In this document: in pieces, positions 1 through 64,000 of the stretch | How the letters are laid out: each line of letters begins with the position of its first letter | Numbering within the stretch: position 1 is the first letter of the stretch | Assembly (NCBI GenBank): GCA_963726495.1 | Contig: CAVSCP010000006.1 | Coordinates: forward strand, 140,312-204,311 | DNA: 64,000 nt | Source: an uncultured Acidimicrobiales bacterium | GTDB lineage: Bacteria; Actinomycetota; Acidimicrobiia; Acidimicrobiales; DATKAS01 | Reading direction: 5' to 3' | Notes under the pieces: generated by a model | Databases searched by the model: none | What the model was told of the DNA's origin: nothing | The model's input: the letters and a program-made list of their open reading frames with translations, nothing else | Translations under genes and position numbers: made by a program

Positions 1-1033
1 CCTTCGCGCCGCCGGCCGTCGCCTCGTCGATCCACGCCGTCACTCGGTCGCGCTCGCCGGTCGAGATGAGCGACGAGACCTCGGTCGCCTCGTCGAGGGG
101 GTCGCCGACGACCAACGTGCGCACCCGTTCGGCCAATCCGGCTGTGAAGTCGTCGACCAGGGCACGTTGGACGTAGATGCGTTGCGTCGAGATGCACGAC
201 TGCCCGGCATGGCTGAACCCGGCCACGCGGATCTTGTCCGCGGCGGACTGCCAATTGCCGTCCGACTCGATGATCACGGGGGCGTTGTTGCCGAGCTCGA
301 GGCCGACCTTCTTGCGGGGCGCCCGGGCCTTGATCCCCCAGCCGACCTCCGGCGAACCAGTGAACGTGATGAGCGCGATGTCGGGATCGTCGACCAGCGC
401 GTTGCCCACCGTGGACCCTCCGCCGGTGACCACATTGAGATGGCCGAGCGGGAGACCACATTCTTGGAGCAACATCTGCGCCAGGGTGATGGCCGAGAAG
501 GGCGTCTGGCTGGCCGGCTTGAGCACGACCGGGCAGCCAGCGGCGATCGCGGGTGCCACCTTGTGGGCGACAAGGTTCAGCGGAAAGTTGAAGGGGCTGA
601 TGGCACCGACGACGCCGATCGGCACGCGGAGGGTGAAGCCGAGCTTCCCCTCACCTGGCGCGGCCGCGTCGAGCGGCACCATCTCCCCGGCAAGCTTCCG
701 GGCCTCGACGGCGGCGAACACGAACGTGCCGACCGCCCGTTCGGCCTCGACCCGCGCCGTACGGATCGGCTTGGCGGCCTCCTCGGCGATGATCCGCGCG
801 AACTCCTCGACCCGCTCCTTCAACCGCGCCGCGGCGGCGTCGAGGATCTCGGCTCGCCGCCACGGCGGCAGCGTCTCGGCAGCCTTGGCGGCCGCGACGG
901 CACGACTGACCTCGGCAGGCCCGCACGCCGGCACGCGGCCCAGCTCGGCTCCGTTGAACGGCGAGTGCACCGCGATCGTGTCGGTGCCGGTGAACTGCTC
1001 GTCGCCGATGGGCACTGCCCTGGTCTCTGACAC
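1..1033 (-). CDS. Aldehyde dehydrogenase family protein (partial; 3' end beyond left edge)
   Basis: Absent from the ORF track because it runs off the window edge. My translation of the minus strand from GTG (1033..1031) gives VSETRAVPIGDEQFTGTDTIAVHSPFNGAELGRV...GKLGFTLRVPIGVVGAISPFNFPLNLVAHKVAPAIAAGCPVVLKPASQTP, the ALDH PFNFP/NAD-binding region. The + ORFs 167..1030 and 177..1073 are antisense shadows. Confidence 0.8.
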   Translation of the reverse strand, partial: MSETRAVPIGDEQFTGTDTIAVHSPFNGAELGRVPACGPAEVSRAVAAAKAAETLPPWRRAEILDAAAARLKERVEEFARIIAEEAAKPIRTARVEAERAVGTFVFAAVEARKLAGEMVPLDAAAPGEGKLGFTLRVPIGVVGAISPFNFPLNLVAHKVAPAIAAGCPVVLKPASQTPFSAITLAQMLLQECGLPLGHLNVVTGGGSTVGNALVDDPDIALITFTGSPEVGWGIKARAPRKKVGLELGNNAPVIIESDGNWQSAADKIRVAGFSHAGQSCISTQRIYVQRALVDDFTAGLAERVRTLVVGDPLDEATEVSSLISTGERDRVTAWIDEATAGGAK

Positions 1034-1069
1034 CGCTCCCCCTCACTCGACGTTCCGTGAATCCCGGAG

Positions 1070-2338
1070 GTGATCCCCTTGGCTGCGACTGACCAACCGC
1101 TTTCCGCGATCCTCGAAGACCTGCTTGGTCCCGACCTCCCGATCGCGATCCGAGCCTACGACGGAAGCCGACTCGGCCCGCCTGAGGACGAAGCCGGCGC
1201 GACGATCATCGTCCGCTCGCCCGACGCGCTGCGCCGAATCGTCACCGCGCCGGGCGAGCTGGGCTTCGGCCGGGCGTACGTCGCGGGCGACCTCGACGTC
1301 GAGGGCGACATCTACGAAGCCTTGAAGCTCGGTGACGCGCTTCCCCACTTCAAGCTGAACCCGAAGCAGTGGAGCGCGCTCGTGAAGCTCATCGGCGTCG
1401 AGGGCCTCAAGCCGCTGCCTCCCCCGCCGGAGGAAGCCCGCCTGCGCGGCCGCCGGCACTCGAAGGAGCGCGACGCCGCGGCGATCCAGCACCACTACGA
1501 CGTCTCGAACGAGTTCTACGAGATGGTGCTCGGCTCGACCATGACCTACTCGTGCGCCGTCTTCGAGAAGCCGAGCGATCCGCTCGACCGCGCCCAAGAG
1601 CAGAAGTACGAGCTCATCTGCCGCAAGCTCGACCTGCAGCCGGGCCAGCGGTTGCTCGACGTCGGGTGCGGCTGGGGCGGAATGGCGATGCACGCCGCGA
1701 GCCACCACGGGGTGCGGGCGGTCGGCATCACGATCTCCCCGTCGCAGGCCGAGAAGGCGCGCGAGCGCGTGGCGGCCGCAGGGCTCTCCGACCGGGTCGA
1801 CATCCGCCTGCTCGACTACCGCGACGTCGTCGACGGGCCGTACGACGCGATCAGCTCGATCGGGATGTTCGAGCACGTGGGCTTGGCGAAGCTCGGCGAG
1901 TACTTCGAGCGGCTCCGCGAGGTGGTCGTGCCCGGAGGCCGGGTGCTGAACCACGGCATCAGCCGTCCCTGGAAGAAGGGCTCCGGGCGCTTCGGGCGCT
2001 CGACCTTCATCGACCGCTACGTGTTCCCCGACGGCGAGCTGCACGAGGTCGGCGCAGTCGTGTCGGCGATGCAGCAGCACGGCCTCGAGGTGCGGCACGT
2101 CGAAGGGCTGCGCGAGCACTACGCCCTCACGCTTCGGCATTGGGTTGCGAACCTCGAAGCCAACTGGGACGAAGCGGTGCGGCAGGTCGGCCTCGGCCGC
2201 GCGAAGGTCTGGCGCCTGTACATGGCGGCGTCCGCGCTGAACTTCGAGAAGGGTGGGAATCAGATCCACCAAGTGCTCGCAGTGCGGCCCGACGGTGGCG
2301 CATCGCACATGCCCTTGCGACCTGATTGGGGCGCATAG
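1070..2338 (+). CDS. Cyclopropane-fatty-acyl-phospholipid synthase family SAM-dependent methyltransferase
   Basis: 422-aa ORF with HHYDVSNEFYEMVLG, TYSCAVF and LLDVGCGWGGMAMHAA (SAM GxGxG), the typical CFA/mycolate-modifying methyltransferase layout. GGAGG at 1066-1070 suggests the real start may be TTG at 1079. Confidence 0.85.
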   Translation: MIPLAATDQPLSAILEDLLGPDLPIAIRAYDGSRLGPPEDEAGATIIVRSPDALRRIVTAPGELGFGRAYVAGDLDVEGDIYEALKLGDALPHFKLNPKQWSALVKLIGVEGLKPLPPPPEEARLRGRRHSKERDAAAIQHHYDVSNEFYEMVLGSTMTYSCAVFEKPSDPLDRAQEQKYELICRKLDLQPGQRLLDVGCGWGGMAMHAASHHGVRAVGITISPSQAEKARERVAAAGLSDRVDIRLLDYRDVVDGPYDAISSIGMFEHVGLAKLGEYFERLREVVVPGGRVLNHGISRPWKKGSGRFGRSTFIDRYVFPDGELHEVGAVVSAMQQHGLEVRHVEGLREHYALTLRHWVANLEANWDEAVRQVGLGRAKVWRLYMAASALNFEKGGNQIHQVLAVRPDGGASHMPLRPDWGA

Positions 2339-2356
2339 CCAGATAGGTTCCGCTCA

Positions 2357-3115
2357 GTGGTGGAGTTCGCGTTCCTCGATCATCCCGGTCCGATCCCGTT
2401 CGCCCACCGCGGCGGCGCGGGTGAGTGGCCCGAGAACACGATGCCGGCGTTCGAGGGCGCGGTCCGCCTCGGCTACCGCTACGTCGAGACCGACGTGCAC
2501 GTGACCTCCGACGGCGCGCTCCTTGCCTTCCACGACGACGTCCTCGATCGGGTCACCGACCACGAGGGCGACATCGCCAAGCTGCCGTGGGAGGTCGTGC
2601 GCACCGCGAGGGTCGGCGGACGCGAGCCCATCCCGCTGCTCGAGGAGCTTCTGGGGACGTTCCCCGACCTGCGCGTCAACATCGATCCCAAGCACGACGC
2701 TGCGGTCGCTCCGCTCGTCGAGGTGATCGAGAAGCACGATGCCGTCGACCGCGTCTGCATCGGCTCGTTCTCGGGCAAGCGCGTCGCCGAGCTGCAGAAG
2801 GCGCTCGGGCCGCGGCTGTGCACCGCGCTCGGCCCGAAGGCGGTGCGGCGGCTCGTGGTCGCGTCGCGGGGGATCCCCGTGGGCCGGTTCGGCCAGCCCT
2901 GCGCACAGGTGCCGCCGGCGCGGGGATCGGTCACGGTCGTGAACCAGCGCTTCCTCGACGCCGCGCACAAGCGGGGCATCGCGGTGCACGTGTGGACGAT
3001 CGACGACGCGATGGAGATGGAGCGACTGCTCGACCTCGGCGTCGACGGGATCATGACCGACCGGCCCGCCGTGCTCAGAGCCGTGCTCGAGGGCCGCGAC
3101 CAATGGGTTTCATGA
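2357..3115 (+). CDS. Glycerophosphodiester phosphodiesterase (GDPD family)
   Basis: 252-aa intact ORF. FAHRGG..WPENT, YVETDVHVTSDG, HVWTIDD and GVDGIMTD match GlpQ/UgpQ-type GDPD motifs. Confidence 0.85.
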   Translation: MVEFAFLDHPGPIPFAHRGGAGEWPENTMPAFEGAVRLGYRYVETDVHVTSDGALLAFHDDVLDRVTDHEGDIAKLPWEVVRTARVGGREPIPLLEELLGTFPDLRVNIDPKHDAAVAPLVEVIEKHDAVDRVCIGSFSGKRVAELQKALGPRLCTALGPKAVRRLVVASRGIPVGRFGQPCAQVPPARGSVTVVNQRFLDAAHKRGIAVHVWTIDDAMEMERLLDLGVDGIMTDRPAVLRAVLEGRDQWVS

Positions 3116-4669
3116 GCGTGAGCCGCGGGTCTCATGAGCTGATGGAGCTGCCGCTCACCCCGATCGACTTCCTCCTCCGAGCGCGGCGCCTCTTCCCCGA
3201 TCGAGAGGGTGTGATCCAGCACGAGGGCGGAGCGCGCGCTCGGGTCTTCACCTACGCCGACATGGCCGAGCGCGCCGCGCGCATGGCGCAGGTCCTGCAG
3301 AACGACTTCGACGTCCGGCCCGGCGACCGCGTCGCGTGGCTCTGCGGCAATCGCCACGAGCTGCTCGAGGCCTACTACGGCGTGCTTCTCGCCGGCGCGG
3401 TGCTGCTTCCCCTCAACATCCGCCTCTCGGTGCACGAGCTGCGCGGACAGCTCGACGACAGCCGCGCCTCGGTGCTCGTCCGCGACGCGACGCTCACCGA
3501 GGTCGACCACCCGGTGCGACAGGTCACGCTCGGCGACGAGTGGGAGAGCAGACTGGCCGCACAGCCCCACTCGTGGATCGAGCCCCCGAACGTCGACGAG
3601 CGTGCCGTTGCCGAGATCTTCTACACGAGCGGCTCGACGGGGAAGCCGAAGGGGGCGATGCTCACCCACCGCGGGCTGTACCTCCACGCGGTGCACTCCG
3701 CCCTCACGTTGAACATCAGCGGCCACGACGTCGTGCTGCACACGATCCCGCTCTTCCATGTGAACGGATGGGGCACCCCGCACTACGTGACTGGGCTCGG
3801 CGGCGTGCACGTGATGCTGCCCCGCTTCGACTCCGCCGAGGTGCTCCGCCTCGTCGAGGCCGAGCGCGTCACGCGGCTGTACCTGGTGCCCGCGATGATG
3901 ACCGCGCTGCTCAACGATCCGACGTTCGAAAGCCGCGACCTGACGAGCGTGCAGCAGCTGTCCGTCGGCGGCGCGCCGACACCGCCCGCGCTCCTCGCCG
4001 AGGCCGAGCGCCGATTCGGGTGCGAGTGCATCTGCGGCTACGGGATGACCGAGAGCGGTCCGCAGATGACGAAGGCGATCGACAAGCCCGGCGAGCCCCG
4101 ATCAGCCCGACGCCGCAGCACGACCGGGATGCCGATCCTCGGCGTCGACCTGCGCATCTTCGACGATGACGACCACGAGCTGCCCGTGGGACGGCGTGAC
4201 CGCGGGCGAGATCAGGTCGCGGTCGAACCACGTGATGGCGGGCTACTGGGAGAGCCCCGAAGACACCGAACGCGCGCTCGAAGGCGGGTGGCTGCACACC
4301 GGTGACGTCGCCACGATCTCGCCGGACGGCTTCTTGACGATCGTCGACCGCAAGAAGGACCTCATCATCTCGGGCGGCGAGAACATCAGCTCGGTCGAGG
4401 TCGAGAACGCGCTCACGGAGCATCCGGCGGTGCTCGAAGCCGCAGTGGTCGGCGTGCCCGACGAGCGATGGGGAGAGGTGCCGCGCGCGTTCGTCGCGCT
4501 GCGCTCCGGTTCTGACGCGTCCCCCGACGAGCTGGTCGCGTTCGTGCGTGCGCGCCTCGCGCACTTCAAGGCGCCCAAGGACGTGCGCATCGTCGATGCC
4601 TTGCCCCGCGGCGGCACGGGCAAGGTGCTGAAGACCGTGCTGCGCGAGGCGGACGTAGCGGCGAGCTAG
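3103..4669 (+). pseudogene. AMP-dependent acyl-CoA synthetase/ligase (FadD-like), one frameshift near 4185
   Basis: Tail of ORF 2425..4305 (from MGFMSVS) carries YTSGSTGKPKGAML, GYGMTE and IFDDDDHELP. ORF 4166..4669 continues WDGVTAGEI..MAGYW..WLHTGD..DRKKDLIISGGENISS..PRGGTGKVLK. The join is at ctgcccgtgggac. The 226 aa upstream of 3103 in ORF 2425 overlap the GDPD gene and are not coding. Confidence 0.85.
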
Positions 4670-5074
4670 CTCGCTGGCTTGCCGCACGCCGACCATCCAG
4701 CGCACGCCGAAGCGGTCCTTGCACATGCCCCACTTCGGGGAGAAGAACGTCTCCATCATCGGCTGCGTCGCTTCGCCGCCCTCGGCGAGCGCGTCGTACA
4801 CCTTGTCGGCCGTGGGGATGTCGGGGGCTTCGTGGTACACGTGGATGCCCTCGACGCCCCGGTAGCCGCCGGTCGGGTCGTCCGATCCCATGAGCAGGCG
4901 TCCGTCGATGTTGAGCGCCGCGTGGATGATCAGGTCGGCCTGGTCTGCGGGCACCTGCTCGCCGGGCATGTCACCCATGCGCAGCAACGTGAGGTCGCCA
5001 CCGAAGATCTCGTGATACCGCGTGAACGCGTCACTGCATGACTTGTCGAACATCAGGTATGGGTCGAAGCTCAT
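4666..5074 (-). CDS. VOC / PhnB-like (glyoxalase-fold) protein; 3' end uncertain
   Basis: N-terminal 135 aa of ORF 3911..5074 (MSFDPYLMFDKSCSDAFTRYHEIFGG...FFSPKWGMCKDRFGVRWMV) look like PhnB/3-demethylubiquinone methyltransferase-fold VOC proteins, which normally end just after WMV. The listed frame reads through antisense to fadD. A neighbouring frame ends KPAS-TAG at 4666, so a terminal frameshift or lost stop is likely. Confidence 0.6.
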
Positions 5075-5114
5075 GCCTGAGTCTTCCCCTTCTGGCCGCC
5101 CGGAACCCCAGCTG

Positions 5115-6567
5115 TCATCGCGGCTCTCCCGTCTCCGGGTGCGTGTCGATCTGGGCCTTCTGCAGCCGGCCCGAGTAGTCGACGTACACCGTCTTGACCT
5201 GGCTGAACTGCTCGATGCCTCGGGTGCCGGCCTCGCGGAACCCGTTGCCGGTGTGCTTGGTGCCGCCGAACGGAAGCGGGATCTCGGCGCCGATCGTCGG
5301 TGCGTTCACGTACACGATTCCCGTGTCGATGCGGTCGACGAGCTGCAGCGCGGCGTTGATGTCCCGCGTGTAGACCGCGGCCGACAGCCCGTACTCGGAT
5401 GCGTTCACGACGTCGACGGCCTCTCCTCGTCGCCCACCTCGATCACCGACAGCACCGGCCCGAACACCTCTTCGCGGGCGATCGTGTGGTCGGGACGCAC
5501 ACCGGTCAGCACCGTCGGAGCGACGAACGCGCCGCCCTCGCAGCCCTCGACCTCGAGCACGTGCCCTCCGGTCACGACGGTGGCGCCCTCGGCGACCGCG
5601 CGCTCGATCATCCCGATGATGCGCTCAGCCGAGCGGCGATCGATCACGGGACCGACGTCGGTCGTGGCGACCGTCGGATCGCCGAGCACGAGCGCCTCGG
5701 CCCGCTTCGCGACGCGTTCGACGACTGCGGTCGCCACCGCGCGGTGCACCACGAGGCGCGACGTCGAGGTGCAGCGCTGGCCCGACGTGCCGAATGCGCC
5801 GAACAGCGCGCCTTCGACGACGAGGTCGAGGTCGGCATCGTCGAGGACGACCATCGCGTTCTTGCCGCCGAGCTCGAGCGACACGAGGCGGGGGCCGGTC
5901 TCCATCGCCCGTGCCGCGACGAGCCGGCCGGTGGGCACCGAGCCCGTGAACGAGAGCGCTCCGACGCCGGGGTGCACGGCGAGCGCCGCACCGGGCTCGC
6001 CGGCGCCGTGGACGACCTGGAGCAGCGCGGCCGGGATGCCCGCGGTCACCAGCGCGTCGACGAACGCATCGGCGCAGAGCGGCGTGTGCTCGGACGGCTT
6101 CAGCACGATCCCGTTGCCGGCGAGCAGCGCCGGGAAGCACTTCCACGACGGGATCGCGACCGGGAAGTTCCACGGCGTGATCATCCCGACCACCCCGATC
6201 GGCTGTCGCGTCGTCCAAGCCATCTTGTTGGACAGCTCGGAGGCCACCACGCTTCCCAGCGCGGCGCGGCCTTGGCCGGCGACGAACCGACCCATGTCGA
6301 CGGCTTCTTGCACGTCGCCTCCCGCCTCGACGAGCACCTTGCCCGCCTCGCGCGCGACGAGCTCCGCGAGCTGGCCCTTGCGGTCGGCGATGACGTCGGC
6401 AGCGCGGGCGATGAGGTCGGCGCGCGCAGGGATCGGGCGGCGAGCCCACTCCCGCTGCGCCTCGCTCGCCGCGCGACCGCGCGGTCGACGTCGGCCGCGG
6501 TTGCCGCGGTGAACGTGCCCAGCACCTCCGCCGGACGGGCCGGGTTGACGGAATCGAATGTCGCCAT
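5115..6567 (-). pseudogene. Aldehyde dehydrogenase family protein, two frameshifts (about 6475 and 5415)
   Basis: Three fragments: MATFDSVNPARPAEVLGTFTAATAADVDRAVA (within ORF 6181..6840); ORF 5405..6337 with GVVGMITPWNFP, LKPSEHTP, ELGGKNA and GQRCTS; ORF 5115..5408 with NASEYGLSAAVYT and PFGGTKHTGNG. My re-translation across 6475 restores AASEAQREWARRPIPARADLIARAADVIADRKGQLAELVAREAGK. Confidence 0.85.
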
Positions 6568-6617
6568 CGCCTCATTGTGTCCCGTCCTCCCCGGGCTCCC
6601 CCTAGCGTGCCGTCGCG

Positions 6618-8216
6618 GTGGCAGAGCCGCTCGTCCCGTTCGCGACTCGCTTCGCGCCGACCGCGATGGTGTCGACGATCGACCACCTCGCGACCGAAGC
6701 CGGGCTCGGCGTGCTGCGCGACGGCGGCAGCGCGGCCGACGCGGCGATCGCGTCGAACGCGGTGCTCGCGGTCGTGGCTCCGAACCTCTGCGGGATGGGC
6801 GGCGATCTCTTCGCACTCGTGTCACGAGACGACGAGCCACCAGCGACGCTGAACGCCGCGGGGCGCGCAGGGTCGGGCGCCGATGCCGCCCGGCTCCGAG
6901 CCGAAGGCTTCGTCGAGATGCCGTTCAAGGAAGACATCCGCTCGGTCACGGTGCCGGGCTGCGTCGACGGATGGCTCGCGCTCCACGAGCGGTTCGGGCG
7001 ACTCGGTCTCGATCGCGTGCTCGCTCCCGCGATCGGCTACGCCCGGGACGGGTTCCCCGCGTCGACCATGCTCGCGGCGTCGATCCCGGTGCTCCCTCCG
7101 CGGCCCGGATCGGAGGATCTGCGCGGCCCGACCGGCCAGCGCGCACCTGGCGAGGTGATCCGGAGACCGGGCGTCGCCCGTGCGCTCGACTGCGATCGTC
7201 TCGGACGGACGCGCCGGGTTCTACGAAGGCGAGTTCGGCGAAGGGCTCCTGAAGCTCGGCAACGGCGAGTACGCCGCGGCCGACTTCGAGAGCCCGGGGG
7301 CGCGATGGGTCGACCCGATCAGCGTCGAGGCGTTCGGGCACATCCTTTGGGGGATCCCGCCGAGCTCGCAGGGCTACCTCCTCCTCTCGAGCGCGTGGAT
7401 CGCGGATGGCCTGCCACTTCCTGACGACGCCGACGATCCGCTCTGGGCGCACCTGCTGATCGAGGCGTCGAAGCAGGCGGGCCACGACCGGCCCGCGGTG
7501 CTCGCACGACGCGGCCGACGGCCGCGCGCTCGTGAGCACCGAGCGCCTCGCGCCGCGTCGCGCAAGCGATCGCCGTCGACCGCGCCTCCCATCTCGGTGT
7601 CGGCGCGAGAGTCGGCGACACGACCGCGCTGTGCGTCGTCGACGGGGACGGCGTCGGCGTGTCGCTCATCCAGTCGAACGCCTCGGGCTTCGGGAGCCAC
7701 CTGTTCGAGCCGTCGACGGGCATCAACCTGCACAACCGCGGGCTCGGCTTCTCGGTCGAGGAAGGGCACCCGGCCGGAGTACGCGCCGGGACGGCAACCC
7801 CCACACACGCTCACTCCCGCGATGGTCACCGACCTCGACGGCCGGCTCGCCGCGGTGCTCGGGACGATGGGCGGCGACTCGCAGCCGCAGATCCTCTTGC
7901 AGATCCTGGCCCGCACGTTCGGGCTCGGCGAGTCACCGTCCCGAGCGATCGCAGCAGGACGGTTCCGCCTCTCGGCAAAGGAGCAGACCACGGGGTTCGC
8001 GATCTGGACCGACCCAGCGGGCACCGCCGTCGCCCTCGAAGGGCACGCGCCCTCCGGCATGGGCGGGCGGGCTCACGTGCCCGCGGGCACGAGGTCGCCA
8101 CCACCGCCGCGTTCGACCACGGCTTCGGTCACGCCCACCTCATCGTCGTCGACGACGGACACCTCGCCGGTGCCGCCGACCCGCGCGCCCGAACGGGTCT
8201 CTGCTCCGGGCTGTAG
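6618..8216 (+). pseudogene. ggt: Gamma-glutamyltransferase family protein, at least 5 frameshifts
   Basis: Fragments in ORFs 6618..7424, 7180..8424, 7532..8593 and 7659..8216. Motifs: GGSAADAAIASNAVLAVVAPNLCGMGGDLF, SVTVPGCVDGW, catalytic-Thr region GDTTALCVVDGDGVGVSLIQSNASGFGS, TLTPAMV, LGTMGGDSQPQILLQIL, and C-terminus AAFDHGFGHAHLIVVDDG. Confidence 0.8.
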
Positions 8217-8237
8217 CGGCGCTACCGTCGCGGCGCA

Positions 8238-9489
8238 GTGGGCATCCTCCTGGTTGGGGCGACAACCGCAGAGGGCGGGACGATCGACGTGCGCATCGAC
8301 GCAGGTCGCATCGCCGCGGTCGGCGCGCTCGAGCGGCTGCCCGACGACGAGGTGCACGACCTCACCGGATACGTCCTGCTCCCGGCGCCCGCCGAACCCC
8401 ATGCCCACCTCGACAAGGCGCTGACCGCGGACCGCGTGGTCAACCGCACGGGCGACCTCCTCGGCGCGATCGAGGCGTGGCACGCTGCCTGGCCCACCCT
8501 CACGAAGGACGACATCGTCCGAGCGCGCCCGCCGCGCGGCGCTGTCCGGTGTCGCGAACGGGCTCACCGCGATCCGCTCGCACGGCGACCTGAGCAGCGT
8601 GATCGGGCTGCGCAGCATGGAGGCGCTCGTCGAGGTCCGCGACGAGCTCCGCGACCTCGTCGACATCCAGGTCGTCGCGCTCATCGCGCTTCCGACTGCG
8701 GGGCTGGCGGGCGCGAACCACCGCGCGCTGCTGCGCGACGCGCTCGACCTGGGCGTCGACGTCGCCGGCGGGTGCCCGCACCTCGACGACGACCGCCTCG
8801 GCTGCCTCGAAGCCTGCTTGGAGGTGGCAGCCGCGGCGGGCCGCCCGATCGACCTCCACATCGACGAGACCCTCGAATCCCGAGGTGCTGGGGCTGCGTG
8901 ACTTCGCCCGCCTCGTCGTCGAGCACCGGCTTCCCCCACGGCGCGACCGCGAGCCACTGCGTGAGCCTCGGCATGCAGGAGGAGATATGTCCAGAAGGCC
9001 GTCGCCGCTGAAGTCGCCGAGGCCGGCATGGCCGTCGTCACTCTCCCCCAGACCAACCTCTTCCTGCAGGGCCACGGCCACGTGACAGGCATGCCTCGCG
9101 GCCTGACCGCGCTCCGGCCCCTGCTCGACGCCGGCGTGACCCTCGCGGGCGGCGCCGACAACGTGCAGGACCCGTTCAACACGATGGGCCGCGCCGACCC
9201 GCTCGAGACCGCTGCGCTGCTGGTGATGGCTGGCCACCTGCTCCCAGACGAGGCCTACGCCGCGGTCAGCGCGGGCGCACGCGCCGCGATGGGTCTCGAA
9301 CCGGTGTCGATCGCGGCTGGCTCGCCGGCCGAGCTGCTCGCGGTGCGAGCCACCACCCTCCGCGAGGCGATCGCCACCGCTCACCCCGACCGGCTCGTCT
9401 ATCACCGTGGCCGCCTCGTGGCCCAGACCCGGTCGACCACCGTCTTCGCCGACACAGTCCTCGCCGACACAGAGCGTTCACATGACTGA
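8238..9489 (+). pseudogene. Amidohydrolase, cytosine-deaminase-like (possible cytosine/creatinine-type deaminase), at least 3 frameshifts
   Basis: ORF 8238..9011 starts MGILLVGATT...LLPAPAEPHAHLDKA (HxH metal site). ORF 8599..8901 has GRPIDLHIDET. ORF 9028..9489 has TLPQTNLFLQG and GGADNVQDPFNTMGRADPLE. This is the layout of CodA-like amidohydrolases. Confidence 0.7.
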
Positions 9490-10303
9490 AGCAGTTCCTA
9501 CATCGGCCCTCCCTAGGGTGCCTGGCGTGGAGACCCTGGCTCCCGAGGCGGAGCGAACGCGTCCGAGCGCGGACGCCTCTCTCGTCTTCGACAACATCTC
9601 CAAGGCGTTCCCTGACGGCACGGTCGCGCTCGTCAACGTCTCGTTCGACGTGCGCCCCGGGGAGTTCGTCACCGTCGTCGGCCCGTCCGGCTGCGGCAAG
9701 TCCACGCTGCTGCGGATCGCGTCGGGCCTCACACCGACCTCGAGCGGGGTCGTCCGGGTCAACCGCGACAGCCTCGGCTACGTGTTCCAGGACCCGACGC
9801 TGCTGCAGTGGCGCACCGTTCGCCGCAACGTCGAGCTGCTCGCGGAGCTGCACGGCGTCGGCAAGACCGAGCGCGGCCGGCTCGCGCAGGAGGCGATCGA
9901 CCTCGTCGGGCTGACCGGCTTCGAGGACAAGTACCCCAAGCAGCTGTCGGGCGGCATGCGCATGCGCGCGTCGCTCGCGCGATCGCTCACCCTCAGCCCG
10001 AACGTGTTCCTGTTCGACGAGCCGTTCGGCGCGCTCGACGAGATCACCCGCGAGCGGCTCAACGACGAGCTGCTCACGTTGTTCTCGTCCAAGGGCTTCG
10101 CGTCGCTCTTCATCACTCACTCGATCTACGAGGCGGTCTTCCTCTCGACCCGGGTGATCGTGATGTCCGGCAGGCCCGGGCGCATCGTCGGCGACTTCGA
10201 GGTGCCATTCGGCTATCCCCGCGCTCCTGAGCTCCGGTTCGAGCCGAGCTTCGCCGAGCTGACCGGAGAGGTCTCGCACACGCTGAGAGGGGCCCACTCG
10301 TGA
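9482..10303 (+). CDS. ABC transporter ATP-binding protein (NitT/TauT, SsuB/TauB-like)
   Basis: Within ORF 9407..10303, starting at ATG 9482 (MTEAVPTS). Walker A GPSGCGKST, signature LSGGMRMR, Walker B FLFDEPFGALD. The stop overlaps the permease start (GTGA at 10300). Confidence 0.85.
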   Translation: MTEAVPTSALPRVPGVETLAPEAERTRPSADASLVFDNISKAFPDGTVALVNVSFDVRPGEFVTVVGPSGCGKSTLLRIASGLTPTSSGVVRVNRDSLGYVFQDPTLLQWRTVRRNVELLAELHGVGKTERGRLAQEAIDLVGLTGFEDKYPKQLSGGMRMRASLARSLTLSPNVFLFDEPFGALDEITRERLNDELLTLFSSKGFASLFITHSIYEAVFLSTRVIVMSGRPGRIVGDFEVPFGYPRAPELRFEPSFAELTGEVSHTLRGAHS

Positions 10304-11281
10304 CGTCGGTCGACGTGCGCCCGGTGCAAGACGAGCTCGAACAGGCGCTGCTCGAGCCACCGCCTCGGCGTTCGGCGTGGAAGTCGTTCCTCGTCGAGGT
10401 CATCGGACCGTTCATCGTCTTCTGGATCGTCATCGGCGTCTGGTACTTCATCTCGCTATCGCCTGCTGAAGCCTCACCGCCGGTTCCTCATGCCACCGCC
10501 TCACCGAGTGCTCGACGTCGCGTTCCTCGACAGCCGCAACCGCAACGAGCTGCTGCAGGGGCTGTGGAGCTCGACGAAGGTCGCGATGGTCGGCCTGGCG
10601 ATCGCGATCGTGCTCGGCATGCTCTTCGCGATCCTCATGAGCCAGGCGAAGTGGATCGAGCGCTCGCTCTTCCCCTATGCCGTCGTGCTCCAGACGATCC
10701 CGATCCTCGCGCTCGTGCCGCTGATCGGCTTCTGGTTCGACTTCAACTTCCGCAGCCGCGTGATCGTGTGCGTGCTGATCGCCATCTTCCCGATCATCAA
10801 CAACACGCTGTTCGGGTTGTTATCTGCTGACCAGGGCCAGCACGACCTCTTCACGCTGCACGACTCGAGTCGATTCACGCGCCTCTGGCGCCTGCAGCTG
10901 CCCGCGGGCATGCCCGCGATCTTCGCGGGCTTCCGCATCTCGGCCGGCCTGGCCGTGATCGGCGCGATCGTCGGCGACTTCTTCTTCCGGCAAGGCCAGC
11001 CGGGCATCGGGAAGCTCATCGACAACTACCGCTCGCGCCTCGAGTCCGAGAAGCTCTTCGGGGCGATCATCCTCTCGTCACTGCTCGGTCTCGTCGTCTT
11101 CTGGATCTTCGGGTTCATCGGGAACCGCGTCGTCGGCTCGTGGCACGAGACCGCCCGCAAGCAGTCCTCGACGCACGTTTCAGCAACACCAACAAGGAGG
11201 GCACATGCGCAAGACCACCAAGGCGGCCTGGCTCGCGGTTCCGCTGGCCGGCTTCCTGCTCCTCGCCGCGTGCGGGGATGA
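10300..11281 (+). pseudogene. ABC transporter permease (NitT/TauT family), frameshift near 10460
   Basis: ORF 10300..10830 N-terminus (FLVEVIGPFIVFWIVIGVWYFISL) continues in ORF 10490..11281 (LFPYAVVLQTIPILALVPLIGFWFDFNFRSRV...IFPIINNT...RLQLPAGMPAIFAGFRIS = EAA-loop region). The 3' end overlaps the next gene by 77 nt and is uncertain. Confidence 0.75.
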
Positions 11282-12426
11282 CAGCGGCTCGTCGTCCGCG
11301 ACGACGGGCGGAGGCGGCCACGACCGCGGTGGCGGGGCGGCCACCACCGGCGGCGGCGCGGCGACAACGGGCGCAGCCGGGGGCGACGCGACATCGCTCG
11401 CCAGCGTGTGCCCTGCGACCGTCGTCGTCCAGACCGACTGGAACCCCGAGGCCGAGCACGGCGGGCTGTACAAGCTGCTCGGGCCGAACCCGAGCGTCGA
11501 CACCGACAAGAAGATCGTGACCGGCGAGCTGACGGCGAGCGGCGGCGTCGACACCGGCGTCAAGATCGAGATCCGCGTCGGCGGCCCCGCGATCGGCTTC
11601 CAGCAGGTGACCGCGCAGATGTACACCGACGACTCGATCCTGCTCGGCTACGTGAGCACCGACGAGCAGGTGCAGCACTCGGCTGACAAGCCCACGGTCT
11701 CGCTGATCGCGCCGCTCAAGAAGAACCCGCAGATCATCATGTGGGATCCGGCGACCTACCCCGACGCGAAGACGATCGCCGACCTGCCCAAGGACACGAC
11801 GCTCCTCGTCTTCGACGGCGGCGTGTTCCCCGACTACCTCGTCGGCAAGGGCATCGTGCAGCAGAGCCAGATCGAGGGTGGCTACGACGGCACCCCCGCT
11901 CGGTTCGTCGCCGCGGACGGCAAGCTCGCCCAGCAGGGCTTCGCCTCGGCCGAGCCCTACATCTACGAGCACGAGGTGCCCGAGTGGGGCAAGCCCGTCG
12001 CGTTCCAGCTGATCCACGACACCGGGCTCGAGATCTACTCGCAGACGATCGGGACGAAGCCCGAGAACATCACGAAGTTCGCCGACTGCTTCAAGAAGCT
12101 GATCCCGATCATGCAGCAGGCCGACGTCGACTACGCGAAGGACCCGGCGGCGACCAACACGCTCATCGTCGAGCCTCGTGAAGCAGTACGACACCGGCTG
12201 GGTGTACAGCGAGGGCGTCGCCGACTTCTCGGTCGAGCAGCAGGTGAAGCTCGAGCTCGTCGGCAACGAGGACGGCTACTCCGGTGGCATGGACGAGGCC
12301 CGCGTGCAGGGCGTCATCGACAACCTGCTCCCGATCTTCGCCAAGCAGAACGTCACGGTGAAGGAAGGCGTGAGCCCCGCGGACATCATGGATCTGCAGT
12401 TCGTGGACAAGAACATCCAGTTCTGA
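11205..12426 (+). pseudogene. ABC substrate-binding lipoprotein (NMT1/THI5-like, NitT/TauT family), frameshift near 12170
   Basis: ORF 11205..12437 has a lipobox LLLAAC followed by a Gly/Thr-rich linker, then VVVQTDWNPEAEHGGLY. ORF 12178..12426 supplies the C-terminus. RBS AAGGAGG lies upstream of ATG 11205. Confidence 0.75.
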
Positions 12427-12479
12427 TCACGATCTGATCCGTTCGCCGTTGTCGCCGCCGCTGGCGGCGAGATCGTCAC

Positions 12480-12509
12480 GGAGCCGGCACTCGGGGGGGT
12501 GCCGGCTCC
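12480..12509. terminator. Perfect 11-bp stem hairpin between convergent genes (bidirectional terminator candidate)
   Basis: GGAGCCGGCAC-tcgggggg-GTGCCGGCTCC, read directly. A second 8-bp hairpin TCGCCGCC-gct-GGCGGCGA lies just upstream at about 12452-12472. Both sit between the + gene stop (12426) and the - gene stop (12533). Confidence 0.5.
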
Positions 12510-12532
12510 GGCGCGTCCGGGCTCAGGCGCGG

Positions 12533-13549
12533 TCAGGCCGTGACGACGGCGGCGCGCACGGGGCCGGCGAGCAGCTCGAGCGCGCGCTCGGGATCGGGGC
12601 CGAGCGTGTGCCAGGCGAGAGGAAGGTCGAGGCCGGCGTCGGCGAAGGCGCCGAGCTGGCTCACGACGTCGTCCACGGTGCCCGCACACGCGAACGTGTC
12701 GATGAGGTGCTCGGACACGGCCGCCGCGCCGGCCGCGGGGCCGTCGGACGCGACGGCGGCACGCACCGCGGCCACTGCGTCGGGGTCGGCGCCCGACGTC
12801 TCGACCACGACTCCCTCGACTCGCCACAAGTAGTACGCCAGGACCTCGCGCACAGCGGCGCGCGCCTCCGCTCGATCCGCGCCGACGCTGCACAGCACGT
12901 TGGATGACACGAGGAGATCACCGAGGTCGCGGTCGGCCCGAGCGGCTCCGACAGCGAGACGCTCGCGTGACCAGCGGACGTAACCGGGGCTCACGAGCGC
13001 GCCGAGCTGCACGCCGTCCGCGAGCTCGCCTGCGGCCTCCATCATCCGCCCGTTCACCGCACCCACGTCGATGCGGATGGGTCCGGCGGGGACGAAGTCG
13101 AGGCGGTTGTCGGGTCGAGCCGGGAACGTGGTCGGCTCGAACCCCAGCTCCTCCCCCGCGAGCCATCGCCGCAGCGCGCGGACGGTCTCGACGACGTGCG
13201 TATACGGCTGCCATTGGTCCGGCTCGTAGCCGAGCGCGCGCATCGTCCACACCGCGGCGCCGACGCCGAACGCGACGCGCTCCGGACCGCCGATCTCCGC
13301 GAGCGTTGCCGCCTCCATCGCGAGCACGGCCGGATGGCGCGTGACCGGGTTCGCGATGCCGATGCGCACGCGCACCCGTTCAGTGGTCGCGAGCGTCGCC
13401 GCTGCGGCGCTGAACACCGCGCGGTGTTGACGGCTCTCGGGCAGCGACACCTCGTCGAACCCGAGCGCGTCGGCGCGCCGCGCGATCGCGAGCGTGTCGG
13501 CGAGCGGCCCCTCGTTCGAAAGAGACAACCCGAGCCCGACGAACGCCAC
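12533..13549 (-). CDS. LLM-class (luciferase-like) flavin/F420-dependent oxidoreductase
   Basis: Intact 338-aa ORF. MAFVGLGLSLS..., ADALGFDEVSLPES, RIGIANPVTRHPAVLAMEAATLAEI and VSPGYV give the TIM-barrel LLM family pattern. Confidence 0.8.
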   Translation of the reverse strand: MAFVGLGLSLSNEGPLADTLAIARRADALGFDEVSLPESRQHRAVFSAAAATLATTERVRVRIGIANPVTRHPAVLAMEAATLAEIGGPERVAFGVGAAVWTMRALGYEPDQWQPYTHVVETVRALRRWLAGEELGFEPTTFPARPDNRLDFVPAGPIRIDVGAVNGRMMEAAGELADGVQLGALVSPGYVRWSRERLAVGAARADRDLGDLLVSSNVLCSVGADRAEARAAVREVLAYYLWRVEGVVVETSGADPDAVAAVRAAVASDGPAAGAAAVSEHLIDTFACAGTVDDVVSQLGAFADAGLDLPLAWHTLGPDPERALELLAGPVRAAVVTA

Positions 13550-13550
13550 G

Positions 13551-14489
13551 TCAAGCCGTCGCCTGCTGTGCCCGACGGAGGATGTCGGCGCTCGCGAGGA
13601 TGTGCTGCTCGCACTGCTCGATGTCGTTCATCGGGAGCATGAACAGGTCGAAGCTCGGCGCGAGTGCCGCGATCCGGCTCGCGCACTCATTCGGGCGTGC
13701 CGGCGATCGCGTACTCGTCGACCAACGCGTCGGGGAGCAGCGCCGCCGCCGCGTCGAGGCGTCCGGCCAGCATCTCGGCGCGGATCGCGCCGACGCGCTC
13801 GTCGGTGAGGCCGGCGCGCTCGCGGATCGCCGAGCGGCGCGTCGAGCGCCATGTAGGAGAAGTGGCCGAGCACACGCTGCCGTTGCTCGGGCGCGTACGC
13901 GAGGTACGCGGACCACGCGACCTTGCAGCCGTTCGCGCGGAGTCGGTGAGCCGCGCTCGGGAGCGACACCGGTGCCTCGGCGGACAGCACGATCCAGTCG
14001 GCTTCGGCGGCGGCAAGCGCCTGCACCCGGGGGCCGCGCCCGGCGATCGCGATCGGCACCGGCTCCTTCGCCCAGGGCAGCCGGGCGCGCACCGACCTCG
14101 CCGCCCCCCAGGAGGGTGCGGTTGACTTCGAACGCGTCGCGCAGCGCGGTGTAGGGCCGTTCGGGGACGAGCCCCAGTGGGGCGAGCACGCGACTGCCTC
14201 CGACGCCGAGGCCGTGCCACACACGACCCGGCACGAGCTCGGCGAGCGTCGCGATGGCGGCCGCCGTAGTGACCGGGTGACGCGAGAAGGGGTTCGTGAT
14301 CGCCGGGGCGACGATCATGCGCTCGGTGCCGAGCACGACCGCGGTGAGCGCGACGTACAGGTCGCGGTCGGTGCCCTCGTCGGCGAGGAAGCACACCTCG
14401 GCCCCTTCGCGCTCCGCGAGGCGAGCGAGCTCGACGATCCGCGCGACCGGCTGCACCGGCTCGAACCACACGCCCCACGGGAAGGCCAT
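13551..14489 (-). pseudogene. LLM-class oxidoreductase, about 3 frameshifts
   Basis: ORF 13551..14489 N-terminus MAFPWGVWFEPVQPVARIVELARLAEREGAEVCFLADEGTDRDLYV...ITNPFSRHPVTTAAAIATLAEL. The middle is in ORF 13628..14224 (PVPIAIAGRGPRVQALAAAEADWIVLS). Then comes the ORF 13687..14865 frame (LTDERVGAIRAEMLAGRLDAAAALLPDALVDEYAIAGTPE). The C-terminus returns to the first frame. Confidence 0.7.
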
Positions 14490-14544
14490 CGGTGCTCTCT
14501 AGCATGTCGCTCGATGACGACTGGCCCGCCGACCTCGAGACCTG

Positions 14545-15346
14545 GTGTCCACCGAATGGCTCGCCGAGCACCTCGACGACCCGAACGTGCGCGTCGTCGA
14601 CTGCCGGTGGTACCTGCGACCCTTCGACGACCGCTGCGGCGACGACGAGTACCGCAAGGGCCATGTGCCCGGCGCCGTGCACCTGCGTTGGGACACGCAG
14701 CTCGCAGATCCCGACCGCGCCGCGTCGATGCTCGCCCCTCCCGAGCGCTTCGCCGCGGCGATGCGCGCCGCTGGCATCGGAGACGACACGTTCGTCGTCA
14801 CCTACGACGACCACCACGTGCCCGTCGCCGCACGGGTGTGGTGGGCATTGCGTTCCTACGACCACGACGCAGTCGCGGTGCTCGACGGGGGGATCACTCG
14901 CTGGACAGCCGAAGGGCGTCCGCTCTCGAACGAGACGCCGACATTCCTTCCCGCGACGTTCACCCCTCGCCTGCGCGCGGACCGCTACGCGACGAAGCAG
15001 GACGTGCTCGACGCGCTGCAGTCAGGGTCGGCAGCACTCCTCGACGCCCGGATGGACAAGGCGTACGCCGAGCGCGAGCGGGCACATCCCCGGCGCTCGA
15101 CGGCTGACCGGTCTCGGGTTCCTCCGCGACGGGGAGCGCTGGATGGACGCGTCCGATGCGGAAGCGCGCATAGGTGAGCTCGGCCTCGAGCCCGACTCGC
15201 CTGTCATCGCCTACTGCGGTGGCGGCGTGGCCGCGACCGGCACCGCGCTCGGCTTCGTCCTCGCAGGCCGGCCCCAGCCGCGGGTGTACGACGGCTCGTG
15301 GACAGAGTGGTCCGCCGACCCCGACACCCCGAAGGCTGTGCATTGA
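14545..15346 (+). pseudogene. Rhodanese-domain sulfurtransferase (thiosulfate/3-mercaptopyruvate type), frameshift near 15080
   Basis: ORF 14545..15177 (STEWLAEHLDDPNVRVVDCRW...YRKGHVPGAVHL) plus the tail of ORF 14492..15346 (SGHIPGAR...VIAYCGGGVAATGTALGFVLAG...YDGSWTEW, catalytic Cys loop CGGGV). Confidence 0.8.
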
Positions 15347-15362
15347 TGAAGGCAGTGCACTG

Positions 15363-16058
15363 ATGCGCAGCGTGGTCGTGACTGGCGGAGCAGGAGCGAT
15401 CGGCGCCGCGGTCATGGAGCGGTTCCGCGCCGAGGGCGACGCGGTGCTCGGTCTCGATCTCCGCGCCGCCGACGACATCGTGGCGTGCGACGTGGCCGAC
15501 GAGCACTCGGTGGCCGCTGCGTTCACCGAGGTGCGCAGCCGGCAGGGCCCCGTCGAGGTGCTCGTGCACTCGGCGGGCATCACCGGTCGAGGCACGGTCA
15601 CCGAGGAGGACCCCGCCACATGGCGACGCATCCTCGAGGTCAACCTGACGTCTGCCTATCTGTGCTGCCGCGAGGCGATCCCCGACATGACCGGGCTCGG
15701 ACGGGGTCGCATCGTGCTGGTCGCGTCGGTCAACGGGAGGTTCGGCGGCAGCGCGCTCTCCGGTCCCGCGTACGCCGCGTCGAAGGGCGGCCTGCTCACG
15801 CTCGGCCGCTTCCTCGCTCGGGAGCACGCGGCGGCCGGCATCACGGTGAACTCGGTCGCGCCGGGCCCGCACGACACTCCGATGTGGACGGCCCTCGACG
15901 CCGACCGCCGTGCGCGGATCCTCGGGATGCTCCCGGGTGGCGACGGACCGGGCGACCCCGCCGACCTCGCGGCCACGATCGTCCACCTGTGCTCGCCCGA
16001 GGCGCGCTACATCAACGGCGCGACGATCGACATCAACGGCGGGCAGTGGATGGGCTGA
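15363..16058 (+). CDS. SDR-family oxidoreductase
   Basis: From ATG 15363 inside ORF 15174..16058. Motifs: VVTGGAGAIGAAV (TGxxxGxG), NLTSAY, YAASKGG (YxxxK) and INGATIDINGG. Confidence 0.85.
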   Translation: MRSVVVTGGAGAIGAAVMERFRAEGDAVLGLDLRAADDIVACDVADEHSVAAAFTEVRSRQGPVEVLVHSAGITGRGTVTEEDPATWRRILEVNLTSAYLCCREAIPDMTGLGRGRIVLVASVNGRFGGSALSGPAYAASKGGLLTLGRFLAREHAAAGITVNSVAPGPHDTPMWTALDADRRARILGMLPGGDGPGDPADLAATIVHLCSPEARYINGATIDINGGQWMG

Positions 16059-16075
16059 CAGCCCGCACGAACCAG

Positions 16076-16106
16076 CCGCGCAACGGGAATCGTTGCGCGG
16101 TAGGGT
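16076..16106 (+). promoter_or_regulatory. Perfect 10-bp palindrome plus TAGGGT -10-like box directly upstream of the antitoxin gene (candidate autoregulatory operator / near-leaderless promoter)
   Basis: CCGCGCAACG-ggaat-CGTTGCGCGG (16076..16100) abuts TAGGGT (16101..16106). The GTG start is at 16113, only 6 nt after the -10 box. Confidence 0.4.
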
Positions 16107-16112
16107 GATCGT

Positions 16113-16475
16113 GTGACCGTCGACCGTGCTCGCCGCCCCCGCCAGCCCTCCGTGGGCGAGCGGGTCGCGCTCGCGGCTACCCGCGTCGGCGGCCAGAACG
16201 AGCTCGCGCGGCTGCTCCAAGTCTCGAAGTCCGCTCCGAGCCGGTGGCGCACCGGCGCGGACCATCCCTCGCCCGAGGCCATGCGAGCGCTGCTGGCGCT
16301 CGACTACGTGCTGGCCCGGCTCGCCGAGGTCATGACGCCCGAGCAGATCCAGGTCTGGCTGACGAGCCCGAACCCGCACCTCGCGGGCGCTCGCCCAGTC
16401 GACGTCGTCGTGTCTCGCGGTCCGCTCGCGGTCGACGACGCAATCGTCGCGTTCGAAGACGCCGCGCCGGTGTGA
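16113..16475 (+). CDS. Xre-type antitoxin with C-terminal DUF2384-like domain (MbcA/ParS class)
   Basis: 120-aa intact ORF. HTH-like GGQNELARLLQVSKSAPSRWRTG, then WLTSPNPHLAGARPVDVV. The stop overlaps the next gene start (GTGA at 16472). Confidence 0.7.
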   Translation: MTVDRARRPRQPSVGERVALAATRVGGQNELARLLQVSKSAPSRWRTGADHPSPEAMRALLALDYVLARLAEVMTPEQIQVWLTSPNPHLAGARPVDVVVSRGPLAVDDAIVAFEDAAPV

Positions 16476-17012
16476 TCGTCTGGCGCATCGCGCCGATCGA
16501 CACTCGGGCGAGGGCGCGGCCGGCCCTTCCATCCCCTGTACGTGCCTGCGCCATCGGGTCGGCATCGGCTCGACAACACCGACCTCTACTCGGTGCTGTA
16601 CGCGTCGGGCGAGCCCGCCGGCGCGGTCGCCGAGGCATTCGCGTCGTTCTCGCGGTGGGGTGAGTTCTTGCTCGACCATCCCCGAGGCGCGCGCCGGCGT
16701 CTCATCGCGCTCGACGTCCCGAACGACCTCGCCGTCCTCGACCTCGACGAGGCTCGCGCCCTCGTGCGACGCCGGCTGCGCCCGAGCCAAGTCGTGACCC
16801 GCGACCGCGCGGTCACGCAGGCGTGGGCACGCCGAGTGTGGGAGGAGGCCGAGTGGGCAGGCGTGCGGTGGTGGTCGTATCACGACCCCCGGTGGACGAC
16901 CCTCGGCCTCTGGGCGACCGGCGGGATCTCGGTGGCGAGTCTCGAGGAGCTGTCCGCGACCCATCCCGCGGTGCTCGAGGCCGCCGAGGTCATGCTCCGC
17001 ACCTGGACATGA
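16472..17012 (+). pseudogene. RES-domain toxin (MbcT/ParT class), frameshift near 16510
   Basis: VIVWRIAPIDTR (frame of ORF 16244..16663) joins ORF 16542..17012: SGRHRLDNTDLYSVLYASGEPAGAVAEAF (R...E region), LAVLDLDE and GVRWWSYHD (S region). Confidence 0.7.
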
Positions 17013-17029
17013 CCGGAGGAAGATGAGGC

Positions 17030-17768
17030 ATGGCGACGAGCTGGGACGCCCACGCGCTACGCGGCCTCGCTCCGCCGTGACGACGAGCGGTTGCTGCGGG
17101 CCGCGCAGCGTCGGCTCGGCGCGCCCGTCCCCTCGTGTCCCGACTGGACGATGGCCGATCTCGTGTTCCACGTCGGCCGCGTGCACAGCTTCTGGGGTCA
17201 GATCGTCGCGGGACGGCTGACCGACGCGCGGGACTCCGTCGAGACCGAGCGTCCGGCTGACGACGCGCTCCTCGACTGGTTCCGCGAGACCTGCGACAGC
17301 GTCGCCGACGTCTTGGACCACGCGGACCCTGGCGACGAGGTCTGGTCGTGGTCGGCGCAGAAGGACGTCGCGTTCGTGCAGCGCCGCATGGCGCAGGAGG
17401 CGGCCGTGCACACATGGGACGCGGTCGGCGCCGTCGGGGCACGGGAGCCCATCGATGCGGACCTCGCGGTCGACGGCATCGACGAGTACATCGACCTGTT
17501 CATGCCCGTCTGGGTGAGGCAGCCCGTCGACCCTGGGCCCTACTCGGTGTCGTTGCGAGCCTCGGATCGGCCCACTCGCTGGTGGCTCGAGGTGCGCCAC
17601 GGCGAGCTCTCGACCTCGCGCGGCGGGCTCGTCGCCGATGCGATCGTCTCCGGCACCGCCTCGGACCTCCTCCTGCTCCTGTGGGGACGGGCCGAGCCTG
17701 CGGCGCTCGACCTCGAGGGCGAGCCGACAGCGCTCGACCGGCTGCTCGCCCGCACGATCATCAACTGA
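17030..17768 (+). pseudogene. Maleylpyruvate isomerase-family mycothiol-dependent enzyme (DinB-like), frameshift near 17055
   Basis: ORF 17091..17768 has PSCPDWTMADLVFHVGRVHSFW...RRMAQEAAVHTWD. ATG 17030 (MATSWDAH) is one frame off and meets a stop after 16 codons. Confidence 0.7.
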
Positions 17769-17771
17769 GGC

Positions 17772-18224
17772 TCAGCCGGACAGCGTCACGCGGATCGGGA
17801 GCCGCTTGTGCTCCTCGCTGTCGATCTCGACGACGAAGTTGTACGCGTCGGCCTTCTGGAAGACGACGCCATCGAGGTTGAGCGCGACGACCACGATCTG
17901 CTCGTCGCCCGCAGGAAGCAGGGCCGGACGGCCGACGGTGAACTGCCCGCTGACGCCGTACATCTTCCCGTCGTCCGATGGCGCACCGGGCGGCGCGTCG
18001 CCGAGCGCGACCCGTCCCCCGTCCGAGTCGTCGAGGCGCACGTCGAAGCGGTGCATGGTGTTCGTCGCCGTGTACGGCACGTGGATGATGAGCCCGAGCC
18101 CGATGCGGGCATGGCGCACCGGCAGCTGGGGCGTGGTGATGACGTTCCAGCCCGCACCCTGCGCGTAGAGCTTCCCGTCGACCGCGACGACAGAGTCGGC
18201 GACGAACGCGTCGAGATCCATCAA
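17772..18224 (-). CDS. Hypothetical protein (150 aa), family not recognised with confidence
   Basis: Intact ORF with normal composition for this window (MMDLDAFVADSVVAVDGKLYAQGAGWNVITTPQLPVRHARIGLGLIIHVPY...). It is tightly packed between neighbouring genes. Confidence 0.6.
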   Translation of the reverse strand: MMDLDAFVADSVVAVDGKLYAQGAGWNVITTPQLPVRHARIGLGLIIHVPYTATNTMHRFDVRLDDSDGGRVALGDAPPGAPSDDGKMYGVSGQFTVGRPALLPAGDEQIVVVALNLDGVVFQKADAYNFVVEIDSEEHKRLPIRVTLSG

Positions 18225-18234
18225 GCGAGATCCA

Positions 18235-19161
18235 TCACGCGGGAGGCTCGGCGCCTCGTTGCGCGGTGATGCGCGTGTAGTGCTCGGGTTGGCGGTGGCG
18301 CGCGAAGTCGAAGACTGTCGTCTTGTAGCTGTCGCAGAGCGACAGGTCGCATCGAGCGACCGCGACTTCGTCGCCGAGCGTGGTGCACAGCGCGGCGATC
18401 TCTCCGCTCGGCGCGATGATCGCCGAGCCGCCGATCATCGGCACCCCTTCCTCGTCGCCCGCCTTCGCGACACCCACGACCCACGTGCCGTTCTGATAGG
18501 CGCCCGACTGCATCACGAGGTGGTTGTGGAAGTCGCCCAGCCGGTCGTGCTCGGGTGCCGGCGGGTTGTGGACCGGCGTGTTGTAGCCGATCAGCACGAG
18601 CTCGGCGCCCTGCAGCCCGAGCACCCGGTAGGCCTCGGGCCAACGACGGTCGTTGCAGATCGCCATGCCCACGACGCCGCCGAACGCGCGCCACACCTGG
18701 AAGCCGTCGGGCCCGACCTCGAAGTAGCGCTTCTCGAGATGCTGGAAGGCGCGCCACGGCTCGTGCTGGTCGTGGCCGGGCAGGTGCACCTTCCGGTAAC
18801 GGCCGATCTCACGCCCGTCGCGGCCCACGAGGACCTGCGTGTTGTAGCGGTGCCCCTCGGGCGTCTTCTCCGCGAAGCCGAGGCAGAACCCGACGCCGAG
18901 GCGCGCCGCTTCGTCGAACAGCGGCTTCGTGTCGACAGACGGCATCTCGGTCTCGAACCACGAGTCGATCTCGGCCTCGTCCTCGAAGAACCATCGCGGG
19001 AAGAACGTCGTCAGCGCGAGCTCGGGGTAGACGACGAGCTCGGCACCGCGACCGTGCGCGTCGTGCAACAGCGCCAGCATGCGCTCGACGACGTCGGCGC
19101 GCGAGTGGTCGCGCTGCACCGGTCCCATCTGCGCGGCTCCGACGGTGACCGCACGACCCAT
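18235..19161 (-). CDS. N-carbamoyl-D-amino-acid hydrolase (nitrilase superfamily, DCase-like)
   Basis: Intact 308-aa ORF. Long stretches match the Agrobacterium D-carbamoylase as I recall it: YPELALTTFFPRWFF, YRKVHLPGH, FQHLEKRYFE, ICNDRRWPE (catalytic Cys), GYNTPVHNPP and RHRQPEHY. Confidence 0.9.
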   Translation of the reverse strand: MGRAVTVGAAQMGPVQRDHSRADVVERMLALLHDAHGRGAELVVYPELALTTFFPRWFFEDEAEIDSWFETEMPSVDTKPLFDEAARLGVGFCLGFAEKTPEGHRYNTQVLVGRDGREIGRYRKVHLPGHDQHEPWRAFQHLEKRYFEVGPDGFQVWRAFGGVVGMAICNDRRWPEAYRVLGLQGAELVLIGYNTPVHNPPAPEHDRLGDFHNHLVMQSGAYQNGTWVVGVAKAGDEEGVPMIGGSAIIAPSGEIAALCTTLGDEVAVARCDLSLCDSYKTTVFDFARHRQPEHYTRITAQRGAEPPA

Positions 19162-20429
19162 CTATGCCTCCTCCCGCTCGGCCAGCTCGAGCAGCACTTG
19201 GAGCAGCACGTTTGCTCCCGCCTCGAGATGCTCGGGATCGGTGTGCTCGGCCGGGTTGTGGCTGATGCCACCACGGCTCGGCGTGAACACCATCGCCGCC
19301 GGACAGACGCGCGCCATCATCTGCGCGTCGTGCCCCGCTCCCGACGGCAGGCGGTGCACCGAGTAGCCGAGCCGCTGCGCGGTCTTCTCGACGAGCAGCA
19401 CGGTGTCGGGATCGAACGTCACGGGATCGAACCGCGCCAGCGAGCGGCTGCTGATCTCGACGCCCTCCTTACGCTCGAGCTCGCGGCAGAAGTCCGCGAG
19501 CGCGGCCTCGGCGTCGGCAAGGGCAGCCGCATCGGTGTTGCGGAGGTCGACTGTGAGCACGGCGCGACCCGGGATCACGTTCACGAGGTCGGGATGGAGG
19601 TCGAGGCGCCCGACGGTCGCGACTTGGTGCCCGCCGAGCTCGTTCGCGAGACGACGCACGTACGTCACGATCTCGGCGGCGGCCTGCCCGGCGTCGCGCC
19701 GCATCGACATCGGCGTCGTGCCGGCGTGGTTCGACTGACCGACGATCGTCAGCTCTTGCCAGGAGATGCCCTGCACTCCCTCGACCACGCCGATCGTGGT
19801 GTCGCGCGCCTCGAGCACGGGTCCTTGCTCGATGTGGAGCTCGACGAACGCCGCCGGCGCGGGTCCCGGGCACGGCAGCGGACCGGCGTAGCCGATGCGC
19901 ACGAGCTCGTCGCCCACAGTCGGGCCGTCGATGGCCGCGACGTCGAGCGCCTCCTCGAGGGGGATGCCACCGACGTAGGTCGAGCGAGCCCATCATGTCG
20001 GGCTGGAAGCGCGAGCCCTCCTCGTTCGTGAAGAACGCAACCGCGAGTGGCCGTCGCGTGGTGACGCCCGCACCTTCGAGCACCTCGACGACCTCGAGGC
20101 CGGCCAGCACGCCGAGGTTGCCGTCGTAGCGACCTCCGGTGCGCACGGTGTCGATGTGGGAGCCCGTCATCACCGGCACGCCCGGCTCGCGTCCGGCGCG
20201 CGTGCCGACGACGTTGCCCATCTCGTCGATGCCGACGTCGAGGCCGAGGTCGCTGCATCCACGTGACGACGAGGTCGCGGCCTTCCTTGTCGGCGTCGGT
20301 CAGCGCGAGGCGGTTGTTGCCGCCTCCTTCGATCGGGCCGATCTCCCCGAGCGCGGCAAGCCTGCGCATGAGCCGGGCACCGTCGACGCGCAGGTCGCGC
20401 AGGTCGGAGGCCGCCGGCATCACGGACAC
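19162..20429 (-). pseudogene. M20-family hydantoinase/carbamoylase-type amidase (allantoate amidohydrolase / N-carbamoyl-L-amino-acid hydrolase), 2 frameshifts
   Basis: ORF 19749..20429 N-terminus; ORF 19469..20221 (MGNVVGTRAG..VMTGSHIDTVRTGGRYDGNLGVLAGLEVV..FFTNEEGSRF); ORF 19162..19917 (HIEQGPVLE...SNHAGTTPM...SGAGHDAQ...SRGGISHNPAE). Joins near 20240 and 19990. Confidence 0.8.
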
Positions 20430-20434
20430 GGCAC

Positions 20435-21238
20435 TCAGGGACGCGGCAGCGTGAACGCGCGCACCTCGACCAGCGACGCGCCGACCGCAGCGACGGCGGC
20501 CTCGAACATCGCCTTGCCCCGCTCGGACGTCGCGCCCGTCGGGTCACCGATGTGGCCGCTCGGGCCGAAGTCGTTCGACAGCCATCCGAAGCTCACCTGG
20601 CCGCCGAACCTCACGTACCGGTTCTCCGCGAGGTCTTCGGGCACGTTGCGGAACCCCGCGTCCATGTCGACGAGCTCGGGTCGCAGGTGCAGCATCATCG
20701 AGGTCTCGCCGATGCCGCCGTGCACACCCATCCCCCGCTCGTCGGCCGGGTCGGTCTCGGACTTGCCTCCCTGGTCGGGCGGCACGAACGGATGCGCGAG
20801 GAACGTCATCAGCCCGTACTTCAGGCGGAGCTCGCGACAGGCGACGTTCAGCAACGACGAGTTGCCGCCGTGACCGTTCAGGAACACCACGCGCTTCGCC
20901 GGGAGCGTCGCCAACGATCGCCCGATGTCGTCGAGCACAGCGAGGAGCGTCGTCGCGGACAGCCAGACGGTGCCGGCCGACCAGGCGTGCTCGTTCGACT
21001 TCGTGTACGCGAGGGCCGGGAGCAGCCAGAGGTCGAGCTCGTCGCCCCGCTCCTGCACCACTGCCTCGGCAACTTCACCGGCGATCACGTAGTCCGTCGA
21101 GAACGGAAGGTGTGGTCCGTGCTGCTCGATCGCGCCGAGCGGCTGCACGAGGATCGAGTCGGGGCCGATGAGGTCGGCAACCTGCGGCGCGCGAAGGTCG
21201 GCCAGGTGTCGGGTCGCGTGTCGTGTGCGGGACGCCAT
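20435..21238 (-). CDS. Creatininase-family amidohydrolase
   Basis: Intact ORF 20435..21247, with likely start MASRTRH at 21238. Motifs: GAIEQHGPHLPFSTD, FLNGHGGN and HGGIGETS. Confidence 0.85.
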   Translation of the reverse strand: MASRTRHATRHLADLRAPQVADLIGPDSILVQPLGAIEQHGPHLPFSTDYVIAGEVAEAVVQERGDELDLWLLPALAYTKSNEHAWSAGTVWLSATTLLAVLDDIGRSLATLPAKRVVFLNGHGGNSSLLNVACRELRLKYGLMTFLAHPFVPPDQGGKSETDPADERGMGVHGGIGETSMMLHLRPELVDMDAGFRNVPEDLAENRYVRFGGQVSFGWLSNDFGPSGHIGDPTGATSERGKAMFEAAVAAVGASLVEVRAFTLPRP

Positions 21239-21242
21239 TTCA

Positions 21243-21258
21243 GGCATCGTACGATGCC
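21243..21258. promoter_or_regulatory. Perfect 16-bp palindrome GGCATCGTACGATGCC in the 22-bp gap between divergent genes (operator candidate)
   Basis: Read directly. It sits between the creatininase start (21238, minus) and the flavoenzyme start (21261, plus). Confidence 0.35.
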
Positions 21259-21260
21259 CG

Positions 21261-22809
21261 ATGGACTACGGCGCGATCGTCGTCGGGGCAGGGCACAACG
21301 GCCTCATCTGTGCCGCGTATCTCGCGAAGGCCGGCATCCCGACGTTGCTCGTCGAGGCCCGGTCCGACGTGGGTGGGTGCGCGTCGACGGTCGACGCGCT
21401 CGGCGCTCGCGTGAACATCTGCAACTGCGACCACGCCGTGTTCCGCACGACGCCGGTCATCGACGAGCTCGATCTCGGCGCGCCACGGGTTGCGCTACCT
21501 CGACGTCGAGCCCGCCCAGGTGCAGGCGTCGTGGGACGGCGACGCGGCGTGGCCCGCCTTTCACGACGTCGACCGCACGATCGACGCGCTCGAGCTGATC
21601 CACCCCGACGAAGCCGACGGCTACCGCCGCTACTGCGCGGCTGCGATCCCCGTCGCCGAGCTCGTGCTCGAGATGGCGTGCGAGCCGCCGAGTCGCCGGT
21701 GGCGTCCTCAAGCGCCTCGCCGCCCGACGAGCACGTGGCGCCGCGACGATGCTCCGTTGGAGTCGCCTCACCGCGGCCGACGTGCTGCGGTCGTTCTTCT
21801 CGCGCGAGGTCGTGATGGGCCCCGCGGTGACCACCGGTCCCGCGGTGTGGGGGCTCTCGCCGTTCACCCCTCACACGGGCCTCGGCGCGCTCACCTACGC
21901 GATGAAGCACGCCGGACGCGTCGGGCCGTCCCGTGGGTGGCAGCGGGGCGGTGCCGGCAAGCATCCTCGGCGCGTTCATCGGCGCGGGCGGCACGCTGCG
22001 CTCGGGCGCGCGAGTCACCGGCATCGTCTGTGAGGGCGACCACGTCCGCGGCGTCGAGCTCGCCGACGGCACCGTGATCGAGGCGCCCCTCGTGGTCTCG
22101 GCGTGCGATCCTCGCGAGACCTTCGTGCGCTGGCTGACCGGCGCTCCCTGCGTCGGCGTCAGGGGTGATCGAGCGTTGGCGCCACGCACCGGTCGAGGAC
22201 GGCTACGAGTCGAAGATCGACGCGATCGTCACCGGCATCCCCCGCTTCCGGTCGCTCGACCACGCCCAGTTCAGTCGGCTCGGCGTGGACGAGCCCGCGA
22301 TCGGCACGACGATCGTGGCGCCGGCCCTCGCAGACATGGCCACCGCGCACCGGCTGATCGACCAGGGCCTCATCGCGGACCGACCCATGTTCTTCGCCAA
22401 CATCCCCTCGGTGCTCGACGAGACGATGCGCGTCGGCGACTCGCATGTGCTCAGCCTCGAGACGCTCTACACGCCCGTACGCGCTGAAGGGCGGATGGGA
22501 GCAGTCGAGTGAGCCCGAGCGGTGGCTGCAGCGCTTCGCCACGCTGGTGGAAGGCACGTTCCTCGACACCGTCGAGCGCTGGCGGGCGATGACACCGCTC
22601 ATCTACGAGCGGGAGTTCAACCTTCCCGCGGCCACGCGACCGGGTTCGGCGGTTCGCCGCTGTCCGCGATGCTCGGCCGGCCGCGCGAGCTCACCCGCTA
22701 CGAGACCCCGGTGAAGGGCCTCTACCTCACCGGCGCGGCGACCTATCCGGGAGCGGGCGTGTGGGGCGCGAGCGGACGCAACGCGGCGACGGTGATCTTG
22801 CGCAGCTGA
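21261..22809 (+). pseudogene. Phytoene-desaturase-family NAD(P)/FAD-dependent oxidoreductase (CrtI-like), at least 7 frameshifts
   Basis: MDYGAIVVGAGHNGLICAAYLAKAGIPTLLVEARSDVGG (GxGxxG). It continues through ORFs 21490, 21749, 21933, 22165, 22445 and 22522, ending [25 protein letters not shown]. Confidence 0.7.
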
Positions 22810-22879
22810 CGATTTCTTCGGTGTTTCTCACTGCAGGGCGTATGGGGCACGTTGCGCCAAGAGATCCAGCCGGCCCGGC

Positions 22880-23350
22880 TCAGGCGATCGGCTCCTGGCT
22901 GCTCCAAGGGAACTCGATCCACTTGTCGGTCTCGCGCCAGACGTACTCGCACTTCACGACCGATCGCGGCTTCTCGTAGAGGACCGCGCAGCGCACCTCG
23001 CTGACCTTGCCGACGCAGAAGTCCTTCACGAGGGCCAGCGTGTGGCCGGTGTCAGCGACGTCGTCGGCGACGAGCACGCGTGCCTCGGTGAGGTCGACGA
23101 GCTCAGGGGTCGGCGGAAGGATCATCGGGACGTCGAGTCGCTCGTCGATGCCGGTGTAGTACTCGACGTTCATCGTGTACAGGTTCTTGACCGAGAGCGC
23201 GTAGCCGAGGGTCGCGGCCACCAGCAGGCCTCCACGGGCGATGGCGAGGATGATGTTGGGCTCGAACCCGTCCTTGTGGACCATCCGGGCGAGATCGCGC
23301 GACCCCTCACCGAAGTCGGGCCACGTGAGGATCTCCTTCTCCACACTCAT
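22880..23350 (-). CDS. Phosphoribosyltransferase (Gpt-like purine PRT)
   Basis: Intact 156-aa ORF. AIARGGLLVAATL, PRPP loop VLVADDVADTGHTLA and WIEFPW, in the same order as E. coli Gpt. The ATG overlaps the stop of the upstream Moco subunit (ATGA at 23347-23350). Confidence 0.8.
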   Translation of the reverse strand: MSVEKEILTWPDFGEGSRDLARMVHKDGFEPNIILAIARGGLLVAATLGYALSVKNLYTMNVEYYTGIDERLDVPMILPPTPELVDLTEARVLVADDVADTGHTLALVKDFCVGKVSEVRCAVLYEKPRSVVKCEYVWRETDKWIEFPWSSQEPIA

Positions 23351-25644
23351 TCAGCGAACCTACTCGCGAGCGCGATGTCCTGAGGGCGCACCGGCACCCG
23401 TGTGAGCGCCGCGCCGGTGGCATCTCTGATCGCGGCCACCACCGCGGGTGTCGCTGCGATGCACGGCGGCTCCCCCACGCCCTTCGCACCGAGCGGCGCC
23501 TGTGGATCGGGCTCCTCGACGAGCGACACCAGCACGTCGGGAGCGTCGAGGGCGGTCGGCAACAGGTAGTCGGTGAACGACGCGTTGCGGATGAGCCCGT
23601 CGGTCACGACGATCTCCTCCATCACGGCGAGGCCGAGGCCTTGCGCGATGCCTCCTTCGATCTGGCCGACAACCGAGAGCGGGTTGAGCGCACGGCCGAC
23701 GTCCTGCGCGGTCGCCATCTGGATGACCCGCACGAGGCCGAGCTCGACGTCGACGTCGACGACCGCGCGCTGGGCGACGAACGCGAACGCGACGTGGCAC
23801 GCACCCTGGCCGCGCTCGTCGAGCTCTTCGGTGGCGCGGTGCCGGTAGGTCACGGTCTCCTCGAAGTGCTGGCGGGCGGTCGCGTCGGCGACGGAGACCC
23901 GCGCGCCGTCCACAGTGTCGACGACGTCGGTGCCCTCGATCGCCAATCGCACCGGGTCGACCCCCATGCCTGCAGCGACATGCTCGAACAGCCGCTCGCG
24001 CACCGCCGCGGCACGCCATGTCGGTCGCGCCGCCGGACATCCACGTCTGGCGCGACGCAGAGGTCGAACCCGCCGACCCGATCGTGGTGTCCGCCGGCTC
24101 GAGCACGACTTCGTCCACGCCGAGGATCTCGCGTGCGATCTGCGCGGCGATCGTGACGAACCCCTGCCCGACCTCGGCCGTCGCGAGCTTGAGCGAGACG
24201 GCGCCGTCGGCGAGCCGGCAGCGCGCCGTTGCGGAGTCGTCGAACCCTTCGGAGTACATGAGGTTCTTGATCGCGAGCGCATAGCCGACGCCACGCTTCA
24301 CGTGGCCGGAGTCGGCGGTGCGGCCCGCGCCGCCGGGACGAGCGAGCCACGCGCCATCGTCGGCCTCCGGGGGGAGCGGCAACGCGGCGGTCTCGCGCAG
24401 GCAGCGCACCGTGGGCGCCACGCTCTCGAGCCGTTGGCCGGTGACGAGCAGGTCGCCGGTCTCGATCGCGTTGCGCAACCGGATCTCGACGGGATCGAGC
24501 CCGCACGCCAGCCGCGAGCTTGTCGATCTGGCTCTCGTGCGCGAAGCAGGCCTGCTGCACACCGAACCCACGCATCGCTCCGCACGGCGGGTTGTTCGTG
24601 CGCACCGCCCATCCGTCGATGCGGGCGTTCGCCAGCCGGTACGGGCCCTGCACATGCGTGATCGCGTTGATGAGCACCGCGCTGGACGTCGATGCGTAGG
24701 CGCCCCCGTCGAGCACCACTCGGCACTCGAGGTTCACGAGGGTGCCGTCGGCGCGCGCGTGGTGCCGCATCCAGATCGTGCCGGGGTGCCGATGCACGTG
24801 GCCGAGGAACGACTCGTCACGGCCGTAGACCATCTTCACCGGACGGCCCAGACCTCAGCGCGAGCAGGCACACGTGCACTTGCAGGCTCACGTCCTCGCG
24901 CGCCCCGAACGCGCCGCCCACACCGGCGAGCTGAAGGCGCACTCGTTCCTCGGGCAGACCGAGGCACTCCGCGATCTGACGGCGATCCTCGTGCAGCCAC
25001 TGCGTCGAGATGAACAGCTCGACGCCGTGCCCGTCGCTGTCGGGCAGCGCGAGCGCGGACTCGAGGCCGAGGAAGGCCTGGTCCTGCATGCCGATCTCGT
25101 AGGTGCCCTCGACCACGACGTCACCGGCGACGCCTTCTGCACCGCACTCGATGCGCTGGTGGCGGAAGACGTTGCCGTCGGGATGGATCGGGGCCGCCTC
25201 GATGGCTCGCTCGGGATCGGTGAGCGGCTCGAGCACCTCGTACTCGACGATGATCGCCTCGCACGCGCGCCGGGCTGTCTCAGGATGATCAGCAGCAACC
25301 GCGGCGATCGCCTGACCCGCATAGAGCACGGTGTCGGACGCGAACACGGGCTGGTCCGCGCTGATGAGGCCGTAGGTCGCGCCGGGCACGTCCTCCGCGG
25401 TGACGATCACCTCGACGCCGGGGATGCGCCACGCAGGGCTCACGTCGAGCCGGCGGATGCGGGCATGGGGATGCGGCGACCGCAGCGTCTTCCCCCACAC
25501 CATCCCTTCGGCCCAGAGGTCGGAGGAGAACGCGAAGCGTCCCTGCACCTTCGGTGTCGCGTCGGGACGCGTCGGGCTCGCGCCGAGCACGGCGCGATCG
25601 CCGACGACCCGAGTCCCAAGGTCGGTCGTCTCGGTGTCGGTCAC
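23347..25644 (-). pseudogene. Xanthine-dehydrogenase-family molybdopterin-binding large subunit (CoxL/XdhB-like), about 3 frameshifts
   Basis: ORF 24817..25713 from GTG 25644 (VTDTETTDLG..PKVQGRFAFSSD..MQDQAFLGLES..GGAFGARED). ORF 23850..24839 (GGAYASTS..RTNNPPCGAMRGFG). ORF 23360..24655 (GLDPVEIRLRN..GQGF). ORF 23347..24294 (GQIEGGIAQGLG..GAKGVGEPP). The start overlaps the FeS subunit stop (GTGA). Confidence 0.85.
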
Positions 25645-26118
25645 GAGCCGTTCCGCTCTCGGGCCGCGGCTTGCACCGCCGCGAAGATGCGTCCGTAGCC
25701 CGTGCAGCGGCACAGGTTGCCCGACAGCGCCTCACGGATCGCGAGCGGATCGGGGTCGGGCACCCGGTCGAGGAGGTCGTGCACCGCGACGATGAGACCC
25801 GGCGTGCAGAAGCCACACTGCACCGCGCCCTCGGCGACGAACGCGCGCTGCACGTCGCTCAGCGAGCCGTCGCACGTGAGGCCCTCGACGGTCGTGATCT
25901 CGCGATCGACGACCGACGCCGCGAGCACGAGGCACGAGCACGTCAGCGTGCCGTCGACGACGACGGAGCACGAGCCGCACTCCCCCTGCTCGCAGGCGCC
26001 CTTCGCTCCGGGCAGGCCGAGCCGCTCGCGCAAGACGTAGAGGAGGCTCTCCCCCGCCCACGCGTCGTGGACGTCATGCATGCTCACCGTTGATGGTGAG
26101 CCGGTAGTGCTCGCTCAC
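25641..26118 (-). pseudogene. (2Fe-2S)-binding small subunit (CoxS/XdhC-type FeS), frameshift near 26085
   Basis: ORF 25641..26087 has CEQGECGSCSV and QCGFCTPG...CRCTGY. The true N-terminus VSEHYRLTINGEH is encoded at GTG 26118 in the frame of ORF 26074..27030. Confidence 0.85.
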
Positions 26119-26934
26119 GCGGCCGCCACCCTGCGCAGCGCGCGTGCTGCCATGACTTCGACCGCCCGCCGCCGGTATGCCGCGGTCGACCGGTGGTCGT
26201 CGATCGGCCTGACCTCGGCCGCGACTCGTAGACCGAACTCGTCGGGGTCGGCGCTCACGCCGCCGTTGGCCTCGGCCCACTGCTCCGCATCGCGTGCTCG
26301 GATGATCGTGGGGCCGACCGAGCCCGCCGCGACTCTCAGCGCCGCCGCGATCGACGACGAGCGCGAGGTTCGCGATCGCGATCACCATCGCGTTGCGCAC
26401 GCCGACCTTCATGAACTCTTGCGGCCCCTTCGGCAGCGCCACCACCACCTCGGTGACGAGCTCGCCGGGTTGCAGCGCGGTGCGCTTCGGCCCGACCAGG
26501 AAGTCGTGGATCGACAGGACACGCGAGCCGTTGAGCGACCGCATCACGATCGCGGCGTCGAGGGCCGAGAGGACGGGCAGCAGGTCGCCCGCGGGCGACC
26601 CCGTGCCGAGGTTCCCTCCGATCGTCGCCGCGTTGCGGATCTGGGGCGAGCCGACGGTGCGCGCGGCCTGCGCCAGGGCCGGCAGCGACTCGGCCAGCGG
26701 CGGCTGCATCAGCTGCGAGCACGTGACACCGGCGCCCAGCCGCACGGTCTCGCCCTCGATGTCCCACCGACGCAGCTCGTCGACCCGGGCCAGTGCGACG
26801 ACGTCCTCGGGCCGTCGATGGCCGAAGTTCACCTCGACCATGAAGTCGGTGCCACCCGCGAGCACGTGCGCGCCGGGATGCTCGGCGAGCGCCGCGAGGG
26901 CGTCGTCCAGCGTCGTCGGGCTCAGCACGGCCAT
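26115..26934 (-). pseudogene. FAD-binding molybdopterin-dehydrogenase medium subunit (CoxM-like), frameshift near 26340
   Basis: MAVLSPTTLDDALAALAEHPGAHVLAGGTDFMVE...ATIGGNLGTGSPAGD (ORF 26074..27030 from ATG 26934). My re-translation after ALVVD gives AAALRVAAGSVGPTIIRARDAEQW...IDDHRSTAAYRRRAVEVMAARALRRVAAA, with TGA overlapping the FeS GTG. Confidence 0.8.
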
Positions 26935-26959
26935 CGGGGGATTCTTGTCGGTCCCAGCC

Positions 26960-27019
26960 GACCGTTTGCTCACTGGGGGTTCGTGGGCCTGCGGTTTCCT
27001 CCGCAGTGAGCAAACGGTC
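26960..27019. promoter_or_regulatory. Perfect 16-bp inverted repeat with 28-nt spacer in a divergent promoter region
   Basis: GACCGTTTGCTCACTG (26960..26975) and CAGTGAGCAAACGGTC (27004..27019), read directly. They are flanked by a direct repeat TCCCAGCCG (26952..26960 and 27031..27039). The region lies between the coxM-like start (26934, minus) and the amidase start (27048, plus). Confidence 0.4.
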
Positions 27020-27047
27020 CTGCGCGACACTCCCAGCCGTGATCCGG

Positions 27048-28232
27048 ATGCCGGCCGACGATCCGCTCGGCGCGCTGAAGATCGGACCCGCCGTGCTCGC
27101 CGAGGGCGCGGCTGACGGCGCCCTGGCCGGCACGACGTTCGTCGCGAAGGACCTCTACGACGTCGCGGGCTACCCGACCGGAGCGGGCAACCCTCAGTGG
27201 GAAGCGACCCACCCGGTGCCGACGACCACCTCCTCTGCCGTCACCCGCCTGCTCGCGCGGGCGCGACGCTCATCGGCAAGAGCCACACCGACGAGCTCGC
27301 CTACAGCCTCTCGGGCACGAACGTGCACTACGGCACGCCGGTCAACAGCGCCGCGCCGGGGTGCGTCCCAGGAGGTTCGTCATCGGGATCGGCGTCGGCA
27401 GTGGCGGGCGGGCTGTGCGACTTCGCGCTCGGATCGGACACCGGCGGCTCTGTGCGCGTGCCGGCGAGCTTCTGCGGGATCTTCGGGCTGCGGCCGACCC
27501 ACGGCCGCGTCGCTGCGGATGGCGTCGTGCCGCTCGCGCCGTCATTCGACGCGGTGGGCTGGTTCGCCAACAGCGGCGCTGTCCTGATGCAGGTCGGACG
27601 CGTGCTCCTCGACGCGGACTTCGACGAGACCGCGCACCTGGCGGCGACCAAGCTGGTGCTCGCTGACGACCTGCTCGCGGCGGTGCCCGATGAGGTCGCC
27701 GCGGTGGTCGAGGCGGCAGCGCGAGAAGCGGCCACTCGTCTCGACCTGCAGCTCGAGCGTGGTTCCGTCGCGGACGGCGACATCGCCTCGTGGGCCGACT
27801 GCTTCCGCACGCTCCAACGCGGCGAGGCATGGGCATGCCATGGCGACTGGATCACCGCCACGCGACCGTCGTTCGGCCCGGGCATCGCGCAGCGCTTCGC
27901 CGACGCATCGCACGTCACCCCTGAGGAGGTCGCGGCCGCTCAACGGCGGCGTGTCGAGATCCGAGACCGGGTCGCTCGGAGCACCGCGGGCGGCGTCGTG
28001 TTCGCTCTGCCACCCGCACAGGGTCCGGCCTATCGCGTCGACCTCGAAGGCCCAGCGAAGGAGGCCGTGCGGGCGGGCGCGTTGGCACTCACGTGCGCTG
28101 CCGGCCTCGCGGGCACGCCGCAGGTGACCGTTCACGGCGGCACGGTCGACGCGAAGCCGGTCGGGCTCGGCCTGCTCGGGGGCCCACGGGATGGACGAAG
28201 CGCTCCTCGCGATGGCCGCCGCGCTCGACTAG
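27048..28232 (+). pseudogene. Amidase (amidase-signature family), 2 frameshifts (about 27260 and 28185)
   Basis: ORF 27006..27587 from ATG 27048 (MPADDPL..FVAKDLYDVAGYPTGAGNP). ORF 27197..28651 (GKSHTDELAYSLSGTNVHYGTP..PGGSSSGSASAVA..ALGSDTGGSVRVPASFCG). My re-translation of the end gives HGMDEALLAMAAALD-TAG (28230..28232). Confidence 0.8.
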
Positions 28233-29608
28233 GGGATCTGGAACCTCGCCGCGACGCGGCGGTGCCACGTGAGCATCTCGTCGACTCGATCGTCGGCGAG
28301 GGCCCCGTCGCGCACGACCACCCGACCGGCGACGACCGTGTGCTTCGCCGCGCTCGGCCCGCACCGCAACCACGCCTCGACCGGATCGCTGATCGCGCCG
28401 GCATGCGCGATGTCGCCGGCGACCGGCCACACCACGAGATCGCCGACTGCGCCGACCGTGAGCTCACCGATCTCACCGGCGCGGCCGAGGCACCCGGCGC
28501 TGCCGCGAGTCGCGATCTCCAGCGCGTCACGCGCGCCCGTCGACGCCGGACCTCCGCGCAGCCTCCCGAGGAGCATCGCGTTGCGCGCCTCCATCCAGAG
28601 CGAAGCCGAGTCGGTGGACGACGACCCGTCGCATCCGAGACCGACGGGTGAGCCAGCCGCGCGCATCGCGGCAACGGGAGCGATCCCGCCCCCGCCGATC
28701 ATCATGTTCGAGCTCGGGCAGTGCGCGACGCCCACGCCCGCCCGGCCGAGCCCCGCGACCTCGGCCTCGTTCGGGTAGATGCAGTGCGCGACCCAGCTGC
28801 GATCGGTCATCCACCCGACCGACTCGAAGTGGTCGATCGTGCGCCCGCCGAACTTCTCCGCCGCGAACCTGTCTTCGTCGGGGTCCTCGGCAAGGTGAGT
28901 GTGCAAACGCACGTCGAGCCGCTCGGCCAGCTCTGCGGTCCGCACCATCAGCTCGGAGGTCACGCTGAACGGCGAGCACGGCGCGAGCGCGATCCGCACC
29001 ATCGCACCCCGCGCTCGGTCGTGGTGCAACGCGACCAAGCGCTCGGAGTCGGCGAGGATCTCGTCGTCGTCCTGCACGACCGAGTCGGGCGGGAGCCCAC
29101 CGTCCTTCTCCGACAGGCTCATCGACCCCCGCGTCGGATGGAAGCGCATGCCGAGCTCGGTCGCGGCTCGGATCTCGGCGCTGATCAGGTCGCCACCGCC
29201 CCGCGGATGCACGTAGAGGTGATCGGTGGACGTCGTGCACCCCCCGAGAGCGAGCTCGGCGAGCCCGATCCATGCGGACACGTACGCGGCTTCCTCGTCG
29301 AGCCGGCTCCAGAGCGGATAGAGCGCCGTCAGCCAGTCGAAGAGCGATGCGACCGTCGCGGGCCGATAGGCGCGCGTGAGGTTCTGGTAGATGTGGTGAT
29401 GGGTGTTGATCAGCCCCGGCGTCACCAAGCACCCGCTCGCGTCGAGCACGACCTCGGCCGTCGGCATCGCGTCAGCCGAACCTCCGACAGCGCTCACGAA
29501 GCCGTCGGTGACCGCGACCCATCCACCCGCGATCTCACGGCGCTCGGCGTCCATCGTCGCGACGAGATCCGCGCCTCGCACGAGCAGATCGACAGGTGCG
29601 TCGGCCAC
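28229..29608 (-). CDS. Amidohydrolase of the 8-oxoguanine deaminase / AtzB-like group
   Basis: Intact 459-aa ORF. Motifs: TPGLINTHHHIYQNLTRA, RLHTHLAE, VAHCPSSN and GLGCDGSSSTD. Confidence 0.8.
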   Translation of the reverse strand: MADAPVDLLVRGADLVATMDAERREIAGGWVAVTDGFVSAVGGSADAMPTAEVVLDASGCLVTPGLINTHHHIYQNLTRAYRPATVASLFDWLTALYPLWSRLDEEAAYVSAWIGLAELALGGCTTSTDHLYVHPRGGGDLISAEIRAATELGMRFHPTRGSMSLSEKDGGLPPDSVVQDDDEILADSERLVALHHDRARGAMVRIALAPCSPFSVTSELMVRTAELAERLDVRLHTHLAEDPDEDRFAAEKFGGRTIDHFESVGWMTDRSWVAHCIYPNEAEVAGLGRAGVGVAHCPSSNMMIGGGGIAPVAAMRAAGSPVGLGCDGSSSTDSASLWMEARNAMLLGRLRGGPASTGARDALEIATRGSAGCLGRAGEIGELTVGAVGDLVVWPVAGDIAHAGAISDPVEAWLRCGPSAAKHTVVAGRVVVRDGALADDRVDEMLTWHRRVAARFQIP

Positions 29609-29611
29609 GCG

Positions 29612-30025
29612 TCAGACCCGCATGCCGGCGACGGCCTCGACCTCGATCTCCACCTTCCATGCGGGGTCGAGCAGCGCCTTGACCACGAGCGTCGTGTTCG
29701 CCGGGCGGGTGTCCGCGAACAGCTCGCCGTGCACCGCGCCGATCTCGTCGAAGTCCTGCGCCTCGACGAGGAAGATGCGCGTGCGAACGACGTCGGCGAG
29801 CGTGGCGCCCGCTTCGCGGAGGGCGGCCTCGATGATCTCGAAGCACCGCCGCGCCTGCACGGTCGGGCTGGGGTCGACATGCCCGTCCGGCCACTGTGGC
29901 GCGGTGCCGGCAACGAAGATGCGGTCGCCCACCCGCACCGCTCTGCTGTATCCGACGATCAGCTCGTACGGCCCGCCCGACGAGACGAGCTGCCGGTGTT
30001 CGCTCACGCGTCCTCCCTGTTGCAC
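29612..30025 (-). CDS. RidA (YjgF/Rid) family protein
   Basis: Intact ORF with YSRAVRVGDRIFVAGT and VVRTRIFL...VEIEVEA. The start may be GTG (VSEHRQL) 18 nt downstream of 30025. Confidence 0.85.
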   Translation of the reverse strand: MQQGGRVSEHRQLVSSGGPYELIVGYSRAVRVGDRIFVAGTAPQWPDGHVDPSPTVQARRCFEIIEAALREAGATLADVVRTRIFLVEAQDFDEIGAVHGELFADTRPANTTLVVKALLDPAWKVEIEVEAVAGMRV

Positions 30026-30047
30026 GGGCGCTCACGCGCCCTCCTGT

Positions 30048-31060
30048 TCACACGGCCCAATCTGCAAACGCGTCGATCATGAGCCGGACATCATCGCCCA
30101 GCGGGTACAGGATCGGGCACGTACTTCCGGCGGCGACGTACTCGGCGACCTTCGCGCGGCACTCGTCGGGCGTGCCCGAGGCGGTGATCATCTGCACGAT
30201 GTCGTCGGGCACGAGCTTCGACGCGGCGACGACCTGCTCGTGGGTCGCCGGCCACGTGAGCACCTTGCCGATCTCGTCGAGCAGCGACTCGGGCACGCCA
30301 CGACGCCTTCATGATGTGGGGCTGCTGGCCGAGGTACTGGGTGACGAGGAGGCGCGAGCGCATCGAGCGCGCGGCCGCGATCTTCGTCGAGCGAGCACAC
30401 GACGAGCTGCGGCCGGTCGATCGTCGTCGAGCGTCGCGTCCCGCCTTGGCCGCGCCCCTCGCGAGATGCTCGAGCGCGGTCGCGTTGTACGCGGGAGACA
30501 CGAGGTAGTTGAGGACCACGCCGTCGGCGATCTCGCCCGTGAGCTCCATCATCTGCATGCCCGTGGCGCCGATGTAGATGGGGACGTCCTTCGGCTCGCG
30601 CTCCTGATGCACGTAGTCGAGCTCGACGCCGTCGAGGTGCACGAACTCGCCGTCGAACGTGACGGTCTCGTTCGGCGAGCAGCGCCGCGGACGGCCTCGA
30701 CGATCTCGCGCATGGCCTTGAGCGGCCTCGCCCGGTCGACGCCGACCTTCCGCGGCGAGCGGGTCCCACCACGCGCCGATCCCGAGGATCACGCGACCCG
30801 GGGCGAGGTCGTCGAGGGTGGAGAACGTCGACGCGAGCAGCGCGGGGTTGCGGGTCCACATCGCGACCACGCCGCTGACCGACCTTGATGCGCTCGGTGA
30901 CCGCAGCGAACGCGGCCATCGGCACCGTCGCCTCGCGCACCAGCCGGCTCTCGGCCTGCCACACCGCCTCGAACCCGCGCTCCTCGGCGTACCGCACGTA
31001 GTCCATCGCCTCGCGGAGCGGGTGGGCGTCCTGGAGGTACAGCGCGACGGGTGCGGCCAT
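30048..31060 (-). pseudogene. LLM-class oxidoreductase, 3 or more frameshifts
   Basis: [61 protein letters not shown] (ORF 30188..31192 from ATG 31060). ORF 30091..30870 ([36 protein letters not shown]...[29 protein letters not shown]). ORF 30048..30296 gives the C-terminus. Confidence 0.75.
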
Positions 31061-31067
31061 CAGTCGG

Positions 31068-32099
31068 TCATAGCAGCCGGTGGAGGCGCCTGGCTTGCTC
31101 GGCGGCCTGCGCGCGCACCTCGATCGGGTCGACCCGGGTCGCGACGCCGTCGCGCAGCACGACCTCACCGTCGATCTCGACGTCGACGGCACGGACGTCG
31201 GTGGTGAAGGCGAGCGACCACGGATCCATCGCGTCGTACGACCACCGCACGACGTCGCCGCGGGCCTCCGGCACCAGCTGCCATCCGTTCTCGAGCCACG
31301 ACCACGCCGCCTCGGGTGAGGCCTCGACGTCGTCCTCGCGATGACGTACGAAGGCGAGGCGGAACTCGTCGAGCATGTCTGCCCCGATGCCGTCGGTGCC
31401 GAGCACGATCGGGTTCGATCGCGACGCGGGCCTCGCGTAGCCGACGGCGTTGTTCATGTTCGAGCGCGGGTTGTGCGCGATCGTGCCCGGCAGGTCTTGT
31501 TCGAGGTGCACGGCGTGGACGAGCAGCCACGACTCGTCTGCGAGCGCGGCGAGCCGCTTCCCCGCGTCCGAGTCGACCGTCCCCTCGGCGACGTGGATGT
31601 GGACGCCGACGCCGAGGTCGCGCGCGAGGCCGGCGGCCGCCTCGAGCGTCTCGTCGCTGCACGTGAACGCGGCGTGGACACCGACGAGCCCTCGTCCCCC
31701 GCCGCGGAGGAACCGCTCGTTCTCGGCCAGCCCGCGCCGAGCACCCGTCGGCGCCGTGGCGGTCGGTCACGCCGTAGGCGCACACGACCCGCACGCCGAC
31801 CTCGGCGGCACGCGTCGGCGATCACGTCGAGCGAGCCCTCGATCGCGTGAGGGCGACTCGTGATGGTCGACGATCGCAGTCGTTCCGCACTCGAGCGCCT
31901 CGAGCGCGCCGAGCATCGCCGACCACCTCAGCATCTCGAGGTCGAGCGCGACGTCGAGCCTCCACCAGACCTGCTCGAGGATCTCGACGAACGTCGTCGG
32001 TGTGCGCGGTGGCGAAGGCATGCCGCGAGCGAGCGCCGAGTACAGGTGATGGTGCGCGCAGACGAGCCCGGGCGTCGTCGCGCTCACGCGGCGAGTCAC
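31068..32099 (-). pseudogene. ssnA: SsnA-like putative aminohydrolase, about 3 frameshifts, short N-terminus
   Basis: TPGLVCAHHHLYSALARGMP..FVEILEQVWWRLDVALD..GALEALECGTTAIVDHHESP (ORF 31767..32156). VRVVCAYGVTDRHG (ORF 31165..31794). [32 protein letters not shown] (ORF 31068..31511). These parallel E. coli SsnA PGIVCSHNHFYSGLSRGI / LWWRLDRALD / VIDHHASP / HNARSNMNNHVGY / LGTDGIGSDMFEEMKFAF as I recall it. GTG 32099 overlaps the upstream stop (GTGA). Confidence 0.75.
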
Positions 32100-34702
32100 T
32101 CGTCGGTGTCGGAGCCCGACGACGCGCCGCGGCGCATCGGCAGCGTGGAGCGCCATGCGCCGTCGAGGTCGTGCAAGGCGGCAGCCACCGCGCCCGCCGT
32201 GGGCACCAGGCCGATCTCACCGACACCCTTGATGCCGTACGGCGCGTTCGGCTGCGGAGACTCGACGAGGATCACCTCGACGCGCGGCATGTCCTTCGGG
32301 CGGATGATGCCGAGGCTCTTCAGCGTCATGTTCGTCGGCCGGCCCTCGGCGTCGGCCGGGAAGTCCTCGGTGAGCGCGTAGCCGAGACCCATGTGCACCG
32401 AGCCTTCGATCTGGCCCTCGCACAGCAGAGGGTTGACGGCGCGGCCCACGTCGTGCGCAGCGACGACCTTGTCGACGTTGCCACTCTCGCGATCGACGAC
32501 GACGAGCTGCGACGCGTAGCCGAACGTCGAGTGGATCACCGGGTGCTCGAGGCCCTCGGCGAGCGAGTTCGTCCAGTCGACGCGGTACTCGCCCTCGTAG
32601 TCGACGCCCGGCTTGCAGCCAGCGGCGCGCGCGGCCTCGCACGCCGCCTTCACCGAGCCCGCACCCATCAACGTGCCTCGGCTGCCGGTCGTCTGGCCCG
32701 CGCCGAGCTCGCGGGACGTGTCGACGAGCACGCGGATGCGCGTCGGGGTCGACCTGCAGCTCCTCGACCGCGACCTGACGGGCCACGGTGTGCACGCCCT
32801 GCCCCATCTCCGTCCAGCAGTGCCGGACCTCGATGGTGCCGTCCTCCTCGAACCGCACGACCGCGCGCGCGATCTCCTTGAAGCCGTTGCCGAGGCCCGA
32901 GTTCTTGAGCCCGAGGCCGAGCCCGACGGCGGCTCCCGAGGCGACTGCGTCGTCGTAGGCCGGCTTGATCGCGTCGAGGCACGCACGCGCGCCGAGGCAG
33001 CCGTCGTCCATGATCTGACCGGGTCCCCACACCGAGCCCGGGGTCACGACGTTGCGCGCACGGATCTCCCAGCCTGAGATCCCGACCGCGTCGGCGAGGC
33101 GATCGAGCACGCCCTCCATCGCGAACTGCGCCTGGTTCGCGCCGAAGCCGCGGAACGCGCCACACACCGGGTTGTTCGTGCGGGCCGCGATCGAGTCGAC
33201 GTCGATCGCCGGCACCACGTACGGACCACTGGCGTGCCCTGCCGACCGCTCGAGCACCTTCATCCCGACCGAGGCGTACGGGCCGGAGTCGCCGACCATG
33301 CGCGCCCGCAGCGCGGTGAGCCGTCCGTCGTCGTCGCAACCGGCCCAGTACTCCATCCGGATCGGGTGCCGCTTCGGGTGGATCAGCAACGACTCCTCAC
33401 GCGAGAGCGTGCACTTCACGGGCCGCCCGGTCAGCCACGACGCCAGCGCGGTCTGGGCCTGGTTGGACATGTCCTCCTTGCCGCCGAACGCGCCGCCGTT
33501 CGCGACGAGCTCGACCGTCACGCGTCCCGCGTCGATGCCGAGCACCGACGCGATCTGGTCGCGGTCGTCCCAGACCCCCTGGCCTCCCGACCACACGTGC
33601 AGCCCATCGGACCCGTCGGGCAGGACCACCGGCGCGACGAGGGTCGACTCGGGCTCGAGGAACGCGTGCTCGATGCGCTGGGTCTGGAACACCTCGTGCA
33701 CGACGTGCGCGCTCGCCGCCAGCGCGGCATCGACGTCGCCGCGCGCATACGTCGACCGCGACAGCACGTTGCCTTCGAGACCCCACACCGCGTCGTCCGC
33801 GCCGGACGCGATGGCCTGCGCGCGGATCGACGATCGGCGGCAGCGGCCGATAGTCGACTTGGACGAGCTGTGCGGCGGCGCGGGCGGTCTCGCGGTCCTC
33901 CGCGACGACCATCGCGAGGACGTCACCCAGATAGGAGGTGCGCCCGCCTTCGGGGATGAAGATCGGCCAGTCCTTGTGGATCAACCCGACGCGGAGCGCG
34001 CCAGGTATGTCGGCGGCGGTGAGGACGCGCACGACACCCGGCACCGCGGCCGCGGCCGTCACGTCGATGCCGACGACGTCGGCGCGGGCGTGCGCCGCGA
34101 GATGAAACGCGCCGTGGAGCATGCCGGGAAGGACGAGGTCGTCGACATACGGCTTGTCGCCGAGCGAGAGCTCGAGGCCCTCGTAGCGAAGTCCGCTCGT
34201 GCCGACACCGCCGCACGCGGGTGGTTCGACGTCGCCACCCGTGCGCGAGCAGCTCGATCGCATCGAGGATCTTCACGTAGCCCGTGCACCGGCAGAGGTG
34301 CGCGCCGAGGTGGCGCGCCGCGTCTTGACGCGTCAGGTCGGCGCCCTTCTTCGCGATCAGCGCCTTCGTGCGCATCACGATGCCGGGCGTGCAGAACCCA
34401 CACTGCAGGGCGCCGGTCGACGCGAAGACCCTCGCGTAGCGATCGCGCTCCTCGGTGGGCATGCCTTCGAGGGTCGTGATCCCCCGACCGGCGGTCTTGG
34501 CGAGCGACGTCTGGCAGCTCACCTGCGCCTTGCCGTCGAGCAGCACCGTGCAACACCCGCACTGCCCCGACGGCGAGCACCCGTCCTTCGGCGAGAGGAC
34601 GCCGAGCTCCTCGCGCAGCGCGGCGAGCAGGTGGGGATGGTCGCCACGGCACGACACCGAGATGCCGTTGAGCACGAAGGAGACAGGTTCGGCGCCGATC
34701 AC
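32096..34702 (-). pseudogene. Molybdopterin-dependent hydroxylase with fused N-terminal [2Fe-2S] domains and no FAD domain (XdhD/Mop-type), about 3 frameshifts
   Basis: ORF 33923..34702 (CSPSGQCGCCTV, QCGFCTPG, CRCTGY). ORF 33397..34263 (GTSGLRYEGLELSLGDKPYVDD..ADIPG). ORF 32217..33926 (IEHAFLEPES..GGAFGGKED..NNPVCGAFRGFG..EMGQGV). ORF 32096..32986 (GQIEGSVHMGLG..GIKGVGE). The FeS and Moco parts join in one polypeptide near 34250. Confidence 0.8.
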
Positions 34703-34718
34703 CCCAGTCTAGGAAGTG

Positions 34719-35600
34719 TCACCGGCGGGAACGGCCCCCGAGCGCGTCGAGCACGATCGCAAGGTTCGCGTCACACCAGGCCACGGCGGTCCAGTGCGAC
34801 GACGCCCGGTAGCGATCCTGGGCGTCGACGAACCGGTCCGCGGCCTCGTTCAGACGGCCCTCCTCGGCGAGCAGCACCCCGAGGTTCTGATCGCACCACG
34901 CAACCGGGAGCTCGACCTCGGCCGCGAGGAACCCGGCGCGCGCCTCGCGCACCCGCTCCATCGCATCACTCGAGCGCTGCTGCTCCCACAGCACGAACGA
35001 CTCGTTGAACGCAACCGACGCGAGGTCTGCGGCGCTGTTCGCGAAGCACGCGCGCGCGTCGGCGAAGTGGTCGAGCGCCGCGTCGAGCTCGCCGGCCTTG
35101 GCACGGAGCACGCCGAGATCGTTGTCGCAGACGCCCGCGTCGCGGAGCTGATCGGCCTTCGTGAAGAGCTCACGCGCGCTCACCAGCAAGGTGACGACGT
35201 CGCGGTCGCGGCCCAGGCTGTGCAGCACCGCGGCGAGCTGCTGCTCGCACGCGGCGAGCTCGGCGGGGTCGCTCTGCCCGTCGAGCAGCTTGCGGCGAGC
35301 GGCGGCGAGGCGCTTGCTCGCATCGAGCGGACGCCCGAGCGCGAGGAGAAGCCGCGCCGCGAGCCGATCGCACAGGATCTCGCCCTGCGAGTCGCCTGAA
35401 GCGAAGAAGGCCTCACGCGCCTCGTCGATCGCCTCGAGCGCCTCGTTCGGCCGCTGCCGACCTTGGAGCCCGACCGCGAGGCGCGCGAGCGCCCGGGCCC
35501 GGCGCGCGGGATCGTCCGTGTGGGACTCGTCCCGGAGCCTGGCCAGCTCGTCGAGCGCGTCGAGGTTCTGGCCGTCCCCGTCCGCGCCCGTGTGATCCAC
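34719..35600 (-). CDS. TPR-like repeat protein (first gene of the xdhD/ssnA operon?)
   Basis: Part of ORF 34719..35888 from GTG 35600, preceded by GGAGAGAAGGGG. It contains repeated roughly 40-aa helical units (for example ...AWCDQNLGVLLAEEGRLNEAADRFVDAQDRY...). Only 16 nt separate it from the next gene. Confidence 0.6.
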   Translation of the reverse strand: MDHTGADGDGQNLDALDELARLRDESHTDDPARRARALARLAVGLQGRQRPNEALEAIDEAREAFFASGDSQGEILCDRLAARLLLALGRPLDASKRLAAARRKLLDGQSDPAELAACEQQLAAVLHSLGRDRDVVTLLVSARELFTKADQLRDAGVCDNDLGVLRAKAGELDAALDHFADARACFANSAADLASVAFNESFVLWEQQRSSDAMERVREARAGFLAAEVELPVAWCDQNLGVLLAEEGRLNEAADRFVDAQDRYRASSHWTAVAWCDANLAIVLDALGGRSRR

Positions 35601-35749
35601 CGCAGCCCCTTCTCTCCGCTCCGCTGGCCGGGCAGTCTGGCACCGGGAGCCGTGCCGCGTGCTCAATGTCACCTCGTCATGACAGAACCATGGCGGCCGC
35701 GATATGGTGCGCGCCTTCCGGCTCCACCTCACGCCCCCGGGGGTCCCGA

Positions 35750-36427
35750 ATGAGCCGTCTCCCCAAGCTGGTGATCTTCGGCCGACAAGGCGCGGGCAAG
35801 GGCACGGTGGGCCATCGCGTCGCCGCCCACCTGGGCATCCACCACATCTCGACCGGCGAGATCCTGCGGCGGGAGATGGCCGAGGCAAGCCCTCTGGGCC
35901 TCCAGGTGCAGGCGTTCGTCGACCACGGCGAGCTCGTGCCCGACGACGTGATGCTGAAGGTGATCGAGCACCGCATCGGGCATCCCGAGGTCTCCCGCCG
36001 CGGCTTCCTCATGGACGGGTTCCCCCGCACCGTCGAGCAAGCCGACGGGTTCGCCGCGATCCTGGGTGACGAGCCGCTCCAAGCCGCGATCCAGATCGAA
36101 GTGCCGACCGACGTGGTGCTGGCCCGCATCCTCGGCCGCCGCGTCTGCCCTGTGTGCGGCACGACGACCTCGGCGCCGCGCGAGGTCGTCTCGGTGCCGT
36201 GTCCTCGCGGCGACGGCTGGGCGGTGCGGCGCAAGGACGACACCGAAGACGCGGTCCGGCGCCGGCTCGCGCTGTACGACGAGGAGTCGGGACCGTTGGT
36301 CCGGTGGTTCGCGGACCGTGGCCTGCTGGTCACGGTCGACGGCGCAGCGAGCCCTGAAGCCGTCTACGAGGCGACCCTCGCCGCGCTCCGCCCGGCGCTC
36401 TGGGGCGACAGTCTGGCAGTGGGCTAG
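35750..36427 (+). CDS. adk: Adenylate kinase (paralog outside a ribosomal-protein context)
   Basis: From ATG 35750 in ORF 35666..36427. P-loop GRQGAGKGT, ISTGEILR, GFLMDGFPRT and LID CPVCG...CPRGDG...RKDD. Confidence 0.85.
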   Translation: MSRLPKLVIFGRQGAGKGTVGHRVAAHLGIHHISTGEILRREMAEASPLGLQVQAFVDHGELVPDDVMLKVIEHRIGHPEVSRRGFLMDGFPRTVEQADGFAAILGDEPLQAAIQIEVPTDVVLARILGRRVCPVCGTTTSAPREVVSVPCPRGDGWAVRRKDDTEDAVRRRLALYDEESGPLVRWFADRGLLVTVDGAASPEAVYEATLAALRPALWGDSLAVG

Positions 36428-36429
36428 TG

Positions 36430-36521
36430 AAGGGCGCCGCAGTGCGGCGCCGGGTGCGCGAAGCACCGATTGTCGAGCGAAGCGAGCGGGAGCCGCCCGA
36501 AGCGAAGCGGAGGCCGGCTAC
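36430..36521 (+). repeat. 92-nt structured intergenic repeat, copy A
   Basis: Aligns without gaps to 48062..48153 (10 mismatches in 92 by my hand count). It has hairpin GGCGCCGC-agt-GCGGCGCC (36433..36451), hairpin GGTGC-gcgaa-GCACC, and several GCGAAGC motifs. It fills the whole spacer between the adk stop (36427) and the ppk2 stop (36518), and its last bases supply the ppk2 TAG. Confidence 0.7.
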
Positions 36522-37321
36522 CGGACAACGATCTTCTCGATCCCCGGCTCGGGCTCGGGCAGCTTCGGGTCCATGCGTTCGAGGGCGTGCACGACGAGCT
36601 CTGACACCGCGACCGTCCGCACCCACTTCCGGTCGCCGGGGACGACGTGCCACGGCGCCCACTTCGTCGACGTCTCCGTCAGCGTCTCCTCGTACGCGTG
36701 GTTGTACTGATCCCACATCGCCCGGTCGTCGAGGTCGGCCTTCCGGAACTTCCAGCTCTTCTCGGGATCGTCGATGCGCCGCTGAAGCCGTCGACGCTGC
36801 TCGTCCGCCGAGATGTGGAGGAAGACCTTCACGATCGTCGTGCCCTCGTCGCACAACATCCGCTCGAACTCGCGGATGTGACGGAGACGCGGCCGCCACA
36901 CCGACTCGGGCGCGAGCGCTCGCACCCGGACCGCGATCACGTCCTCGTAGTGAGATCGGTTGAAGATGCCCATCTCGCCGTGCGCGGGGCAGACCTCGTG
37001 CACGCGCCACAGGAAGTCGTGCGCGGCGTCGCGACCGACGGGCGCCTTGAACGAGGTCACCCGGCAACCCTGCGGGTTCACACCTGACAGCACGGTGCGG
37101 ATCGTGCCGTCCTTGCCCGAGGCGTCCATCCCCTGCAGCACGAGGAGCAAGCTGCGGCGCTGCTCGGCCCACAGCCGGTTCTGCAAAGTCTGCAGCCGAG
37201 CCAGCAAGTCGCGGTGCAGCTCCGCCGCCTCGGGCTTGCCGGCGAGGCCGAGACGGTCGGCCGGATCGCGGCTCGACAGAGCAGCCGGAGCACCGGGCGC
37301 GACACGTGTCGACTCGAACAT
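36518..37321 (-). CDS. ppk2: Polyphosphate kinase 2 family protein (single PPK2 domain)
   Basis: Intact 267-aa ORF with LQGMDASGKDGTI (Walker A-like), FNRSHYEDV and WAPWHVVPGDRKW. Confidence 0.85.
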   Translation of the reverse strand: MFESTRVAPGAPAALSSRDPADRLGLAGKPEAAELHRDLLARLQTLQNRLWAEQRRSLLLVLQGMDASGKDGTIRTVLSGVNPQGCRVTSFKAPVGRDAAHDFLWRVHEVCPAHGEMGIFNRSHYEDVIAVRVRALAPESVWRPRLRHIREFERMLCDEGTTIVKVFLHISADEQRRRLQRRIDDPEKSWKFRKADLDDRAMWDQYNHAYEETLTETSTKWAPWHVVPGDRKWVRTVAVSELVVHALERMDPKLPEPEPGIEKIVVR

Positions 37322-37426
37322 GTGAATGACGTTACGACCGGTCGCGCCGCCACTGAATGCTCATCGACGGCAGGTACGGTCCGACCGACTGGTGCGACGG
37401 GGGTCGCGCCGCAACAGGGGGCAACG

Positions 37427-39184
37427 ATGAGATTGAGGCATGTTCGTCCGCGGCATCGCGCCGCGCTCGCACTCGGCGCCTCGCTGCTCGCGTTCGGGTT
37501 GCTCGCCGCCGCGTGCGGAAGCGACGACAGCGGGAGCAGCGCGGGCACCACAGCCGCCGGAGGCGGCGGCGCCAGCACGACAGCCGGAGGTGGAGCCGCA
37601 ACGACGCAGCGGCAGCGGCCGAGACGCCGACGCCGGGCGGCAAGCTCGTGTTCGGCCTCGAGGCCGACACCGGCAGCCCGTGGGAGCCGTCGAAGGCGCT
37701 GCTCGCGATCTCGGGTCACACCGTCATCGCGGTCGGTGTTCGATCCGCTCGCGCTCGCGACGGTCGACGGCAAGGTCGAGCCGTACCTCGCCGAGTCGAT
37801 CACGCCGAACGCGGACTACACGGTATGGACGATCAAGGCCCGCTCGGGCGTCACGTTCCACGACGGCACGCCGTTCGACGGCGCTGCGATCGTCGACAAC
37901 CTCACTCGCCAGTTCAAGTCGTTCCTGACCGGGAAGGTGTTCTCGGACGTGGCGACCAATGCTGACGGCTCACCGCAGATCGTGGTCGACCCCGCGGACC
38001 CGATGTCGGCGCAGATCACGATGAAGCGCTCGTGGGTGCCGTTCCCGATCTACCTCACGGGCCAGATCGGCTACATGGCGAGCCCGACGTGGATGAAGCC
38101 GCGGCCGACAAGGACCCGGCGCTCGAGTCCAAGCCGGTCGGCACGGGTCCGTTCGTCTTCAAGGACTACAAGCCGGGTGAGTCGTTCGACGCGACGAAGA
38201 ACCCGAACTACTGGAACAAGCCGTACCCGTACCTCGACGAGGTCGAGTTCCGCGTGATCCCCGACGGCAAGACGCGCGCCTCGGCGCTCGAGGCCGGCGA
38301 CGTGAACATGATCCACACGGACGACGGCGAGAACATCGCCAAGTTCCGCAGTGAGGCCGACCAGTTCCCGATGACCGAGGTGTCGGCGTTCGGGGAGACG
38401 GGCTACACGCTGCTGAAGGTCGACGACCCCGGCGAGCCCGCTGTCCGACGCGCGCGTGCGCTGCGCGATGGCGTACGCGACCGACGAGCAGGCGCTCATC
38501 GACAAGCTCGGTGCCGGCATCAACAAGGTCGCGAGCGGTCCGTTCTCACCGACCCAGGTCGGCTACTTGCCCGACACGGGCTACCCGCTGAAGCAGGACA
38601 TGGCCAAGGCGCAAGAGCTCGTCAAGTCGTACAAGGCCGACCACCCGGGCCCGCTGAACATCAACCTGTCGACGACGCAGGACGCGACCGCACTCGTCAT
38701 CGCTCAGGCCCAGCAGGAGTTCTTCAAGCAGGCCGGCTTCGACAACGTGCAGATCAGCCAGATCGAGCAGGCGAAGTACATCCTCACGGCGCTGCAAGGT
38801 GACTTCCAGGCCTTCCAGTGGCGCAACCACGGCGGTCTCGACCTCGACGCCCAGTACATCTGGTGGTCGTCCGAGAACGCGCTCCCGGTGGGTCAGCTCG
38901 CGCTGAACTTCGGGCGCATCAAGGACCCGGTGATCGACAAGGCGCTCTCCGACAACCGCGGGGCTACCGACCCGGCGGTGAAGAAGCAGCTCGCCGAGAC
39001 GGTCAACAAGGAGTTCGCGACCCAGTGCTACAACATCTGGGGCGACTGGGACCTCTGGGGTCTGCCGCACACGCCCGACGTCCACGGCATCGAGGACTTC
39101 ACCCTCCCGTCGGGTGACAAGGCGTGCCTCTGCAACGGCATCGCCGGCGTCTTCAACATCCAGTCGGTCTGGATCAAGCAGTAG
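37427..39184 (+). pseudogene. ABC peptide/nickel-type (family 5) substrate-binding lipoprotein, paralog 1, about 4 frameshifts
   Basis: MRLRHVRPRHRAALALGASLLAFGLLAAACGSDDSGSS (lipobox) in ORF 37214..38257. GGKLVFGLEADTGSPWEPSK (ORF 37357). KPVGTGPFVFKDYKPGES..NPNYWNKPYPYLDEVEFRVIPD (ORF 38032). C-terminus in ORF 38456..39184, ending SVWIKQ. Confidence 0.8.
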
Positions 39185-39217
39185 CCCACCCCGCGTAACC
39201 AGCGAGAACACGCGCTT

Positions 39218-39246
39218 CGGCGGGCGTCCCATGGGGGCGTCCGCCG
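39218..39246 (+). terminator. Terminator-like hairpin after SBP paralog 1
   Basis: CGGCGGGCGTCCC-atg-GGGGCGTCCGCCG forms a 13-bp stem if two G-U pairs are allowed. It lies 34 nt after the stop. There is no clear U-tract. Confidence 0.4.
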
Positions 39247-39267
39247 TTCGCGCGCACACGCCACGCG

Positions 39268-39296
39268 TTGACACCGCGCCAATGCCGCAATAGGTT
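39268..39296 (+). promoter_or_regulatory. Sigma-70-type promoter for SBP paralog 2
   Basis: TTGACA (39268..39273), 17-nt spacer, TAGGTT (39291..39296), read directly. The same boxes recur upstream of paralog 3. Confidence 0.5.
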
Positions 39297-39434
39297 CCGC
39301 GCCATCGTGCGTGTGGCGGGGGTCACATTCCACGGGTCCGCGACAGGGGGTGAGCTGGCAGAGGGAACCAGCCGCACGGACGGATAGCAGCAATGGACTG
39401 CGGGCGAGGGGCCCGCGTGAGTGGGGGAGTCTGC

Positions 39435-41182
39435 GTGAACCGACCGATCTCGAAACGACGCCGTACCGGCGCGCTCCTGGTTGCCGGGGGCCTCGCTTTG
39501 GCCCTCGTGGCCGCGGCGTGCGGGAGTGATGACAGCGGGAGCAGTGCCGGCACCACCGCAGCCGGCGGTGGAGCAGCGACGACAGCGGCGGGCGGTGCCG
39601 CGACGACGGCAGCTGCCGCAGCCGAGACGCCAGTGGCCGGGCGGCAAGCTCGTGATGGGCATCGAAGCCGACACAGGAAGCCCGTGGGAGCCCTCCAAGG
39701 CGCTCCTCGCGATCTCTGGTCACACCGTGATCCGGTCGATCTACGACTCGCTGACGATCGTCACCGACGAAGGCAAGGTCGTGCCCTACCTCGCCGAGTC
39801 CGTCGAGCCGAACGCGGACTACACGGTCTGGACGATCAAGGTGCGCTCCGGCGTCACGTTCCACGACGGCACGCCGCTGAACGCGGACGCCGTCATCGAC
39901 AACCTGAACCGTCACCTCGAAGTCGTTCCTCACGGCCGCGGTGCTCACCGACGTCGCGAAGGACGCCGAGCGGCGCCCCGCAGATCGCGAAGGTCGACGA
40001 CCTCACCGTCGCGATCACCATGAAGCGGCCGTGGGTGCCGTTCCCGCTCTACCTCTCGGGTGCGATCGGCTACATGGCCAGCCCGACGTGGCAGGCAGCC
40101 GCCGACAAGGATCCCGCGCTCGAGTCCAAGCCGGTCGGCACCGGTCCGTTCGTCTTCAAGGACTACAAGCCGGGCGAGTCGTTCACGGCGACGAAGAACC
40201 CGAACTACTGGAACAAGCCGTACCCGTACCTCGACGAGGTCGAGTTCCGCGTCATCCCCGACGCGCTCACTCGGTCCTCCGCGCTCGAGGCCGGTGACGT
40301 CGACCTGATCCACACGACGAACGGCGACACGATCAAGAAGTACCGGGGCGAGCCGGATCAGTTCCCGATGACCGAGTGGACCAAGTTCGGCGAGACGGGC
40401 TACACGCTCCTGCACGTCACGCAGGAGGGCTCACCGCTCACCGATCCGCGCGTGCGCTGCGCGATGGCCAACGCCACTGACAACCAGGCGATCATCGACA
40501 AGATCAACGCCGGCATCTCGCAGATCGCCAACGGGCCCTTCTCACCCGGCCAGCTCGGCAACGAGGCGGAGAACGGGTTCCCGCTCAAGCAGGACATGGC
40601 CAAGGCGCAGGAGCTCGTCGCGAGTCGTACAAGGCGGACCATCCCGGCCCGCTCAACATCAACCTCTCGACGACCCAGGACGCGACGAACCTGATCATCG
40701 CCCAGGCCCAGCAGGAGTTCTTCAAGGAAGCCGGCTTCGACGACGTGCAGATCAGCCAGATCGAGCAGGCGAAGTACATCCTCACGGCGCTTCAGGGCCA
40801 CTTCCAGGCCTTCCAGTGGCGCAACCACGGCGGGGTCGACCTCGACGCCCAGTACATCTGGTGGCACTCGTCGAACGCGCTCCCCGTCGATCAGCTCGCG
40901 CTGAACTTCGGGCGCATCAAGGACCCGGTCATCGACCAGGCCCTCGACGCGAACCGCGGCGAGACCGACCCGGCCAAGAAGAAGGAGCTGGCCGAGACGG
41001 TCGACAAGCAGTTCGCGACGCAGTGCTACAACCTCTGGGGCTCGTACACGGTGTGGGGGCTCGCCCACACGCCGAAGGTGCAAGGCCTCGAGGACTTCGT
41101 GGCACCGTCGGGCGAGAAGATCTGCCTCTGCAACGGCATCCAGGGCGTGATCAACATCAGCTCGATCTGGATCAAGCAGTAG
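39435..41182 (+). pseudogene. Family-5 ABC substrate-binding lipoprotein, paralog 2, about 4 frameshifts
   Basis: GTG 39435 (VNRPISKRRRTGALLVAGGLALALVAAACGSDDSGSS), preceded by GGGGGAG. Fragments in ORFs 39393..40694, 39481..40023 and 40745..41182. It is collinear with paralog 1 and ends SSIWIKQ. Confidence 0.8.
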
Positions 41183-41200
41183 CGCGACGCCGCGACCGCA

Positions 41201-41230
41201 CGACGGGCGCCCCGAGCGGGGCGCCCGTCG
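41201..41230 (+). terminator. Terminator-like hairpin after SBP paralog 2
   Basis: CGACGGGCGCCCC-gagc-GGGGCGCCCGTCG, a perfect 13-bp stem. There is no clear U-tract. Confidence 0.45.
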
Positions 41231-41254
41231 TCGCGCGTCTGTAACGGGGCTGCA

Positions 41255-41284
41255 TTGACACCGTGGCAACTGCAGTCGTAGGTT
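41255..41284 (+). promoter_or_regulatory. Sigma-70-type promoter for SBP paralog 3
   Basis: TTGACA (41255..41260), 18-nt spacer, TAGGTT (41279..41284). Confidence 0.5.
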
Positions 41285-41396
41285 CCGGTCGACCATGCAT
41301 GTGGCGGGGGTCACATCCTGCAGAGGGCGTCCAAAGGGGTGGGCGCAGCACGCCTGAGGGCTCTCGCCCAAGCGTCCACACAACAGAGGGGGAAGT

Positions 41397-43144
41397 GTGC
41401 ATCGATCGTCCGGAAGATCTCGCCGAGCTGTCTTCGGCATCGCCGGGGCGTTGCTCGCCTTCGGCGTGCTCGCCGCCGCGTGCGGCAGTGATGACAGTGG
41501 CAGCAGTGCCGGCACCACCGCGTCAGGCGGCGGGGCGGCAACGACCGCGTCGGGCGGCGCGGCCACGACTGCGGCAGCGGCCGAGACGCCGGTGGCGGGC
41601 GGCAAGCTCGTCGTCGGCATCGAGGCCGACACCGGCAGCCCGTGGGAGCCGTCCAAGATGCTCTGCGCGACGTCGTGCTACGTGACCATCGGCAGCGTGT
41701 ACGACACGCTCACGTCGGTCACCGAAGACGGCAAGTTCGTGCCGTACCTGGCCGACTCGGTCACCCCGAACGCGGACTACACGGTCTGGACCTTCCACGC
41801 TCGGGACGGCGTCAAGTTCCACGACGGCACGCCGTTCGATGGCGGCCGCGATGGTCGACAACATGAAGCGGCAGATCGCGTCGTTCCTGACCGGCAAGGT
41901 CTTCAGCGACGTCGCGACGAACGCCGACGGCTCGCCGCAGGTCGTCGCTCACCGATCCGATGACGATGACGATCACGATGAAGCGACCCTGGGTCGTCTT
42001 CCCGCTCTACCTCGCCGCCCAGCCGGGCATGATGGCGAGCCCGACGTGGCTCGCGGCGGCCGACAAGGACCCGACGCTCGAGTCCGAAGCCCGTGGGCAC
42101 CGGTCCGTTCGTCTTCAAGGACTACAAGCCGGGCGAGTCGTTCACCGCGACGAAGAACCCCGACTACTGGAACAAGCCCTACCCGTACCTCGACGAGTTC
42201 GAGACCCGGGTCATCCCCGACGCCCTGACCCGCGCCTCCGCGCTCGAGGCCGGCGACGTCGATCTCATCCAGACCACGAACGGCGACACGATCAAGAAGT
42301 TCCGTGGCGAGGCCGACAAGTTCCCGATGCTCGAGGAGACCGACTACGGCGAGACGGGGTACACCCTGCTCAACGTGGGCGACCCGACGTCACCCCTCGC
42401 GGACCAGCGGGTGCGCTGCGCGATGGCGTACGCCACCGACAACCAGGCGATCATCGACAAGGTCGATGCCGGCGTGCTCGAAGATCGCGAACGGTCCGTT
42501 CTCACCGGCGCAGGTCGGCCACCTCGACGACAGCGGCTTCCCGGTGAAGCAGGACATGGCCAAGGCGCAAGAGCTCGTCGCGAGTCGTACAAGGCCGACC
42601 ATCCGGGCCCGCTGAAGATCAGCCTGTCGACGACGCAAGACGCGACGAACCTGATCATCGCCCAGGCCCAGCAGGAGTTCTTCAAGCAGGCCGGCTTCGA
42701 CGACGTGCAGATCACGCAGATCGAGCAGGCGAAGTACATCCTCACTGCGCTCCAGGGAACCTTCCAAGCGTTCCAGTGGCGCAACCACGGGGGCTACGAC
42801 CTCGACAGCCAGTACATCTGGTGGACCGCGGACAACGCCCTGCCCGCCGCCTCAGCTCGCGCTCAACTTCGGGCGCATCAAGGACCCGGTGATCGACAAG
42901 GCGCTCGCCGACAACCGCGGCGCGACCGACCCGGCACAGAAGAAGGCCGACGCCGAGACGGTCAACAAGGAGTTCGCGACGCAGTGCTACAACCTCTGGG
43001 GCTCGTGGACAGGTCTGGGGGCTGCCGCACACTCCGAACGTCATGGACGTCGGCGTGTTCATCAACCCCGACGGCTCGAAGCAGAGCCCCGGGACCGGTG
43101 GCACCTTCAACCAGCGCTCGGTCTGGATCAACCCGAACGCCTGA
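41397..43144 (+). pseudogene. Family-5 ABC substrate-binding lipoprotein, paralog 3, at least 5 frameshifts
   Basis: GTG 41397 (HRSSGRSRRAVFGIAGALLAFGVLAAACGSDDSGSS), preceded by AGAGGGGGAAG. Fragments in ORFs 41397, 41839, 41960, 42093, 42304 and 42889. My re-translation of the end gives WGLPHTPNVMDVGVFINPDGSKQSPGTGGTFNQRSVWINPNA-TGA. Confidence 0.8.
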
Positions 43145-43151
43145 CGCATGA

Positions 43152-43177
43152 CACGACACGTCTTTCGACGTGCCGTG
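43152..43177 (+). promoter_or_regulatory. Intercistronic hairpin between SBP paralog 3 and the permease genes (attenuator/processing-site candidate)
   Basis: CACGaCACGTC-tttc-GACGTGcCGTG, 10 paired positions with one mismatch. It is followed by the RBS GGGAGGGAGAGG and ATG 43208. Confidence 0.4.
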
Positions 43178-43207
43178 AGGGAACCTTAGGGAGGGAGAGG
43201 TGACGGC

Positions 43208-44165
43208 ATGAGATACGTACGCCAAAAGCTGATCCAGCTGGTGATCGTGGTGTTCGCCGTCACCTTCCTCACCTTCATCTCGATCAACCTGTTGCCCGGG
43301 GATCCCGCCATCTTCAAGGCGGGCCCCGGTGCGACAGACGCGCAGGTCGAGCAAGTGCGTCACGACCTCGGCCTCGACAAGCCGATCCCCGTCCAATACG
43401 GCATCTGGCTGAAGAAGATGGCGACGCTCGACTTCGGCGTCTCGCTCGGCTTCAACACGCCGGTGAGCGAGCTCGTGCGCAACCGCTTGCCGGTGACGCT
43501 CGTCGTGCTCTTCTACTCCTTGATCCTGTCGCTCATCATCGCAATCCCCTTAGGGGTGTTCAGCGCGTATCGCTCCGGCAGCACATTCGACCGAGCGAGT
43601 AGCACCATCGCGTTCGGGTTGTTATCCGTGCCGAGCTACATCATCGGCGTGGTGCTCCTCTACTTCTTCGCCGTGAAGTGGGGGTGGTTCCCGGCCATCT
43701 CCAAAGACGTGAGCCTGTTCCAAGAACCCGGGCGAGCACTTCAAGGCTTACGGCCTCCCGGTGATCACGTTGACCGTTGCCCAGATCGCCATCTACATGA
43801 GGTTGCTCCGCACCGACATGCTCGCGACGCTGCAGATGGACTTCATCACGATGGCCCGCGCGAAGGGCATGTCCACTCGGCACATCCTCTTCCGCCACGC
43901 GTTGCGGCCATCGCTCTTCTCGTTGATCACCGCGGCGGCCGTCAACGTCGGTACCCTCATCGGCGGTGCCGTCATCGTCGAGCAGATCTTCGCTCTCAAC
44001 GGCATGGGTCAGCTCACGGTCGAAGCCATCGGCCGCCGTGACTTCCCGGTGGTGCAGGTCTGCGTGACGATCTTCGCCGTCGGGTTCGTGTTCGTGAACT
44101 TCTTGGTCGACATCGCATACGCCTTCATCGATCCGAGGATCCGCCATGCAAGAGCTCTCGCATAG
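43208..44165 (+). pseudogene. ABC transporter permease (DppB/OppB-like), frameshift(s) near 43730
   Basis: ORF 43208..44041 N-terminal half (MRYVRQKLIQLVIVVFAVTFLTFISINLLPGDPA). ORF 43761..44165 C-terminal half (DFITMARAKGMSTRHILFRHALRPS = EAA motif region). Confidence 0.8.
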
Positions 44166-45171
44166 CCACGGCCACACTCTCGACCCTTCGACCCAGGACA
44201 CGCCCCTCTTCGGGGCCGAGGTCGATCTCGCGCCTGGCGAGATCATGCCGCTGGGCGTCGTCACCGACTCGCTCGACGGGGCCTACGTCAAACCGAAGAA
44301 GCGCGGTCGGGTCACGTTCTGGGTCGCCTCCGGCTGGATGGCGCTCGTGATCTTCCTCGCCGTGTTCGCGGACTGGCTGCCGTTCGTGCACTCGTACAGC
44401 GCGGGCAGCGTGCTCGACGGCAAGGAGCCGCCCTCGCTCTCCCACTGGATGGGGACCGACGTCAACGGGCGCGACATCTTCAGCCGGTGGGTGTACGGAG
44501 CACGCGTGTCGCTCACGATCGGCTTGGCGGCGATCGTGTTCGGGCTGCTGATCGGAGGCTTCCTCGGGCTGCTCGCGGGCTACCACCGCAAGCGCACCGA
44601 CACGCTCATCGTGACGGTCATGGACATCCTGCTGGCGTTCCCGGCGCTGGTCCTCGCGCTGATGCTCGTGACGTTCGGCCAGGCGCCCGACGGCGGCGAT
44701 CGCCACATCTCGCTGGGGCCGATCCACTTCACCTTGAGCCGGTTCGCGCTGGTGGTGTTCGTGCTCGGCATCCTGTCGATCCCACCGCTGACTCGAATCG
44801 TGCGAGCGAGCACGCTCTCGTTGTCGAACCGCGAGTTCGTGATGGCGTCTCGAGCGCTCGGAGCGAAGAACAGCCGCGTCATCAGCCGGGAGATCCTCCC
44901 GAACGTGATCCCGCCGATGCTCTCGTTCGCGCTGACCGGTCTCGCTGTCCTGATCGTCGCGGAGGGGGCGCTCGCCTTCCTCGGCCTGTCCGTACGACCG
45001 CCGACCCCTTCGTGGGGGTTCATGATCTTCGAGGGAAAGAACCCACTGCAGACGGGGCAATGGTGGATCGCCTTGCTCCCCGCCCTCTTCATGTTCCTCA
45101 CGATCCTCGCGATCAACATGATCGGTGACGTCGCGGCCAAGCGCTTCTCCATCCGGGACGCTGTCGGGTGA
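44146..45171 (+). CDS. ABC transporter permease (DppC/OppC-like)
   Basis: Intact 341-aa ORF with HWMGTDVNGRDIFSRWVYGARVSL and REFVMASRALGAKNSRVISREILPNV. Confidence 0.85.
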   Translation: MQELSHSHGHTLDPSTQDTPLFGAEVDLAPGEIMPLGVVTDSLDGAYVKPKKRGRVTFWVASGWMALVIFLAVFADWLPFVHSYSAGSVLDGKEPPSLSHWMGTDVNGRDIFSRWVYGARVSLTIGLAAIVFGLLIGGFLGLLAGYHRKRTDTLIVTVMDILLAFPALVLALMLVTFGQAPDGGDRHISLGPIHFTLSRFALVVFVLGILSIPPLTRIVRASTLSLSNREFVMASRALGAKNSRVISREILPNVIPPMLSFALTGLAVLIVAEGALAFLGLSVRPPTPSWGFMIFEGKNPLQTGQWWIALLPALFMFLTILAINMIGDVAAKRFSIRDAVG

Positions 45172-46325
45172 AGAAGGGACAGCTCTCCAAGAACATCGCG
45201 GATCACCGCACCGCGACGGGCCCGCTGCTCGAGGTCGAAGACCTCAAGACCCACTTCCGCACCGATCTCGGCATGGTGCGCGCCGTCGACGGAGTGTCGT
45301 TCACTCTCGACCGCGGCAAGACGATCGGCATCGTCGGCGAGTCAGGGTCGGGCAAGACGATCCTGTCGCGCTCGGTCATGGGACTGCTGCCGAGCCGGAA
45401 CGTGGTGCGTGAAGGCCGCGTGGCGTTCGAAGGCCAAGAGATCGGCGACCTAGCCCCGCCCGCGATGCGCGAGATCTGGGGCACCGAGATGGCGATGATC
45501 TTCCAGGACCCGATGACGTCGCTCAACCCGGTGATGAAGATCGGACGACAGATCACCGAGTCGCTCAAGTACCACCTGCACATGTCGAAGAGCGACGCGA
45601 GGCACACGGCAGTGTCATTGCTGACGTCGGTCGGCATCCCCGAGCCGACTCGGCGGCTCGACGAGTACCCGCACCAGCTGTCCGGCGGCATGCGCCAGCG
45701 CGTCACGATCGCGATCGCGCTCGCCTGCGGCCCGACGATTCTCTTCGCCGACGAGCCCACCACTGCGCTCGACGTCACGGTCCAGGCGCAGATCCTCGAC
45801 CTCCTCCAAGATCAGCAGCGAGACCGCAACATGTCGATGGTGCTCGTCACCCACGACCTCGGCGTCGTCGCGGGGCGCACCGACGACATCGCCGTCATGT
45901 ACGCGGGCAAGATCGTCGAGAAGGCACCCACGACCGCGCTCTTCTCGAACGTGCGCATGCCCTACACCGAGGCACTGCTCCAGTCGATCCCCAAGCTCGA
46001 GAACAAGAGCCACACGCGCCTGCAGGTCATCGCAGGCCGCCCGCCCGACCTGATCCATCCGCCCAAGGGTTGCCGGTTCAGCCCGCGCTGCCCCTACGCG
46101 CAAGACCGTTGCCGCGAGGAGGAGCCCCCGTTGCAGGAGGCCGAGACACCAGGGCATCTGTTCGCGTGTTGGTACCCGGTGGGCACCCCCGAAGGCGCTG
46201 ACGCGCTGGCCCGCAACCAGGCCGCGCTCGCGGGCAACCGCGCATCGAATGGTGCAGCCTCGACGCCGACGACCTCGACGCCGACGACCTCGACGCCGAC
46301 GACCTCGGCGCCGGCGGAGGCCTAG
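45168..46325 (+). CDS. ABC transporter ATP-binding protein (DppD/OppD-like) with Thr/Pro-rich C-terminal tail
   Basis: Intact ORF. Walker [27 protein letters not shown], and a C-terminal oligopeptide-ATPase Cys motif [14 protein letters not shown]. Confidence 0.9.
46260..46304 (+). repeat. Perfect 15-bp tandem repeat x3 inside the ATPase 3' end
   Basis: TCGACGCCGACGACC repeated three times head to tail, encoding (S)TPTT x3. Confidence 0.9.
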
Positions 46326-47414
46326 GTGGCAGGCACCGGCACCGCCCACCTCCGCGACTCCCCCGACACCCTGCTGCGTGTCGAGGGGCTCGTCGTCGAG
46401 TTCCCTCTCGGCAACACCGGCCTGCGGGTGAACGCGGTCTCGGGCATCAGCTTCGACGTGATGAAGGGCGAGACCCTCGGGCTCGTCGGCGAGTCGGGCT
46501 GCGGCAAGTCGACGACCGGTCGAGCGATCATGCAGCTGCCTCATCCGACGAGCGGCAGCATCATCTTCGACGGACACGAGATCACCTCGCTCGACGACGA
46601 GGATGTCCGCAAGCTCCGCCCGCAGATGCAGATGATCTTCCAGGATCCGATCTCGTCGCTGAACCCGCGTCGCAAGGTCCGCGAGATCGTGGCTGAGCCG
46701 CTGGCGATCTGGAAGGTGGGCACCGAGCAGGAGCGGGCCGCGCGGGTGAACGAGGTGCTCGAGGACGTCGGCATCGATCCCGCGATCGCGGCCGACCGCC
46801 GTCCGCATCAGTTCTCGGGCGGCCAGTGCCAGCGCATCTGCGTGGCCCGCGCGCTCGTCATGGACCCGAAGCTCGTCATCTGCGACGAGCCCGTCTCCGC
46901 ACTCGACGTGTCGGTGCAGGCCCAGATCCTCAACCTGCTCGAGGACATGAAGGCCCGGTACGGCCTCACCATGATCTTCATCGCCCACGACCTCGCCGTC
47001 GTGAAGAACATCAGCGACCGCGTGTGCGTGATGTACCTCGGCAAGATCTGCGAGGTCGCGCCGCCCGACGACCTGTACCTCGCGCCGGCGCACCCGTACA
47101 CCGACCTGCTGCTCAGGTCGATCCCGGTGCCCGACCCGACCGTGAAGCCCGACCCGGAGGGCCGCATCACGGGCGAGCTGCCGTCGCCGGTGTTCCCGCC
47201 CAGCGGATGCCGGTTCCGTACCCGCTGCCCCAGGGCGGCGGACAGGTGCGCCGCCGAGGAGCCACAGGTCCGCGATCTCGGTGGCGGCCACTTCGTGGCC
47301 TGCCACTTCCCGATCGGTCATGCCGCAGCGCCGCCGACCGTGGTCACCGACACCGTGCCCGTCGCGGCTTCAGTGGGCGACGCAGCCACGAACGGGGACT
47401 CGCACACGAGCTGA
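46326..47414 (+). CDS. ABC transporter ATP-binding protein (DppF/OppF-like)
   Basis: Intact 362-aa ORF with GESGCGKST, FSGGQCQR, ICDEPVSALD and CRFRTRCPRAADRC. Confidence 0.9.
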   Translation: MAGTGTAHLRDSPDTLLRVEGLVVEFPLGNTGLRVNAVSGISFDVMKGETLGLVGESGCGKSTTGRAIMQLPHPTSGSIIFDGHEITSLDDEDVRKLRPQMQMIFQDPISSLNPRRKVREIVAEPLAIWKVGTEQERAARVNEVLEDVGIDPAIAADRRPHQFSGGQCQRICVARALVMDPKLVICDEPVSALDVSVQAQILNLLEDMKARYGLTMIFIAHDLAVVKNISDRVCVMYLGKICEVAPPDDLYLAPAHPYTDLLLRSIPVPDPTVKPDPEGRITGELPSPVFPPSGCRFRTRCPRAADRCAAEEPQVRDLGGGHFVACHFPIGHAAAPPTVVTDTVPVAASVGDAATNGDSHTS

Positions 47415-47436
47415 CCGCTCCGAGACGGGAGGGCCA

Positions 47437-48051
47437 ATGGCCCAGATGGTGCGTGTCCGCACGCGACTGACTCGAGCAACGCGGCGAGAGCAGATCATCG
47501 ACGCGGCGGTGAGGGTGTTCCACGGCCGAGACCCGGCCGACGTCACGTTCGAGGAAGTGGCCGACGCTGCCGGCGTGTCGCGGGCGCTCGTCTACAACTA
47601 CTTCGGAGATCGGCGCGGGCTCGTCGCCGCGGTGTTCCAGCGTCACACCGATCGCTTGCACGCCGCCGTGGTCGCCGGGTTCGACGGCAACGAGTCGTTC
47701 CGGGAGGCGATCGAGAAGGTCGTGCGCCAGCACTTCAGCTACGCGCGCGACAACCCTGACGGCTACCGCAACGCGACCGGCGACGGGCCGTCACGTCACC
47801 CCGAAGTGATCGAAGAGCGCCTCGCGATGCTGGGGGCCGCGTTCGGCGGTGGCCCTGAGGCGCGGCTGGTCGCTCGGTCGGTTCTCGCGCTCGTCGAGGC
47901 GGCCGCGTTGCGGTGGCTCGAGCGCGGTGACCTCGAGATCGAGCGCGCGATCGAGGTGACGACCGAGCTCATGTGGGGTGGCATCGAGGCGACCGAGCGC
48001 GTCGGCCTCCACCACTACCGCGTCTGGGCCCACGAATTGCAGGACGTGTAG
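47437..48051 (+). CDS. TetR/AcrR-family transcriptional regulator
   Basis: ATG 47437 after GGGAGGG, within ORF 47281..48051. N-terminal HTH REQIIDAAVRVFHGRDPADVTFEEVADAAGVSRALVYNYF. Confidence 0.85.
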   Translation: MAQMVRVRTRLTRATRREQIIDAAVRVFHGRDPADVTFEEVADAAGVSRALVYNYFGDRRGLVAAVFQRHTDRLHAAVVAGFDGNESFREAIEKVVRQHFSYARDNPDGYRNATGDGPSRHPEVIEERLAMLGAAFGGGPEARLVARSVLALVEAAALRWLERGDLEIERAIEVTTELMWGGIEATERVGLHHYRVWAHELQDV

Positions 48052-48061
48052 AGGCGGGTCA

Positions 48062-48153
48062 AATGGCGGCGCAATGCGCCGCCGGGTGCGCGAAGCACCG
48101 ATTGTCGAGCGAAGCGAGCAGGAGCCGGCGAAAGCGCAGCGGAGGACGGCTAC
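48062..48153 (+). repeat. 92-nt structured intergenic repeat, copy B
   Basis: Same orientation as copy A. Hairpin GGCGGCGC-aat-GCGCCGCC (48065..48083) carries one compensatory base-pair flip relative to copy A. A 37-nt identical core is CGGGTGCGCGAAGCACCGATTGTCGAGCGAAGCGAGC. It fills the spacer between the tetR stop (48051) and the hydratase stop (48150), supplying the latter's TAG. Confidence 0.7.
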
Positions 48154-48953
48154 TGATTCGTGTAACGCGGTGGGCGCTTCTCGAGGAAGGCGCGCATCGC
48201 CTCCTGATGGTCGGTCGTCGCGCTGGCCATGATCTGCTGACGGTTCTCGAGGTCGATCGCCGCCTGCATCCCTGGGATCTCGAGCGCCGACCACATGCCC
48301 TCCTTCGTGAGGGCGACTCCGAACGGCGTGTTCTTCATCACGAGCTCGGCCTCGGCGTAGGCGGCATCGAGGATGACCTCGTCGGGCACCACGTCGATGA
48401 CGAGACCGAACTTCTGCGCCTCGGCCGCGGTGAAGATCCGGCCCGTGAGCATCAGCTCCTGTGCGTGCGCGGCGCCGATGAGGCGGGGCAGCAGCCAGCT
48501 GGTGCCGATGTCGCACGCCGACAATCCGATGCGGATGAACGCCGCGTTGAACTTCGCCGACTCCGCCGCGATGCGGATGTCGGAGCCGAGCACCAGTGCG
48601 AACCCTCCGCCGGCGGCGGGACCGTTGACCGCGGCGATGACGGGCTGCGGCAGGGAGCGCAGGTGCGGGATGAGCGCGGCGATCTGCTTCTGCACGGCGA
48701 AGCCCGACTGCGTGGGGCCGAAGCCCTCGGTGTGGGGTGCCCGTCCGTAGCCGCCGAGATCGAGCCCGGCGCAGAACCCTCTCCCCTGCCCGGTGAGGAC
48801 CACGACGCGGCAGCTGGCGTCGGTGGCGACGTCGTCGAGCGCGTCGTGCAGCTGGCCGATGAGCTCGGCCGTCATCGCGTTCAGCTTGTCGGGCCGGTTC
48901 AGCGTGATGAGCCGCACGCCTTCGCGTGGGGTCGAGACGAGCACAGGGTCCAT
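48150..48953 (-). CDS. Enoyl-CoA hydratase/isomerase (crotonase) family protein
   Basis: Intact 267-aa ORF with ITLNRPDKLNAM, VVLTGQGRGFCAGLDL and AAVNGPAAGGGFAL. Confidence 0.9.
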   Translation of the reverse strand: MDPVLVSTPREGVRLITLNRPDKLNAMTAELIGQLHDALDDVATDASCRVVVLTGQGRGFCAGLDLGGYGRAPHTEGFGPTQSGFAVQKQIAALIPHLRSLPQPVIAAVNGPAAGGGFALVLGSDIRIAAESAKFNAAFIRIGLSACDIGTSWLLPRLIGAAHAQELMLTGRIFTAAEAQKFGLVIDVVPDEVILDAAYAEAELVMKNTPFGVALTKEGMWSALEIPGMQAAIDLENRQQIMASATTDHQEAMRAFLEKRPPRYTNQ

Positions 48954-48976
48954 GTCGGGGAACCTACAGTGCGCCC

Positions 48977-49913
48977 ATGTCGGCCGACCACGTCCACGAC
49001 GCCGAGACGCTCCCTCCCCCGACCTTGCAAGAGGTCAGCGACGGCATCTTCGCCTACGTGCAGCTCGACGGGTCGTGGTGCCTGAACAACACCGGGTTCC
49101 TCGTCGGCCGCGACGGAGTGACCGCGATCGACACCTGCGCGACCGAGGGGCGCACCCGCGCGTTCCTCGACGCGCTGGGTGGAGTGACGAGCGCCCCGGT
49201 GCGGGTCCTCGTGAACACTCACCATCACGGCGACCACACCCACGGCAACTGGCTGCTGCCCGCCGCCGCGGTTGTCGGTCATGAGCTGTGCCGGCACGAG
49301 GTGCTCACCACGGGTTCGATCACGAAGGGCTTGTGGCCGTGGGTCGAGTGGGGCGAGATCGAGGTGTGGCCACCCTTCGTCACGTTCGACGATCACCTCT
49401 CGGTGTGGGTCGACGACCTCGAGGTCTCGTTGCAGCACATCGGGCCCGCCCACACGACGAACGACGTCGTCGCGTGGGTCGCGGATCGCTCGGTGCTGTT
49501 CACCGGCGACCTCGTGTTCAACGGAGGCACGCCGTTCGTCGTGATGGGATCGGTCTCGGGCTCGCTTGACTCGGTCGAGCGGCTGCGCGGGTTCGGCGCC
49601 ACCACCGTCGTGCCCGGGCACGGCTCGGTCTGCGGGCCCGAGGTGTTCGATCAGCTCACTCGTTACTTCGAATTCGTGCAGAGCGTCGCTCGCGGAGGGC
49701 AAGGCCGCAGGGCTGTCTCCCCTCGACGCCGCGCTCCAGACCGACCTGGGCGAGTTCTCCGAGTGGCACGACCGCGAGCGGATCGTCGGCAACCTGTACC
49801 GCGCGTACGCCGAGCTCGACGGCGCCGAGCGGGGCGCGCAGATCAACGTCGTCGCAGCGCTCACCGACATGGTCGCCTACAACGGCGGCCAGCCGCTTCG
49901 TTGCCTCGCGTGA
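48977..49913 (+). pseudogene. MBL-fold metallo-hydrolase, frameshift near 49690
   Basis: ATG 48977 in ORF 48926..50803 (VNTHHHGDHTHGN, GPAHTTNDV, FTGD, VVPGHG). The C-terminus is in the ORF 49566..49913 frame (LAEGKAAGLSPLDAAL...). Confidence 0.8.
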
Positions 49914-50803
49914 TCACACGCGTCGTCCGCTCCCCGCTCCCTGTCGATCTGGGGCCGACCCTGGCTCCGTTGCGTCACGGTCGATATGACCCGACGACCC
50001 GGATCGGCGCGACCGGCGTGTGGCGCGCGATGCGCACTCCCGATGGTGCCGCGACGGCACGGTTCACCGGTGGCGGACACGAAGTGCAGGTCGACGCGTG
50101 GGGTGTCGGAGCGGCGTGGGTCGTCGAGCACGCACCTGACCTCGTGGGGGCGTGCGATCAGCTCGACGGGTTCGCGCCGGACGATCCCTATGTCACCGAG
50201 CTCGCGCGCAGGCATGCGGGGCTTCGGGTCGCGCGGTCGCTCTCGGTCAACCCTCTCGTCGTCGCGACGGTCATCGGGCAGCGGGTCACTGGCATCCAGG
50301 CCGCCCGGTCGTGGGCCTCGATCGTGCGGCGGTTCGGCGAGCGCGCTCCCGGGCCGGCCGGGCTGGTGCTCCCACCCTCGCCTCAGAGACTCGCGGCGCT
50401 CCCCTACTACCGGCTTCATCCGAGCGGCATCGAGCAGGGACGCGCCGACACGATCCGGCGGGCGTCGATCGTGGCCGACGCGCTCGAGCGGGCGGTCGCC
50501 GTGCCCTCGGTGCTCGACACCCGGCTGCGCAGCATCCCCGGGATCGGGCCGTGGACCAGCGCCCTCGTCTGCGCGAGCGCGGCCGGCGACCCCGACGCGG
50601 TGCCCGTCGGCGACCTCCACCTGCCCGGGATCATCTGCTTCTCGCTGACCGGCGATGCGAGCGGCGGCGACGAGCGCATGCTCGAGCTGCTCGCTCCGTA
50701 CGCGGGCCACCGCGGTCGTGTGGCCCGCCTCATCCTCATGGGCGGCACCGCCCCGCCCCGCCACGCCCCCCGCCAACGCCTCGTCCCCATCGCCGACCTC
50801 TGA
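49910..50803 (+). CDS. DNA-3-methyladenine glycosylase 2 (AlkA-like, HhH-GPD) family protein
   Basis: GTG 49910 overlapping the MBL stop (GTGA), in the frame of ORF 48926..50803. Motifs: IPGIGPWTSALV..GDPDAVPVGDLHL. Confidence 0.75.
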   Translation: MITRVVRSPLPVDLGPTLAPLRHGRYDPTTRIGATGVWRAMRTPDGAATARFTGGGHEVQVDAWGVGAAWVVEHAPDLVGACDQLDGFAPDDPYVTELARRHAGLRVARSLSVNPLVVATVIGQRVTGIQAARSWASIVRRFGERAPGPAGLVLPPSPQRLAALPYYRLHPSGIEQGRADTIRRASIVADALERAVAVPSVLDTRLRSIPGIGPWTSALVCASAAGDPDAVPVGDLHLPGIICFSLTGDASGGDERMLELLAPYAGHRGRVARLILMGGTAPPRHAPRQRLVPIADL

Positions 50804-50830
50804 CCCCACCTGCCCCCCGAGTTGCCGGAC

Positions 50831-50876
50831 AGATTGGTAGGTCGGGGCACTCATGCTGCCCCCGACCTACCAATCT
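50831..50876. repeat. Perfect 17-bp-stem palindromic element (bidirectional terminator candidate), copy 1
   Basis: AGATTGGTAGGTCGGGG-cactcatgctgc-CCCCGACCTACCAATCT, read directly. It lies between the convergent alkA-like and DUF559-like genes. A degenerate copy is at 51842..51885. Confidence 0.7.
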
Positions 50877-51790
50877 CCGAAGCGGGGCTCGGCGTGCCTC
50901 GAGAGCGTCGAGGCGCTCCCAACGAAGTACGGGTCGGTCATCGCACTCGTGAATGTGAGGGGCGCCCAGCCGAGGACGACGAGGTCATCGCGACGGATGT
51001 GGTCGACGATCGAACGCTGACCTCTGCATCCCGTGGTACTCCCACGAGTCGACTTCGATCGCGATCTTCAGCTCCGGGTAGGCGAGGTCAATGCGGACCG
51101 GCTTCCCGTCGGAGCAGCATCCGAAACTGTTGGCGTCGGCAACGGAAGTCCCGCCTTCGCGATCGCCCGCACCGCTCGGGTCTCGAGGTCGCTCTCGCCT
51201 GGGTCATAGCCGGGCGACCGTTCAGCGAGCGCTTGTGCATCGATCGAAGCGAGCGACCCGGTCCCGGGTGCAGTCGACCGACGGCACGGCGGACGTCATC
51301 GAGCGTGCACAACTTCCGACGGAGCAGATCGTCGAGCGCGCGACCGAGCTCGTCTTGCCGCAGCTGCCCCGACACGTCGATGAGGGCTCGTGCGGCGGTC
51401 ACGGCAGCGATACCGCGGCCGCGTCGTGAGATCCGCGTCGAACAGCTCGCGCGAGCGATGGCCTACGACGCCGTCGAGACCGATCTTGCGCTCGATGGTG
51501 GCGACCAGATCGATCTGCTCGGGCTGTGTGAATCGGCGGAAGCCTCCACAACGAGGCCGCAGTGTGATGCGAGGCGTAGGCCCCAGGCCCGGCGGCAAGC
51601 ACCGCGCCAGGACTGCCTGCTCCCAGGAAGGGGGCGCACCGGCGAGCGCGTACACGCCCGGACGGATCTCGAAGAGGATGACACGCCGCAGCAACGCAGC
51701 GATCTCGGCGTCGGTGAGTCCCGCGCCGAGCGCCTGAGCGCGGGTGACGAGCCCACGTTGCCGTCGGGTGAATCGGTTGATCTTCTGCAT
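50867..51790 (-). pseudogene. DUF559 / Vsr-fold endonuclease-like protein with N-terminal AbiEi-like wHTH, heavily frameshifted (5 or more)
   Basis: My minus-strand translation from ATG 51790: MQKINRFTRRQRGLVTRAQALGAGLTDAEIAALLRR..RPGVYALAGAP. Later fragments: ASHHTAASLW, GVVGHRSREL, AARALIDVSGQLRQDELGRALDDLLRRKL, IDLAYPELKIAIEVDSWEYH and LGWAPLTF. This is the typical actinobacterial DUF559 architecture. The end coordinate is uncertain. Confidence 0.6.
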
Positions 51791-51841
51791 CTGCACCGCC
51801 ACGACGCAACACGGTGACAAGGGGGTGTGACATTCCCTCCG

Positions 51842-51885
51842 GATTGGTAGTTCGGGCGTCTCAGGCGTGCCTCGAGCTACCAATC
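51842..51885. repeat. Palindromic element, degenerate copy 2
   Basis: GATTGGTAG-TTCGGG...CTCGAG-CTACCAATC: a 9-bp perfect outer stem plus 6 inner pairs if G-U is allowed. It shares ATTGGTAG / CTACCAATCT with copy 1. It lies between the DUF559-like start and the stop (51937) of the upstream minus-strand gene. Confidence 0.6.
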
Positions 51886-51936
51886 TCGCCGAGGGAGGGG
51901 CGCCGAGGGAGGGGGAGGGCTGGGGAAGGGCGAGCG

Positions 51937-53041
51937 TCAGGGGACGTAGCGGCCGAGCCAGGCCGCGCTGCACATCGCCACCATGAGGACGCTCGACACG
52001 ACGAGCGTCGGGAGCTCGATGCGCCAACGGCGCGCCAGCATCGCCATGGCGATCACGACCGGGAACGCGTTCAGGCCGTACCGCTCGAGTGAGTTGAGGT
52101 TGCGGGCCGACAGCGCACTGAGCACCACGATCGCGGCGTACGCGGTGTACGACGGCGGCAGCCAGCGGATGCACAGCACCACGAGCACGACCAGCGCGAT
52201 CGCGAAGGGCGCGTGCAGCCCGTCGAGGAACCGCTGCGATCCGAACAGGTCACCGATCGCGCGGCCCAACCCCCGCACGGGGTCGAGCCACTGGCCACGC
52301 AGCTCGCCTTGCTGGTGGATCGGATCGAGGTTGCCGATCCAGAGCAGAAACGTCGCGAAGCCGACGACGGGTGCGACGATCGCAGCCGCCCGGGCGACAC
52401 GATCGCGTGACGTCGCCCGCCTCCATCCCGTAAGCGCCTCGATCGCCGCGGGCACGGCGAGCACGACGCCGAACGGCCGCACCAACCCAGCCAGCAACCC
52501 GAGCGAGCGCGGCCCACCACCAGGAGTGACGCCGAAGCGCGAGGAACATCCCGATCGCGCAGACGAGGTACAGCGCTTCCGCATAGGCCCACACGAGCAC
52601 GAACGCCGGGGGCGCGAGGGCGAGCAGCGAGGCGCTGAGCACCGCGGTGCGACGGTCCGCGAGGTCGAGGATCACCAAGCGGTGGAGCAGCGCCGCGGCA
52701 ACGAGGGCGCCCACGTTCGCGACGAGCAAGAGTGCGAGCCCCTCGTTCCCACCGAGCACCCATCCGAGGCCGCGACCGGACAGCGGATACAGGGGGAAGA
52801 ACCGCAACGCCGCCTCGGGAAGCGCCCCGTAGCCCTTCGTCGCGATGTCGCGGTAGAACGCGCCATCCCACGCGAAGAGCCCTTGGTGGAGCTGGATCGT
52901 CAGCTCACCGGGATGCGAGTGCGCGCGCCAGAGCCGAGCGATGCCGTACGCGATCGCGACCAAGACGCGCGCGACGATCCACGCGGGCAGCGCGGCACGC
53001 AGATCCTCGGTGACGCTGCGTCGAAGGCTGGTTGCCGTCAC
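51937..53041 (-). pseudogene. Integral-membrane mannosyltransferase-like protein (PIG-V / GT76-like GT-C), frameshift near 52520
   Basis: GTG 53041 (VTATSLRRSVTEDLRAALPAWIVARVLVAIAY) in ORF 52250..53191, with FAWDGAFYRDIATKGY. The C-terminal half is in ORF 51937..52584. Both halves are multi-TM. The start overlaps the upstream stop (GTGA). Confidence 0.65.
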
Positions 53042-54660
53042 GTGGACGGCGGGAACTCGAACAGCCACGCGTGCTCGAAGTACTTGTTGCCGTTGTCGGT
53101 CACGCGAGCAACACCCTGCGGACGGGCGCGCAGCAGCGCGCTGTTCACCGCTTCGCATTGCCCTTCGAACGTGCGATAGGTGCCCGCCCACACGTACCAG
53201 ATGGTGTGATCACCCGCGCGCTTCAGCACCTCCTGCGCGATCGCGTCGGGATCGGCCGCGGCGTTGCGATCCTCGTAGTCGACCCAATCGACCCGGTCGG
53301 TCGGGCCGAGCGTCGGGTACGCGAGCGTGACGACGTCGCCGCGCAAGTGGCCGCGTGCCGGAGGGCCCGAGCTGGTCGGGGCAGTAGAGGACGATGTCGC
53401 CGGGCTTCGCGTTCGCGTTGATCGCCGGCACGACCTCCGCGCCGAGCTGCGTGCGCTCGACCGTGACGTTGCGGTAGCCGCCCAGCAGGCCGCCCACCAC
53501 GAGCAGGCCGACGATCGGCGAGCCGCAGCCAGTCCGCGAGGAACCGCGTGAGGCCAGCTGCGGCAGCGAGCAGCAGGAACGGCACGAACACTGCCGCGTA
53601 CCGCGACTCGTACGTGCCCGAGGTGACGAACACGGCCGCGGTGCCGAATGCGAGCGTGAGACCGGTGACCGCCAGCTCGGTGCGCACCTGAGGCACGGTG
53701 CCGAGGTCGAGGCCGATGTGGCGGCGGTCGCGGGCGACCCCGAACAGCGCGAGCAGCACCAGTCAACGCGAGGATGAACCCGACGATCTGTCCCTCGGCG
53801 CCGATGCCGCCGAGGTCGTTCGCGGTGATCGTGAGGATCGCGGACGGGCGGATCGGCCTTGCCCACGGCGAGCCAGTGTGGGCGGCTTGGTACGCGAACG
53901 ACGGTAGCCACGGCACGAACGCGAGGCTGCCGACGGCGACGGCGACAAGCAGGTGTACGGCCCGTCGCCGCGTCACACGGGAACGCAGCCGCAACGCGAG
54001 CAGCACCACGGTCGCCGCGACGAGGTACAGCGCCCAGTAGTGGGTCAGGACGAGCGCGCCAGTGATGAGTGCGACGGCGACGAGCCAACCGATGCCGTCG
54101 TCCTCGAGGGCGTTCATCACGCAGAGGTAGCCCGCGAGCGCGAGCACGACGACCATCGAGTACATCCGGGCTTCGGTCGCGTAGCGGAAGGCCCAGGGGT
54201 TCAGCGCGAGGAGGACAAGCGCGAGCCACGCGACCGTTCTTCCCCCGACCCGTCTCCCCGCGAGCCACATGAGCGGCAGCGCGAGGACGGCGAAGACGCC
54301 CGACAGCGCCCGCACCGAGCGGTCGCTCTCGCCGAACACCGCCATCCATCCGTGGAGGAGCCAGTAGTAGAGCGGCGGATGGCCGTCGTGACGCAGCGCT
54401 TCGGGGATGTCGCCGACGGGAAGCTTGGCGATGTTGACCGACAACGCCTCGTCGAGCCAGAGGTGCGACTGGGTCCAGAAGCGGAGCACGACTCCGATGG
54501 CGACGGCCACGCCGATGGCGATCCAGACGGCGACGATCCAGCCGTGAGCAGGGGATGTGGTGGGGTCTCCGGCAGGCTCGGCAGGGGGCGCCGTGGCCTG
54601 GGTGTTCGTGACCGCCACGGCGCGCAACGGTAGCCTTCGCACCTGTTGCGGCCCAATCAT
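53038..54660 (-). pseudogene. GT39/ArnT-like GT-C glycosyltransferase, about 3 frameshifts
   Basis: ATG 54660 in ORF 53038..54771: LWLDEALSVNIAKLP..HDGHPPLYYWLLHGWMAVFGESDRSVRALSGVF..LNPWAFRYATEARMYS. The middle is in ORFs 53223..53759 and 53210..54349. The soluble C-terminus returns to the first frame. Confidence 0.7.
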
Positions 54661-54731
54661 CCGCCGCTCCCCACCCACCCTTTCAGCACCCAGCGGGTGC
54701 ACCACCGACCTGCAGGAGCGCGCCGACCGCG

Positions 54732-56233
54732 ATGGCCGACACCGAGACGCCGACAGCGGCGACAGACACACCGCCCGGCCCAGAGGCGGGCGAGGTCGTG
54801 ATCATCGGCGCGGGGCCTGCGGGCCTCACCGCCGCGTGGGAGCTGACCAAGCGCGGTCGCACTGCAACGGTGCTCGAGGCCGACTCGGTCGTCGGTGGCA
54901 TCAGCCGCACCGTCGAGCGCGACGGCTGGCGCTTCGACATCGGCGGCCACCGCTTCTTCACGAAGGTCCCCGAGGTCGAGGCCGTGTGGCACGAGATCCT
55001 CGCCGGACGAAGACTTCCTGCTGCGCCCGCGCCTGAGCCGCATCTACTACCAGAGCAAGTACTTCGACTACCCGCTCCGGGCGATGAACGTGCTCAAGAC
55101 GCTCGGCATCCGCGAGTCGTTCCTCTGCGGATGCTCGTACATCGGCGTGCGCATCAAGAAGCCGAAGGACCAGACGACGTTCGAGGGCTGGGTCGCGGCG
55201 CGGTTCGGGTGGCGCCTTTACCGCATGTTCTTCAAGAGCTACACCGAGAAGGTCTGGGGCATCCCCGCCGACAAGCTGCCCGCCGACTGGGCCGCGCAGC
55301 GCATCAAGAACCTCTCGCTTCGGCAAGGCCGTGATCAACGCGATCCTCCCGAAGCGCAACCAGAAGGAGATCACCTCCCTCATCGAGGAGTTCCAGTACC
55401 CGAAGTACGGCCCGGGGATGATGTGGGAGGTGTGCACCGACAAGGTCGAGGCCGCGGGCACGAAGGTGCTGATGGAGACCGTCGTGACCCAGGTCGAGCA
55501 CAAGGACGGTCGGGCGGTCGCCGTCACTGCCGAGACCGAAGGCGTCGCCACCACGTACGACGCGACCGCGGTCATCTCGTCGATGCCGATGAGCGCGCTC
55601 CTGCGGGCGATGGATCCGCCGCCGCCGGCCGAGGTGCTCGCCGCGGCCGATGCGCTCAAGTACCGCGACTTCATCACCGTCGCGCTCGTCGTCCCCGACA
55701 AGTACTCGTTTCCTGACAACTGGATCTACGTGCACTCGCCCGACGTCATCGTCGGTCGCATCCAGAACTTCCGGAACTGGTCGCCGTACATGGTGAAGCC
55801 CGGCTACACCTGCCTCGGGCTCGAGTACTTCGTGAACGTCGGCGATCGCCTGTGGGAGATGGCCGACGATGACCTCGTGAAGCTCGGTGCGTCAGAGCTC
55901 GCGCACATCGGCCTCGTCGACGCCGATGTGGTCGAGGCCGGATACGTCGTGCGCACCCCCAAGGCGTACCCGGTGTACGACGGCGGCTACGAAGCCAACG
56001 TCAACGTCATGCGCGAGTGGCTCGAGCAGCACGCGACCAACGTGTATCCGGTCGGCCGCAACGGCATGCACAAGTACAACAACCAGGACCACTCCATGTT
56101 CACCGCGATGCTGAGCGTCGAGAACATCCTCGGCGCCCATCACGACACCTGGTCGGTGAACGTCGAGCAGGAGTACCACGAGGAGAGCTCCCACTCCGCC
56201 GGCACCGGACGATCGGCGCCAGTCACCGGATGA
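54732..56233 (+). pseudogene. NAD(P)/FAD-dependent oxidoreductase (amine-oxidase / UDP-galactopyranose-mutase-like fold), 2 frameshifts
   Basis: ORF 54732..55334 (VVIIGAGPAGLTAAWEL..EADSVVGGISRT). ORF 54895..55716 (YYQSKYFDYPL..FFKSYTEKVWG). ORF 55331..56233 (QYPKYGPGMMWE...VGRNGMHKYNNQDHSM). Confidence 0.7.
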
Positions 56234-56237
56234 ACAG

Positions 56238-57435
56238 ATGACCGCCACCACGGCCGCCGACCTCGGTTCGGGCCATGCCGGGTCGGTCAACCGTCATTTC
56301 CCGTGCTTCGACGGGCTCCGCGCGATCGCCGCGATCCTGATCGTGATGCACCACTCGGGCTTCGCGTCGGGCGACACGTTCCGCTACGGCTGGGGCGCGT
56401 ACGTCGGCCGCATGGACATCGGGGTGCCGATCTTCTTCGGCCTCTCCGGCTTCCTGCTCTTCCGGCCCTACGTGGCCGCGCAGTTCGCGGGCACGCCAGC
56501 CGATCGCCACCGCCGACTTCTGGACTCGCCGCGTGCTCCGCATCTTCCCGGCCTATTGGGCGGCGCTCTTCCTGCAGGTGATCCTCGGCGGGATCGTCGT
56601 GCACAGCTTGTTCGGCCTGCTCGTCTACATGAGCCTCACGCAGATCTACTTCATGCGGTTCGTGATCGGCGCGATCACGCAGTCGTGGAGCCTCGCGACC
56701 GAAGTGAGCTTCTACGTCTTCCTTCCCTTCTGGGCGAGGTGGATGCGCAAGCTCGCGGGCACGAGCACGATCAACGTGCAGGCGATGCGCCTGCTCGGCT
56801 GGCTCGGCGTGCTCGTGGTGCTCTCGTACGTGTGGCGTGGCTTCATCTACTGGGTCGACCCGAGCTGGAAGCCCCTCACCTACTACTGGCTCCCTTCGCT
56901 GATCGAGCTGTTCTGCGTCGGGATGGCGCTCGCGGTGATCTCCGCGTGGGCCGATCACCGCTCGGTCGTGCGCGAGATGGGCGACGCGATCGGACGTCAC
57001 CCCGCGATCTGCTGGGCGATCGCCCTCGGCCTCTTCTGGTTCGTGTCGACGCAGCTCGGCCTGCTGCTCGGCCTGTTCCGCGCGAGCGACTCGCGAGAGA
57101 TGCTGCGCCAGACGATCTACGGACTCGTCGCGTTCTTCCTGATGCTGCCAGCGGTCTTCGGCAACCAGCGTCAGGGGCTCATCCGGCGCTTCCTCTCCCA
57201 TCGGTTCATGGTGTTCATGGGATCGATCTCGTACGGCGTGTACCTCTGGCACCAGTTCTTCATCACCCACATCCAGGAGTGGTTCGGATGGGGTCAGTGG
57301 GAGGCGCCGTTCCCGCAGCTCTTCCTCATGACGATGGTGCTCAGCAGCATCACCGCGTGGATCAGCTTGAAGTTCCTCGAACGCCCGCTGATGGGACAAC
57401 GCAAGCGGGTGCTCGCTCTCATCGGGAAGGCCTGA
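56238..57435 (+). pseudogene. Acyltransferase family 3 (OafA-like) membrane protein, frameshift near 56500
   Basis: ORF 56238..57791 N-terminus (FDGLRAIAAILIVMHHSGF..MDIGVPIFFGLSGFLLFRP). ORF 56533..57435 (LRIFPAYWAAL...QSWSLATEVSFYVFLP...ISYGVYLWH). Confidence 0.75.
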
Positions 57436-57438
57436 GCC

Positions 57439-58143
57439 GTGAGGATGAGCCGGCGGGCGTCGATGCGATTGAACGACGCGCTCGACCGCTGGGTCCCTCC
57501 GGCGCTTCGCGACTCGTGGATCTTCGCCCGGGCCGCGAGGTCGATGTACGGCGATCTCCCGATCCCGATCGACGAGCTGAAGGAGCGTGCGTTCACGCTC
57601 TCGCCCGAGGAGTACGGCGACTTCTACCGAAGCCTGCAGACGCGGTTCGAGCAGGGCGACACCGACCTCACACCTGCGTCGCTCGACTCCGTCGTTGCAT
57701 CGGTTCTCGGTCAGTCGGTGCTCGACGTCGCGTGTGGCAAGGGCTACCTCGCGTTCAGTGCTGGCGAGCGACCACCGCGTCGTCGGTGTAGACGTCGCGC
57801 TCGCGACCGGCGACCGAGCGATACGCCACCGCGGCGCGATCCTCTGCGAGGCGAACATCGAGCAGCTGCCCTTCCGCGACGACTCGTTCGACACGGTCGT
57901 GTCGACGCACACGCTCGAGCACGTGCAGCACCTCGGCAGCGCGCTCGCCGAGCTCCGCCGAGTCGCCGCCAAGCGTCTCGTCGTGGTCGTGCCGCGGCAA
58001 CGCCCGTATCGGGTCACGTTCAACCCGCACATCCACTTCTTCCCGTACGAGTTCTCGCTTCTCGCGTGGACGGGCACCGACCGTCCCTACCGGTGCGAGC
58101 TCGCGGGGGAGACTGGCTGTACGTGGAGGAGCAGACAGGTTGA
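57439..58143 (+). pseudogene. Class I SAM-dependent methyltransferase, 2 frameshifts
   Basis: ORF 57439..58143 (..VLDVACGKGYLA) and ORF 57587..58261 (VVGVDV..LPFRDDSFDTVVSTHTLEHV..LRRVAAKRLVVVVP). The last codons return to the first frame. Confidence 0.7.
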
Positions 58144-58869
58144 GCACCCTCGTGGTCGTGCCGGCGTACCAAGAGGAACAGGCGCTTCCGGGCACACTCA
58201 AGGAGCTGCGCGACGTCGTGCCCGAGCTCGACGTCCTCGTCGTGGACGATGGCTCCCGTGACGCGACCGCGAAGGTCGCGGCGGCCGCCGCCGATGTGAC
58301 GGGTGGCCCGCCTGCCGTTCAACCTGGGCGTGGGCGCCGCAGTGCGCACAGGACTCCGCTATGCGGTCGACCACGGCTACCAACGGGTGGTCGTCGTCGA
58401 TGCGGACGGCCAGCACGACCCGGCCACGATCGCGACCTTGCTCGCGCGCGCTCGACGACGGCGCCGACATGGTCATCGGCTCACGGTTCGCCGCTCGGCG
58501 GGATCGTCGTTCGAGGTCGGGCGCACCCGCGGCCGAGCGATGAAGTCGCTGCACCGTGTCGTTCGCTGGCAGACCGGCCAGTCGTTCACCGACACGACCT
58601 CGGGGTTCCGGGCCTTCGACGCGCCGGTCGTCGCGATGCTCGCCCGCGACTACCCCGTCGAGTACCTCGCCGACACGGTCGAGGTGCTCCTCATGGTGTG
58701 CCGGGCCGGCTACAAGGTCGTCGAGGTGCCGGTGGCGATGCGCACCCGCGCCGGCGGGCAGCCGAGCGCTCGACATCTGCAGCTCGCCTACAACTACCTG
58801 CGCTTGATGATCGGGATCGTCGCGTCGGCATCGCGCAAGGCGATCCCACCGCCGCCAGGCAGGCCATGA
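58140..58869 (+). pseudogene. GT2 glycosyltransferase (polyprenol-phosphate sugar synthase-like), 3 frameshifts
   Basis: ORF 58140 (LVVVPAYQEEQALPGTLKEL..LVVDDGSRD). ORF 58303 (NLGVGAAVRTGLRYA..VVVDADGQHDP..SGFRAF). ORF 58361 (LDDGADMVIGSRF). Confidence 0.75.
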
Positions 58870-58879
58870 GGGACAACTC

Positions 58880-59254
58880 GTGAGCACCCGCGCCCACGTC
58901 CTGCTCATCGTCGTCGCCGGCGTGAGCGTCGGCTACATCTTCTGGCTGCTCCGCCAGCACCAGCTGCGCTCGAAGTACGCGCTGCTGTGGCTCGGCATCG
59001 GCGTCGTGCTCGTGCCCCTCGCGGTGTTCCCCGGCGTGCTGAACACGGTCGCCGACTGGCTCGGCGTCGCCTACCCGCCCGCCGCGTTCCTGTTCCTCGC
59101 CGTCGGGTTCTTGTTCTTCGTCGTCGTGCACTTCTCGTGGGAGCTCTCCCGGCTCGAGCGGCGCGTGCGCACGCTCGCCGAAGAGATCGCCCTGCTCCGA
59201 GCCGAGGGAGGGGCAGGGGCTAGCGTCTCTGCCGATGAGCACCCCGAAGGCTGA
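58880..59254 (+). CDS. DUF2304-like small membrane protein
   Basis: Intact 124-aa ORF with 3-4 TM segments (YALLWLGIGVVLVPLAVFP..FLFLAVGFLFFVVVHFSWELSRLE), placed directly after a GT2 gene as is typical for this family. Confidence 0.7.
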   Translation: MSTRAHVLLIVVAGVSVGYIFWLLRQHQLRSKYALLWLGIGVVLVPLAVFPGVLNTVADWLGVAYPPAAFLFLAVGFLFFVVVHFSWELSRLERRVRTLAEEIALLRAEGGAGASVSADEHPEG

Positions 59255-60582
59255 CGCCGCGCTCATTTGCGCGCTGGGTTGCTCTGATCACCGCCGTCGG
59301 GCTCGTCGGCCGCGTGCTGTACGTCGTGCTCGTGACACGCCACCAGACGGTGTGGGGCGACGCGTACTTCTACCACGAGAGCGCGAACCTCATCGCCGAC
59401 GGCAAGGGGTTCATCAACCCGATCGACTGGATCGAGAACCACGTCCGCATCCAGGCCGCCGACCATCCGCCGCTCTACCTCTTGTACCTCGCGGGATGGT
59501 CCATCCTCGGCGTCACGAGCACGACCGGACAGCTGCTCGTCTCGACGTTGCTCGGTGCCGCCACGATCGCGGTGACCGCCTACGCGGGCAAGGAGATCGC
59601 TGGGCCGAGAGTCGGCCTCATCGCCGCCGGTCTCGTGTGCATCTACCCGAACGTGTGGGCACCGGACGGCATGCTCCTGTCGGAGACGATGGCGATCCTG
59701 ACGGTTGCGCTGACGATGCTCCTCGCGTACCGGTTCTGGCACCGTCCGAACCTCGCCCGCGCCGCGTGGATGGGACTCGCAGTCGGGCTGGCGACGCTCT
59801 CTCGCTCCGAGCTCGTCCTGCTGTCGGTGCTCGTGATCGTGCCGCTCGTACTGCTGGTGCGCACCGTCTCGTTGTGGCGGAGGGTCGGGTGGATCGGCGC
59901 GGCTGCCGCCGCGTGCCTCGCGGTCGTCGGCCCGTGGGTCGTGTTCAACATGACGCGCTTCGACCATCCGGTGTACCTCTCGGCCGGCTACGAGATCACG
60001 CTCTCGACCGCGACGTGTGATCTCACCTGGTACGGCGAGTTCACCGGCTACTGGAACATCCAGTGCCCGATCCAGGTGCTCCAACGACACGGGGTCGACA
60101 GCCAGGGCACCGATCAGTCGGTGCTCGCGAAGCTCTTCCGTGACGACTCGATCGACTACATCCGCAACCACGAGAAGCGGCTCCCCTACGTGGTGCTCGC
60201 GCGGTGGGGCCGCATCACCGGCCTCTACAAGCCGCTGCAGCAGACGTCTCTCGACCACTTCCCGGAGGGTCGCAACATCTGGGTCGCCAGAGGCGCGCTC
60301 GCGGGCTGGTACCTCGTCGCTCCGTTCGCGATCGGCGGCGCGCTCGTGCTGCGTCGCCGCCGCATCCCGGTCTTCCCGCTGCTCGGCCCGCCGATCGTGG
60401 TCTGGATCGCGGTCACGATCACGTTCGCCACGACTCGTTATCGCGCTTCGGCCGAGGGGGCGCTGTGCCTGCTCGCGGCGGTCGGCGTCGACGCGCTCAT
60501 CGGCCTGTACGAACGGCTCCGCGACGATCCCGAGGACGTGCCGCCGGTCGACGAGCCCGAGCGCGAGCTCGTCTCTGCCTGA
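59235..60582 (+). pseudogene. GT39/ArnT-like GT-C glycosyltransferase; N-terminus uncertain (probable frameshift near 59250)
   Basis: ORF 59314..60582 (GDAYFYHESANLIADGKGF..AADHPPLYLLYLAGW..). The same frame is open back to 59239 without a good start, whereas ATG 59235 is one frame off. Confidence 0.7.
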
Positions 60583-60591
60583 CCTCGGCCC

Positions 60592-61365
60592 CTAGCGCTT
60601 CGGGCGCTTGGCAACCGCGAAGAGGACGAGGGTCGTCGGGTCGATCGCCTCGGTGATCGAGAACTGCTCCGCCGTGATCGGCGGCGCCTCTGACGCCTTG
60701 CGGTTCAGGAACGGGTAGGTGACCCGGCGGGCGAAGGCGTGGAGCCCGACGAACCACGACCGCGGCAGCTTGTGCCGAAGTCCCCACGGGTCGAGCTTGA
60801 GGAGCGTGCGAGCGAACTTGCGGCGACGCTCGAAGTCGGCCTTCACCGCGGCGTCGCCGTCGAGGCCGAGCACGGTGACGTCCTCGAAGTGGCGACCCAG
60901 CATCTGACGGAGGTCGTCGGGCTCGAACAGGTACACGTGGTACGGGTTCTCGAAGTCGGCGGGGGCGTTGGGCGTGATGAAGAACGCAGCGCCGTCGTCG
61001 TCGAGCACGCGGGCCGACTCGGCGACGTGGCCTTCGGGCTCGACGAAGTGCTCGATGAGGTGGGACGAGCAGACCCAGTCGACGCTGCCGGTGCGGACGG
61101 CGATGCGGGAGCCGTCACTCGCCGCGGTTCGGAGGTCACTGCGCGCCTCGTGGGCAGCGATCGCGGTCGCCGGGTCGTAGTCGACCCCGAAGACCGTGCG
61201 GCCGCCGCCGAGGAAGAGCGCGCTGCCGTCCCCGAGCCCACACCCGATGTCGAGGAACCGGCCGCCGCCGATCCGGTCGAGGACCTCGCGGTACCCGGCC
61301 GAGTGGAGCGCCAGCAGCGAGTCGGGCGTCTTGCCCTCGATGGGGCGCTCTCCGGTGAGTCGCAA
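60592..61365 (-). CDS. Class I SAM-dependent methyltransferase
   Basis: Intact 257-aa ORF with FLDIGCGLGDGS and VDWVCSSHLIEHF. Confidence 0.8.
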   Translation of the reverse strand: MRLTGERPIEGKTPDSLLALHSAGYREVLDRIGGGRFLDIGCGLGDGSALFLGGGRTVFGVDYDPATAIAAHEARSDLRTAASDGSRIAVRTGSVDWVCSSHLIEHFVEPEGHVAESARVLDDDGAAFFITPNAPADFENPYHVYLFEPDDLRQMLGRHFEDVTVLGLDGDAAVKADFERRRKFARTLLKLDPWGLRHKLPRSWFVGLHAFARRVTYPFLNRKASEAPPITAEQFSITEAIDPTTLVLFAVAKRPKR

Positions 61366-61412
61366 ACCTGTGCACCTTTCGGGGCGGATGGAGCCGGTAG
61401 TTTACGGACCCC

Positions 61413-62609
61413 GTGGCCGACACCCGCGCCGACACCCTGGTCAAGCTCGGTGACCTCGCCGCGTCGGCGGGCCTCCGACGCATCCACATGCTCGCGTGGC
61501 GCGACCTCGCGGACGTCGAAGCGGGCGGTTCCGAGCTCCACGCGACCACGGTCGCTCGGCTGTGGGCCGAGGCCGGCATCGAGGTCACGATCCGCACGTC
61601 CTACGCGCAAGGCCACCCACCGGAGAGCAACCGGGACGGCGTGCGCGTCATCCGCAAGGCGGGGCGCTACCTCGTCTTCCCCCGCGCGATCTTCAGCGAG
61701 GCGACTGGCCGGCACGGCCAGCGCGACGGGCTCGTCGAGATCTGGAACGGGATGCCGTTCTGGTCGCCGCTGTGGGCGACCGGGCCGCGCGTGGTGTTCC
61801 TGCACCACGTGCACGGTGCGATGTGGAAGATGGTGCTGCCGCCGAACCTCGCCGCGTTCGGCGAGACCGTCGAGAAGCGCATCGCGCCGCCGATCTACCG
61901 CCGCAGCCGCATCATCACGCTCTCTCAGTCGTCGCGCGACGAGCTCATCCACGATCTCAAGCTGAAGCCCTCGCGGGTGTCGGTCGTGCCGCCCGGCATC
62001 GACCCGCGCTTCACCCCAGCTCCAGAAGGCGGCACCGAGAAGTCGCGCACCCCACTCGTCGTCGCGGTCGGCCGCCTCATGCCGGTGAAGCGGTTCGACG
62101 AGCTCATCAAGGTGATGGCCGAGGTGCGGGCCACCCATCCCGACGTCGAGCTCACGATCGTCGGCGACGGCGCCGAGCGCGAGCACCTCGAGGCGCTGAT
62201 CGACGACCTCGACGCGTCCGACTGGGTCTCGATGCCGGGCCGGCTGTCCGACGACGCGCTCGTCGAGCTGTATCGCCGCGCGTGGGTGCTCGCCAGCGCG
62301 TCGGCCGCCGAGGGCTGGGGCATGACCGTCACCGAGGCGGCCGCGTGCGGCACGCCCGCGGTCGTCACCGACATCGCCGGCCACCGCGACGCGGTGCAGT
62401 CCGGGGTCACCGGGGTGCTCTCCGCCGACATGGCCGCGCTCGCCGCGCGACATCGCACGCGTGCTCGATGATCACGACACGCGTGCAGCAGATGAGCGCA
62501 GCCGCGCTCGCGTGCGGGCGAGCTCACGTGGGAGGCGACCGCGACGGGAACGCTCGCCGCACTCGCCGGCGAGGCAACTCGACTCCGACGCCCCGGGCGC
62601 GCCAGCTGA
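61413..62609 (+). pseudogene. GT4-family (GT-B) glycosyltransferase, 2 frameshifts near 62440-62500
   Basis: ORF 61413..62471 (GGSELHATTVARLW..VGRLMPVKRFDELI..ASAAEGWGMTVTEAAACGTPAVV = EX7E region). The original frame reopens and ends at TGA 62607..62609, overlapping the next ATG. Confidence 0.75.
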
Positions 62610-64000
62610 TGCCCGCCCGCTGGCGCGGGCGTTGCCAGCACATCGCCCTTGCCCTCGTCGCGTACGTCCCGCTGCTGTTCACGCATCGCGGCGAGGTCGG
62701 CGCGGACACCAAGACGTACCTCTACCTCGACCCTGGCCGCCTGCTCGCCAAGGCGCCGTACATGTGGGACTCGGGCACCGGGCTCGGCACGGTCACCCAC
62801 CAGACGCTCGGCTACCTGTTCCCGATGGGCCCGTACTACTGGCTCATGCAGACCCTCGGCTTCCCCGACTGGGTCGCGCAGCGCATCTGGCTCGGCACGA
62901 TCCTGTTCGCCGCAGGCGCGGGAGTGCTGTTCCTCATGCGAGCGATGGGCTGGCGCGCATCGGAGCCCACGCTCGCGCGTGGGATGGTCGTTGCCGCCGC
63001 GGTCTACATGCTCTCGCCCTACGTCCTGGACTACGCGGCGCGCATCTCGGTGATCCTGCTGCCGTGGGCCGCGCTGCCGTGGCTCATCGGCATGGCGATG
63101 CGCGCGGCACGCGAGGGCGGATGGAAGTGGCCCGCGTGGTTCGCGGTCGTGATCGCGCTCGTCGGCGGCGTGAACGCGACCGCGCTCCTCTTCGCGGGCA
63201 TCGGCCCGGTGCTGTGGCTCGTCTACGCGATGTTCGTCACGAAGGAGATCGAGGTGCGGCGCGCGATGGCCGCGATCGGTCGCATCGGTGCGCTCACGCT
63301 CGGCGTGTCGTTCTGGTGGATCGCGGGGCTGTGGGCGCAGGGCAAGTACGGCATCCCGATCCTCCGCTACACCGAGACCTACGAGACGGTCGCGAAGGTC
63401 TCGAACGCGCCCGAGCTGCTGCGGGGCCTCGGCTACTGGTTCTTCTACGGCGACGACAAGCTCGGCCCCTGGATCGAGCCGAGCGTCGCGTACACCCAGC
63501 ACCTCTGGCTGATCGGGGCGGGATACCTCCTCGCGATCGGCGGGCTGCTCGCCGCCGGCGCGCTGCGCTGGAAGCAGCGGGGCTTCTTCGTCGTGCTCCT
63601 CGCCGTCGGCACGCTGATCGCGGTCGGCGCGAACCCCTTCGATCATCCGTCGCCGTACGGATCGATCTTCTCGAGGTTCGCGCACATGGACCTCGGGCTC
63701 GCGCTGCGATCGACGCCGCGGGCTGTCCCTCTCATCATCCTGTCGCTGGCCGTGCTGCTCGGCGCCGGCACGCGCGCCCTCGCCCGTTGGCGCCCGACGC
63801 TCGGCCTCGGTGTCGCGATCACGGCGGTCGCTGTCGCGGTGGTCAACCTGCCGCCGCTCTTCACGGGCCAGATGGTGGCGAACAACCTGCAGCGACCCGA
63901 GGACATCCCCGCGTACTGGCAGCAAGATGCCAGCTACCTGCAGTCGCAGGGCGACGCGACCCGCGTGCTCGAGCTGCCCGGGCTCGGACTTCGCGTCCGT
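62609..64000 (+). CDS. AftD-like alpha-(1->3)-arabinofuranosyltransferase family (DUF3367) membrane protein, partial (continues beyond right edge)
   Basis: Absent from the ORF track because it has no stop in the window. My translation from ATG 62609: MPARWRGRCQHIALALVAYVPLLFTHRGEVGADTKTYLYLDPGRLLAKAPYMWDSGTGLGTVTHQTLGYLFPMGPYYWL..., multi-TM. A frameshift is possible near 63975. Confidence 0.7.
   Translation, partial: MPARWRGRCQHIALALVAYVPLLFTHRGEVGADTKTYLYLDPGRLLAKAPYMWDSGTGLGTVTHQTLGYLFPMGPYYWLMQTLGFPDWVAQRIWLGTILFAAGAGVLFLMRAMGWRASEPTLARGMVVAAAVYMLSPYVLDYAARISVILLPWAALPWLIGMAMRAAREGGWKWPAWFAVVIALVGGVNATALLFAGIGPVLWLVYAMFVTKEIEVRRAMAAIGRIGALTLGVSFWWIAGLWAQGKYGIPILRYTETYETVAKVSNAPELLRGLGYWFFYGDDKLGPWIEPSVAYTQHLWLIGAGYLLAIGGLLAAGALRWKQRGFFVVLLAVGTLIAVGANPFDHPSPYGSIFSRFAHMDLGLALRSTPRAVPLIILSLAVLLGAGTRALARWRPTLGLGVAITAVAVAVVNLPPLFTGQMVANNLQRPEDIPAYWQQDASYLQSQGDATRVLELPGLGLRVR

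Follow-up and report, generated by a model that had tools for sequence, protein, structure and literature searches.

Genomes in genuine decay, such as that of Mycobacterium leprae and those of recently host-restricted symbionts and pathogens, contain many interrupted genes interleaved with intact ones. Their frameshifts are accompanied by nonsense mutations, deletions and often an expansion of insertion sequences (IS), selection is relaxed, and pseudogenes are shared by descent. The window analysed here, by which we mean the whole 64-kb stretch of DNA from a soil Acidimicrobiales genome, resembles such genomes in its large share of interrupted genes and in their interleaving with intact ones, but nonsense mutations, deletions, IS expansion, relaxed selection and inherited pseudogenes were all not seen in it.

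A second described system is the metagenome-assembled genome (MAG) built from Nanopore reads alone. As in the window, genes in these MAGs are fragmented by 1-nt indels, and frameshift-aware correction restores them; the window's own closest relatives are MAGs and assemblies of this type (Cuscó et al. 2021, PMC8103633; Microflora Danica, MFD, PMC12313526). Frameshift density in Nanopore-only MAGs is higher at low coverage (PMC8103633, PMC12313526), and among the related Nanopore-only contigs it varies widely. For the MFD catalogue, built from Nanopore reads alone with Flye and a single Medaka round, the authors looked for Nanopore-associated sequencing errors. They report 73 MAGs of low coding density (<75%), a feature linked to lower coverage and to long homopolymers at low GC (PMC12313526). 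Among near-identical public bacterial genomes, pseudogene counts vary with platform, assembler and coverage, and a raised count is a marker of poor assembly (Cooley & Wright 2024, PMC11017572). The quality proxy in that study is internal stops, whereas the window has frameshifts only and zero internal stops. The window also differs from textbook Nanopore error, which consists of deletions in homopolymers, in being insertion-dominated and mostly non-homopolymer.

Judging from sequence comparison, the frameshifts of the window are very probably errors in the consensus of a metagenome assembled from long reads alone. The affected genes would then be intact in the organism, since the breaks would be single-base assembly errors.

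A reference-free codon-usage Viterbi path, with six frames and a non-coding state, divides the whole window into 124 segments with 87-88 same-strand frame switches. Comparison with at least two relatives covering each site gave 94 window-private indels of a length not divisible by 3, including 72 +1 insertions and 16 1-nt deletions, and 61 frame switches have a private indel of matching sign no more than 45 nt away. Both tests, namely privacy to the window and a rise in coding score on removal, were passed by 71 indels (62 +1 insertions, three +2 insertions and six 1-nt deletions), while six were borderline (4679, 13550, 17056, 58444, 59256 and 63977). Repair leaves 3-5 residual switches, located at 30.7-31.7 kb and around 58.5 kb. 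The overall total is about 75-82 frame breaks, or about 1.2 per kb, in agreement with an initial annotation, made from the sequence alone, that had counted 60-80 switches at roughly one per kb. Its figure of more than 40 of about 60 genes affected was too high; a manual count based on gene calls in the relatives gives about 34 of about 59 (Table 1).

Table 1. Interrupted genes of the window, with the indels assigned to each (window positions)
Gene product	Coordinates	Strand	Indels	Remarks
fadD-type acyl-CoA ligase	3142..4669	+	+1 insertion 4182	private vs L001, L002, L003
glyoxalase	4673..5074	-	+1 insertion 4679	private vs L001, L002; coding score borderline
aldehyde dehydrogenase	5139..6567	-	1-nt deletions 5424, 6472	
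gamma-glutamyltranspeptidase	6618..8216	+	+1 insertions 7190, 7503, 7563, 7774, 8056, 8077	
amidohydrolase	8238..9489	+	+1 insertions 8518, 8870, 8917, 8985	
ABC permease (BPD_transp_1)	10300..11170	+	+1 insertion 10453	
407-aa hypothetical protein	11205..12426	+	+1 insertion 12173	
luciferase-like monooxygenase	13551..14489	-	+1 insertions 13691, 13833, 14088; 13550 borderline	private vs L004, L005
rhodanese	14510..15346	+	1-nt deletion 14524, +1 insertion 15069	
RES-domain toxin	16475..17012	+	+1 insertion 16514	
MDMPI-family protein	17030..17768	+	+1 insertion 17056, borderline	
peptidase M20	19162..20430	-	+1 insertions 19981, 20253	
CrtI-like amine oxidase	21260..22809	+	+1 insertions 21476, 21695, 21922, 22146, 22477; 1-nt deletion 22627	
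molybdopterin-binding large subunit	23347..25645	-	+1 insertions 24006, 24508, 24845	complete Pfam domain set once repaired
2Fe-2S small subunit	25646..26120	-	+1 insertion 26081	
FAD-binding medium subunit	26100..26947	-	+1 insertion 26344	
amidase	27037..28232	+	1-nt deletion 27258, +1 insertion 28178	
luciferase-like monooxygenase	30049..31071	-	+1 insertions 30300, 30673, 30684	about 2 residual breaks
amidohydrolase	31072..32097	-	+1 insertions 31804, 31848	1 residual break near 31729
fused 2Fe-2S + molybdopterin large subunit	32098..34701	-	+1 insertions 32743, 33817, 34241	
SBP_bac_5 paralogue 1	37440..39184	+	insertions 37728 (+1), 38096 (+2), 38427 (+1)	
SBP_bac_5 paralogue 2	39480..41182	+	insertions 39918 (+1), 39966 (+1), 40622 (+2, GA)	
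SBP_bac_5 paralogue 3	41397..43144	+	insertions 41843, 41947, 42086, 42476, 42582 (+2, GA), 42843, 43009	
Opp/Dpp-type permease	43208..44165	+	+1 insertion 43722	private vs L010, short-read L012
metallo-beta-lactamase fold protein	48977..49913	+	+1 insertion 49693	private vs 5/5 relatives
membrane protein	51941..53050	-	+1 insertion 52502	private vs 5/5 relatives
PMT_2 glycosyltransferase	53051..54660	-	+1 insertions 53349, 53515, 53763	private vs 5/5 relatives; full PMT_2 match once repaired
amine oxidase 2	54732..56233	+	+1 insertions 55001, 55317	private vs 4/4 relatives
acyltransferase	56238..57435	+	+1 insertion 56495	private vs 4/4 relatives incl. short-read L015
methyltransferase	57436..58143	+	+1 insertion 57752, 1-nt deletion 58105	
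GT2 glycosyltransferase	58140..58883	+	+1 insertion 58301; 58444 borderline	
GT39-like membrane glycosyltransferase	59235..60582	+	+1 insertion 59256, borderline	private vs 4/4 relatives
GT4 glycosyltransferase	61413..62471	+	+1 insertion 62443	private vs 4/4 relatives
large membrane protein, running off window	62451..64000	+	+1 insertion 62486; 63977 borderline	

Individual genes that had been singled out earlier could be examined at base level. The switch placed at about 4185 in fadD is an extra base at 4182, a surplus C in CTGCC[C]GTGG within a stretch where homologues keep ELPWDG invariant, and after repair the protein can be aligned over its full length with the 96%-identical P0001. Those placed at about 5415 and 6475 in the aldehyde dehydrogenase gene are 1-nt deletions at 5424 and 6472. 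The gamma-glutamyltranspeptidase gene, credited with at least five switches, has six breaks; the CrtI-like gene, credited with at least seven, has six switches that yield seven fragments. The SBP paralogues, the Mo-enzyme subunit genes and the glycosyltransferases are broken as reported: breaks number 3, 3 and 7 in the three paralogues, 3, 1, 1 and 3 in the four subunit genes, and 3 in PMT_2, 1-2 in GT2 and one each in GT39-like and GT4. The glyoxalase ORF extends to 3911 because the insertion at 4679 sits four codons ahead of its stop.

The even distribution claimed for the breaks stands insofar as their spacing is near-Poisson, with a variance-to-mean ratio of 0.56 in 8-kb bins, but there is mild over-dispersion at 2-4 kb (1.4-1.6). 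The widest indel-free gap is 5,971 nt (p=0.04), and indel placement is indifferent to gene function. The region at 50.8-51.9 kb is not an IS element but a variable AbiEi-type cassette, the sole variable insert.

Relatives sequenced in different ways carry the main evidence. Five Nanopore-only contigs (L004, L005, L010, L014 and L021), all Flye and Medaka soil assemblies from MFD, with L014 and L021 being MFD MAGs, share 92-97% identity with the window across alignment blocks. None of the window's frameshifts is common to any of the five, even at 96% identity. Each has private indels of its own (0.8-1.6 per kb), at sites differing from those of the window. In the short-read contigs (L002, L006-L009, L012, L013 and L015), about 29 kb of aligned sequence contained no uncompensated coding frameshift, against about 27 in the corresponding parts of the window (p=1.5e-8). 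A seven-way alignment of 21.85-24.65 kb contains ten 1-nt indels, all ten of them singletons: six in the window, three in L005, one in L004 and none in the four short-read contigs. The indels of the CrtI-like gene are singletons of the window in this alignment, occurring in neither the two Nanopore nor the four short-read contigs.

The broken gene calls fall in different genes from contig to contig. The Mo large subunit is whole in L004 (705 aa) and broken into 275+177+313 in L005, the amidase is whole in L005 and broken in L004, and a 459-aa amidohydrolase unbroken in the window has nine private indels in its L004 copy and six in its L005 copy. Other MFD contigs reach a density of 2.2 frame switches per kb, while the window has 1.36 and the short-read loci have 0.3-0.7. 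Across the Nanopore-only and short-read relatives, indel frequency goes with how a contig was sequenced and assembled and not with phylogeny.

Repair in silico restores the genes. Once 77 indels are removed, only 30 same-strand frame switches are left instead of 87-88, a number equal to the gene-boundary baseline. Repaired proteins match Pfam domains end to end (SBP_bac_5 1-361/368, MoCoBD_2 19-283/283, Peptidase_M20 2-205/206 and PMT_2 2-158/160). The repaired window has no premature stops; in-frame stops occur at gene ends only.

We infer the platform and coverage of the window from its relatives and from the source pattern of the record: ten of its proteins lie on a single 520,235-bp contig present in both NCBI and ENA, a pattern shared with the MFD MAG contigs. 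The sequence most likely comes from Nanopore reads, a Flye assembly and one Medaka round, as for the relatives, and the contig probably had modest coverage and no polishing by accurate reads. Under these conditions, spurious single-base indels, mainly insertions, would enter the consensus at a rate of about 1.2 per kb and at essentially random positions, and each would divide a good gene into two ORFs of different frame.

Some indels recur, which counts against consensus error in this simple form. Two SBP paralogues carry an identical 2-nt GA insertion at homologous positions (40622 and 42582), and L004 and L005, which were independently assembled, have two indels in common as well as a local cluster of 17 indels in 1.4 kb. 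The recurrent indels imply that the error process is partly context-dependent or that a few events are real. It is possible, although on balance unlikely, that the errors arose mainly from mixing of co-occurring strains or paralogues, or from strain-specific DNA modification, and not from simple low coverage; this is a refinement of the consensus-error explanation rather than an opponent of it. Such a source would fit the recurrent indels and the cluster, the uneven error density along a single contig (L001 0.46 per kb, L011 1.24 per kb), the mild over-dispersion at 2-4 kb and a weak excess of CpG-creating insertions (43/72, with 40% expected). However, no k-mer or motif enrichment at the indel sites survives multiple testing, placement is uniform at the 8-kb scale, and most site contexts are unremarkable. 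That no sequence motif explains the sites also tells against consensus error in general.

If the frameshifts were instead real, a very recent burst of pseudogenisation would have inactivated more than half of the strain's genes. The indels are truly in the deposited sequence, the mixture of broken with intact genes is like that of a decaying genome, and gene conversion of a real mutation could have placed the 2-nt insertion in two paralogues. We nevertheless consider such a burst very improbable. No lesion is held in common with even a 96%-identical relative, and a separate burst would be needed for each Nanopore contig while all short-read contigs escaped. As first described, there are no in-frame stops (after repair), no large deletions relative to the relatives and no IS elements; no transposase homology was found in the window, which argues against IS expansion. 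Substitutions relative to close relatives are 5-8 times as frequent at codon position 3 as at position 2, and this ratio is equal downstream of breaks and elsewhere, so selection is not relaxed.

The indel spectrum points the same way. In bacteria, spontaneous indels favour deletions and cluster in runs. Insertions outnumber deletions 65:6 in the accepted set of 71 (p=1e-13), with the same bias in the five Nanopore relatives (62:32), and this excess, together with the mostly non-homopolymer sites, makes the spectrum unlike that of spontaneous mutation, the reverse of its known bias. The preference of the initial annotation for assembly indel errors over decay is supported by every test applied: private singletons, a different indel set in each Nanopore-only relative, clean short-read contigs, repair, the lack of nonsense mutations and selection.

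Miscalled homopolymer lengths, of the kind known from 454, Ion Torrent or older Nanopore chemistry, deserve very little credence as the main source of the breaks. A minority of insertions do lengthen a short run (CC to CCC at 4182, GG to GGG at 22146). Yet the inserted base is unlike both neighbours in 50 of the 72 private +1 insertions (69%, with 49% expected; p=5e-4), only 6 of the 72 fall in runs of at least three, and 13 of the 16 private 1-nt deletions removed a base without an identical neighbour. Homopolymer length spectra are the same in the window as in its relatives, whether Nanopore or short-read. The initial annotation had called for the indels to be tabulated against homopolymer runs; this was done, and most insertions lie outside them. 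Its description of the errors as homopolymer-type or uncorrected long-read holds for the second term and not for the first. Consensus error on the Nanopore platform must itself accommodate a spectrum that is not the classic one.

Scarcely credible is the idea that the insertions are real and tolerated, arising at a very high per-strain +1 rate and being corrected at the transcript or translation level. It would explain selection on the repaired frame, but it needs short-read assemblers to miss or purge the alleles systematically, and nothing indicates that they do. Programmed ribosomal frameshifting or other recoding read through by the cell, which the nearly uniform direction of the shifts (+1 base in the DNA) might suggest, is practically negligible, as the sites lack conservation among orthologues and paralogues alike, no slippery motif is common to them, and the frame of the same genes is continuous in short-read assemblies.

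The relevance of these results is one of quality control only. ORF boundaries, pseudogene labels and split-gene calls in the window are unreliable until it is polished or corrected in a frameshift-aware manner, and the same presumably holds for the whole 520-kb contig and its MAG. Gene counts, coding density, completeness estimates and protein clusters taken from the record are distorted, and unusual ORFs, gene fragments or fusions in the window should first be checked against the 77 indel sites listed in Table 1. The protein collection already holds truncated proteins of sister assemblies. Separately, the insertion-biased, non-homopolymer and sometimes recurrent spectrum departs from the usual description of Nanopore error and is of minor methodological interest.

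We are highly confident that the frame breaks in the genes of the window are indel errors of the assembly, of a type other than homopolymer error. The frameshift pattern is not a biological feature; the value of the finding lies in its warning, and every ORF-level call in the window must take the indel sites into account.

The frameshifts were counted with and without references. The reference-free test employed a Viterbi path through six frames and a non-coding state, with codon log-odds from a few intact genes. Because the genome is 70% G+C (65-72% throughout the window), the codon-position signal is very strong. The path comprised 124 segments with 87-88 same-strand frame switches, a density of 1.36 per kb. 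Under the same model, short-read contigs of related organisms gave 0.3-0.7 switches per kb, the ordinary gene-boundary density, and related long-read contigs gave 0.46-2.24.

For the reference-based test, pairwise alignments were projected to window coordinates, and an indel was called private when it differed from all covering relatives, with at least two required. A GTDB scan found relatives at 94-96% nucleotide identity. The related contigs jointly span nearly the entire window, with L001, L002 and L003 covering 1-13.5 kb, L004, L005 and four short contigs (L006-L009) covering 12.9-33.5 kb, L010-L013 covering 34-56 kb, and L014-L016 and L021 covering 48-64 kb. This yielded 94 window-private indels of a length not divisible by three: 72 +1 insertions, 16 1-nt deletions, 4 two-base insertions, 1 two-base deletion and one 16-nt intergenic insertion. 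A private indel of the right sign lay within 45 nt of 61 frame switches; the remaining switches mark the boundaries between genes.

Some parts of the window had no more than two sister contigs as references, and events were therefore polarised by asking whether deleting each one from the window increased the local coding score. A repair using any indel backed by one close relative created additional breaks (28946 and 29308 among them) and was dropped in favor of this filter, which turns down such sites, the break there being in the relatives instead of the window. The filter accepted 71 events (62 +1 insertions, 3 +2 insertions and 6 1-nt deletions). Six further events are supported by all relatives but score as borderline owing to their position close to a gene end or to the edge of the window. 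Once these 77 events were removed, same-strand switches fell to 30 and in-frame stops occurred at known gene ends only, with 3-5 residual breaks at 30.7-31.7 kb and near 58.5 kb.

Both counts confirm that the frameshifts described in the initial annotation are real in the sequence. Its specific examples all check out, with one exception: in the CrtI-like gene 6 switches were counted, against the stated minimum of 7. The number of affected genes, put there at over 40, is nearer 34 of ~59. This tally was made manually, using synteny to the gene calls of the relatives, because automated gene picking in the repaired window missed several genes. Indel spacing is near-Poisson, with a variance-to-mean ratio of 0.56 in 8-kb bins and 1.4-1.6 in bins of 2-4 kb; a single stretch of 6 kb is free of indels (p=0.04).

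The spread of the indels over the assemblies is the decisive result on error versus biology. In a seven-way alignment of 2.8 kb, each of the ten 1-nt indels occurred in one sequence only: the window had six, L005 three and L004 one, and the four short-read contigs in that alignment had none. Window-wide, each of the five close Nanopore-only contigs (L004, L005, L010, L014 and L021) carries 0.8-1.6 private indels per kb, and the genes whose calls are broken in one of these relatives are whole in the window or in another of them. The private indels of the eight short-read contigs (L002, L006-L009, L012, L013 and L015) are intergenic, at gene ends, or in compensating pairs a few bases apart; these contigs contain no persistent coding frameshifts over ~29 kb, versus ~27 in the window (p=1.5e-8). 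A scan of JGI metagenome contigs returned no hits for the deletion allele at 22627; it also returned none for the wild-type allele, the positive control, though the JGI contigs L006, L007 and L009 carry it.

The contigs behind this comparison have the following origins. L014 and L021 are titled as MFD…bin MAGs, from the Nanopore-only Microflora Danica soil catalogue, whose authors examined their own low-coverage MAGs for Nanopore-associated errors (PMC12313526). L001, L003-L005, L010 and L011 belong to ENA assemblies with neighbouring accessions and Flye-style contig names. Spurious pseudogenes are well documented in Nanopore MAGs, where they are worse at low coverage and are removed by frameshift-aware correction (PMC8103633), and assembly-derived pseudogenes vary with platform, assembler and coverage (PMC11017572). 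Frameshift density is also uneven within one contig: L001 and L011 both derive from contig_82051 of ERZ25039602, and the L001 part has 0.46 switches per kb with every gene full length, while the L011 part, located 30 kb beyond it, has 1.24, with SBP (SBP_bac_5 solute-binding protein), ECH and lactamase genes split.

Real recent pseudogenisation of the window genes is very improbable. Indels of 1-2 nt are the sole lesions in these genes; no nonsense codons were found after repair, no large deletions against the relatives, and no transposase in the window. The Pfam matches of the repaired proteins run end to end, and the repaired fadD aligns over its full length with intact homologues. The best matches of this fadD-type protein are uncultured Acidimicrobiales from soil metagenomes, at 96% and 95% identity on short ENA contigs and 88% on a 190-kb contig, all of which keep the gene order of the window. 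Ten intact window proteins have letter-for-letter copies in the protein collection. Substitutions relative to close relatives are 5-8 times as frequent at the third codon position as at the second, equally so downstream of the frameshifts. It follows that purifying selection has acted on the repaired frame through practically the entire divergence. Spontaneous indels in bacteria are deletion-biased and clustered in mononucleotide runs. The accepted indels comprise 65 insertions versus 6 deletions (p=1e-13), and the Nanopore relatives are biased likewise (62 insertions versus 32 deletions). The preference for assembly errors over decay, already voiced from the first reading, is thus strongly supported.

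Homopolymer error or compression, one of the two types proposed in the initial annotation, is ruled out by base context and run-length spectrum. The inserted base is unlike both neighbours in 50 of the 72 +1 insertions, versus 49% expected if random (p=5e-4), the deleted base has no identical neighbour in 13 of 16 deletions, and the homopolymer run-length spectrum of the window is that of the short-read relatives. CpG-creating insertions are in weak excess (43/72 versus 40% expected). No k-mer motif or methylation-site enrichment around the insertions survives multiple testing, including the strongest candidate, CTGC/GCAG (10 observed versus 2.6 expected). The indel rate of 1.2e-3 per base might be about that of a low-depth consensus.

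Two observations do not fit purely random error. A GA dinucleotide is inserted at 40622 and 42582 in the same context, CTCGTCGC[GA]GTCGTACAAGG, at the homologous site of SBP paralogues 2 and 3. The insertion is absent from L010 and L011, and at that site paralogue 1 has GTCAAGTCG. This suggests either a miscall that depends on context or a true variant whose AAG codon lacks one A. The orthologue of a 1.4-kb amidohydrolase gene, unbroken in the window, carries 9 private indels in L004 and 6 in L005. Two of the indels breaking it are common to both contigs, which were assembled from different samples, and this hints at recurrent context-specific errors. Given the recurrent GA and the common pair, the error process is partly context-dependent; a very small number of events could be real. 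Error hot spots at this amidohydrolase are not the same in the window as in L004 and L005.

Features in the window and their occurrence in related contigs
Position in window	Feature	Related contigs	Reading
5,074-5,139	Glyoxalase and ALDH genes with no Aminotran_3 gene between them	L001 as window; Aminotran_3 gene present in L002 and L003	Real gene-content difference between strains
16,113-17,012	RES-domain toxin and Xre/MbcA/ParS-type antitoxin gene pair; spurious insertion at 16514 in the toxin gene	Named via synteny with Pfam-annotated gene calls of L005	
18,235-34,701	Region rich in nitrogen-heterocycle and amide catabolism genes	Annotation from relatives' Pfam calls only	Resembles a utilisation island for purine, pyrimidine or creatinine
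28,229-29,608	Amidohydrolase gene, 459 aa	Orthologue in L004 and L005	
32,086-32,127	No O-methyltransferase gene	327-aa O-methyltransferase gene in L005	Real gene-content difference between strains
37,440-47,414	Three tandem SBP_bac_5 paralogues (~81% nucleotide identity to one another), then a complete Opp/Dpp-type ABC transporter (two permeases, two ATPases)		
38597-40077, then 44003-45211	SBP copy and second permease	Joined directly in short-read contig L013	Probably a collapsed-repeat misassembly in L013
46,250-46,325	TSTPTTS-type low-complexity repeat, C-terminal tail of first ABC ATPase	10 nt length difference versus L010	Apparently natural variation in repeat length or an artefact of alignment; left out of the frameshift count
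50,832-51,887	~1-kb cassette, AbiEi_4-domain (antitoxin-type) gene, minus strand, split between frames	Not in nearest relatives L010, L014, L021; in more distant L011, L017, L018, L020, L030 at 70-74% nucleotide identity	
50832-50877 and 51842-51887	Two copies of a 46-nt palindrome bracketing the cassette, GATTGGTAGGTCGGGG…CCCCGACCTACCAATC, 17-bp perfect stem	Same flanking palindromes in L018	
60074-60583	Acidimicrobiales glycosyltransferase gene	95% identical to L034 10,005-10,514	L034 contig end looks chimeric

The putative utilisation island holds two xanthine-dehydrogenase-family Mo-enzyme sets, a creatininase, an N-carbamoyl-amino-acid-type CN hydrolase, an M20 peptidase, an amidase, three amidohydrolases, RidA and a phosphoribosyltransferase. 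An IS element at 50.8-51.9 kb was considered and rejected, as the insert is the AbiEi_4-domain cassette and shares no homology with the transposase that L011 carries at the corresponding position. L034 is a 46%-GC contig (contig_74433) of a public MAG, MFD05942.bin.3.50, labelled 'Nitrospiraceae', and the end that matches the window is a ~520-nt stretch of 68-70% GC.

Follow-up and report, generated by a model that had tools for sequence, protein, structure and literature searches.

The stretch of DNA analysed here, a 64-kb window (64,000 nucleotides, G+C ca. 70%) from an uncultured soil actinobacterium of the Acidimicrobiales, contains a 30-kb block packed with genes for nitrogen-compound enzymes. 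This raises the questions of what is degraded there and whether the block is one system. The original prediction was a single island for breakdown of an N-heterocycle or cyclic amide, with no identifiable substrate and no named pathway. The block is instead made up of several transcription units, and its left half (5.1–17.8 kb) is separate from the purine core, linked to purine genes in close relatives only. The right half (17.8–35.7 kb, roughly half of the block) comprises three transcription units and is probably a supercluster for purine/urate breakdown. Its gene families point to an environmental form of the reductive uric-acid pathway that has received little study and in which several enzymes would have been swapped for unrelated ones. 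The earlier view of substrate and pathway still holds for the left half; for the right half it gives way to probable purine/urate metabolism with the reductive uric-acid pathway as its core.

Assembly quality and gene content

A GC3-frame HMM identified ca. 30 apparent intragenic frameshifts in the window. A public contig from the same population (ena:ERZ25039520:contig_23279; 545.5 kb, Acidimicrobiales, a long-read MAG) aligns to the window at 96–98% identity with 78 gap openings over ca. 21 kb, and the genes broken in it differ from those broken in the window. The frameshifts are thus assembly errors, and pseudogenes were rejected as their cause. Gene families were assigned on frameshift-stitched proteins with NCBIfam and Pfam, and with the Pfam labels of orthologous genes.

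Once these ca. 30 frameshifts were stitched, profile-HMM searches found the inventory of the original prediction almost entirely correct. It includes two Moco hydroxylases, one three-subunit and one fused FeS-Moco; cytosine-deaminase-like, 8-oxoguanine-deaminase-like, SsnA-like and amidase-signature enzymes, all recovered by NCBIfam or Pfam; a D-carbamoylase, an M20 carbamoylase (listed earlier as L-type) and a creatininase-family protein; and RidA, gamma-glutamyltransferase, aldehyde dehydrogenase, a CrtI-like flavoprotein, a two-domain rhodanese and a phosphoribosyltransferase. Three luciferase-like (LLM) oxidoreductases had been called possibly F420-dependent, and the best matches of all three are F420 enzymes. 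The ATPase and permease of the predicted NitT/TauT importer were recovered by sequence, and its NMT1/THI5 binding protein by modelled fold. Profile and homology searches also bore out that the span lacks both a classical regulator and an XdhC/YqeB-type chaperone; its only DNA-binding candidate in Pfam is an Xre-type antitoxin. Five features were missing from the earlier list: an Xre/RES toxin-antitoxin pair, a short-chain dehydrogenase/reductase (SDR), and DinB/MDMPI, DUF6941 and TPR proteins. No compositional island was found (the G+C of the block is flat relative to its flanks), and the block contains no detectable tRNA genes or Rfam matches.

The left half of the block

The substrate of the left half is possibly an oxidised purine or another amino-heterocycle. 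An aldehyde dehydrogenase gene with one frameshift (5115–6571, minus strand) scores ca. 395 bits in NCBIfam, below cut-off, with best matches to alpha-ketoglutaric semialdehyde and 2,5-dioxovalerate dehydrogenase; orthologues (PF00171) occupy the same place in the relatives L087 and L088. Both relatives also conserve the gamma-glutamyltransferase gene (6611–8216, plus strand, ca. five frameshifts; PF01019, 284 bits; TIGR00066, 189 bits).

A four-gene module of amidohydrolase, ABC ATPase, permease and substrate-binding protein is conserved even in Modestobacter. It starts with the cytosine-deaminase/AtzC-like amidohydrolase (8217–9489, plus strand), which matches NCBIfam cytosine deaminase subfamilies at 143–185 bits, below cut-off, and whose intact orthologue matches CodA (129 bits) and AtzC (120 bits) in the PDB. 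The ATPase (9482–10303, plus strand) is of the NitT/TauT (taurine/nitrate/sulfonate) type, with TauB and NtrCD as best NCBIfam matches (177–183 bits). The permease, of SsuC/TauC type (10300–11190, plus strand, one frameshift, 3' end approximate; best NCBIfam matches SaoP and SsuC), has a 289-aa orthologue with PF00528 in L001. The lipoprotein substrate-binding protein (11205–12426, plus strand) has no Pfam match and no PDB sequence match; one homologue, at 56% identity, has PF09084. Its AlphaFold (AF2) model (pLDDT 84.5) suggests an NMT1/THI5 (ThiY-like) fold, with the best match to ThiY (3ix1, E = 1.5e-15, TM 0.75) and further matches to the thiamin-binding protein 4nmy, Thi5, TauA and SsuA.

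Two F420-type LLM genes follow on the minus strand. LLM-1 (12533–13627) is closest to NCBIfam F420 families (Mer-like, 142 bits) and matches FMN-dependent LLM families only at E = 1e-6 to 1e-7; no orthologue was found near XdhD in 80 other species. LLM-2 (13551–14498, three frameshifts; Mer-like, 127 bits) is intact in L087, with 310 aa. On the plus strand are the rhodanese, similar to 3-mercaptopyruvate sulfurtransferase (14518–15346; NF008557, 153 bits, below the cut-off of 250; PF00581 orthologue in L087), and a FabG-like SDR (15363–16058; 179 bits; adh_short orthologues in L001 and L087). The Xre/MbcA/ParS-type antitoxin (16113–16475) and RES-domain toxin (16473–17012) form an unrelated module within the span (16113–17012, plus strand; PF09722, PF08808), which is also found in L001, L087 and L088. 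The last gene here, for a DinB/mycothiol-dependent maleylpyruvate-isomerase-family protein (17031–17768, plus strand; TIGR03083, 75 bits, cut-off 50), has an MDMPI_N/C orthologue in L001 and is absent from L088.

Purine genes of the right half

The right half encodes a PucD-type xanthine dehydrogenase and a phosphoribosyltransferase; an 8-oxoguanine deaminase; an operon for an XdhD-like Moco enzyme, an SsnA-like amidohydrolase, an F420-type LLM and RidA; and an operon for the creatininase-family protein, the M20 beta-carbamoylase and the D-carbamoylase. Family membership is established for xanthine dehydrogenase and 8-oxoguanine deaminase, and their activities are predicted from it.

The xanthine dehydrogenase Moco subunit (23347–25640, minus strand, at least two frameshifts) passes TIGR03196 pucD (843 bits, cut-off 784) and is intact in L002, with 763 aa. 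Its 2x[2Fe-2S] subunit (25641–26114, minus strand; XdhC/PucE models, 141–156 bits) is 52% identical to E. coli XdhC, and the FAD subunit (26115–26961, minus strand; XdhB models, 163–172 bits) has orthologues with PF00941 and PF03450 in L001 and L002. The operon ends with a type-I phosphoribosyltransferase, weakly xanthine-PRT-like (22880–23350, minus strand; NF006613, 60 bits, below the cut-off of 138), whose orthologues adjoin xanthine dehydrogenase genes in 12 of 80 species. The predicted 8-oxoguanine deaminase is an intact ORF (28229–29611, minus strand; NF006055, 589 bits, cut-off 532), and a homologue of 47% identity that also exceeds the cut-off (554 bits) recurs in the clusters of 15–17 of 80 species. 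Wedged between the two purine operons on the opposite strand is the amidase-signature gene (27093–28232, plus strand; PRK08310, a relative of AtzE and allophanate hydrolase; NF006169, 452 bits, cut-off 391). L002, a relative with 89% identity, lacks it here; a different amidase family occurs in 10 of 80 species loci, in six of them directly 3' of the LLM gene.

The fused 2x[2Fe-2S]-Moco enzyme (32096–34696, minus strand, three frameshifts) aligns over its full length to TIGR03311, at 814 bits stitched, 825 for the protein from the same population (P0001) and 847 for P0119 (cut-off 830). It has a MOP-like architecture lacking the FAD domain, with D. gigas MOP as closest solved structure, and 560 relatives in GTDB species genomes. 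Family and context suggest that it takes the 6-oxo group off urate. The enzyme could instead run oxidatively, since TIGR03311 bears the name xanthine dehydrogenase. Glu606 of E. coli XdhD, linked to substrate orientation (Li et al., PMC12507026), sits in an insertion that is missing from the fused enzyme and also from XdhA, and E. coli XdhD is equally distant from the fused enzyme and the PucD-type subunit (27–37% identity to both). The gene has no YgfM-type FAD partner next to it that would suggest an electron donor. A TPR-repeat gene upstream (34719–35640, minus strand; Pfam TPR_12, 45 bits) has the same position in L002 and is present in only 2 of 80 species.

For the SsnA-like amidohydrolase (31068–32090, minus strand, at least one frameshift), SsnA models are the only NCBIfam matches of the intact orthologue at E <= 1e-20 (NF005540, 275 bits; TIGR03314, 261 bits; below the cut-offs of 444 and 455). 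It shares 34% identity with E. coli SsnA across residues 49–438 and lacks the N-terminal ca. 48 residues, and it keeps the catalytic motifs HxH, DHHASP, HIHxAED, RSNMNNxVGY and LGTDGIG. LLM-3 (30048–31055, minus strand, ca. four frameshifts) has an orthologue that matches F420 Mer TIGR03555 at 178 bits, and the best ten of its 13 PDB matches are all F420 enzymes (top E = 4.6e-41), so LLM-3 is putatively an F420 enzyme rather than FMN-dependent. Identity is at least 79% throughout its best 120 database matches, and in NCBI the orthologues have no more specific name than "LLM class flavin-dependent oxidoreductase". The RidA-family imine/enamine deaminase (29612–30010, minus strand; TIGR00004, 66 bits, below the cut-off of 106; PF01042 in L002) is linked to the cluster in close relatives only (2 of 80 species).

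The carbamoylase operon is headed by the creatininase-family cyclic-amide hydrolase (20435–21247, minus strand), which stays under the cut-offs of TIGR03964 (138 bits) and TIGR04448 (100 bits) and matches creatinine amidohydrolase in the PDB at 65 bits. Just 3 of the 80 species have it near XdhD. The M20 hydantoinase/carbamoylase-family amidase (19162–20442, minus strand) passes NF006769 (476 bits, cut-off 452) and TIGR01879 (395 bits, cut-off 204); among solved structures, its orthologue is nearest to N-carbamoyl-beta-alanine amidohydrolase and L-carbamoylase (294 bits), with allantoate amidohydrolase behind (210 bits). The D-carbamoylase, an intact ORF (18235–19161, minus strand), matches solved N-carbamoyl-D-amino-acid hydrolases over its full length (E = 1.4e-125). 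A DUF6941 gene (17772–18221, minus strand; PF22091, 86 bits) ends the operon, as in L001 and L088. The neighbouring CrtI/amine-oxidase-like FAD enzyme (21270–22826, plus strand, at least four frameshifts; CrtO-like, 127 bits, far below cut-off) is 514 aa in L001, with PF01593 and PF13450, and is kept in close relatives only.

Conservation in Acidimicrobiia and the reductive uric-acid pathway

The block is syntenic in relatives, with the left half so only in close relatives, and this conservation indicates clustering above chance. In L002, a single strand carries nine genes, spaced by −4 to +23 nt, in the order XdhD, SsnA-like, LLM, RidA, 8-oxoguanine deaminase, the FAD, FeS and Moco subunits of xanthine dehydrogenase (XDH), and PRT. 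Among 80 Acidimicrobiia species-representative genomes with an XdhD orthologue, genes near XdhD include the SsnA-like in 73 (as its direct neighbour), LLM-3 in 50 (in 31 directly after XdhD-SsnA), D-carbamoylase in 49 (within 10 kb, mostly immediately upstream), M20 in 38 and XDH in ca. 30. The usual gene order is [XDH] M20, D-carbamoylase, XdhD, SsnA, LLM or YgfK, and YgeX or another PALP enzyme; in L029, M20, CNhyd, XdhD, SsnA, LLM, YgeX and HyuA are consecutive.

Some relatives have YgfK-, YgeX-, HyuA-, YgeW- or YgeY-type genes instead, which are characteristic of reductive urate degradation (Li et al. 2025; Liu et al. 2025). Their YgeX-like proteins pass NF006058 (330 bits, cut-off 276), the HyuA-like proteins pass TIGR02033 (477 bits, cut-off 393), and the YgfK-like proteins align to positions 4–398 of TIGR03315. 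Of the 56 loci flanked by 8 kb or more on each side, 36 have LLM-3, 12 a YgfK-like gene, 48 one or the other and none both (hypergeometric P = 2e-7, a statistic that ignores phylogenetic non-independence, with ca. 3–4 independent switches visible). YgfK-type loci fall in at least three separate groups on the XdhD tree. D-carbamoylase (33 loci) and YgeW-like genes (3) never co-occur, nor do M20 (26) and YgeY-like genes (2). All three patterns are probably non-orthologous displacement.

In the proposed pathway, xanthine dehydrogenase would convert hypoxanthine and xanthine to urate, and 8-oxoguanine deaminase would form urate from 8-oxoguanine. The XdhD-like enzyme would then yield 2,8-dioxopurine, to be reduced and dearomatised with F420H2 by LLM-3, which would replace YgfK (an Fe-S flavoenzyme) or UacX; conserved adjacency and strict mutual exclusivity with YgfK-like genes argue for this role. 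The SsnA-like amidohydrolase, by homology, would open the ring of the reduced dioxopurine. The creatininase-family hydrolase is a speculative candidate for opening the hydantoin intermediate, as a stand-in for the missing HyuA. The D-carbamoylase may remove the 2-ureido group, as UacY/YgeW does, and the M20 enzyme the 3-(beta-)ureido group, as YgeY does; both roles are suggested by close homology to characterised carbamoylases and by the location of the two genes just upstream of XdhD in most relatives. The product would be 2,3-diaminopropionate; RidA would dispose of the enamine/imine from diaminopropionate ammonia-lyase, which is not encoded in the window. The 64-kb window has no homologue of YgfK, HyuA, YgeW, YgeY, YgeX, YqeA, YqeB, YqeC or MocA, so that it alone holds an incomplete pathway.

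In 2025 the reductive uric-acid pathway was characterised for the first time, in gut bacteria, with work on E. coli, C. difficile and C. sporogenes (Li et al., PMC12507026), where a variant with a putative F420/luciferase-family reductase was predicted in Chloroflexota. The R (D) configuration proposed for its ureido intermediates (Percudani 2025, a commentary, PMC12990295) fits the D-carbamoylase found here. The core of the right half, in which XdhD-like adjoins SsnA-like and is joined by a reductase, RidA and two hydrolases for ureido groups, corresponds to this pathway, although the match is not gene-for-gene: only the XdhD-like and SsnA-like enzymes are homologous to those characterised, and the others are analogous replacements or missing. 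The original prediction was right that N-heterocycle catabolism is encoded here and that the route differs from the textbook uricase/allantoinase, Rut, reductive-pyrimidine, creatinine and s-triazine routes.

Gene models and enzyme families

Spurious frames dominate the raw ORF list of the window and make it unusable, since the G+C content is ca. 70% throughout and genes are frameshifted. The gene map was built by HMM segmentation of codon-position G+C (the GC3 frame), after which the frames were stitched; the segmentation detected ca. 30 places in the span 5.1–35.7 kb at which the frame changes inside a gene. One public contig from the same population, ena:ERZ25039520:contig_23279 (545.5 kb; L001), encodes an exact match to the window's intact CN-hydrolase protein. 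This contig aligns to the window at 96–98% identity, 78 gaps being opened over ca. 21 kb, and different genes are broken in each. Since the orthologs of the frameshifted window genes are also intact in related assemblies, the frameshifts are attributed to long-read assembly errors, not pseudogenes, and the indel pattern is typical of long-read homopolymer error rather than pseudogenization. The nearest proteins with an organism name come from MAGs labeled Acidimicrobiales, Acidimicrobiaceae or Actinomycetota. A horizontally acquired island was considered and rejected on the flat G+C content across the window. No tRNA gene and no Rfam match, riboswitches included, was found in the window.

The original prediction had read the span as one 30-kb island of nitrogen-compound enzymes, and nearly every item of its gene inventory was borne out by profile searches (NCBIfam and Pfam) and by sequence comparison with the PDB. 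The three-subunit Moco enzyme is a PucD-type xanthine dehydrogenase (XDH) – its large subunit scores 843 bits against the NCBIfam pucD model, above the cut-off of 783.65, and the FeS and FAD subunit genes are adjacent and overlapping in the same operon. The 8-oxoguanine deaminase exceeds its curated cut-off (589 against 532 bits), as does the amidase-signature enzyme that of PRK08310 (452 against 391 bits). Genes in the span beyond the predicted list encode an Xre/RES toxin-antitoxin pair, an SDR, a DinB/MDMPI protein, a DUF6941 protein and a TPR protein. As predicted, neither a classical regulator nor an XdhC-type chaperone was found in the span by profile and homolog searches, and the YqeB type is also absent.

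The CN-hydrolase (18235..19161, minus strand) is, as judged from its sequence, a bona fide D-carbamoylase; residues 1–305 align to residues 1–307 of 8i99 (422 bits, E = 1.4e-125), with further matches to 1erz and 1fo6 from Agrobacterium. The M20 enzyme beside it (19162..20442, minus strand) belongs to the hydantoinase/carbamoylase family and scores above the cut-off of NF006769, an NCBIfam subfamily named "allantoate amidohydrolase" (476 against 452 bits), but its ortholog scores 294 bits against solved beta-ureidopropionase (N-carbamoyl-beta-alanine amidohydrolase)/L-carbamoylase and 210 bits against AllC (allantoate amidohydrolase). A creatininase-family hydrolase (20435..21247, minus strand) heads the operon of these two genes. 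The SsnA-like amidohydrolase (31068..32090, minus strand) matched solely SsnA models at E ≤ 1e-20, with 261–275 bits against cut-offs of 455 and 444. It shares 34% identity with E. coli SsnA across residues 49–438 and is missing the N-terminal ca. 48 residues, and it retains the HxH, DHHASP, HIHxAED, RSNMNNxVGY and LGTDGIG motifs.

Three luciferase-like (LLM) oxidoreductases had been predicted to be possibly F420-dependent, and the best sequence relatives of all three are F420 enzymes. For LLM-3 (30048..31055, minus strand), the NCBIfam matches listed are all F420 LLM families. The ten best PDB matches of its ortholog are Mer, FGD, fHMAD and Adf (E = 5e-41 to 1e-13), and the first luciferase-type entry, an alkanal monooxygenase, appears only at 1e-11. 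On the strength of these relatives, LLM-3 probably uses F420. The protein is highly conserved: its 120 best database matches are 79–91% identical, and the named organisms among them are Acidimicrobiales or Acidimicrobiia MAGs. In the organisms of these matches, the XdhD orthologs are ca. 72–77% identical and the SsnA-like proteins ca. 58–66%. The current annotation of LLM-3-type proteins is "methylenetetrahydromethanopterin reductase" or a generic flavin oxidoreductase.

The XdhD-like enzyme (32096..34696, minus strand) has the architecture of D. gigas MOP, a fused 2Fe2S-Moco protein with no FAD domain. It aligns full-length (positions 2–843 of 848) to TIGR03311, "selenium-dependent xanthine dehydrogenase", the exemplar of which is the Enterococcus faecalis enzyme. 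Against a cut-off of 830.45, the stitched window protein scores 814 bits, the same-population protein P0001 825, and the proteins P0043 and P0119 808 and 847, respectively. Of the genomic markers of the selenium-Moco system, yqeB and yqeC have no homolog in the window and selD is not among its annotated genes; yqeB-like fragments occur in just 2 of 80 related loci. With the bovine XOR residues Glu802, Arg880, Phe914 and Glu1261 assumed as the purine-type reference, motif inspection indicates that both Moco subunits of the window keep GGKE/GARE (Glu802), ER (Arg880), RGFG (Phe914) and GVGE (Glu1261). The active-site Glu606 of E. coli XdhD was tried as a diagnostic residue and rejected, as it sits in an E. 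coli-specific 10-residue insertion, absent from the Acidimicrobiia XdhD-like proteins and from XdhA, and does not discriminate. Many MAGs name XdhD-like genes "aldehyde oxidoreductase".

The regions flanking the cluster were annotated by eye and by the Pfam labels of orthologous genes. An adenylate kinase (plus strand) and a PPK2-family polyphosphate kinase (minus strand) at 35750–37360 flank it directly, and hold the same position in L002, a relative with an 89%-identical XdhD-like protein; both belong to nucleotide metabolism, but nothing indicates that they are linked to the cluster. In the region 37500–48050 (plus strand), three tandem SBP_bac_5 peptide-binding protein genes precede those for two permeases, a pair of oligopeptide-type ATPases and a TetR regulator; several of these are frameshifted, and the annotation is by eye with the Pfam labels of the L002 orthologs. 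From its translations, the region 52000–64000 appears to be devoted to cell-envelope glycosylation, with large polytopic membrane proteins, a GtrA-like/glycosyltransferase set, an acyltransferase-3, methyltransferases and an FAD/NAD oxidoreductase.

Gene order in related genomes

In L002, nine genes form a single tight operon with intergenic distances of −4 to +23 nt, in the order XdhD-like, SsnA-like, LLM, RidA, 8-oxoguanine deaminase, XDH FAD, FeS and Moco subunits, and PRTase. The window keeps this order except for an opposite-strand amidase gene between the deaminase and the XDH genes. The FeS and Moco subunits are two overlapping genes in L002, and were called as a single 922-aa product in L001.

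When one genome per GTDB species was scanned, at least 560 stretches were found to encode XdhD-like relatives, and the best 80 were examined. All 80 are from environmental MAGs, nearly all labeled Acidimicrobiia or Actinomycetota. Three are labeled Acidobacteriota, Chthoniobacterales and Bifidobacterium (L025, L072 and L080); their XdhD proteins are 72–73% identical to the Acidimicrobiales protein, and they are likely mis-binned contigs. Genes were considered neighbors if they lay within 10 kb of the XdhD ortholog, with at least 40% identity and 50% coverage. By this measure, SsnA-like genes are near XdhD in 73 of the 80 loci and directly downstream of it in 50; in the window, the XdhD-like gene is likewise immediately upstream of the SsnA-like gene. 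LLM-3 is a neighbor in 50 loci, the D-carbamoylase in 49, M20 in 38, the XDH subunits in 25–31, the 8-oxoguanine-deaminase-like gene in 17 and the PRTase in 12. Creatininase was found in three loci, and RidA, CrtI-like and TPR genes in two each.

Further families were identified by de novo clustering of the neighboring ORFs in the 80 loci and confirmed by profile searches. These include a YgeX-type diaminopropionate ammonia-lyase (11–12 loci; it passes NF006058, 330 against 276), a YgfK-like protein of ca. 600 aa (11–12 loci; TIGR03315 positions 4–398), a HyuA-type D-hydantoinase (2–4 loci; it passes TIGR02033, 477 against 393), YgeW/YqeA-like pairs (3 loci) and YgeY-like genes (2–3 loci). BMP-type nucleoside ABC transporters and adenine deaminases also recur beside XdhD. 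Two PALP (PLP-dependent) families besides YgeX, of ca. 507 aa (23 loci) and ca. 401 aa (13 loci), may replace or complement YgeX; the former has no NCBIfam match. The two are often an adjacent pair (e.g. in L014, L020, L021, L044, L066 and L067). An HTH_22 protein (PF13309, ca. 139 aa), found in 17 loci (e.g. L009, L012, L024, L028 and L029) and absent from the window, is a recurrent candidate for a cluster regulator in other species. By eye, none of the other recurrent neighbors (BMP lipoproteins, an EamA transporter, an ECF sigma factor, a carboxyltransferase and others) resembles an alternative hydantoinase. The canonical order is [XDH], M20, D-carbamoylase, XdhD, SsnA, LLM or YgfK, and YgeX or another PALP protein, and one locus (L029) has M20, D-carbamoylase, XdhD, SsnA, LLM, YgeX and HyuA in a single row. 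A second LLM family, ca. 30% identical to LLM-3, lies between XdhD and the SsnA-like gene in six marine or sponge-associated loci (L030, L038, L046, L047, L051 and L060), four of which also have an LLM-3 ortholog on the opposite strand.

Displacement was counted in the 56 of the 80 loci that have at least 8 kb on each side of XdhD. LLM-3 or a YgfK-like gene is present in 48 of these – LLM-3 only in 36, the YgfK-like gene only in 12, and both in none. A zero overlap of this kind has a hypergeometric P of 2e-7 when the loci are treated as independent and phylogeny is ignored. On the XdhD tree, the YgfK-type loci are spread over at least three separate groups, so that the pattern is not due to one inherited event, though the independent switches are few. 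Similarly, the D-carbamoylase alone was found in 33 loci and a YgeW-like gene alone in 3, and M20 alone in 26 and a YgeY-like gene alone in 2; in neither case does any locus have both.

The left half of the span (5.1–17.8 kb) has a narrower distribution. Two close relatives, L087 and L088, were found through the contexts of homologs of its ABC-importer binding protein (84% and 72% identical, respectively) and show the complete left-half order – ALDH, GGT, cytosine-deaminase-like, ABC ATPase, permease, SBP, two LLM genes, rhodanese, SDR, Xre, RES, (MDMPI) and (DUF6941), continuing into D-carbamoylase, M20, creatininase, CrtI-like and PRT. L088 has in addition an RpiR-type regulator and an aminotransferase. 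The Xre/MbcA/ParS antitoxin and RES toxin pair, at 16113–17012 (plus strand) in the middle of the block, is in the same place in L001, L087 and L088. In Modestobacter (binding protein 52% identical), only a four-gene module of amidohydrolase, ABC ATPase, permease and SBP is kept. In Modestobacter muralis (L089) the genes around this module encode two further amidohydrolases, a creatininase-family protein, FAD_binding_4 oxidases, a PALP enzyme and a PNPOx-like protein; it is a separate, unassigned N-heterocycle cluster, which might reveal the substrate of the left half. In the 80 species, the 10 kb on either side of XdhD contain no ortholog of any left-half gene, and the left half is therefore treated as separate units. 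Of the predicted block, then, the full order holds in L087 and L088 and the core of the right half (17.8–35.7 kb) holds class-wide, but the left half is not linked to it beyond close relatives.

The binding protein had been described as of the NMT1/THI5 type, and this is right at the level of the predicted fold (AlphaFold model, pLDDT 84.5). The protein has no sequence-profile match in Pfam and no sequence match in the PDB. The best PDB matches of the model are ThiY (3ix1; E = 1.5e-15, TM 0.75), the thiamin-binding 4nmy and Thi5, with TauA/SsuA also matched, and one homolog with 56% identity carries PF09084.

Candidate pathway and alternative explanations

XdhD, SsnA, YgfK, HyuA, YgeW, YgeY and YgeX make up the reductive uric acid pathway, which was reconstituted in 2025 (Li et al. 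2025, PMC12507026; commentary by Percudani 2025, PMC12990295). XdhD reduces urate to 2,8-dioxopurine; YgfK or UacX reductively dearomatizes the ring, coupled to ring opening by SsnA, to give ureidomethyl-hydantoin; HyuA opens the hydantoin to 2,3-diureidopropionate; YgeW/UacY and YgeY cleave the 2-ureido and 3-ureido groups, respectively; and YgeX converts 2,3-diaminopropionate to pyruvate and ammonia (PMC12507026). SsnA (IPR017700/TIGR03314) is the marker enzyme of the pathway, and its dearomatizing reductases are YgfK (IPR017701) and UacX (PF01180). A D configuration has been proposed for the alpha-ureido group of 2,3-diureidopropionate (PMC12990295).

The right-half core is probably a variant of this pathway, a reading held with moderate confidence, in which the F420-type LLM, the D-carbamoylase and the beta-carbamoylase are non-orthologous replacements. 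The original prediction had put the island forward as an undescribed system; for the core this is not sustained, as the XdhD/SsnA/YgfK/HyuA/YgeX set of the relatives matches the pathway described in 2025, of which the core would be an environmental, Acidimicrobiia-wide variant. All genes of the E. coli ygeW–xdhD cluster were sought in the window by tblastn, with matches only for SsnA, XdhA/B/C/D, YgfM and GuaD. Searches of the 64-kb window with representatives from related loci found no PALP lyase, HyuA, HTH_22 regulator or YgfK-like gene, and no FAD partner for the XdhD-like enzyme is evident in the window.

In the proposed route, XDH would convert hypoxanthine and xanthine, and the 8-oxoguanine deaminase 8-oxoguanine, to urate, which the XdhD-like enzyme would reduce to 2,8-dioxopurine. 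LLM-3 would reduce this product with F420H2, and the SsnA-like enzyme would then open the ring. For hydantoin opening, the sole candidate in the window, a speculative one, is the creatininase-family enzyme that heads the M20/D-carbamoylase operon. The D-carbamoylase and M20 would release 2,3-diaminopropionate; a D- and a beta-carbamoylase fit the chemistry, since 2,3-diureidopropionate has one alpha-ureido group (proposed D) and one beta-ureido group. RidA would handle the enamine from a diaminopropionate ammonia-lyase, which must be encoded outside the window.

A broader reading is possible but tentative. The reductive urate route would be a major environmental purine route of the Acidimicrobiia, with the F420 LLM in place of the oxygen-sensitive Fe-S flavoenzyme YgfK, the D-carbamoylase in place of YgeW/UacY and the beta-carbamoylase in place of YgeY, and in this lineage the creatininase-family enzyme would be a new ureidomethyl-hydantoin hydrolase. 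Electrons from xanthine oxidation might reach urate reduction, for a net isomerization of xanthine to 2,8-dioxopurine without an external reductant; such a transfer is conceivable because XDH and XdhD share an operon in L002.

The same enzymes might serve conventional oxidative purine catabolism, with both Moco enzymes making urate as xanthine/purine dehydrogenases, M20 acting as an allantoate amidohydrolase, and the other hydrolases taking part in a ureide route with its uricase and allantoinase encoded elsewhere in the genome. The pucD score, the naming of TIGR03311 as a xanthine dehydrogenase, the NF006769 match of M20 and the purine-type active-site residues in both Moco subunits (from motif inspection against bovine XOR residues) all agree with this. 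However, uricase, HIU hydrolase, OHCU decarboxylase, allantoinase and ureidoglycine hydrolase are all absent from the scanned island proteins and from the annotated recurrent neighbor families in the 80 loci, and the M20 ortholog is nearer to beta-ureidopropionase/L-carbamoylase than to AllC. The near-universal triad of XdhD, SsnA-like and LLM or YgfK, with the recurring YgeX and HyuA, would also be left unexplained; on account of these absences and the triad, the oxidative ureide route is considered unlikely. Clostridia and Bacilli have an oxygen-independent purine route that relies on an amidohydrolase and on ureido hydrolases (PMC12507026; PMC12990295), and on the model of the clostridial "xanthinase" (Rabinowitz) pathway the SsnA-like protein would be a xanthine amidohydrolase and M20 a ureidoimidazole-carboxylate amidohydrolase, leading to formiminoglycine. 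This is highly improbable, because the amidohydrolase matches SsnA models alone and the YgeX, YgfK-like and HyuA proteins of the relatives belong to the reductive pathway instead.

Other explanations concern the extent of the cluster. The whole 30 kb could be one island for an N-heterocycle or cyclic amide (pterin, hydantoin, creatinine-like or barbiturate-like), the purine annotations being family resemblance – the full block order is kept in L087 and L088, no pathway is assignable to the left half, several enzymes are below equivalog cut-offs, and Modestobacter also combines a module of cytosine-deaminase/AtzC-like enzyme and ThiY-fold ABC importer with a creatininase-family gene. Against this, the toxin-antitoxin pair and strand switches divide the block into at least eight units, the right half specifically matches purine enzymes and the reductive urate pathway, and beyond close relatives just the right-half genes stay together, which makes a single pathway quite improbable. 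At the other extreme, the genes might be functionally unrelated, brought together by rearrangement in one lineage and sharing no pathway beyond the XDH operon. In this lineage M20 and the D-carbamoylase are indeed detached from XdhD, the amidase is inserted on the opposite strand, and the creatininase, RidA, CrtI-like and TPR genes are lineage-specific. For the core, though, class-wide synteny excludes a random mosaic: XdhD, SsnA-like, LLM, D-carbamoylase and M20 are tightly spaced neighbors in most of the 80 species, and the displacement patterns are ordered, not random. For the cluster as a whole, an assembly of unrelated genes is very unlikely.

The commentary on the reductive urate pathway confines it to obligate or facultative anaerobes and raises the question of whether it is of ancient origin or arose recently as an adaptation to the gut (PMC12990295). 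The Acidimicrobiia loci bear directly on that question, because they are a conserved variant in environmental MAGs (the best 80 of at least 560 stretches). If the reductive urate reading is true, a class with soil, activated-sludge, marine and sponge-symbiont lineages would use this route. It nominates an Fe-S-free, probably F420-dependent 2,8-dioxopurine reductase and hydrolytic D- and beta-carbamoylase substitutes as candidates, and it bears on the annotation of LLM-3-type and XdhD-like genes. For the engineering of uricolytic strains, such enzymes might be simpler building blocks than YgfK, for which Fe-S reconstitution is necessary. Tests would be best directed at the role of the LLM as reductase and at the enzyme that opens the hydantoin, and the left half is a lower-confidence lead.

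Comparison with known systems

The XdhD-like enzyme shares with the TIGR03311 enzyme its fused architecture without an FAD domain and a full-length match, but the scores of its family straddle the cut-off. The XDH operon resembles Bacillus subtilis PucABCDE in that its large subunit passes the pucD equivalog and its FeS and FAD subunits are in the operon. It differs in having no adjacent PucA/PucB (XdhC/MobA-like) maturation genes and in being joined with the PRTase and, in L002, with the XdhD–SsnA–LLM genes. As in the operons of industrial hydantoinase processes, the predicted D-carbamoylase and the M20 carbamoylase are in one operon behind a cyclic-amide hydrolase; here, however, this hydrolase is of the creatininase family, not a dihydropyrimidinase-type or ATP-dependent hydantoinase, and most relatives have both carbamoylases directly upstream of XdhD.

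For the left half, a comparison can be drawn with the xanthine/urate (NMT1-motif) riboswitch regulons of Proteobacteria, in which genes for NMT1/THI5-like proteins and TauA-type transporters are the commonest (Yu and Breaker 2020, PMC7373994). Both systems have NMT1/THI5-like SBPs and TauA-type ABC genes alongside purine-oxidation genes and 8-hydroxyguanine-deaminase-like amidohydrolases (PMC7373994), but in the window no riboswitch was detected, and the association is by adjacency, in close relatives only. This precedent makes a purine-related substrate for the left half plausible, if unproven.

Clusters for the reductive urate pathway are known from E. coli (ygeW–xdhD), C. difficile and C. 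sporogenes (PMC12507026; Liu et al. 2025 as summarized in PMC12990295). Like these, the window pairs a fused FeS-Moco XDH homolog with an SsnA-like amidohydrolase and a reductase, has two predicted ureido-cleaving hydrolases nearby, one of them M20 and the other for a D-alpha-ureido acid, and connects them to XDH, to purine deaminases and to the salvage or transport of purines. Its relatives carry true YgeX and HyuA genes, as well as YgfK-like, YgeW-like, YqeA-like and YgeY-like genes. The window differs in that an F420-type LLM is in the position of YgfK/UacX, and that HyuA, YgeW/UacY, YgeY, YgeX, the YgfM partner and the maturation genes YqeB, YqeC and MocA are absent from it. Its SsnA-like protein is N-terminally shorter by ca. 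48 residues and below the family cut-off, its XdhD-like protein has no Glu606 insertion, and it comes from an Acidimicrobiales bacterium of the environment rather than from a gut anaerobe.

A close parallel is in the Chloroflexota, where SsnA neighborhoods without YgfK/UacX, and a putative F420/luciferase-family variant, were noted bioinformatically (PMC12507026, Fig. 3c and Discussion). There too, LLM genes (PF00296) adjoin those of SsnA and XdhD type where YgfK/UacX would be expected, and an F420-dependent 2,8-dioxopurine reductase was likewise suggested. That variant is known as neighborhood coloring alone, without analysis of the Acidimicrobiia, a test of exclusivity or the downstream substitutions (PMC12507026). 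The displacement counts give the F420-variant idea of Li et al. a quantitative footing in another phylum.

Follow-up and report, generated by a model that had tools for sequence, protein, structure and literature searches.

Reductive degradation of urate by way of 2,8-dioxopurine is encoded in E. coli, C. difficile and C. sporogenes by clusters comprising XdhD/YgfM, YgfK or UacX, SsnA, HyuA, YgeW with YqeA or else UacY, YgeY, and YgeX (PMC12507026; bioRxiv 10.1101/2025.04.24.650524; PMC12990295), and its chemistry passes through 2,3-diureidopropionate as an intermediate (PMC12507026; PMC12990295). Moreover, a variant of the pathway with a 'luciferase-family' F420-dependent reductase was noted bioinformatically in Chloroflexota by Li et al. 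(PMC12507026). Here we describe a locus in an Acidimicrobiales-like soil actinobacterium that resembles these systems in part.

Layout of the island

The window, by which we mean the whole 64 kb stretch of DNA that was analysed, carries between 17.8 and 34.6 kb a catabolic island of ~17 kb for purines or N-heterocycles, whose downstream end is a set of three genes for an N-carbamoyl-D-amino-acid hydrolase homologue (DCase), an M20 hydantoinase/carbamoylase-family amidase and a creatininase-family protein. The features are listed below, where L001 is a contig 98% identical to the window and the other L numbers denote related loci.

17772..18224, minus strand: DUF6941 protein, 150 aa (PF22091, E 3e-24)
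18235..19161, minus strand: DCase, 308 aa (PF00795, E 6e-50)
19162..20429, minus strand: M20 amidase, ~421 aa after removal of two 1-nt insertions
20435..21247, minus strand: creatininase-family putative metallo-amidohydrolase, 270 aa, or 267 aa if the start is at 21238 (PF02633, E 2e-66)
21261..22806, plus strand: CrtI/amine-oxidase-like FAD flavoprotein, ~515 aa, in 5 frame pieces
22880..23350, minus strand: small phosphoribosyltransferase, xanthine-PRT-like, 156 aa (PF00156, E 3e-17; NF006613, 59.7 bits, under the cut-off of 138)
23350..26934, minus strand: XDH1, xanthine-dehydrogenase-family molybdoenzyme with several frameshifts, consisting of a FAD subunit (26175-26934), a 2Fe-2S part (25644-26078) and a Mo part (23350-25644); mapped with L171 proteins and by tblastn with E. 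coli XdhA/B/C (PF00941, PF01799, PF01315 and PF02738 in L001)
27030..28181, plus strand: amidase-signature amidase, ~379 aa (PF01425 in L001; NF006169, 386 against a cut-off of 391)
28229..29608, minus strand: amidohydrolase passing the '8-oxoguanine deaminase' equivalog model (NF006055, 582.8 against 532)
29612..30025, minus strand: RidA-family protein, ~131-137 aa (TIGR00004, 66 bits, under cut-off; PF01042 at the same position in L170 and L171)
30057..31060, minus strand: luciferase-like (LLM) F420-dependent-type oxidoreductase, ~334 aa, boundaries approximate because of frameshifts (best NCBIfam matches are F420 LLM families, all under cut-off)
31071..32087, minus strand: short SsnA-like amidohydrolase, ~338 aa (two SsnA models best, 252 and 231 bits, under cut-off)
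32108..34600, minus strand: XDH2, fused 2Fe-2S and molybdopterin enzyme, ~830-860 aa (tblastn with E. coli XdhA/XdhD/XdhC)

The three genes at the downstream end are tightly packed with a strong coding signal (GC3 0.88-0.91), the gaps being 5 nt from the creatininase-family gene to M20 and 0 nt from M20 to DCase, which confirms the abutting minus-strand arrangement described in an earlier note. Of the span given there, 18235-21238, the first position is indeed the boundary of the DCase gene, while 21238 is only the second Met of the creatininase-family ORF, which extends to 21247. The DUF6941 gene, 10 nt downstream of DCase, is the final gene of the co-directional run and is found in this place only in the nearest relatives (L001, L087, L089 and L094). 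Outside the island, genes for a NitT/TauT-like ABC transporter, a CodA-like amidohydrolase, LLM proteins and a GGT lie at 6.6-14.5 kb. The assembly is error-prone and probably of long-read origin: its comparison with L001 shows 78 gap openings across 20.9 kb, and most window genes carry frame changes.

The M20-DCase module and a proposed reductive route from urate

The four motifs claimed for the DCase (FPRWFF, YRKVHLPGH, ICNDRRWPE and GYNTPVHNPP) are all present in the translation, the Cys-Asn-Asp-Arg-Arg motif is retained, the protein is identical in the window and L001, and in the PDB it is matched best by N-carbamoyl-D-amino-acid hydrolases (8i99, 1.4e-125; 1erz/1fo6, ~1e-110). The M20 protein scores 400.6 bits with TIGR01879 (cut-off 204) and 484.9 with NF006769 (cut-off 452), and matches N-carbamoyl-L-amino-acid hydrolase (8apz, 1e-99) and N-carbamoyl-beta-alanine amidohydrolase (8c46, 2e-97) better than AllC (1z2l, 8e-61).

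Gene contexts were counted in 80 DCase-seeded metagenome loci, 35 of them at least 10 kb long, and in 83 creatininase-seeded loci. M20-DCase is a conserved two-gene module, as M20 lies directly upstream of DCase in 60 of the 80 loci and in 29 of the 35 long ones. In the long loci the module is contiguous with a second XDH-like enzyme (XDH2, 21 loci), a short SsnA-like amidohydrolase (19) and an F420-type LLM reductase (16); a diaminopropionate ammonia-lyase often adjoins it (15) and sometimes a D-hydantoinase passing TIGR02033 (8), and YgeW and YqeA occur in none of the 35. For example in L160 the array reads XDH1-M20-DCase-XDH2-SsnA-like-LLM-amidohydrolase, that of L108 further contains a D-hydantoinase scoring 464 with TIGR02033 (cut-off 393) and a diaminopropionate ammonia-lyase scoring 293 with NF006058 (cut-off 276), and in L170 and L171 the same super-cluster is found with its genes intact. 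The hosts are Actinomycetota MAGs from soil and aquatic sources, many of them from one soil MAG series.

XDH2, a candidate XdhD analogue, lies immediately upstream of the SsnA-like gene, and orthologues 70-92% identical stand beside that gene in the 21 long DCase loci and in L168-L173. The SsnA-like protein, a candidate pyrimidine-ring opener, is 33% identical to E. coli SsnA (tblastn, E 2e-40), and the next NCBIfam family after the SsnA models scores 75 bits; for its clean L160 orthologue (262.7 bits) the SsnA models are the sole matches at E 1e-20 or better. The LLM protein, a candidate dearomatising reductase and YgfK substitute, is represented in L160, L168 and L169-L173 by orthologues 70-91% identical that come after the SsnA-like gene. 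The core cluster consistently includes the 8-oxoguanine-deaminase-like gene, which in L168, L169 and L171-L173 follows the LLM gene and whose orthologues in L005 and L160 pass NF006055 too, and the amidase occupies the slot where L108-type loci have the D-hydantoinase.

Judging from this synteny, M20-DCase most likely completes a variant of the 2,8-dioxopurine pathway that is hydrolytic and linked to F420. XDH1 and the 8-oxoguanine-deaminase-like enzyme would channel purines to urate; XDH2 would remove the 6-oxo group, the F420-type luciferase-like reductase would dearomatise the ring, and the short SsnA-like amidohydrolase would open the pyrimidine ring to give ureidomethyl-hydantoin. A hydantoin-opening enzyme would then yield 2,3-diureidopropionate, from which DCase, in place of YgeW/YqeA or UacY, would cleave the 2-ureido (D-alpha) group and M20, in place of YgeY, the 3-ureido (beta) group, leaving 2,3-diaminopropionate. 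The closeness of M20 to both N-carbamoyl-L-amino-acid and N-carbamoyl-beta-alanine amidohydrolases fits this role. The two carbamoylases had been read as a pair of opposite stereopreference; their occurrence in synteny with diaminopropionate ammonia-lyase, SsnA and XDH suggests instead a single substrate that bears two ureido groups, namely 2,3-diureidopropionate, so that the former frame is probably wrong.

Several observations count against the reductive reading. The SsnA-like protein is short and reaches 252-263 bits against model cut-offs of 444 and 455, and XDH2 shows no specific affinity to XdhD, which it resembles no more closely than XdhA. HyuA and YgeX homologues are absent from the 64 kb window, which leaves two of the proposed steps without an assigned enzyme. 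Finally, the reductive pathway has been described in anaerobes, and the present hosts are soil and aquatic Actinomycetota.

The creatininase-family gene and the ring-opening step

In a tblastn search of the window the queries were E. coli HyuA, two hydantoinases of the dihydropyrimidinase type, oxoprolinase-type HyuA/HyuB subunits, PuuE-like deacetylases and a hydantoin racemase; apart from an N-terminal resemblance over 73 aa to the 8-oxoguanine-deaminase-like gene, nothing matched. The claim that no hydantoinase is present is thus borne out for both canonical types throughout the 64 kb, which likewise hold no hydantoin racemase, no hydantoin permease and no tblastn match to a YgeY-type M20. 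Since 8 of the 35 related long loci do have a D-hydantoinase, the ring-opening step is really unaccounted for in the window.

The creatininase-family protein falls under the equivalog cut-offs of both MftE (137.9/172) and creatininase (99.8/235), no mycofactocin genes were seen near it, and its PDB creatininase match is weak (5e-17), with the metal ligands and the catalytic His aligned. In fact E41, H43, D52, H126, H176 and E181 are invariant across 120 orthologues. It is an intact putative binuclear-metal amidohydrolase, by the curated HMM cut-offs neither creatininase nor MftE, and we take it to be a hydrolase within the same N-heterocycle catabolism. With the CrtI-like flavoprotein it makes up a distinct conserved module, in which the two genes diverge from start codons 13 nt apart; the flavoprotein (514 aa gene call in L001, PF01593/PF13450; NCBIfam crtI_fam under cut-off; phytoene desaturase 4dgk, 2e-13) is a neighbour of the creatininase orthologue in 69 of the 83 loci. 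In the window's clade the pair is placed between the phosphoribosyltransferase gene, itself present in 56 of the 83 loci, and M20-DCase.

The strongest competitor, to which we give an appreciable though clearly less than even chance, is that this pair is a module of its own devoted to some other imported N-heterocycle or amide, which would also take in the transporter, CodA-like, LLM and GGT genes at 6.6-14.5 kb, and that its adjacency to M20-DCase in the window's clade is a by-product of the clustering of catabolic genes. Besides the flavoprotein, the partners in the creatininase-seeded loci are the CodA-like enzyme (50/83) and, in most, the ABC transporter, with DCase and an SsnA-like gene in one locus each, a picture that the Pfam maps of L002-L004 support. 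Most of these loci have neither an SsnA-like gene nor DCase within 10 kb, the creatininase-like gene appears in 2 of the 80 DCase-seeded loci, and it and DCase occur together in only five loci, the window included; the triad whose co-occurrence in other genomes was to be checked is therefore rare. On contig Ga0604610_0000079 (190 kb) the creatininase-like gene is unlinked to the DCase cluster, at a distance of ~90 kb, on one chromosome ~850 kb separate this gene from the SsnA cluster, and in a neighbour-joining tree the window M20 groups with the DCase-associated clade, not the creatininase-associated one. However, these two M20 clades are sisters, a relation suggestive of similar ureido chemistry; the creatininase-like gene lies within the XDH1-PRT-...-M20 backbone and not beside the transporter, and its tight co-directional packing with M20 is kept over wide divergence.

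As to the proposal of the earlier note that the creatininase-family enzyme is a non-canonical ring opener feeding the carbamoylases, the support is partial. That the enzyme opens a ureido-substituted hydantoin or another cyclic ureide feeding M20 is tentative, that its substrate is ureidomethyl-hydantoin in particular is less likely, and otherwise it would act on another amide; that it is specifically an ATP-independent hydantoinase replacing HyuA, opening ureidomethyl-hydantoin or the like and directly feeding M20 and DCase, seems to us unlikely. Such a stand-in is plausible on circumstantial grounds and only a possible one: it is adjacent to M20 and co-directional in 40 of 83 loci, the 5 nt and 0 nt gaps suggest a single transcript, the triad is kept down to 67% creatininase-family identity (L091), the catalytic residues are conserved, ring-opening members of the family are known (creatininase and IolN), and D-hydantoinase never shares a locus with the creatininase-like gene (0 of 35 loci, versus 8 of 28), an anticorrelation confounded by phylogeny. 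The adjacency to M20 may also represent a single ancestral event inherited vertically and not 40 independent ones. Against the stand-in, the constant partner is the flavoprotein and not a carbamoylase, and the long-range separations just given weigh here as well. D-hydantoinase is also missing from 20 of the 28 long M20-DCase loci without a creatininase-like gene; therefore the M20-DCase pair needs no such gene nearby. The family also has non-ring hydrolases, among them the deformylase ArfB and the peptidase MftE, a literature search gave no link of the family to hydantoins, and the amidase, the '8-oxoguanine deaminase' and the CodA-like enzyme are equally available in the window for ring opening.

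An oxidative ureide route, in which M20 would be a genuine allantoate amidohydrolase and the creatininase-family enzyme would stand in for an allantoinase (allantoin being 5-ureidohydantoin), with the flavoprotein upstream or downstream, is improbable. M20 does pass two NCBIfam 'allantoate amidohydrolase' subfamily models, the urate producer XDH1 is a backbone neighbour, and an AllB- or PuuE-type allantoinase is found in none of the 83 creatininase-seeded loci. Yet M20 is far nearer the carbamoyl-amino-acid and carbamoyl-beta-alanine hydrolases than the solved AllC, the uricase, HIU hydrolase and OHCU decarboxylase families are absent from the Pfam maps of L001-L004 and L171, and DCase would have no role. 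More doubtful still is a classical cluster for 5-substituted hydantoins and D-amino acids, in which racemic N-carbamoyl amino acids would be hydrolysed by a D-specific and an L-specific carbamoylase and the hydantoinase would be encoded elsewhere: DCase is very similar to industrial DCases and M20 to L-carbamoylases, but the window has no hydantoinase, racemase or hydantoin permease, and the conserved neighbours (XDH, SsnA-like, LLM, purine-type deaminase, PRT and diaminopropionate ammonia-lyase) are unlike the hyu-type set of the Sulfitobacter plasmid.

As a frame plot and a translation in three frames show, the window M20 ORF is spread over three frames by 1-nt insertions near 20253 and 19981, a split absent from the earlier note. 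These look like long-read assembly errors and not gene decay, because L001 is intact at both sites and broken by three other 1-nt indels in the same gene, and the ORF of the Illumina-derived relative L089 is unbroken (416 aa). That the two frameshifts mark a genuine pseudogene in a decaying triad is hardly credible, with codon-position GC strongly coding across all three pieces and gap openings so frequent between the assemblies.

Comparison with known systems

The creatininase-family protein shares the PF02633 fold family with Pseudomonas putida creatininase (PDB 1J2T/3A6x) and MftE, and the metal ligands and catalytic His align, but its motif is GHGGN in place of GHYEN, and the creatinine-sandwiching Trp residues are not aligned. 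Classical hyu clusters, for example that of the Sulfitobacter sp. SK012 plasmid (racemase, DCase, hydA dihydropyrimidinase and HyuA/HyuB), have a DCase orthologue of ~60% identity; unlike the window, they pair it with hydantoinase, racemase and transporter and have no purine-type neighbours.

Nearer to our locus is plasmid pRACO34Ab of Rhizobium sp. ACO-34A (CP021374.1, ~117-136 kb), with a diaminopropionate ammonia-lyase, a Zn-dependent hydrolase (M20) and an N-carbamoyl-D-amino-acid hydrolase. M20 and then DCase abut there as in the window, at 57-63% and 60% identity respectively, and an XDH-like enzyme is nearby; unlike the window it has a dihydropyrimidinase and the ammonia-lyase, and the stretch shown has no creatininase-family gene, CrtI-like flavoprotein, annotated SsnA or LLM. 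In the Chloroflexota variant, as here, a PF00296 LLM replaces YgfK/UacX beside SsnA, whereas the present lineage is Acidimicrobiia and PMC12507026 makes no mention of CN_hydrolase/DCase or creatininase-family genes.

From the reductive urate cluster itself the locus differs in its F420-type LLM instead of YgfK or UacX, in an SsnA-like protein of short form (338-350 aa) under the family cut-off, in an M20 of the AllC/carbamoylase subfamily and not the YgeY type, in the absence of HyuA and YgeX from the window, and in its Actinomycetota MAG hosts; moreover, 2-ureido cleavage would fall to a nitrilase-superfamily DCase, not to a carbamoyltransferase/carbamate kinase pair or a D-aminoacylase. What the two have in common is an XDH-family enzyme beside an SsnA-type amidohydrolase and a reductase, together with two separate enzymes that could serve the two ureido groups, and many of the related loci also have a D-hydantoinase and a diaminopropionate ammonia-lyase.

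Three co-directional genes and their reading frames

In the window, whose G+C content is about 70%, codon-position GC and ORF listing confirmed the three co-directional minus-strand genes that the earlier note had claimed at 18235-21238, and all four motifs quoted there for the D-carbamoylase (DCase), namely FPRWFF, YRKVHLPGH, ICNDRRWPE and GYNTPVHNPP, are found in the translation.

Genes of the run and the gene behind it
20435-21247, minus: creatininase-family protein (PF02633, E 1.9e-66, residues 17-256)
19162-20429, minus: M20 carbamoylase-family amidase
18235-19161, minus: DCase, 308 aa (CN_hydrolase PF00795, E 5.6e-50)
17772-18224, minus: DUF6941 gene, after DCase

The intergenic gaps are 5 nt between the creatininase-like and M20 genes, 0 nt between M20 and DCase, and 10 nt between DCase and the DUF6941 gene, the last of which stands behind DCase only in the closest relatives. 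At the other end, the start codons of the creatininase-family gene (21247) and of a divergent flavoprotein gene (21261) are 13 nt apart, which implies leaderless or overlapping divergent transcription.

PF00795 spans residues 6-280 of DCase, i.e. a full-length CN_hydrolase domain. Against the PDB the product matches N-carbamoyl-D-amino-acid hydrolases (8i99 at 1.4e-125; Agrobacterium 1erz/1fo6 and 2ggk at about 1e-110), and the next nitrilase branch is far behind, with the beta-ureidopropionase PH0642 at 1e-22 and other branches at 1e-22 or worse. Moreover YPELAL, YRKVHLPGH and ICNDRRWPE align to 8i99; from the Agrobacterium structures we take the catalytic triad to be Glu-Lys-Cys and the Asn/Arg/Arg residues of C-N-D-R-R to bind the carboxylate. 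The product of 18235-19161 is a DCase homologue (EC 3.5.1.77, nitrilase superfamily), of which the D-specific activity and the natural substrate are only predicted.

The M20 gene runs through three frames, being interrupted by one extra base near 20253 and another near 19981. The frame-corrected product scores above the curated cut-offs of TIGR01879 (400.6 against 204) and of two 'allantoate amidohydrolase' subfamily models (NF006769, 484.9 against 452; NF006771, 432.3 against 399), and its PDB ranking is L-carbamoylase (1e-99), carbamoyl-beta-alanine amidohydrolase (2e-97) and AllC (8e-61). By these matches it is a predicted hydantoinase/carbamoylase-family amidase (TIGR01879), for which the choice among L-alpha, beta-ureido and allantoate specificity rests on the PDB ranking.

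The frame breaks are likely an assembly error. The 98%-identical contig L001 (ENA ERZ25039520:contig_23279) encodes an identical DCase and matches window 8329-29253 at 96-98% identity with 78 gap openings in 20.9 kb; its M20 gene is intact at the two insertion sites of the window and broken by three other 1-nt indels. In the Illumina-derived relative L089, M20 is intact, with 416 aa, and overlaps the DCase start. A frame-aware Viterbi path further places frame changes inside most window genes, and on mapping to the window the flavoprotein gene falls into five pieces, and XDH1-Mo and XDH2 of the two xanthine-dehydrogenase-like enzymes into four each. Because the indels of the window and L001 are independent and occur genome-wide, and because the L089 orthologue is intact, the frameshifts were taken as artefacts and a pseudogene reading was rejected. 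Single-base indels split most window genes across frames, for example at 21261-22806, 23350-25644 and 32108-34600; in so error-prone an assembly any 'pseudogene' call is therefore unsafe. The related locus L005 was dropped as a clean reference, its SsnA ORF being frameshifted so that only residues 150-323 match the model, and the Illumina-derived L160, L108 and L168, plus L171, were used instead.

The island and its flanks

Gene maps were made from L001 and from relatives with intact calls (L171, L170), and were mapped back onto the window, which gave the following order from high to low coordinates.

Genes upstream of the three-gene run
32108-34600: XDH2, after a TPR gene
31071-32087: short SsnA-like amidohydrolase
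about 30057-31060: F420-type luciferase-like oxidoreductase (LLM)
between the LLM and the next gene: RidA gene
28229-29608, minus: '8-oxoguanine deaminase' amidohydrolase, passing its equivalog model
27030-28181, plus: amidase-signature enzyme (absent from L005 and L171)
23350-26934: XDH1, then a phosphoribosyltransferase (PRT)
after PRT, plus: CrtI-like flavoprotein, then the creatininase-like gene, M20, DCase and DUF6941

Beyond DUF6941 there follow a toxin-antitoxin pair, LLMs, a NitT/TauT-like ABC transporter, a CodA-like amidohydrolase and GGT. The Xre/RES toxin-antitoxin pair, with an MDMPI-family gene, lies just downstream of the operon (16100-17768, plus), and the genes from GGT to the two LLM genes (6610-14491) look like a second N-heterocycle-type module, which is kept beside the creatininase orthologue in most Acidimicrobiia loci; the binding protein of its transporter matched no NCBIfam model. 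On the other side, 37600-47400 (plus) carries three tandem paralogous SBP_bac_5 genes, behind which lie the permeases and ATPases (two each) of an ABC transporter of oligopeptide type. The flanking SBP, PPK2 and adenylate kinase genes also border the island in L002, L170 and L171. Scattered between genes is a repeat of roughly 92 nt with the palindrome GGCGGCGCAATGCGCCGCC; it occurs at 36433-36529 and 48064-48153, and also in L001 (16703-16793), L005 (13987-14077) and L002 (6241-6306); L001 has a copy where the window has none, as in REP/MITE-like elements. Neither a riboswitch nor an RNA gene turned up when the window was scanned with Rfam models and for tRNAs.

The absence of a hydantoinase from the window, as the earlier note had it, was borne out. 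Six-frame tblastn over the 64 kb, with the dihydropyrimidinase of a Rhizobium plasmid (L085, CP021374.1), the hydA, HyuA/HyuB, hydantoin racemase and PuuE-like deacetylases of a Sulfitobacter plasmid (L086), and E. coli HyuA as queries, found no hydantoinase of the dihydropyrimidinase or HyuA/HyuB type, no hydantoin racemase and no PuuE-like deacetylase; a classical hyu cluster, with hydantoinase and racemase and/or permease beside a carbamoylase, is thus not found in the 64 kb. Nor did the same search detect YgeW, YgeX, YgeY, YqeA or YgfK. The three amidohydrolase-superfamily genes of the window (8-oxoguanine deaminase, which passes the equivalog, SsnA-like and CodA-like) are of the deaminase/chlorohydrolase type.

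Neighbourhoods in related loci

Two surveys were made, one of 83 loci from genome contigs seeded by the creatininase-family protein (59-86% identity, nearly all Acidimicrobiia), the other of 80 metagenome loci seeded by DCase (66-97% identity), for which neighbours were counted in those 35 loci that reach 10 kb or more.

Neighbours in the 83 creatininase-seeded loci
CrtI-like flavoprotein: 69, mostly upstream and divergent
PRT: 56
CodA-like amidohydrolase: 50
XDH1: 41
M20: 40, typically directly downstream
DCase: 1
SsnA-like: 1
canonical cyclic amidohydrolase of any sort: 0
diaminopropionate ammonia-lyase: 0

Neighbours in the 35 long DCase-seeded loci
M20: 29
XDH2: 21
SsnA-like: 19
F420-type LLM: 16
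diaminopropionate ammonia-lyase: 15, adjacent to DCase
D-hydantoinase: 8
creatininase-family gene: 1
YgeW/YqeA: 0

M20 lies directly upstream of DCase in 60 of all 80 DCase-seeded loci. In L160 a single co-directional array reads XDH1-M20-DCase-XDH2-SsnA-like (350 aa)-LLM-amidohydrolase, and in L108 the hydantoinase passes TIGR02033 and the ammonia-lyase NF006058; the two PALP genes of L168 have no diaminopropionate ammonia-lyase homology at E <=1e-8. Among the loci surveyed the full triad is present only in the window, L001, L005, L089 and L091.

The backbone common to L002/L004, L171 and the window is SBP-(PPK2)-ADK-XDH1-PRT-flavoprotein<>creatininase-M20, to which the clade of the window adds DCase and the XDH2-SsnA-LLM-RidA-deaminase block. 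Creatininase-associated M20s at loci without DCase form their own clade, and the M20 of the window falls in the DCase-linked clade. Moreover the creatininase/flavoprotein pair is about 90 kb from the DCase-M20-XDH-SsnA cluster on one 190-kb contig, and the creatininase-like gene is about 850 kb from the SsnA cluster on one chromosome; the creatininase-like gene is therefore no obligate member of the DCase module.

Possible ring opening and a proposed variant of the reductive urate pathway

D-carbamoylase is used industrially, and no natural substrate has, to our knowledge, been firmly established for it. In L085 and the DCase-seeded loci, Proteobacteria included, DCases of the industrial type regularly stand beside an M20 amidase and a diaminopropionate ammonia-lyase, and this pairing hints that a purine-derived diureidopropionate is its natural substrate.

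In 2025 a reductive route of urate breakdown was reported from gut anaerobes (Li et al., PMC12507026; Liu et al., bioRxiv 10.1101/2025.04.24.650524; Percudani, PMC12990295). According to these three papers, urate is converted to 2,8-dioxopurine (XdhD), its dihydro form (YgfK/UacX), ureidomethyl-hydantoin (SsnA), 2,3-diureidopropionate (HyuA), 2,3-diaminopropionate and pyruvate (YgeX); the 2-ureido group is taken off by YgeW or the D-aminoacylase-like UacY and the 3-ureido group by YgeY, and an R (D) configuration is proposed for the ureido intermediates. Li et al. (PMC12507026) further point to a variant whose reductase is of the F420 luciferase family. Two papers on the pathway mention neither a creatininase nor a carbamoylase.

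The genes that recur around M20-DCase would supply the remaining parts of this scheme. DCase, as a predicted D-specific N-carbamoyl-alpha-amino-acid hydrolase, would fit the 2-ureido step, and M20, closest to carbamoyl-L-amino-acid and carbamoyl-beta-alanine amidohydrolases, would fit the 3-ureido step. In place of two carbamoylases of opposite stereopreference, as formerly proposed, synteny and homology suggest that the two enzymes act on two ureido groups of one substrate. If so, the natural role of DCase would be to remove the D-2-ureido group of 2,3-diureidopropionate, and a hydrolytic, F420-linked urate pathway would occur widely among Actinomycetota of soil and water.

Two steps have no assigned enzyme in the clade of the window, the opening of the hydantoin ring and the further conversion of diaminopropionate, and for these the creatininase-family enzyme and its flavoprotein partner offer themselves as candidates. 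The former fails the equivalog TIGR04448 (EC 3.5.2.10; 99.8 bits, cut-off 235) and MftE TIGR03964 (137.9 bits, cut-off 172), the gene maps of L001-L004 and L171 have no radical-SAM/mft genes, and PDB creatininases match at 5e-17 only (residues 27-200). The protein keeps the binuclear metal ligands and the catalytic His: E41, H43, D52, H126, H176 and E181 align with creatininase ligands, and at least 98% of 120 orthologues share them.

A ring-opening role, as the earlier note proposed, is plausible because the gene has a conserved place directly upstream of a ureidohydrolase at loci with no canonical cyclic amidohydrolase; its dispensability in the DCase module speaks on the other side. Altogether the observation of that note stands, and its interpretation in part only. 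We regard it as possible, with reserve, that the enzyme opens a cyclic ureide, which would be a new reaction type for PF02633, and as rather doubtful that it acts on ureidomethyl-hydantoin specifically. D-hydantoinase is found in none of 35 loci with the creatininase-like gene against 8 of 28 long M20-DCase loci without it, a suggestive complementarity that is not treated as a test, since all creatininase-seeded loci belong to a single clade and HyuA is likewise missing from 20 of the 28. Literature searches gave no relevant link of the creatininase family to hydantoin, carbamoylase or XDH clusters.

The opener may instead be the '8-oxoguanine deaminase'-like amidohydrolase (28229-29608), constant in the XDH2-SsnA-like-LLM core of all relatives examined, which may either feed urate into the pathway or be a second ring-opening enzyme. 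The amidase (27030-28181) is another rival candidate, as L108-type loci have a D-hydantoinase in its slot, and an unlinked hydantoinase is a third. A broader reading seems unlikely when its parts are taken jointly: the creatininase-family protein would be a hydantoin-ring amidohydrolase of a third class, independent of ATP, and would stand in for HyuA, while its CrtI-like flavoprotein partner and RidA would stand in for the ammonia-lyase. Its substrates would then be ureido-substituted hydantoins (ureidomethyl-hydantoin, possibly allantoin), the pathway would be an actinobacterial version that is driven by F420 and hydrolytic throughout, and purine breakdown would yield, in the D-2-ureido group of 2,3-diureidopropionate, the physiological D-carbamoylase substrate that has long been sought.

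Compared with the known pathway step by step, the best NCBIfam matches of the SsnA-like protein are SsnA models, but at 252-263 bits against cut-offs of 444/455; it is a short form (model positions 58-341/350), with 33% identity to E. coli SsnA (E 2e-40) and over 7,800 relatives in the database at E <=1e-30. The adjoining, co-conserved XDH2 is 25-26% identical to XdhD and 29% to XdhA; by plain numbering Glu606 of XdhD lies in an XdhD-specific insertion and has no discriminating power here. HyuA and YgeX have no match in the window, whereas 8 of the 35 long related loci have a D-hydantoinase and 15 the lyase adjacent to DCase, and the Rhizobium plasmid carries ammonia-lyase-M20-DCase plus a dihydropyrimidinase and an XDH-like enzyme. 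The F420-type LLM directly after the SsnA-like gene, matching the variant of PMC12507026, is a candidate for the dearomatising reductase. We would class the locus as a variant form of the reductive urate pathway cluster, in which YgeW/YqeA and YgeY have no homologues and DCase and the AllC-type M20 are proposed as their non-orthologous substitutes.
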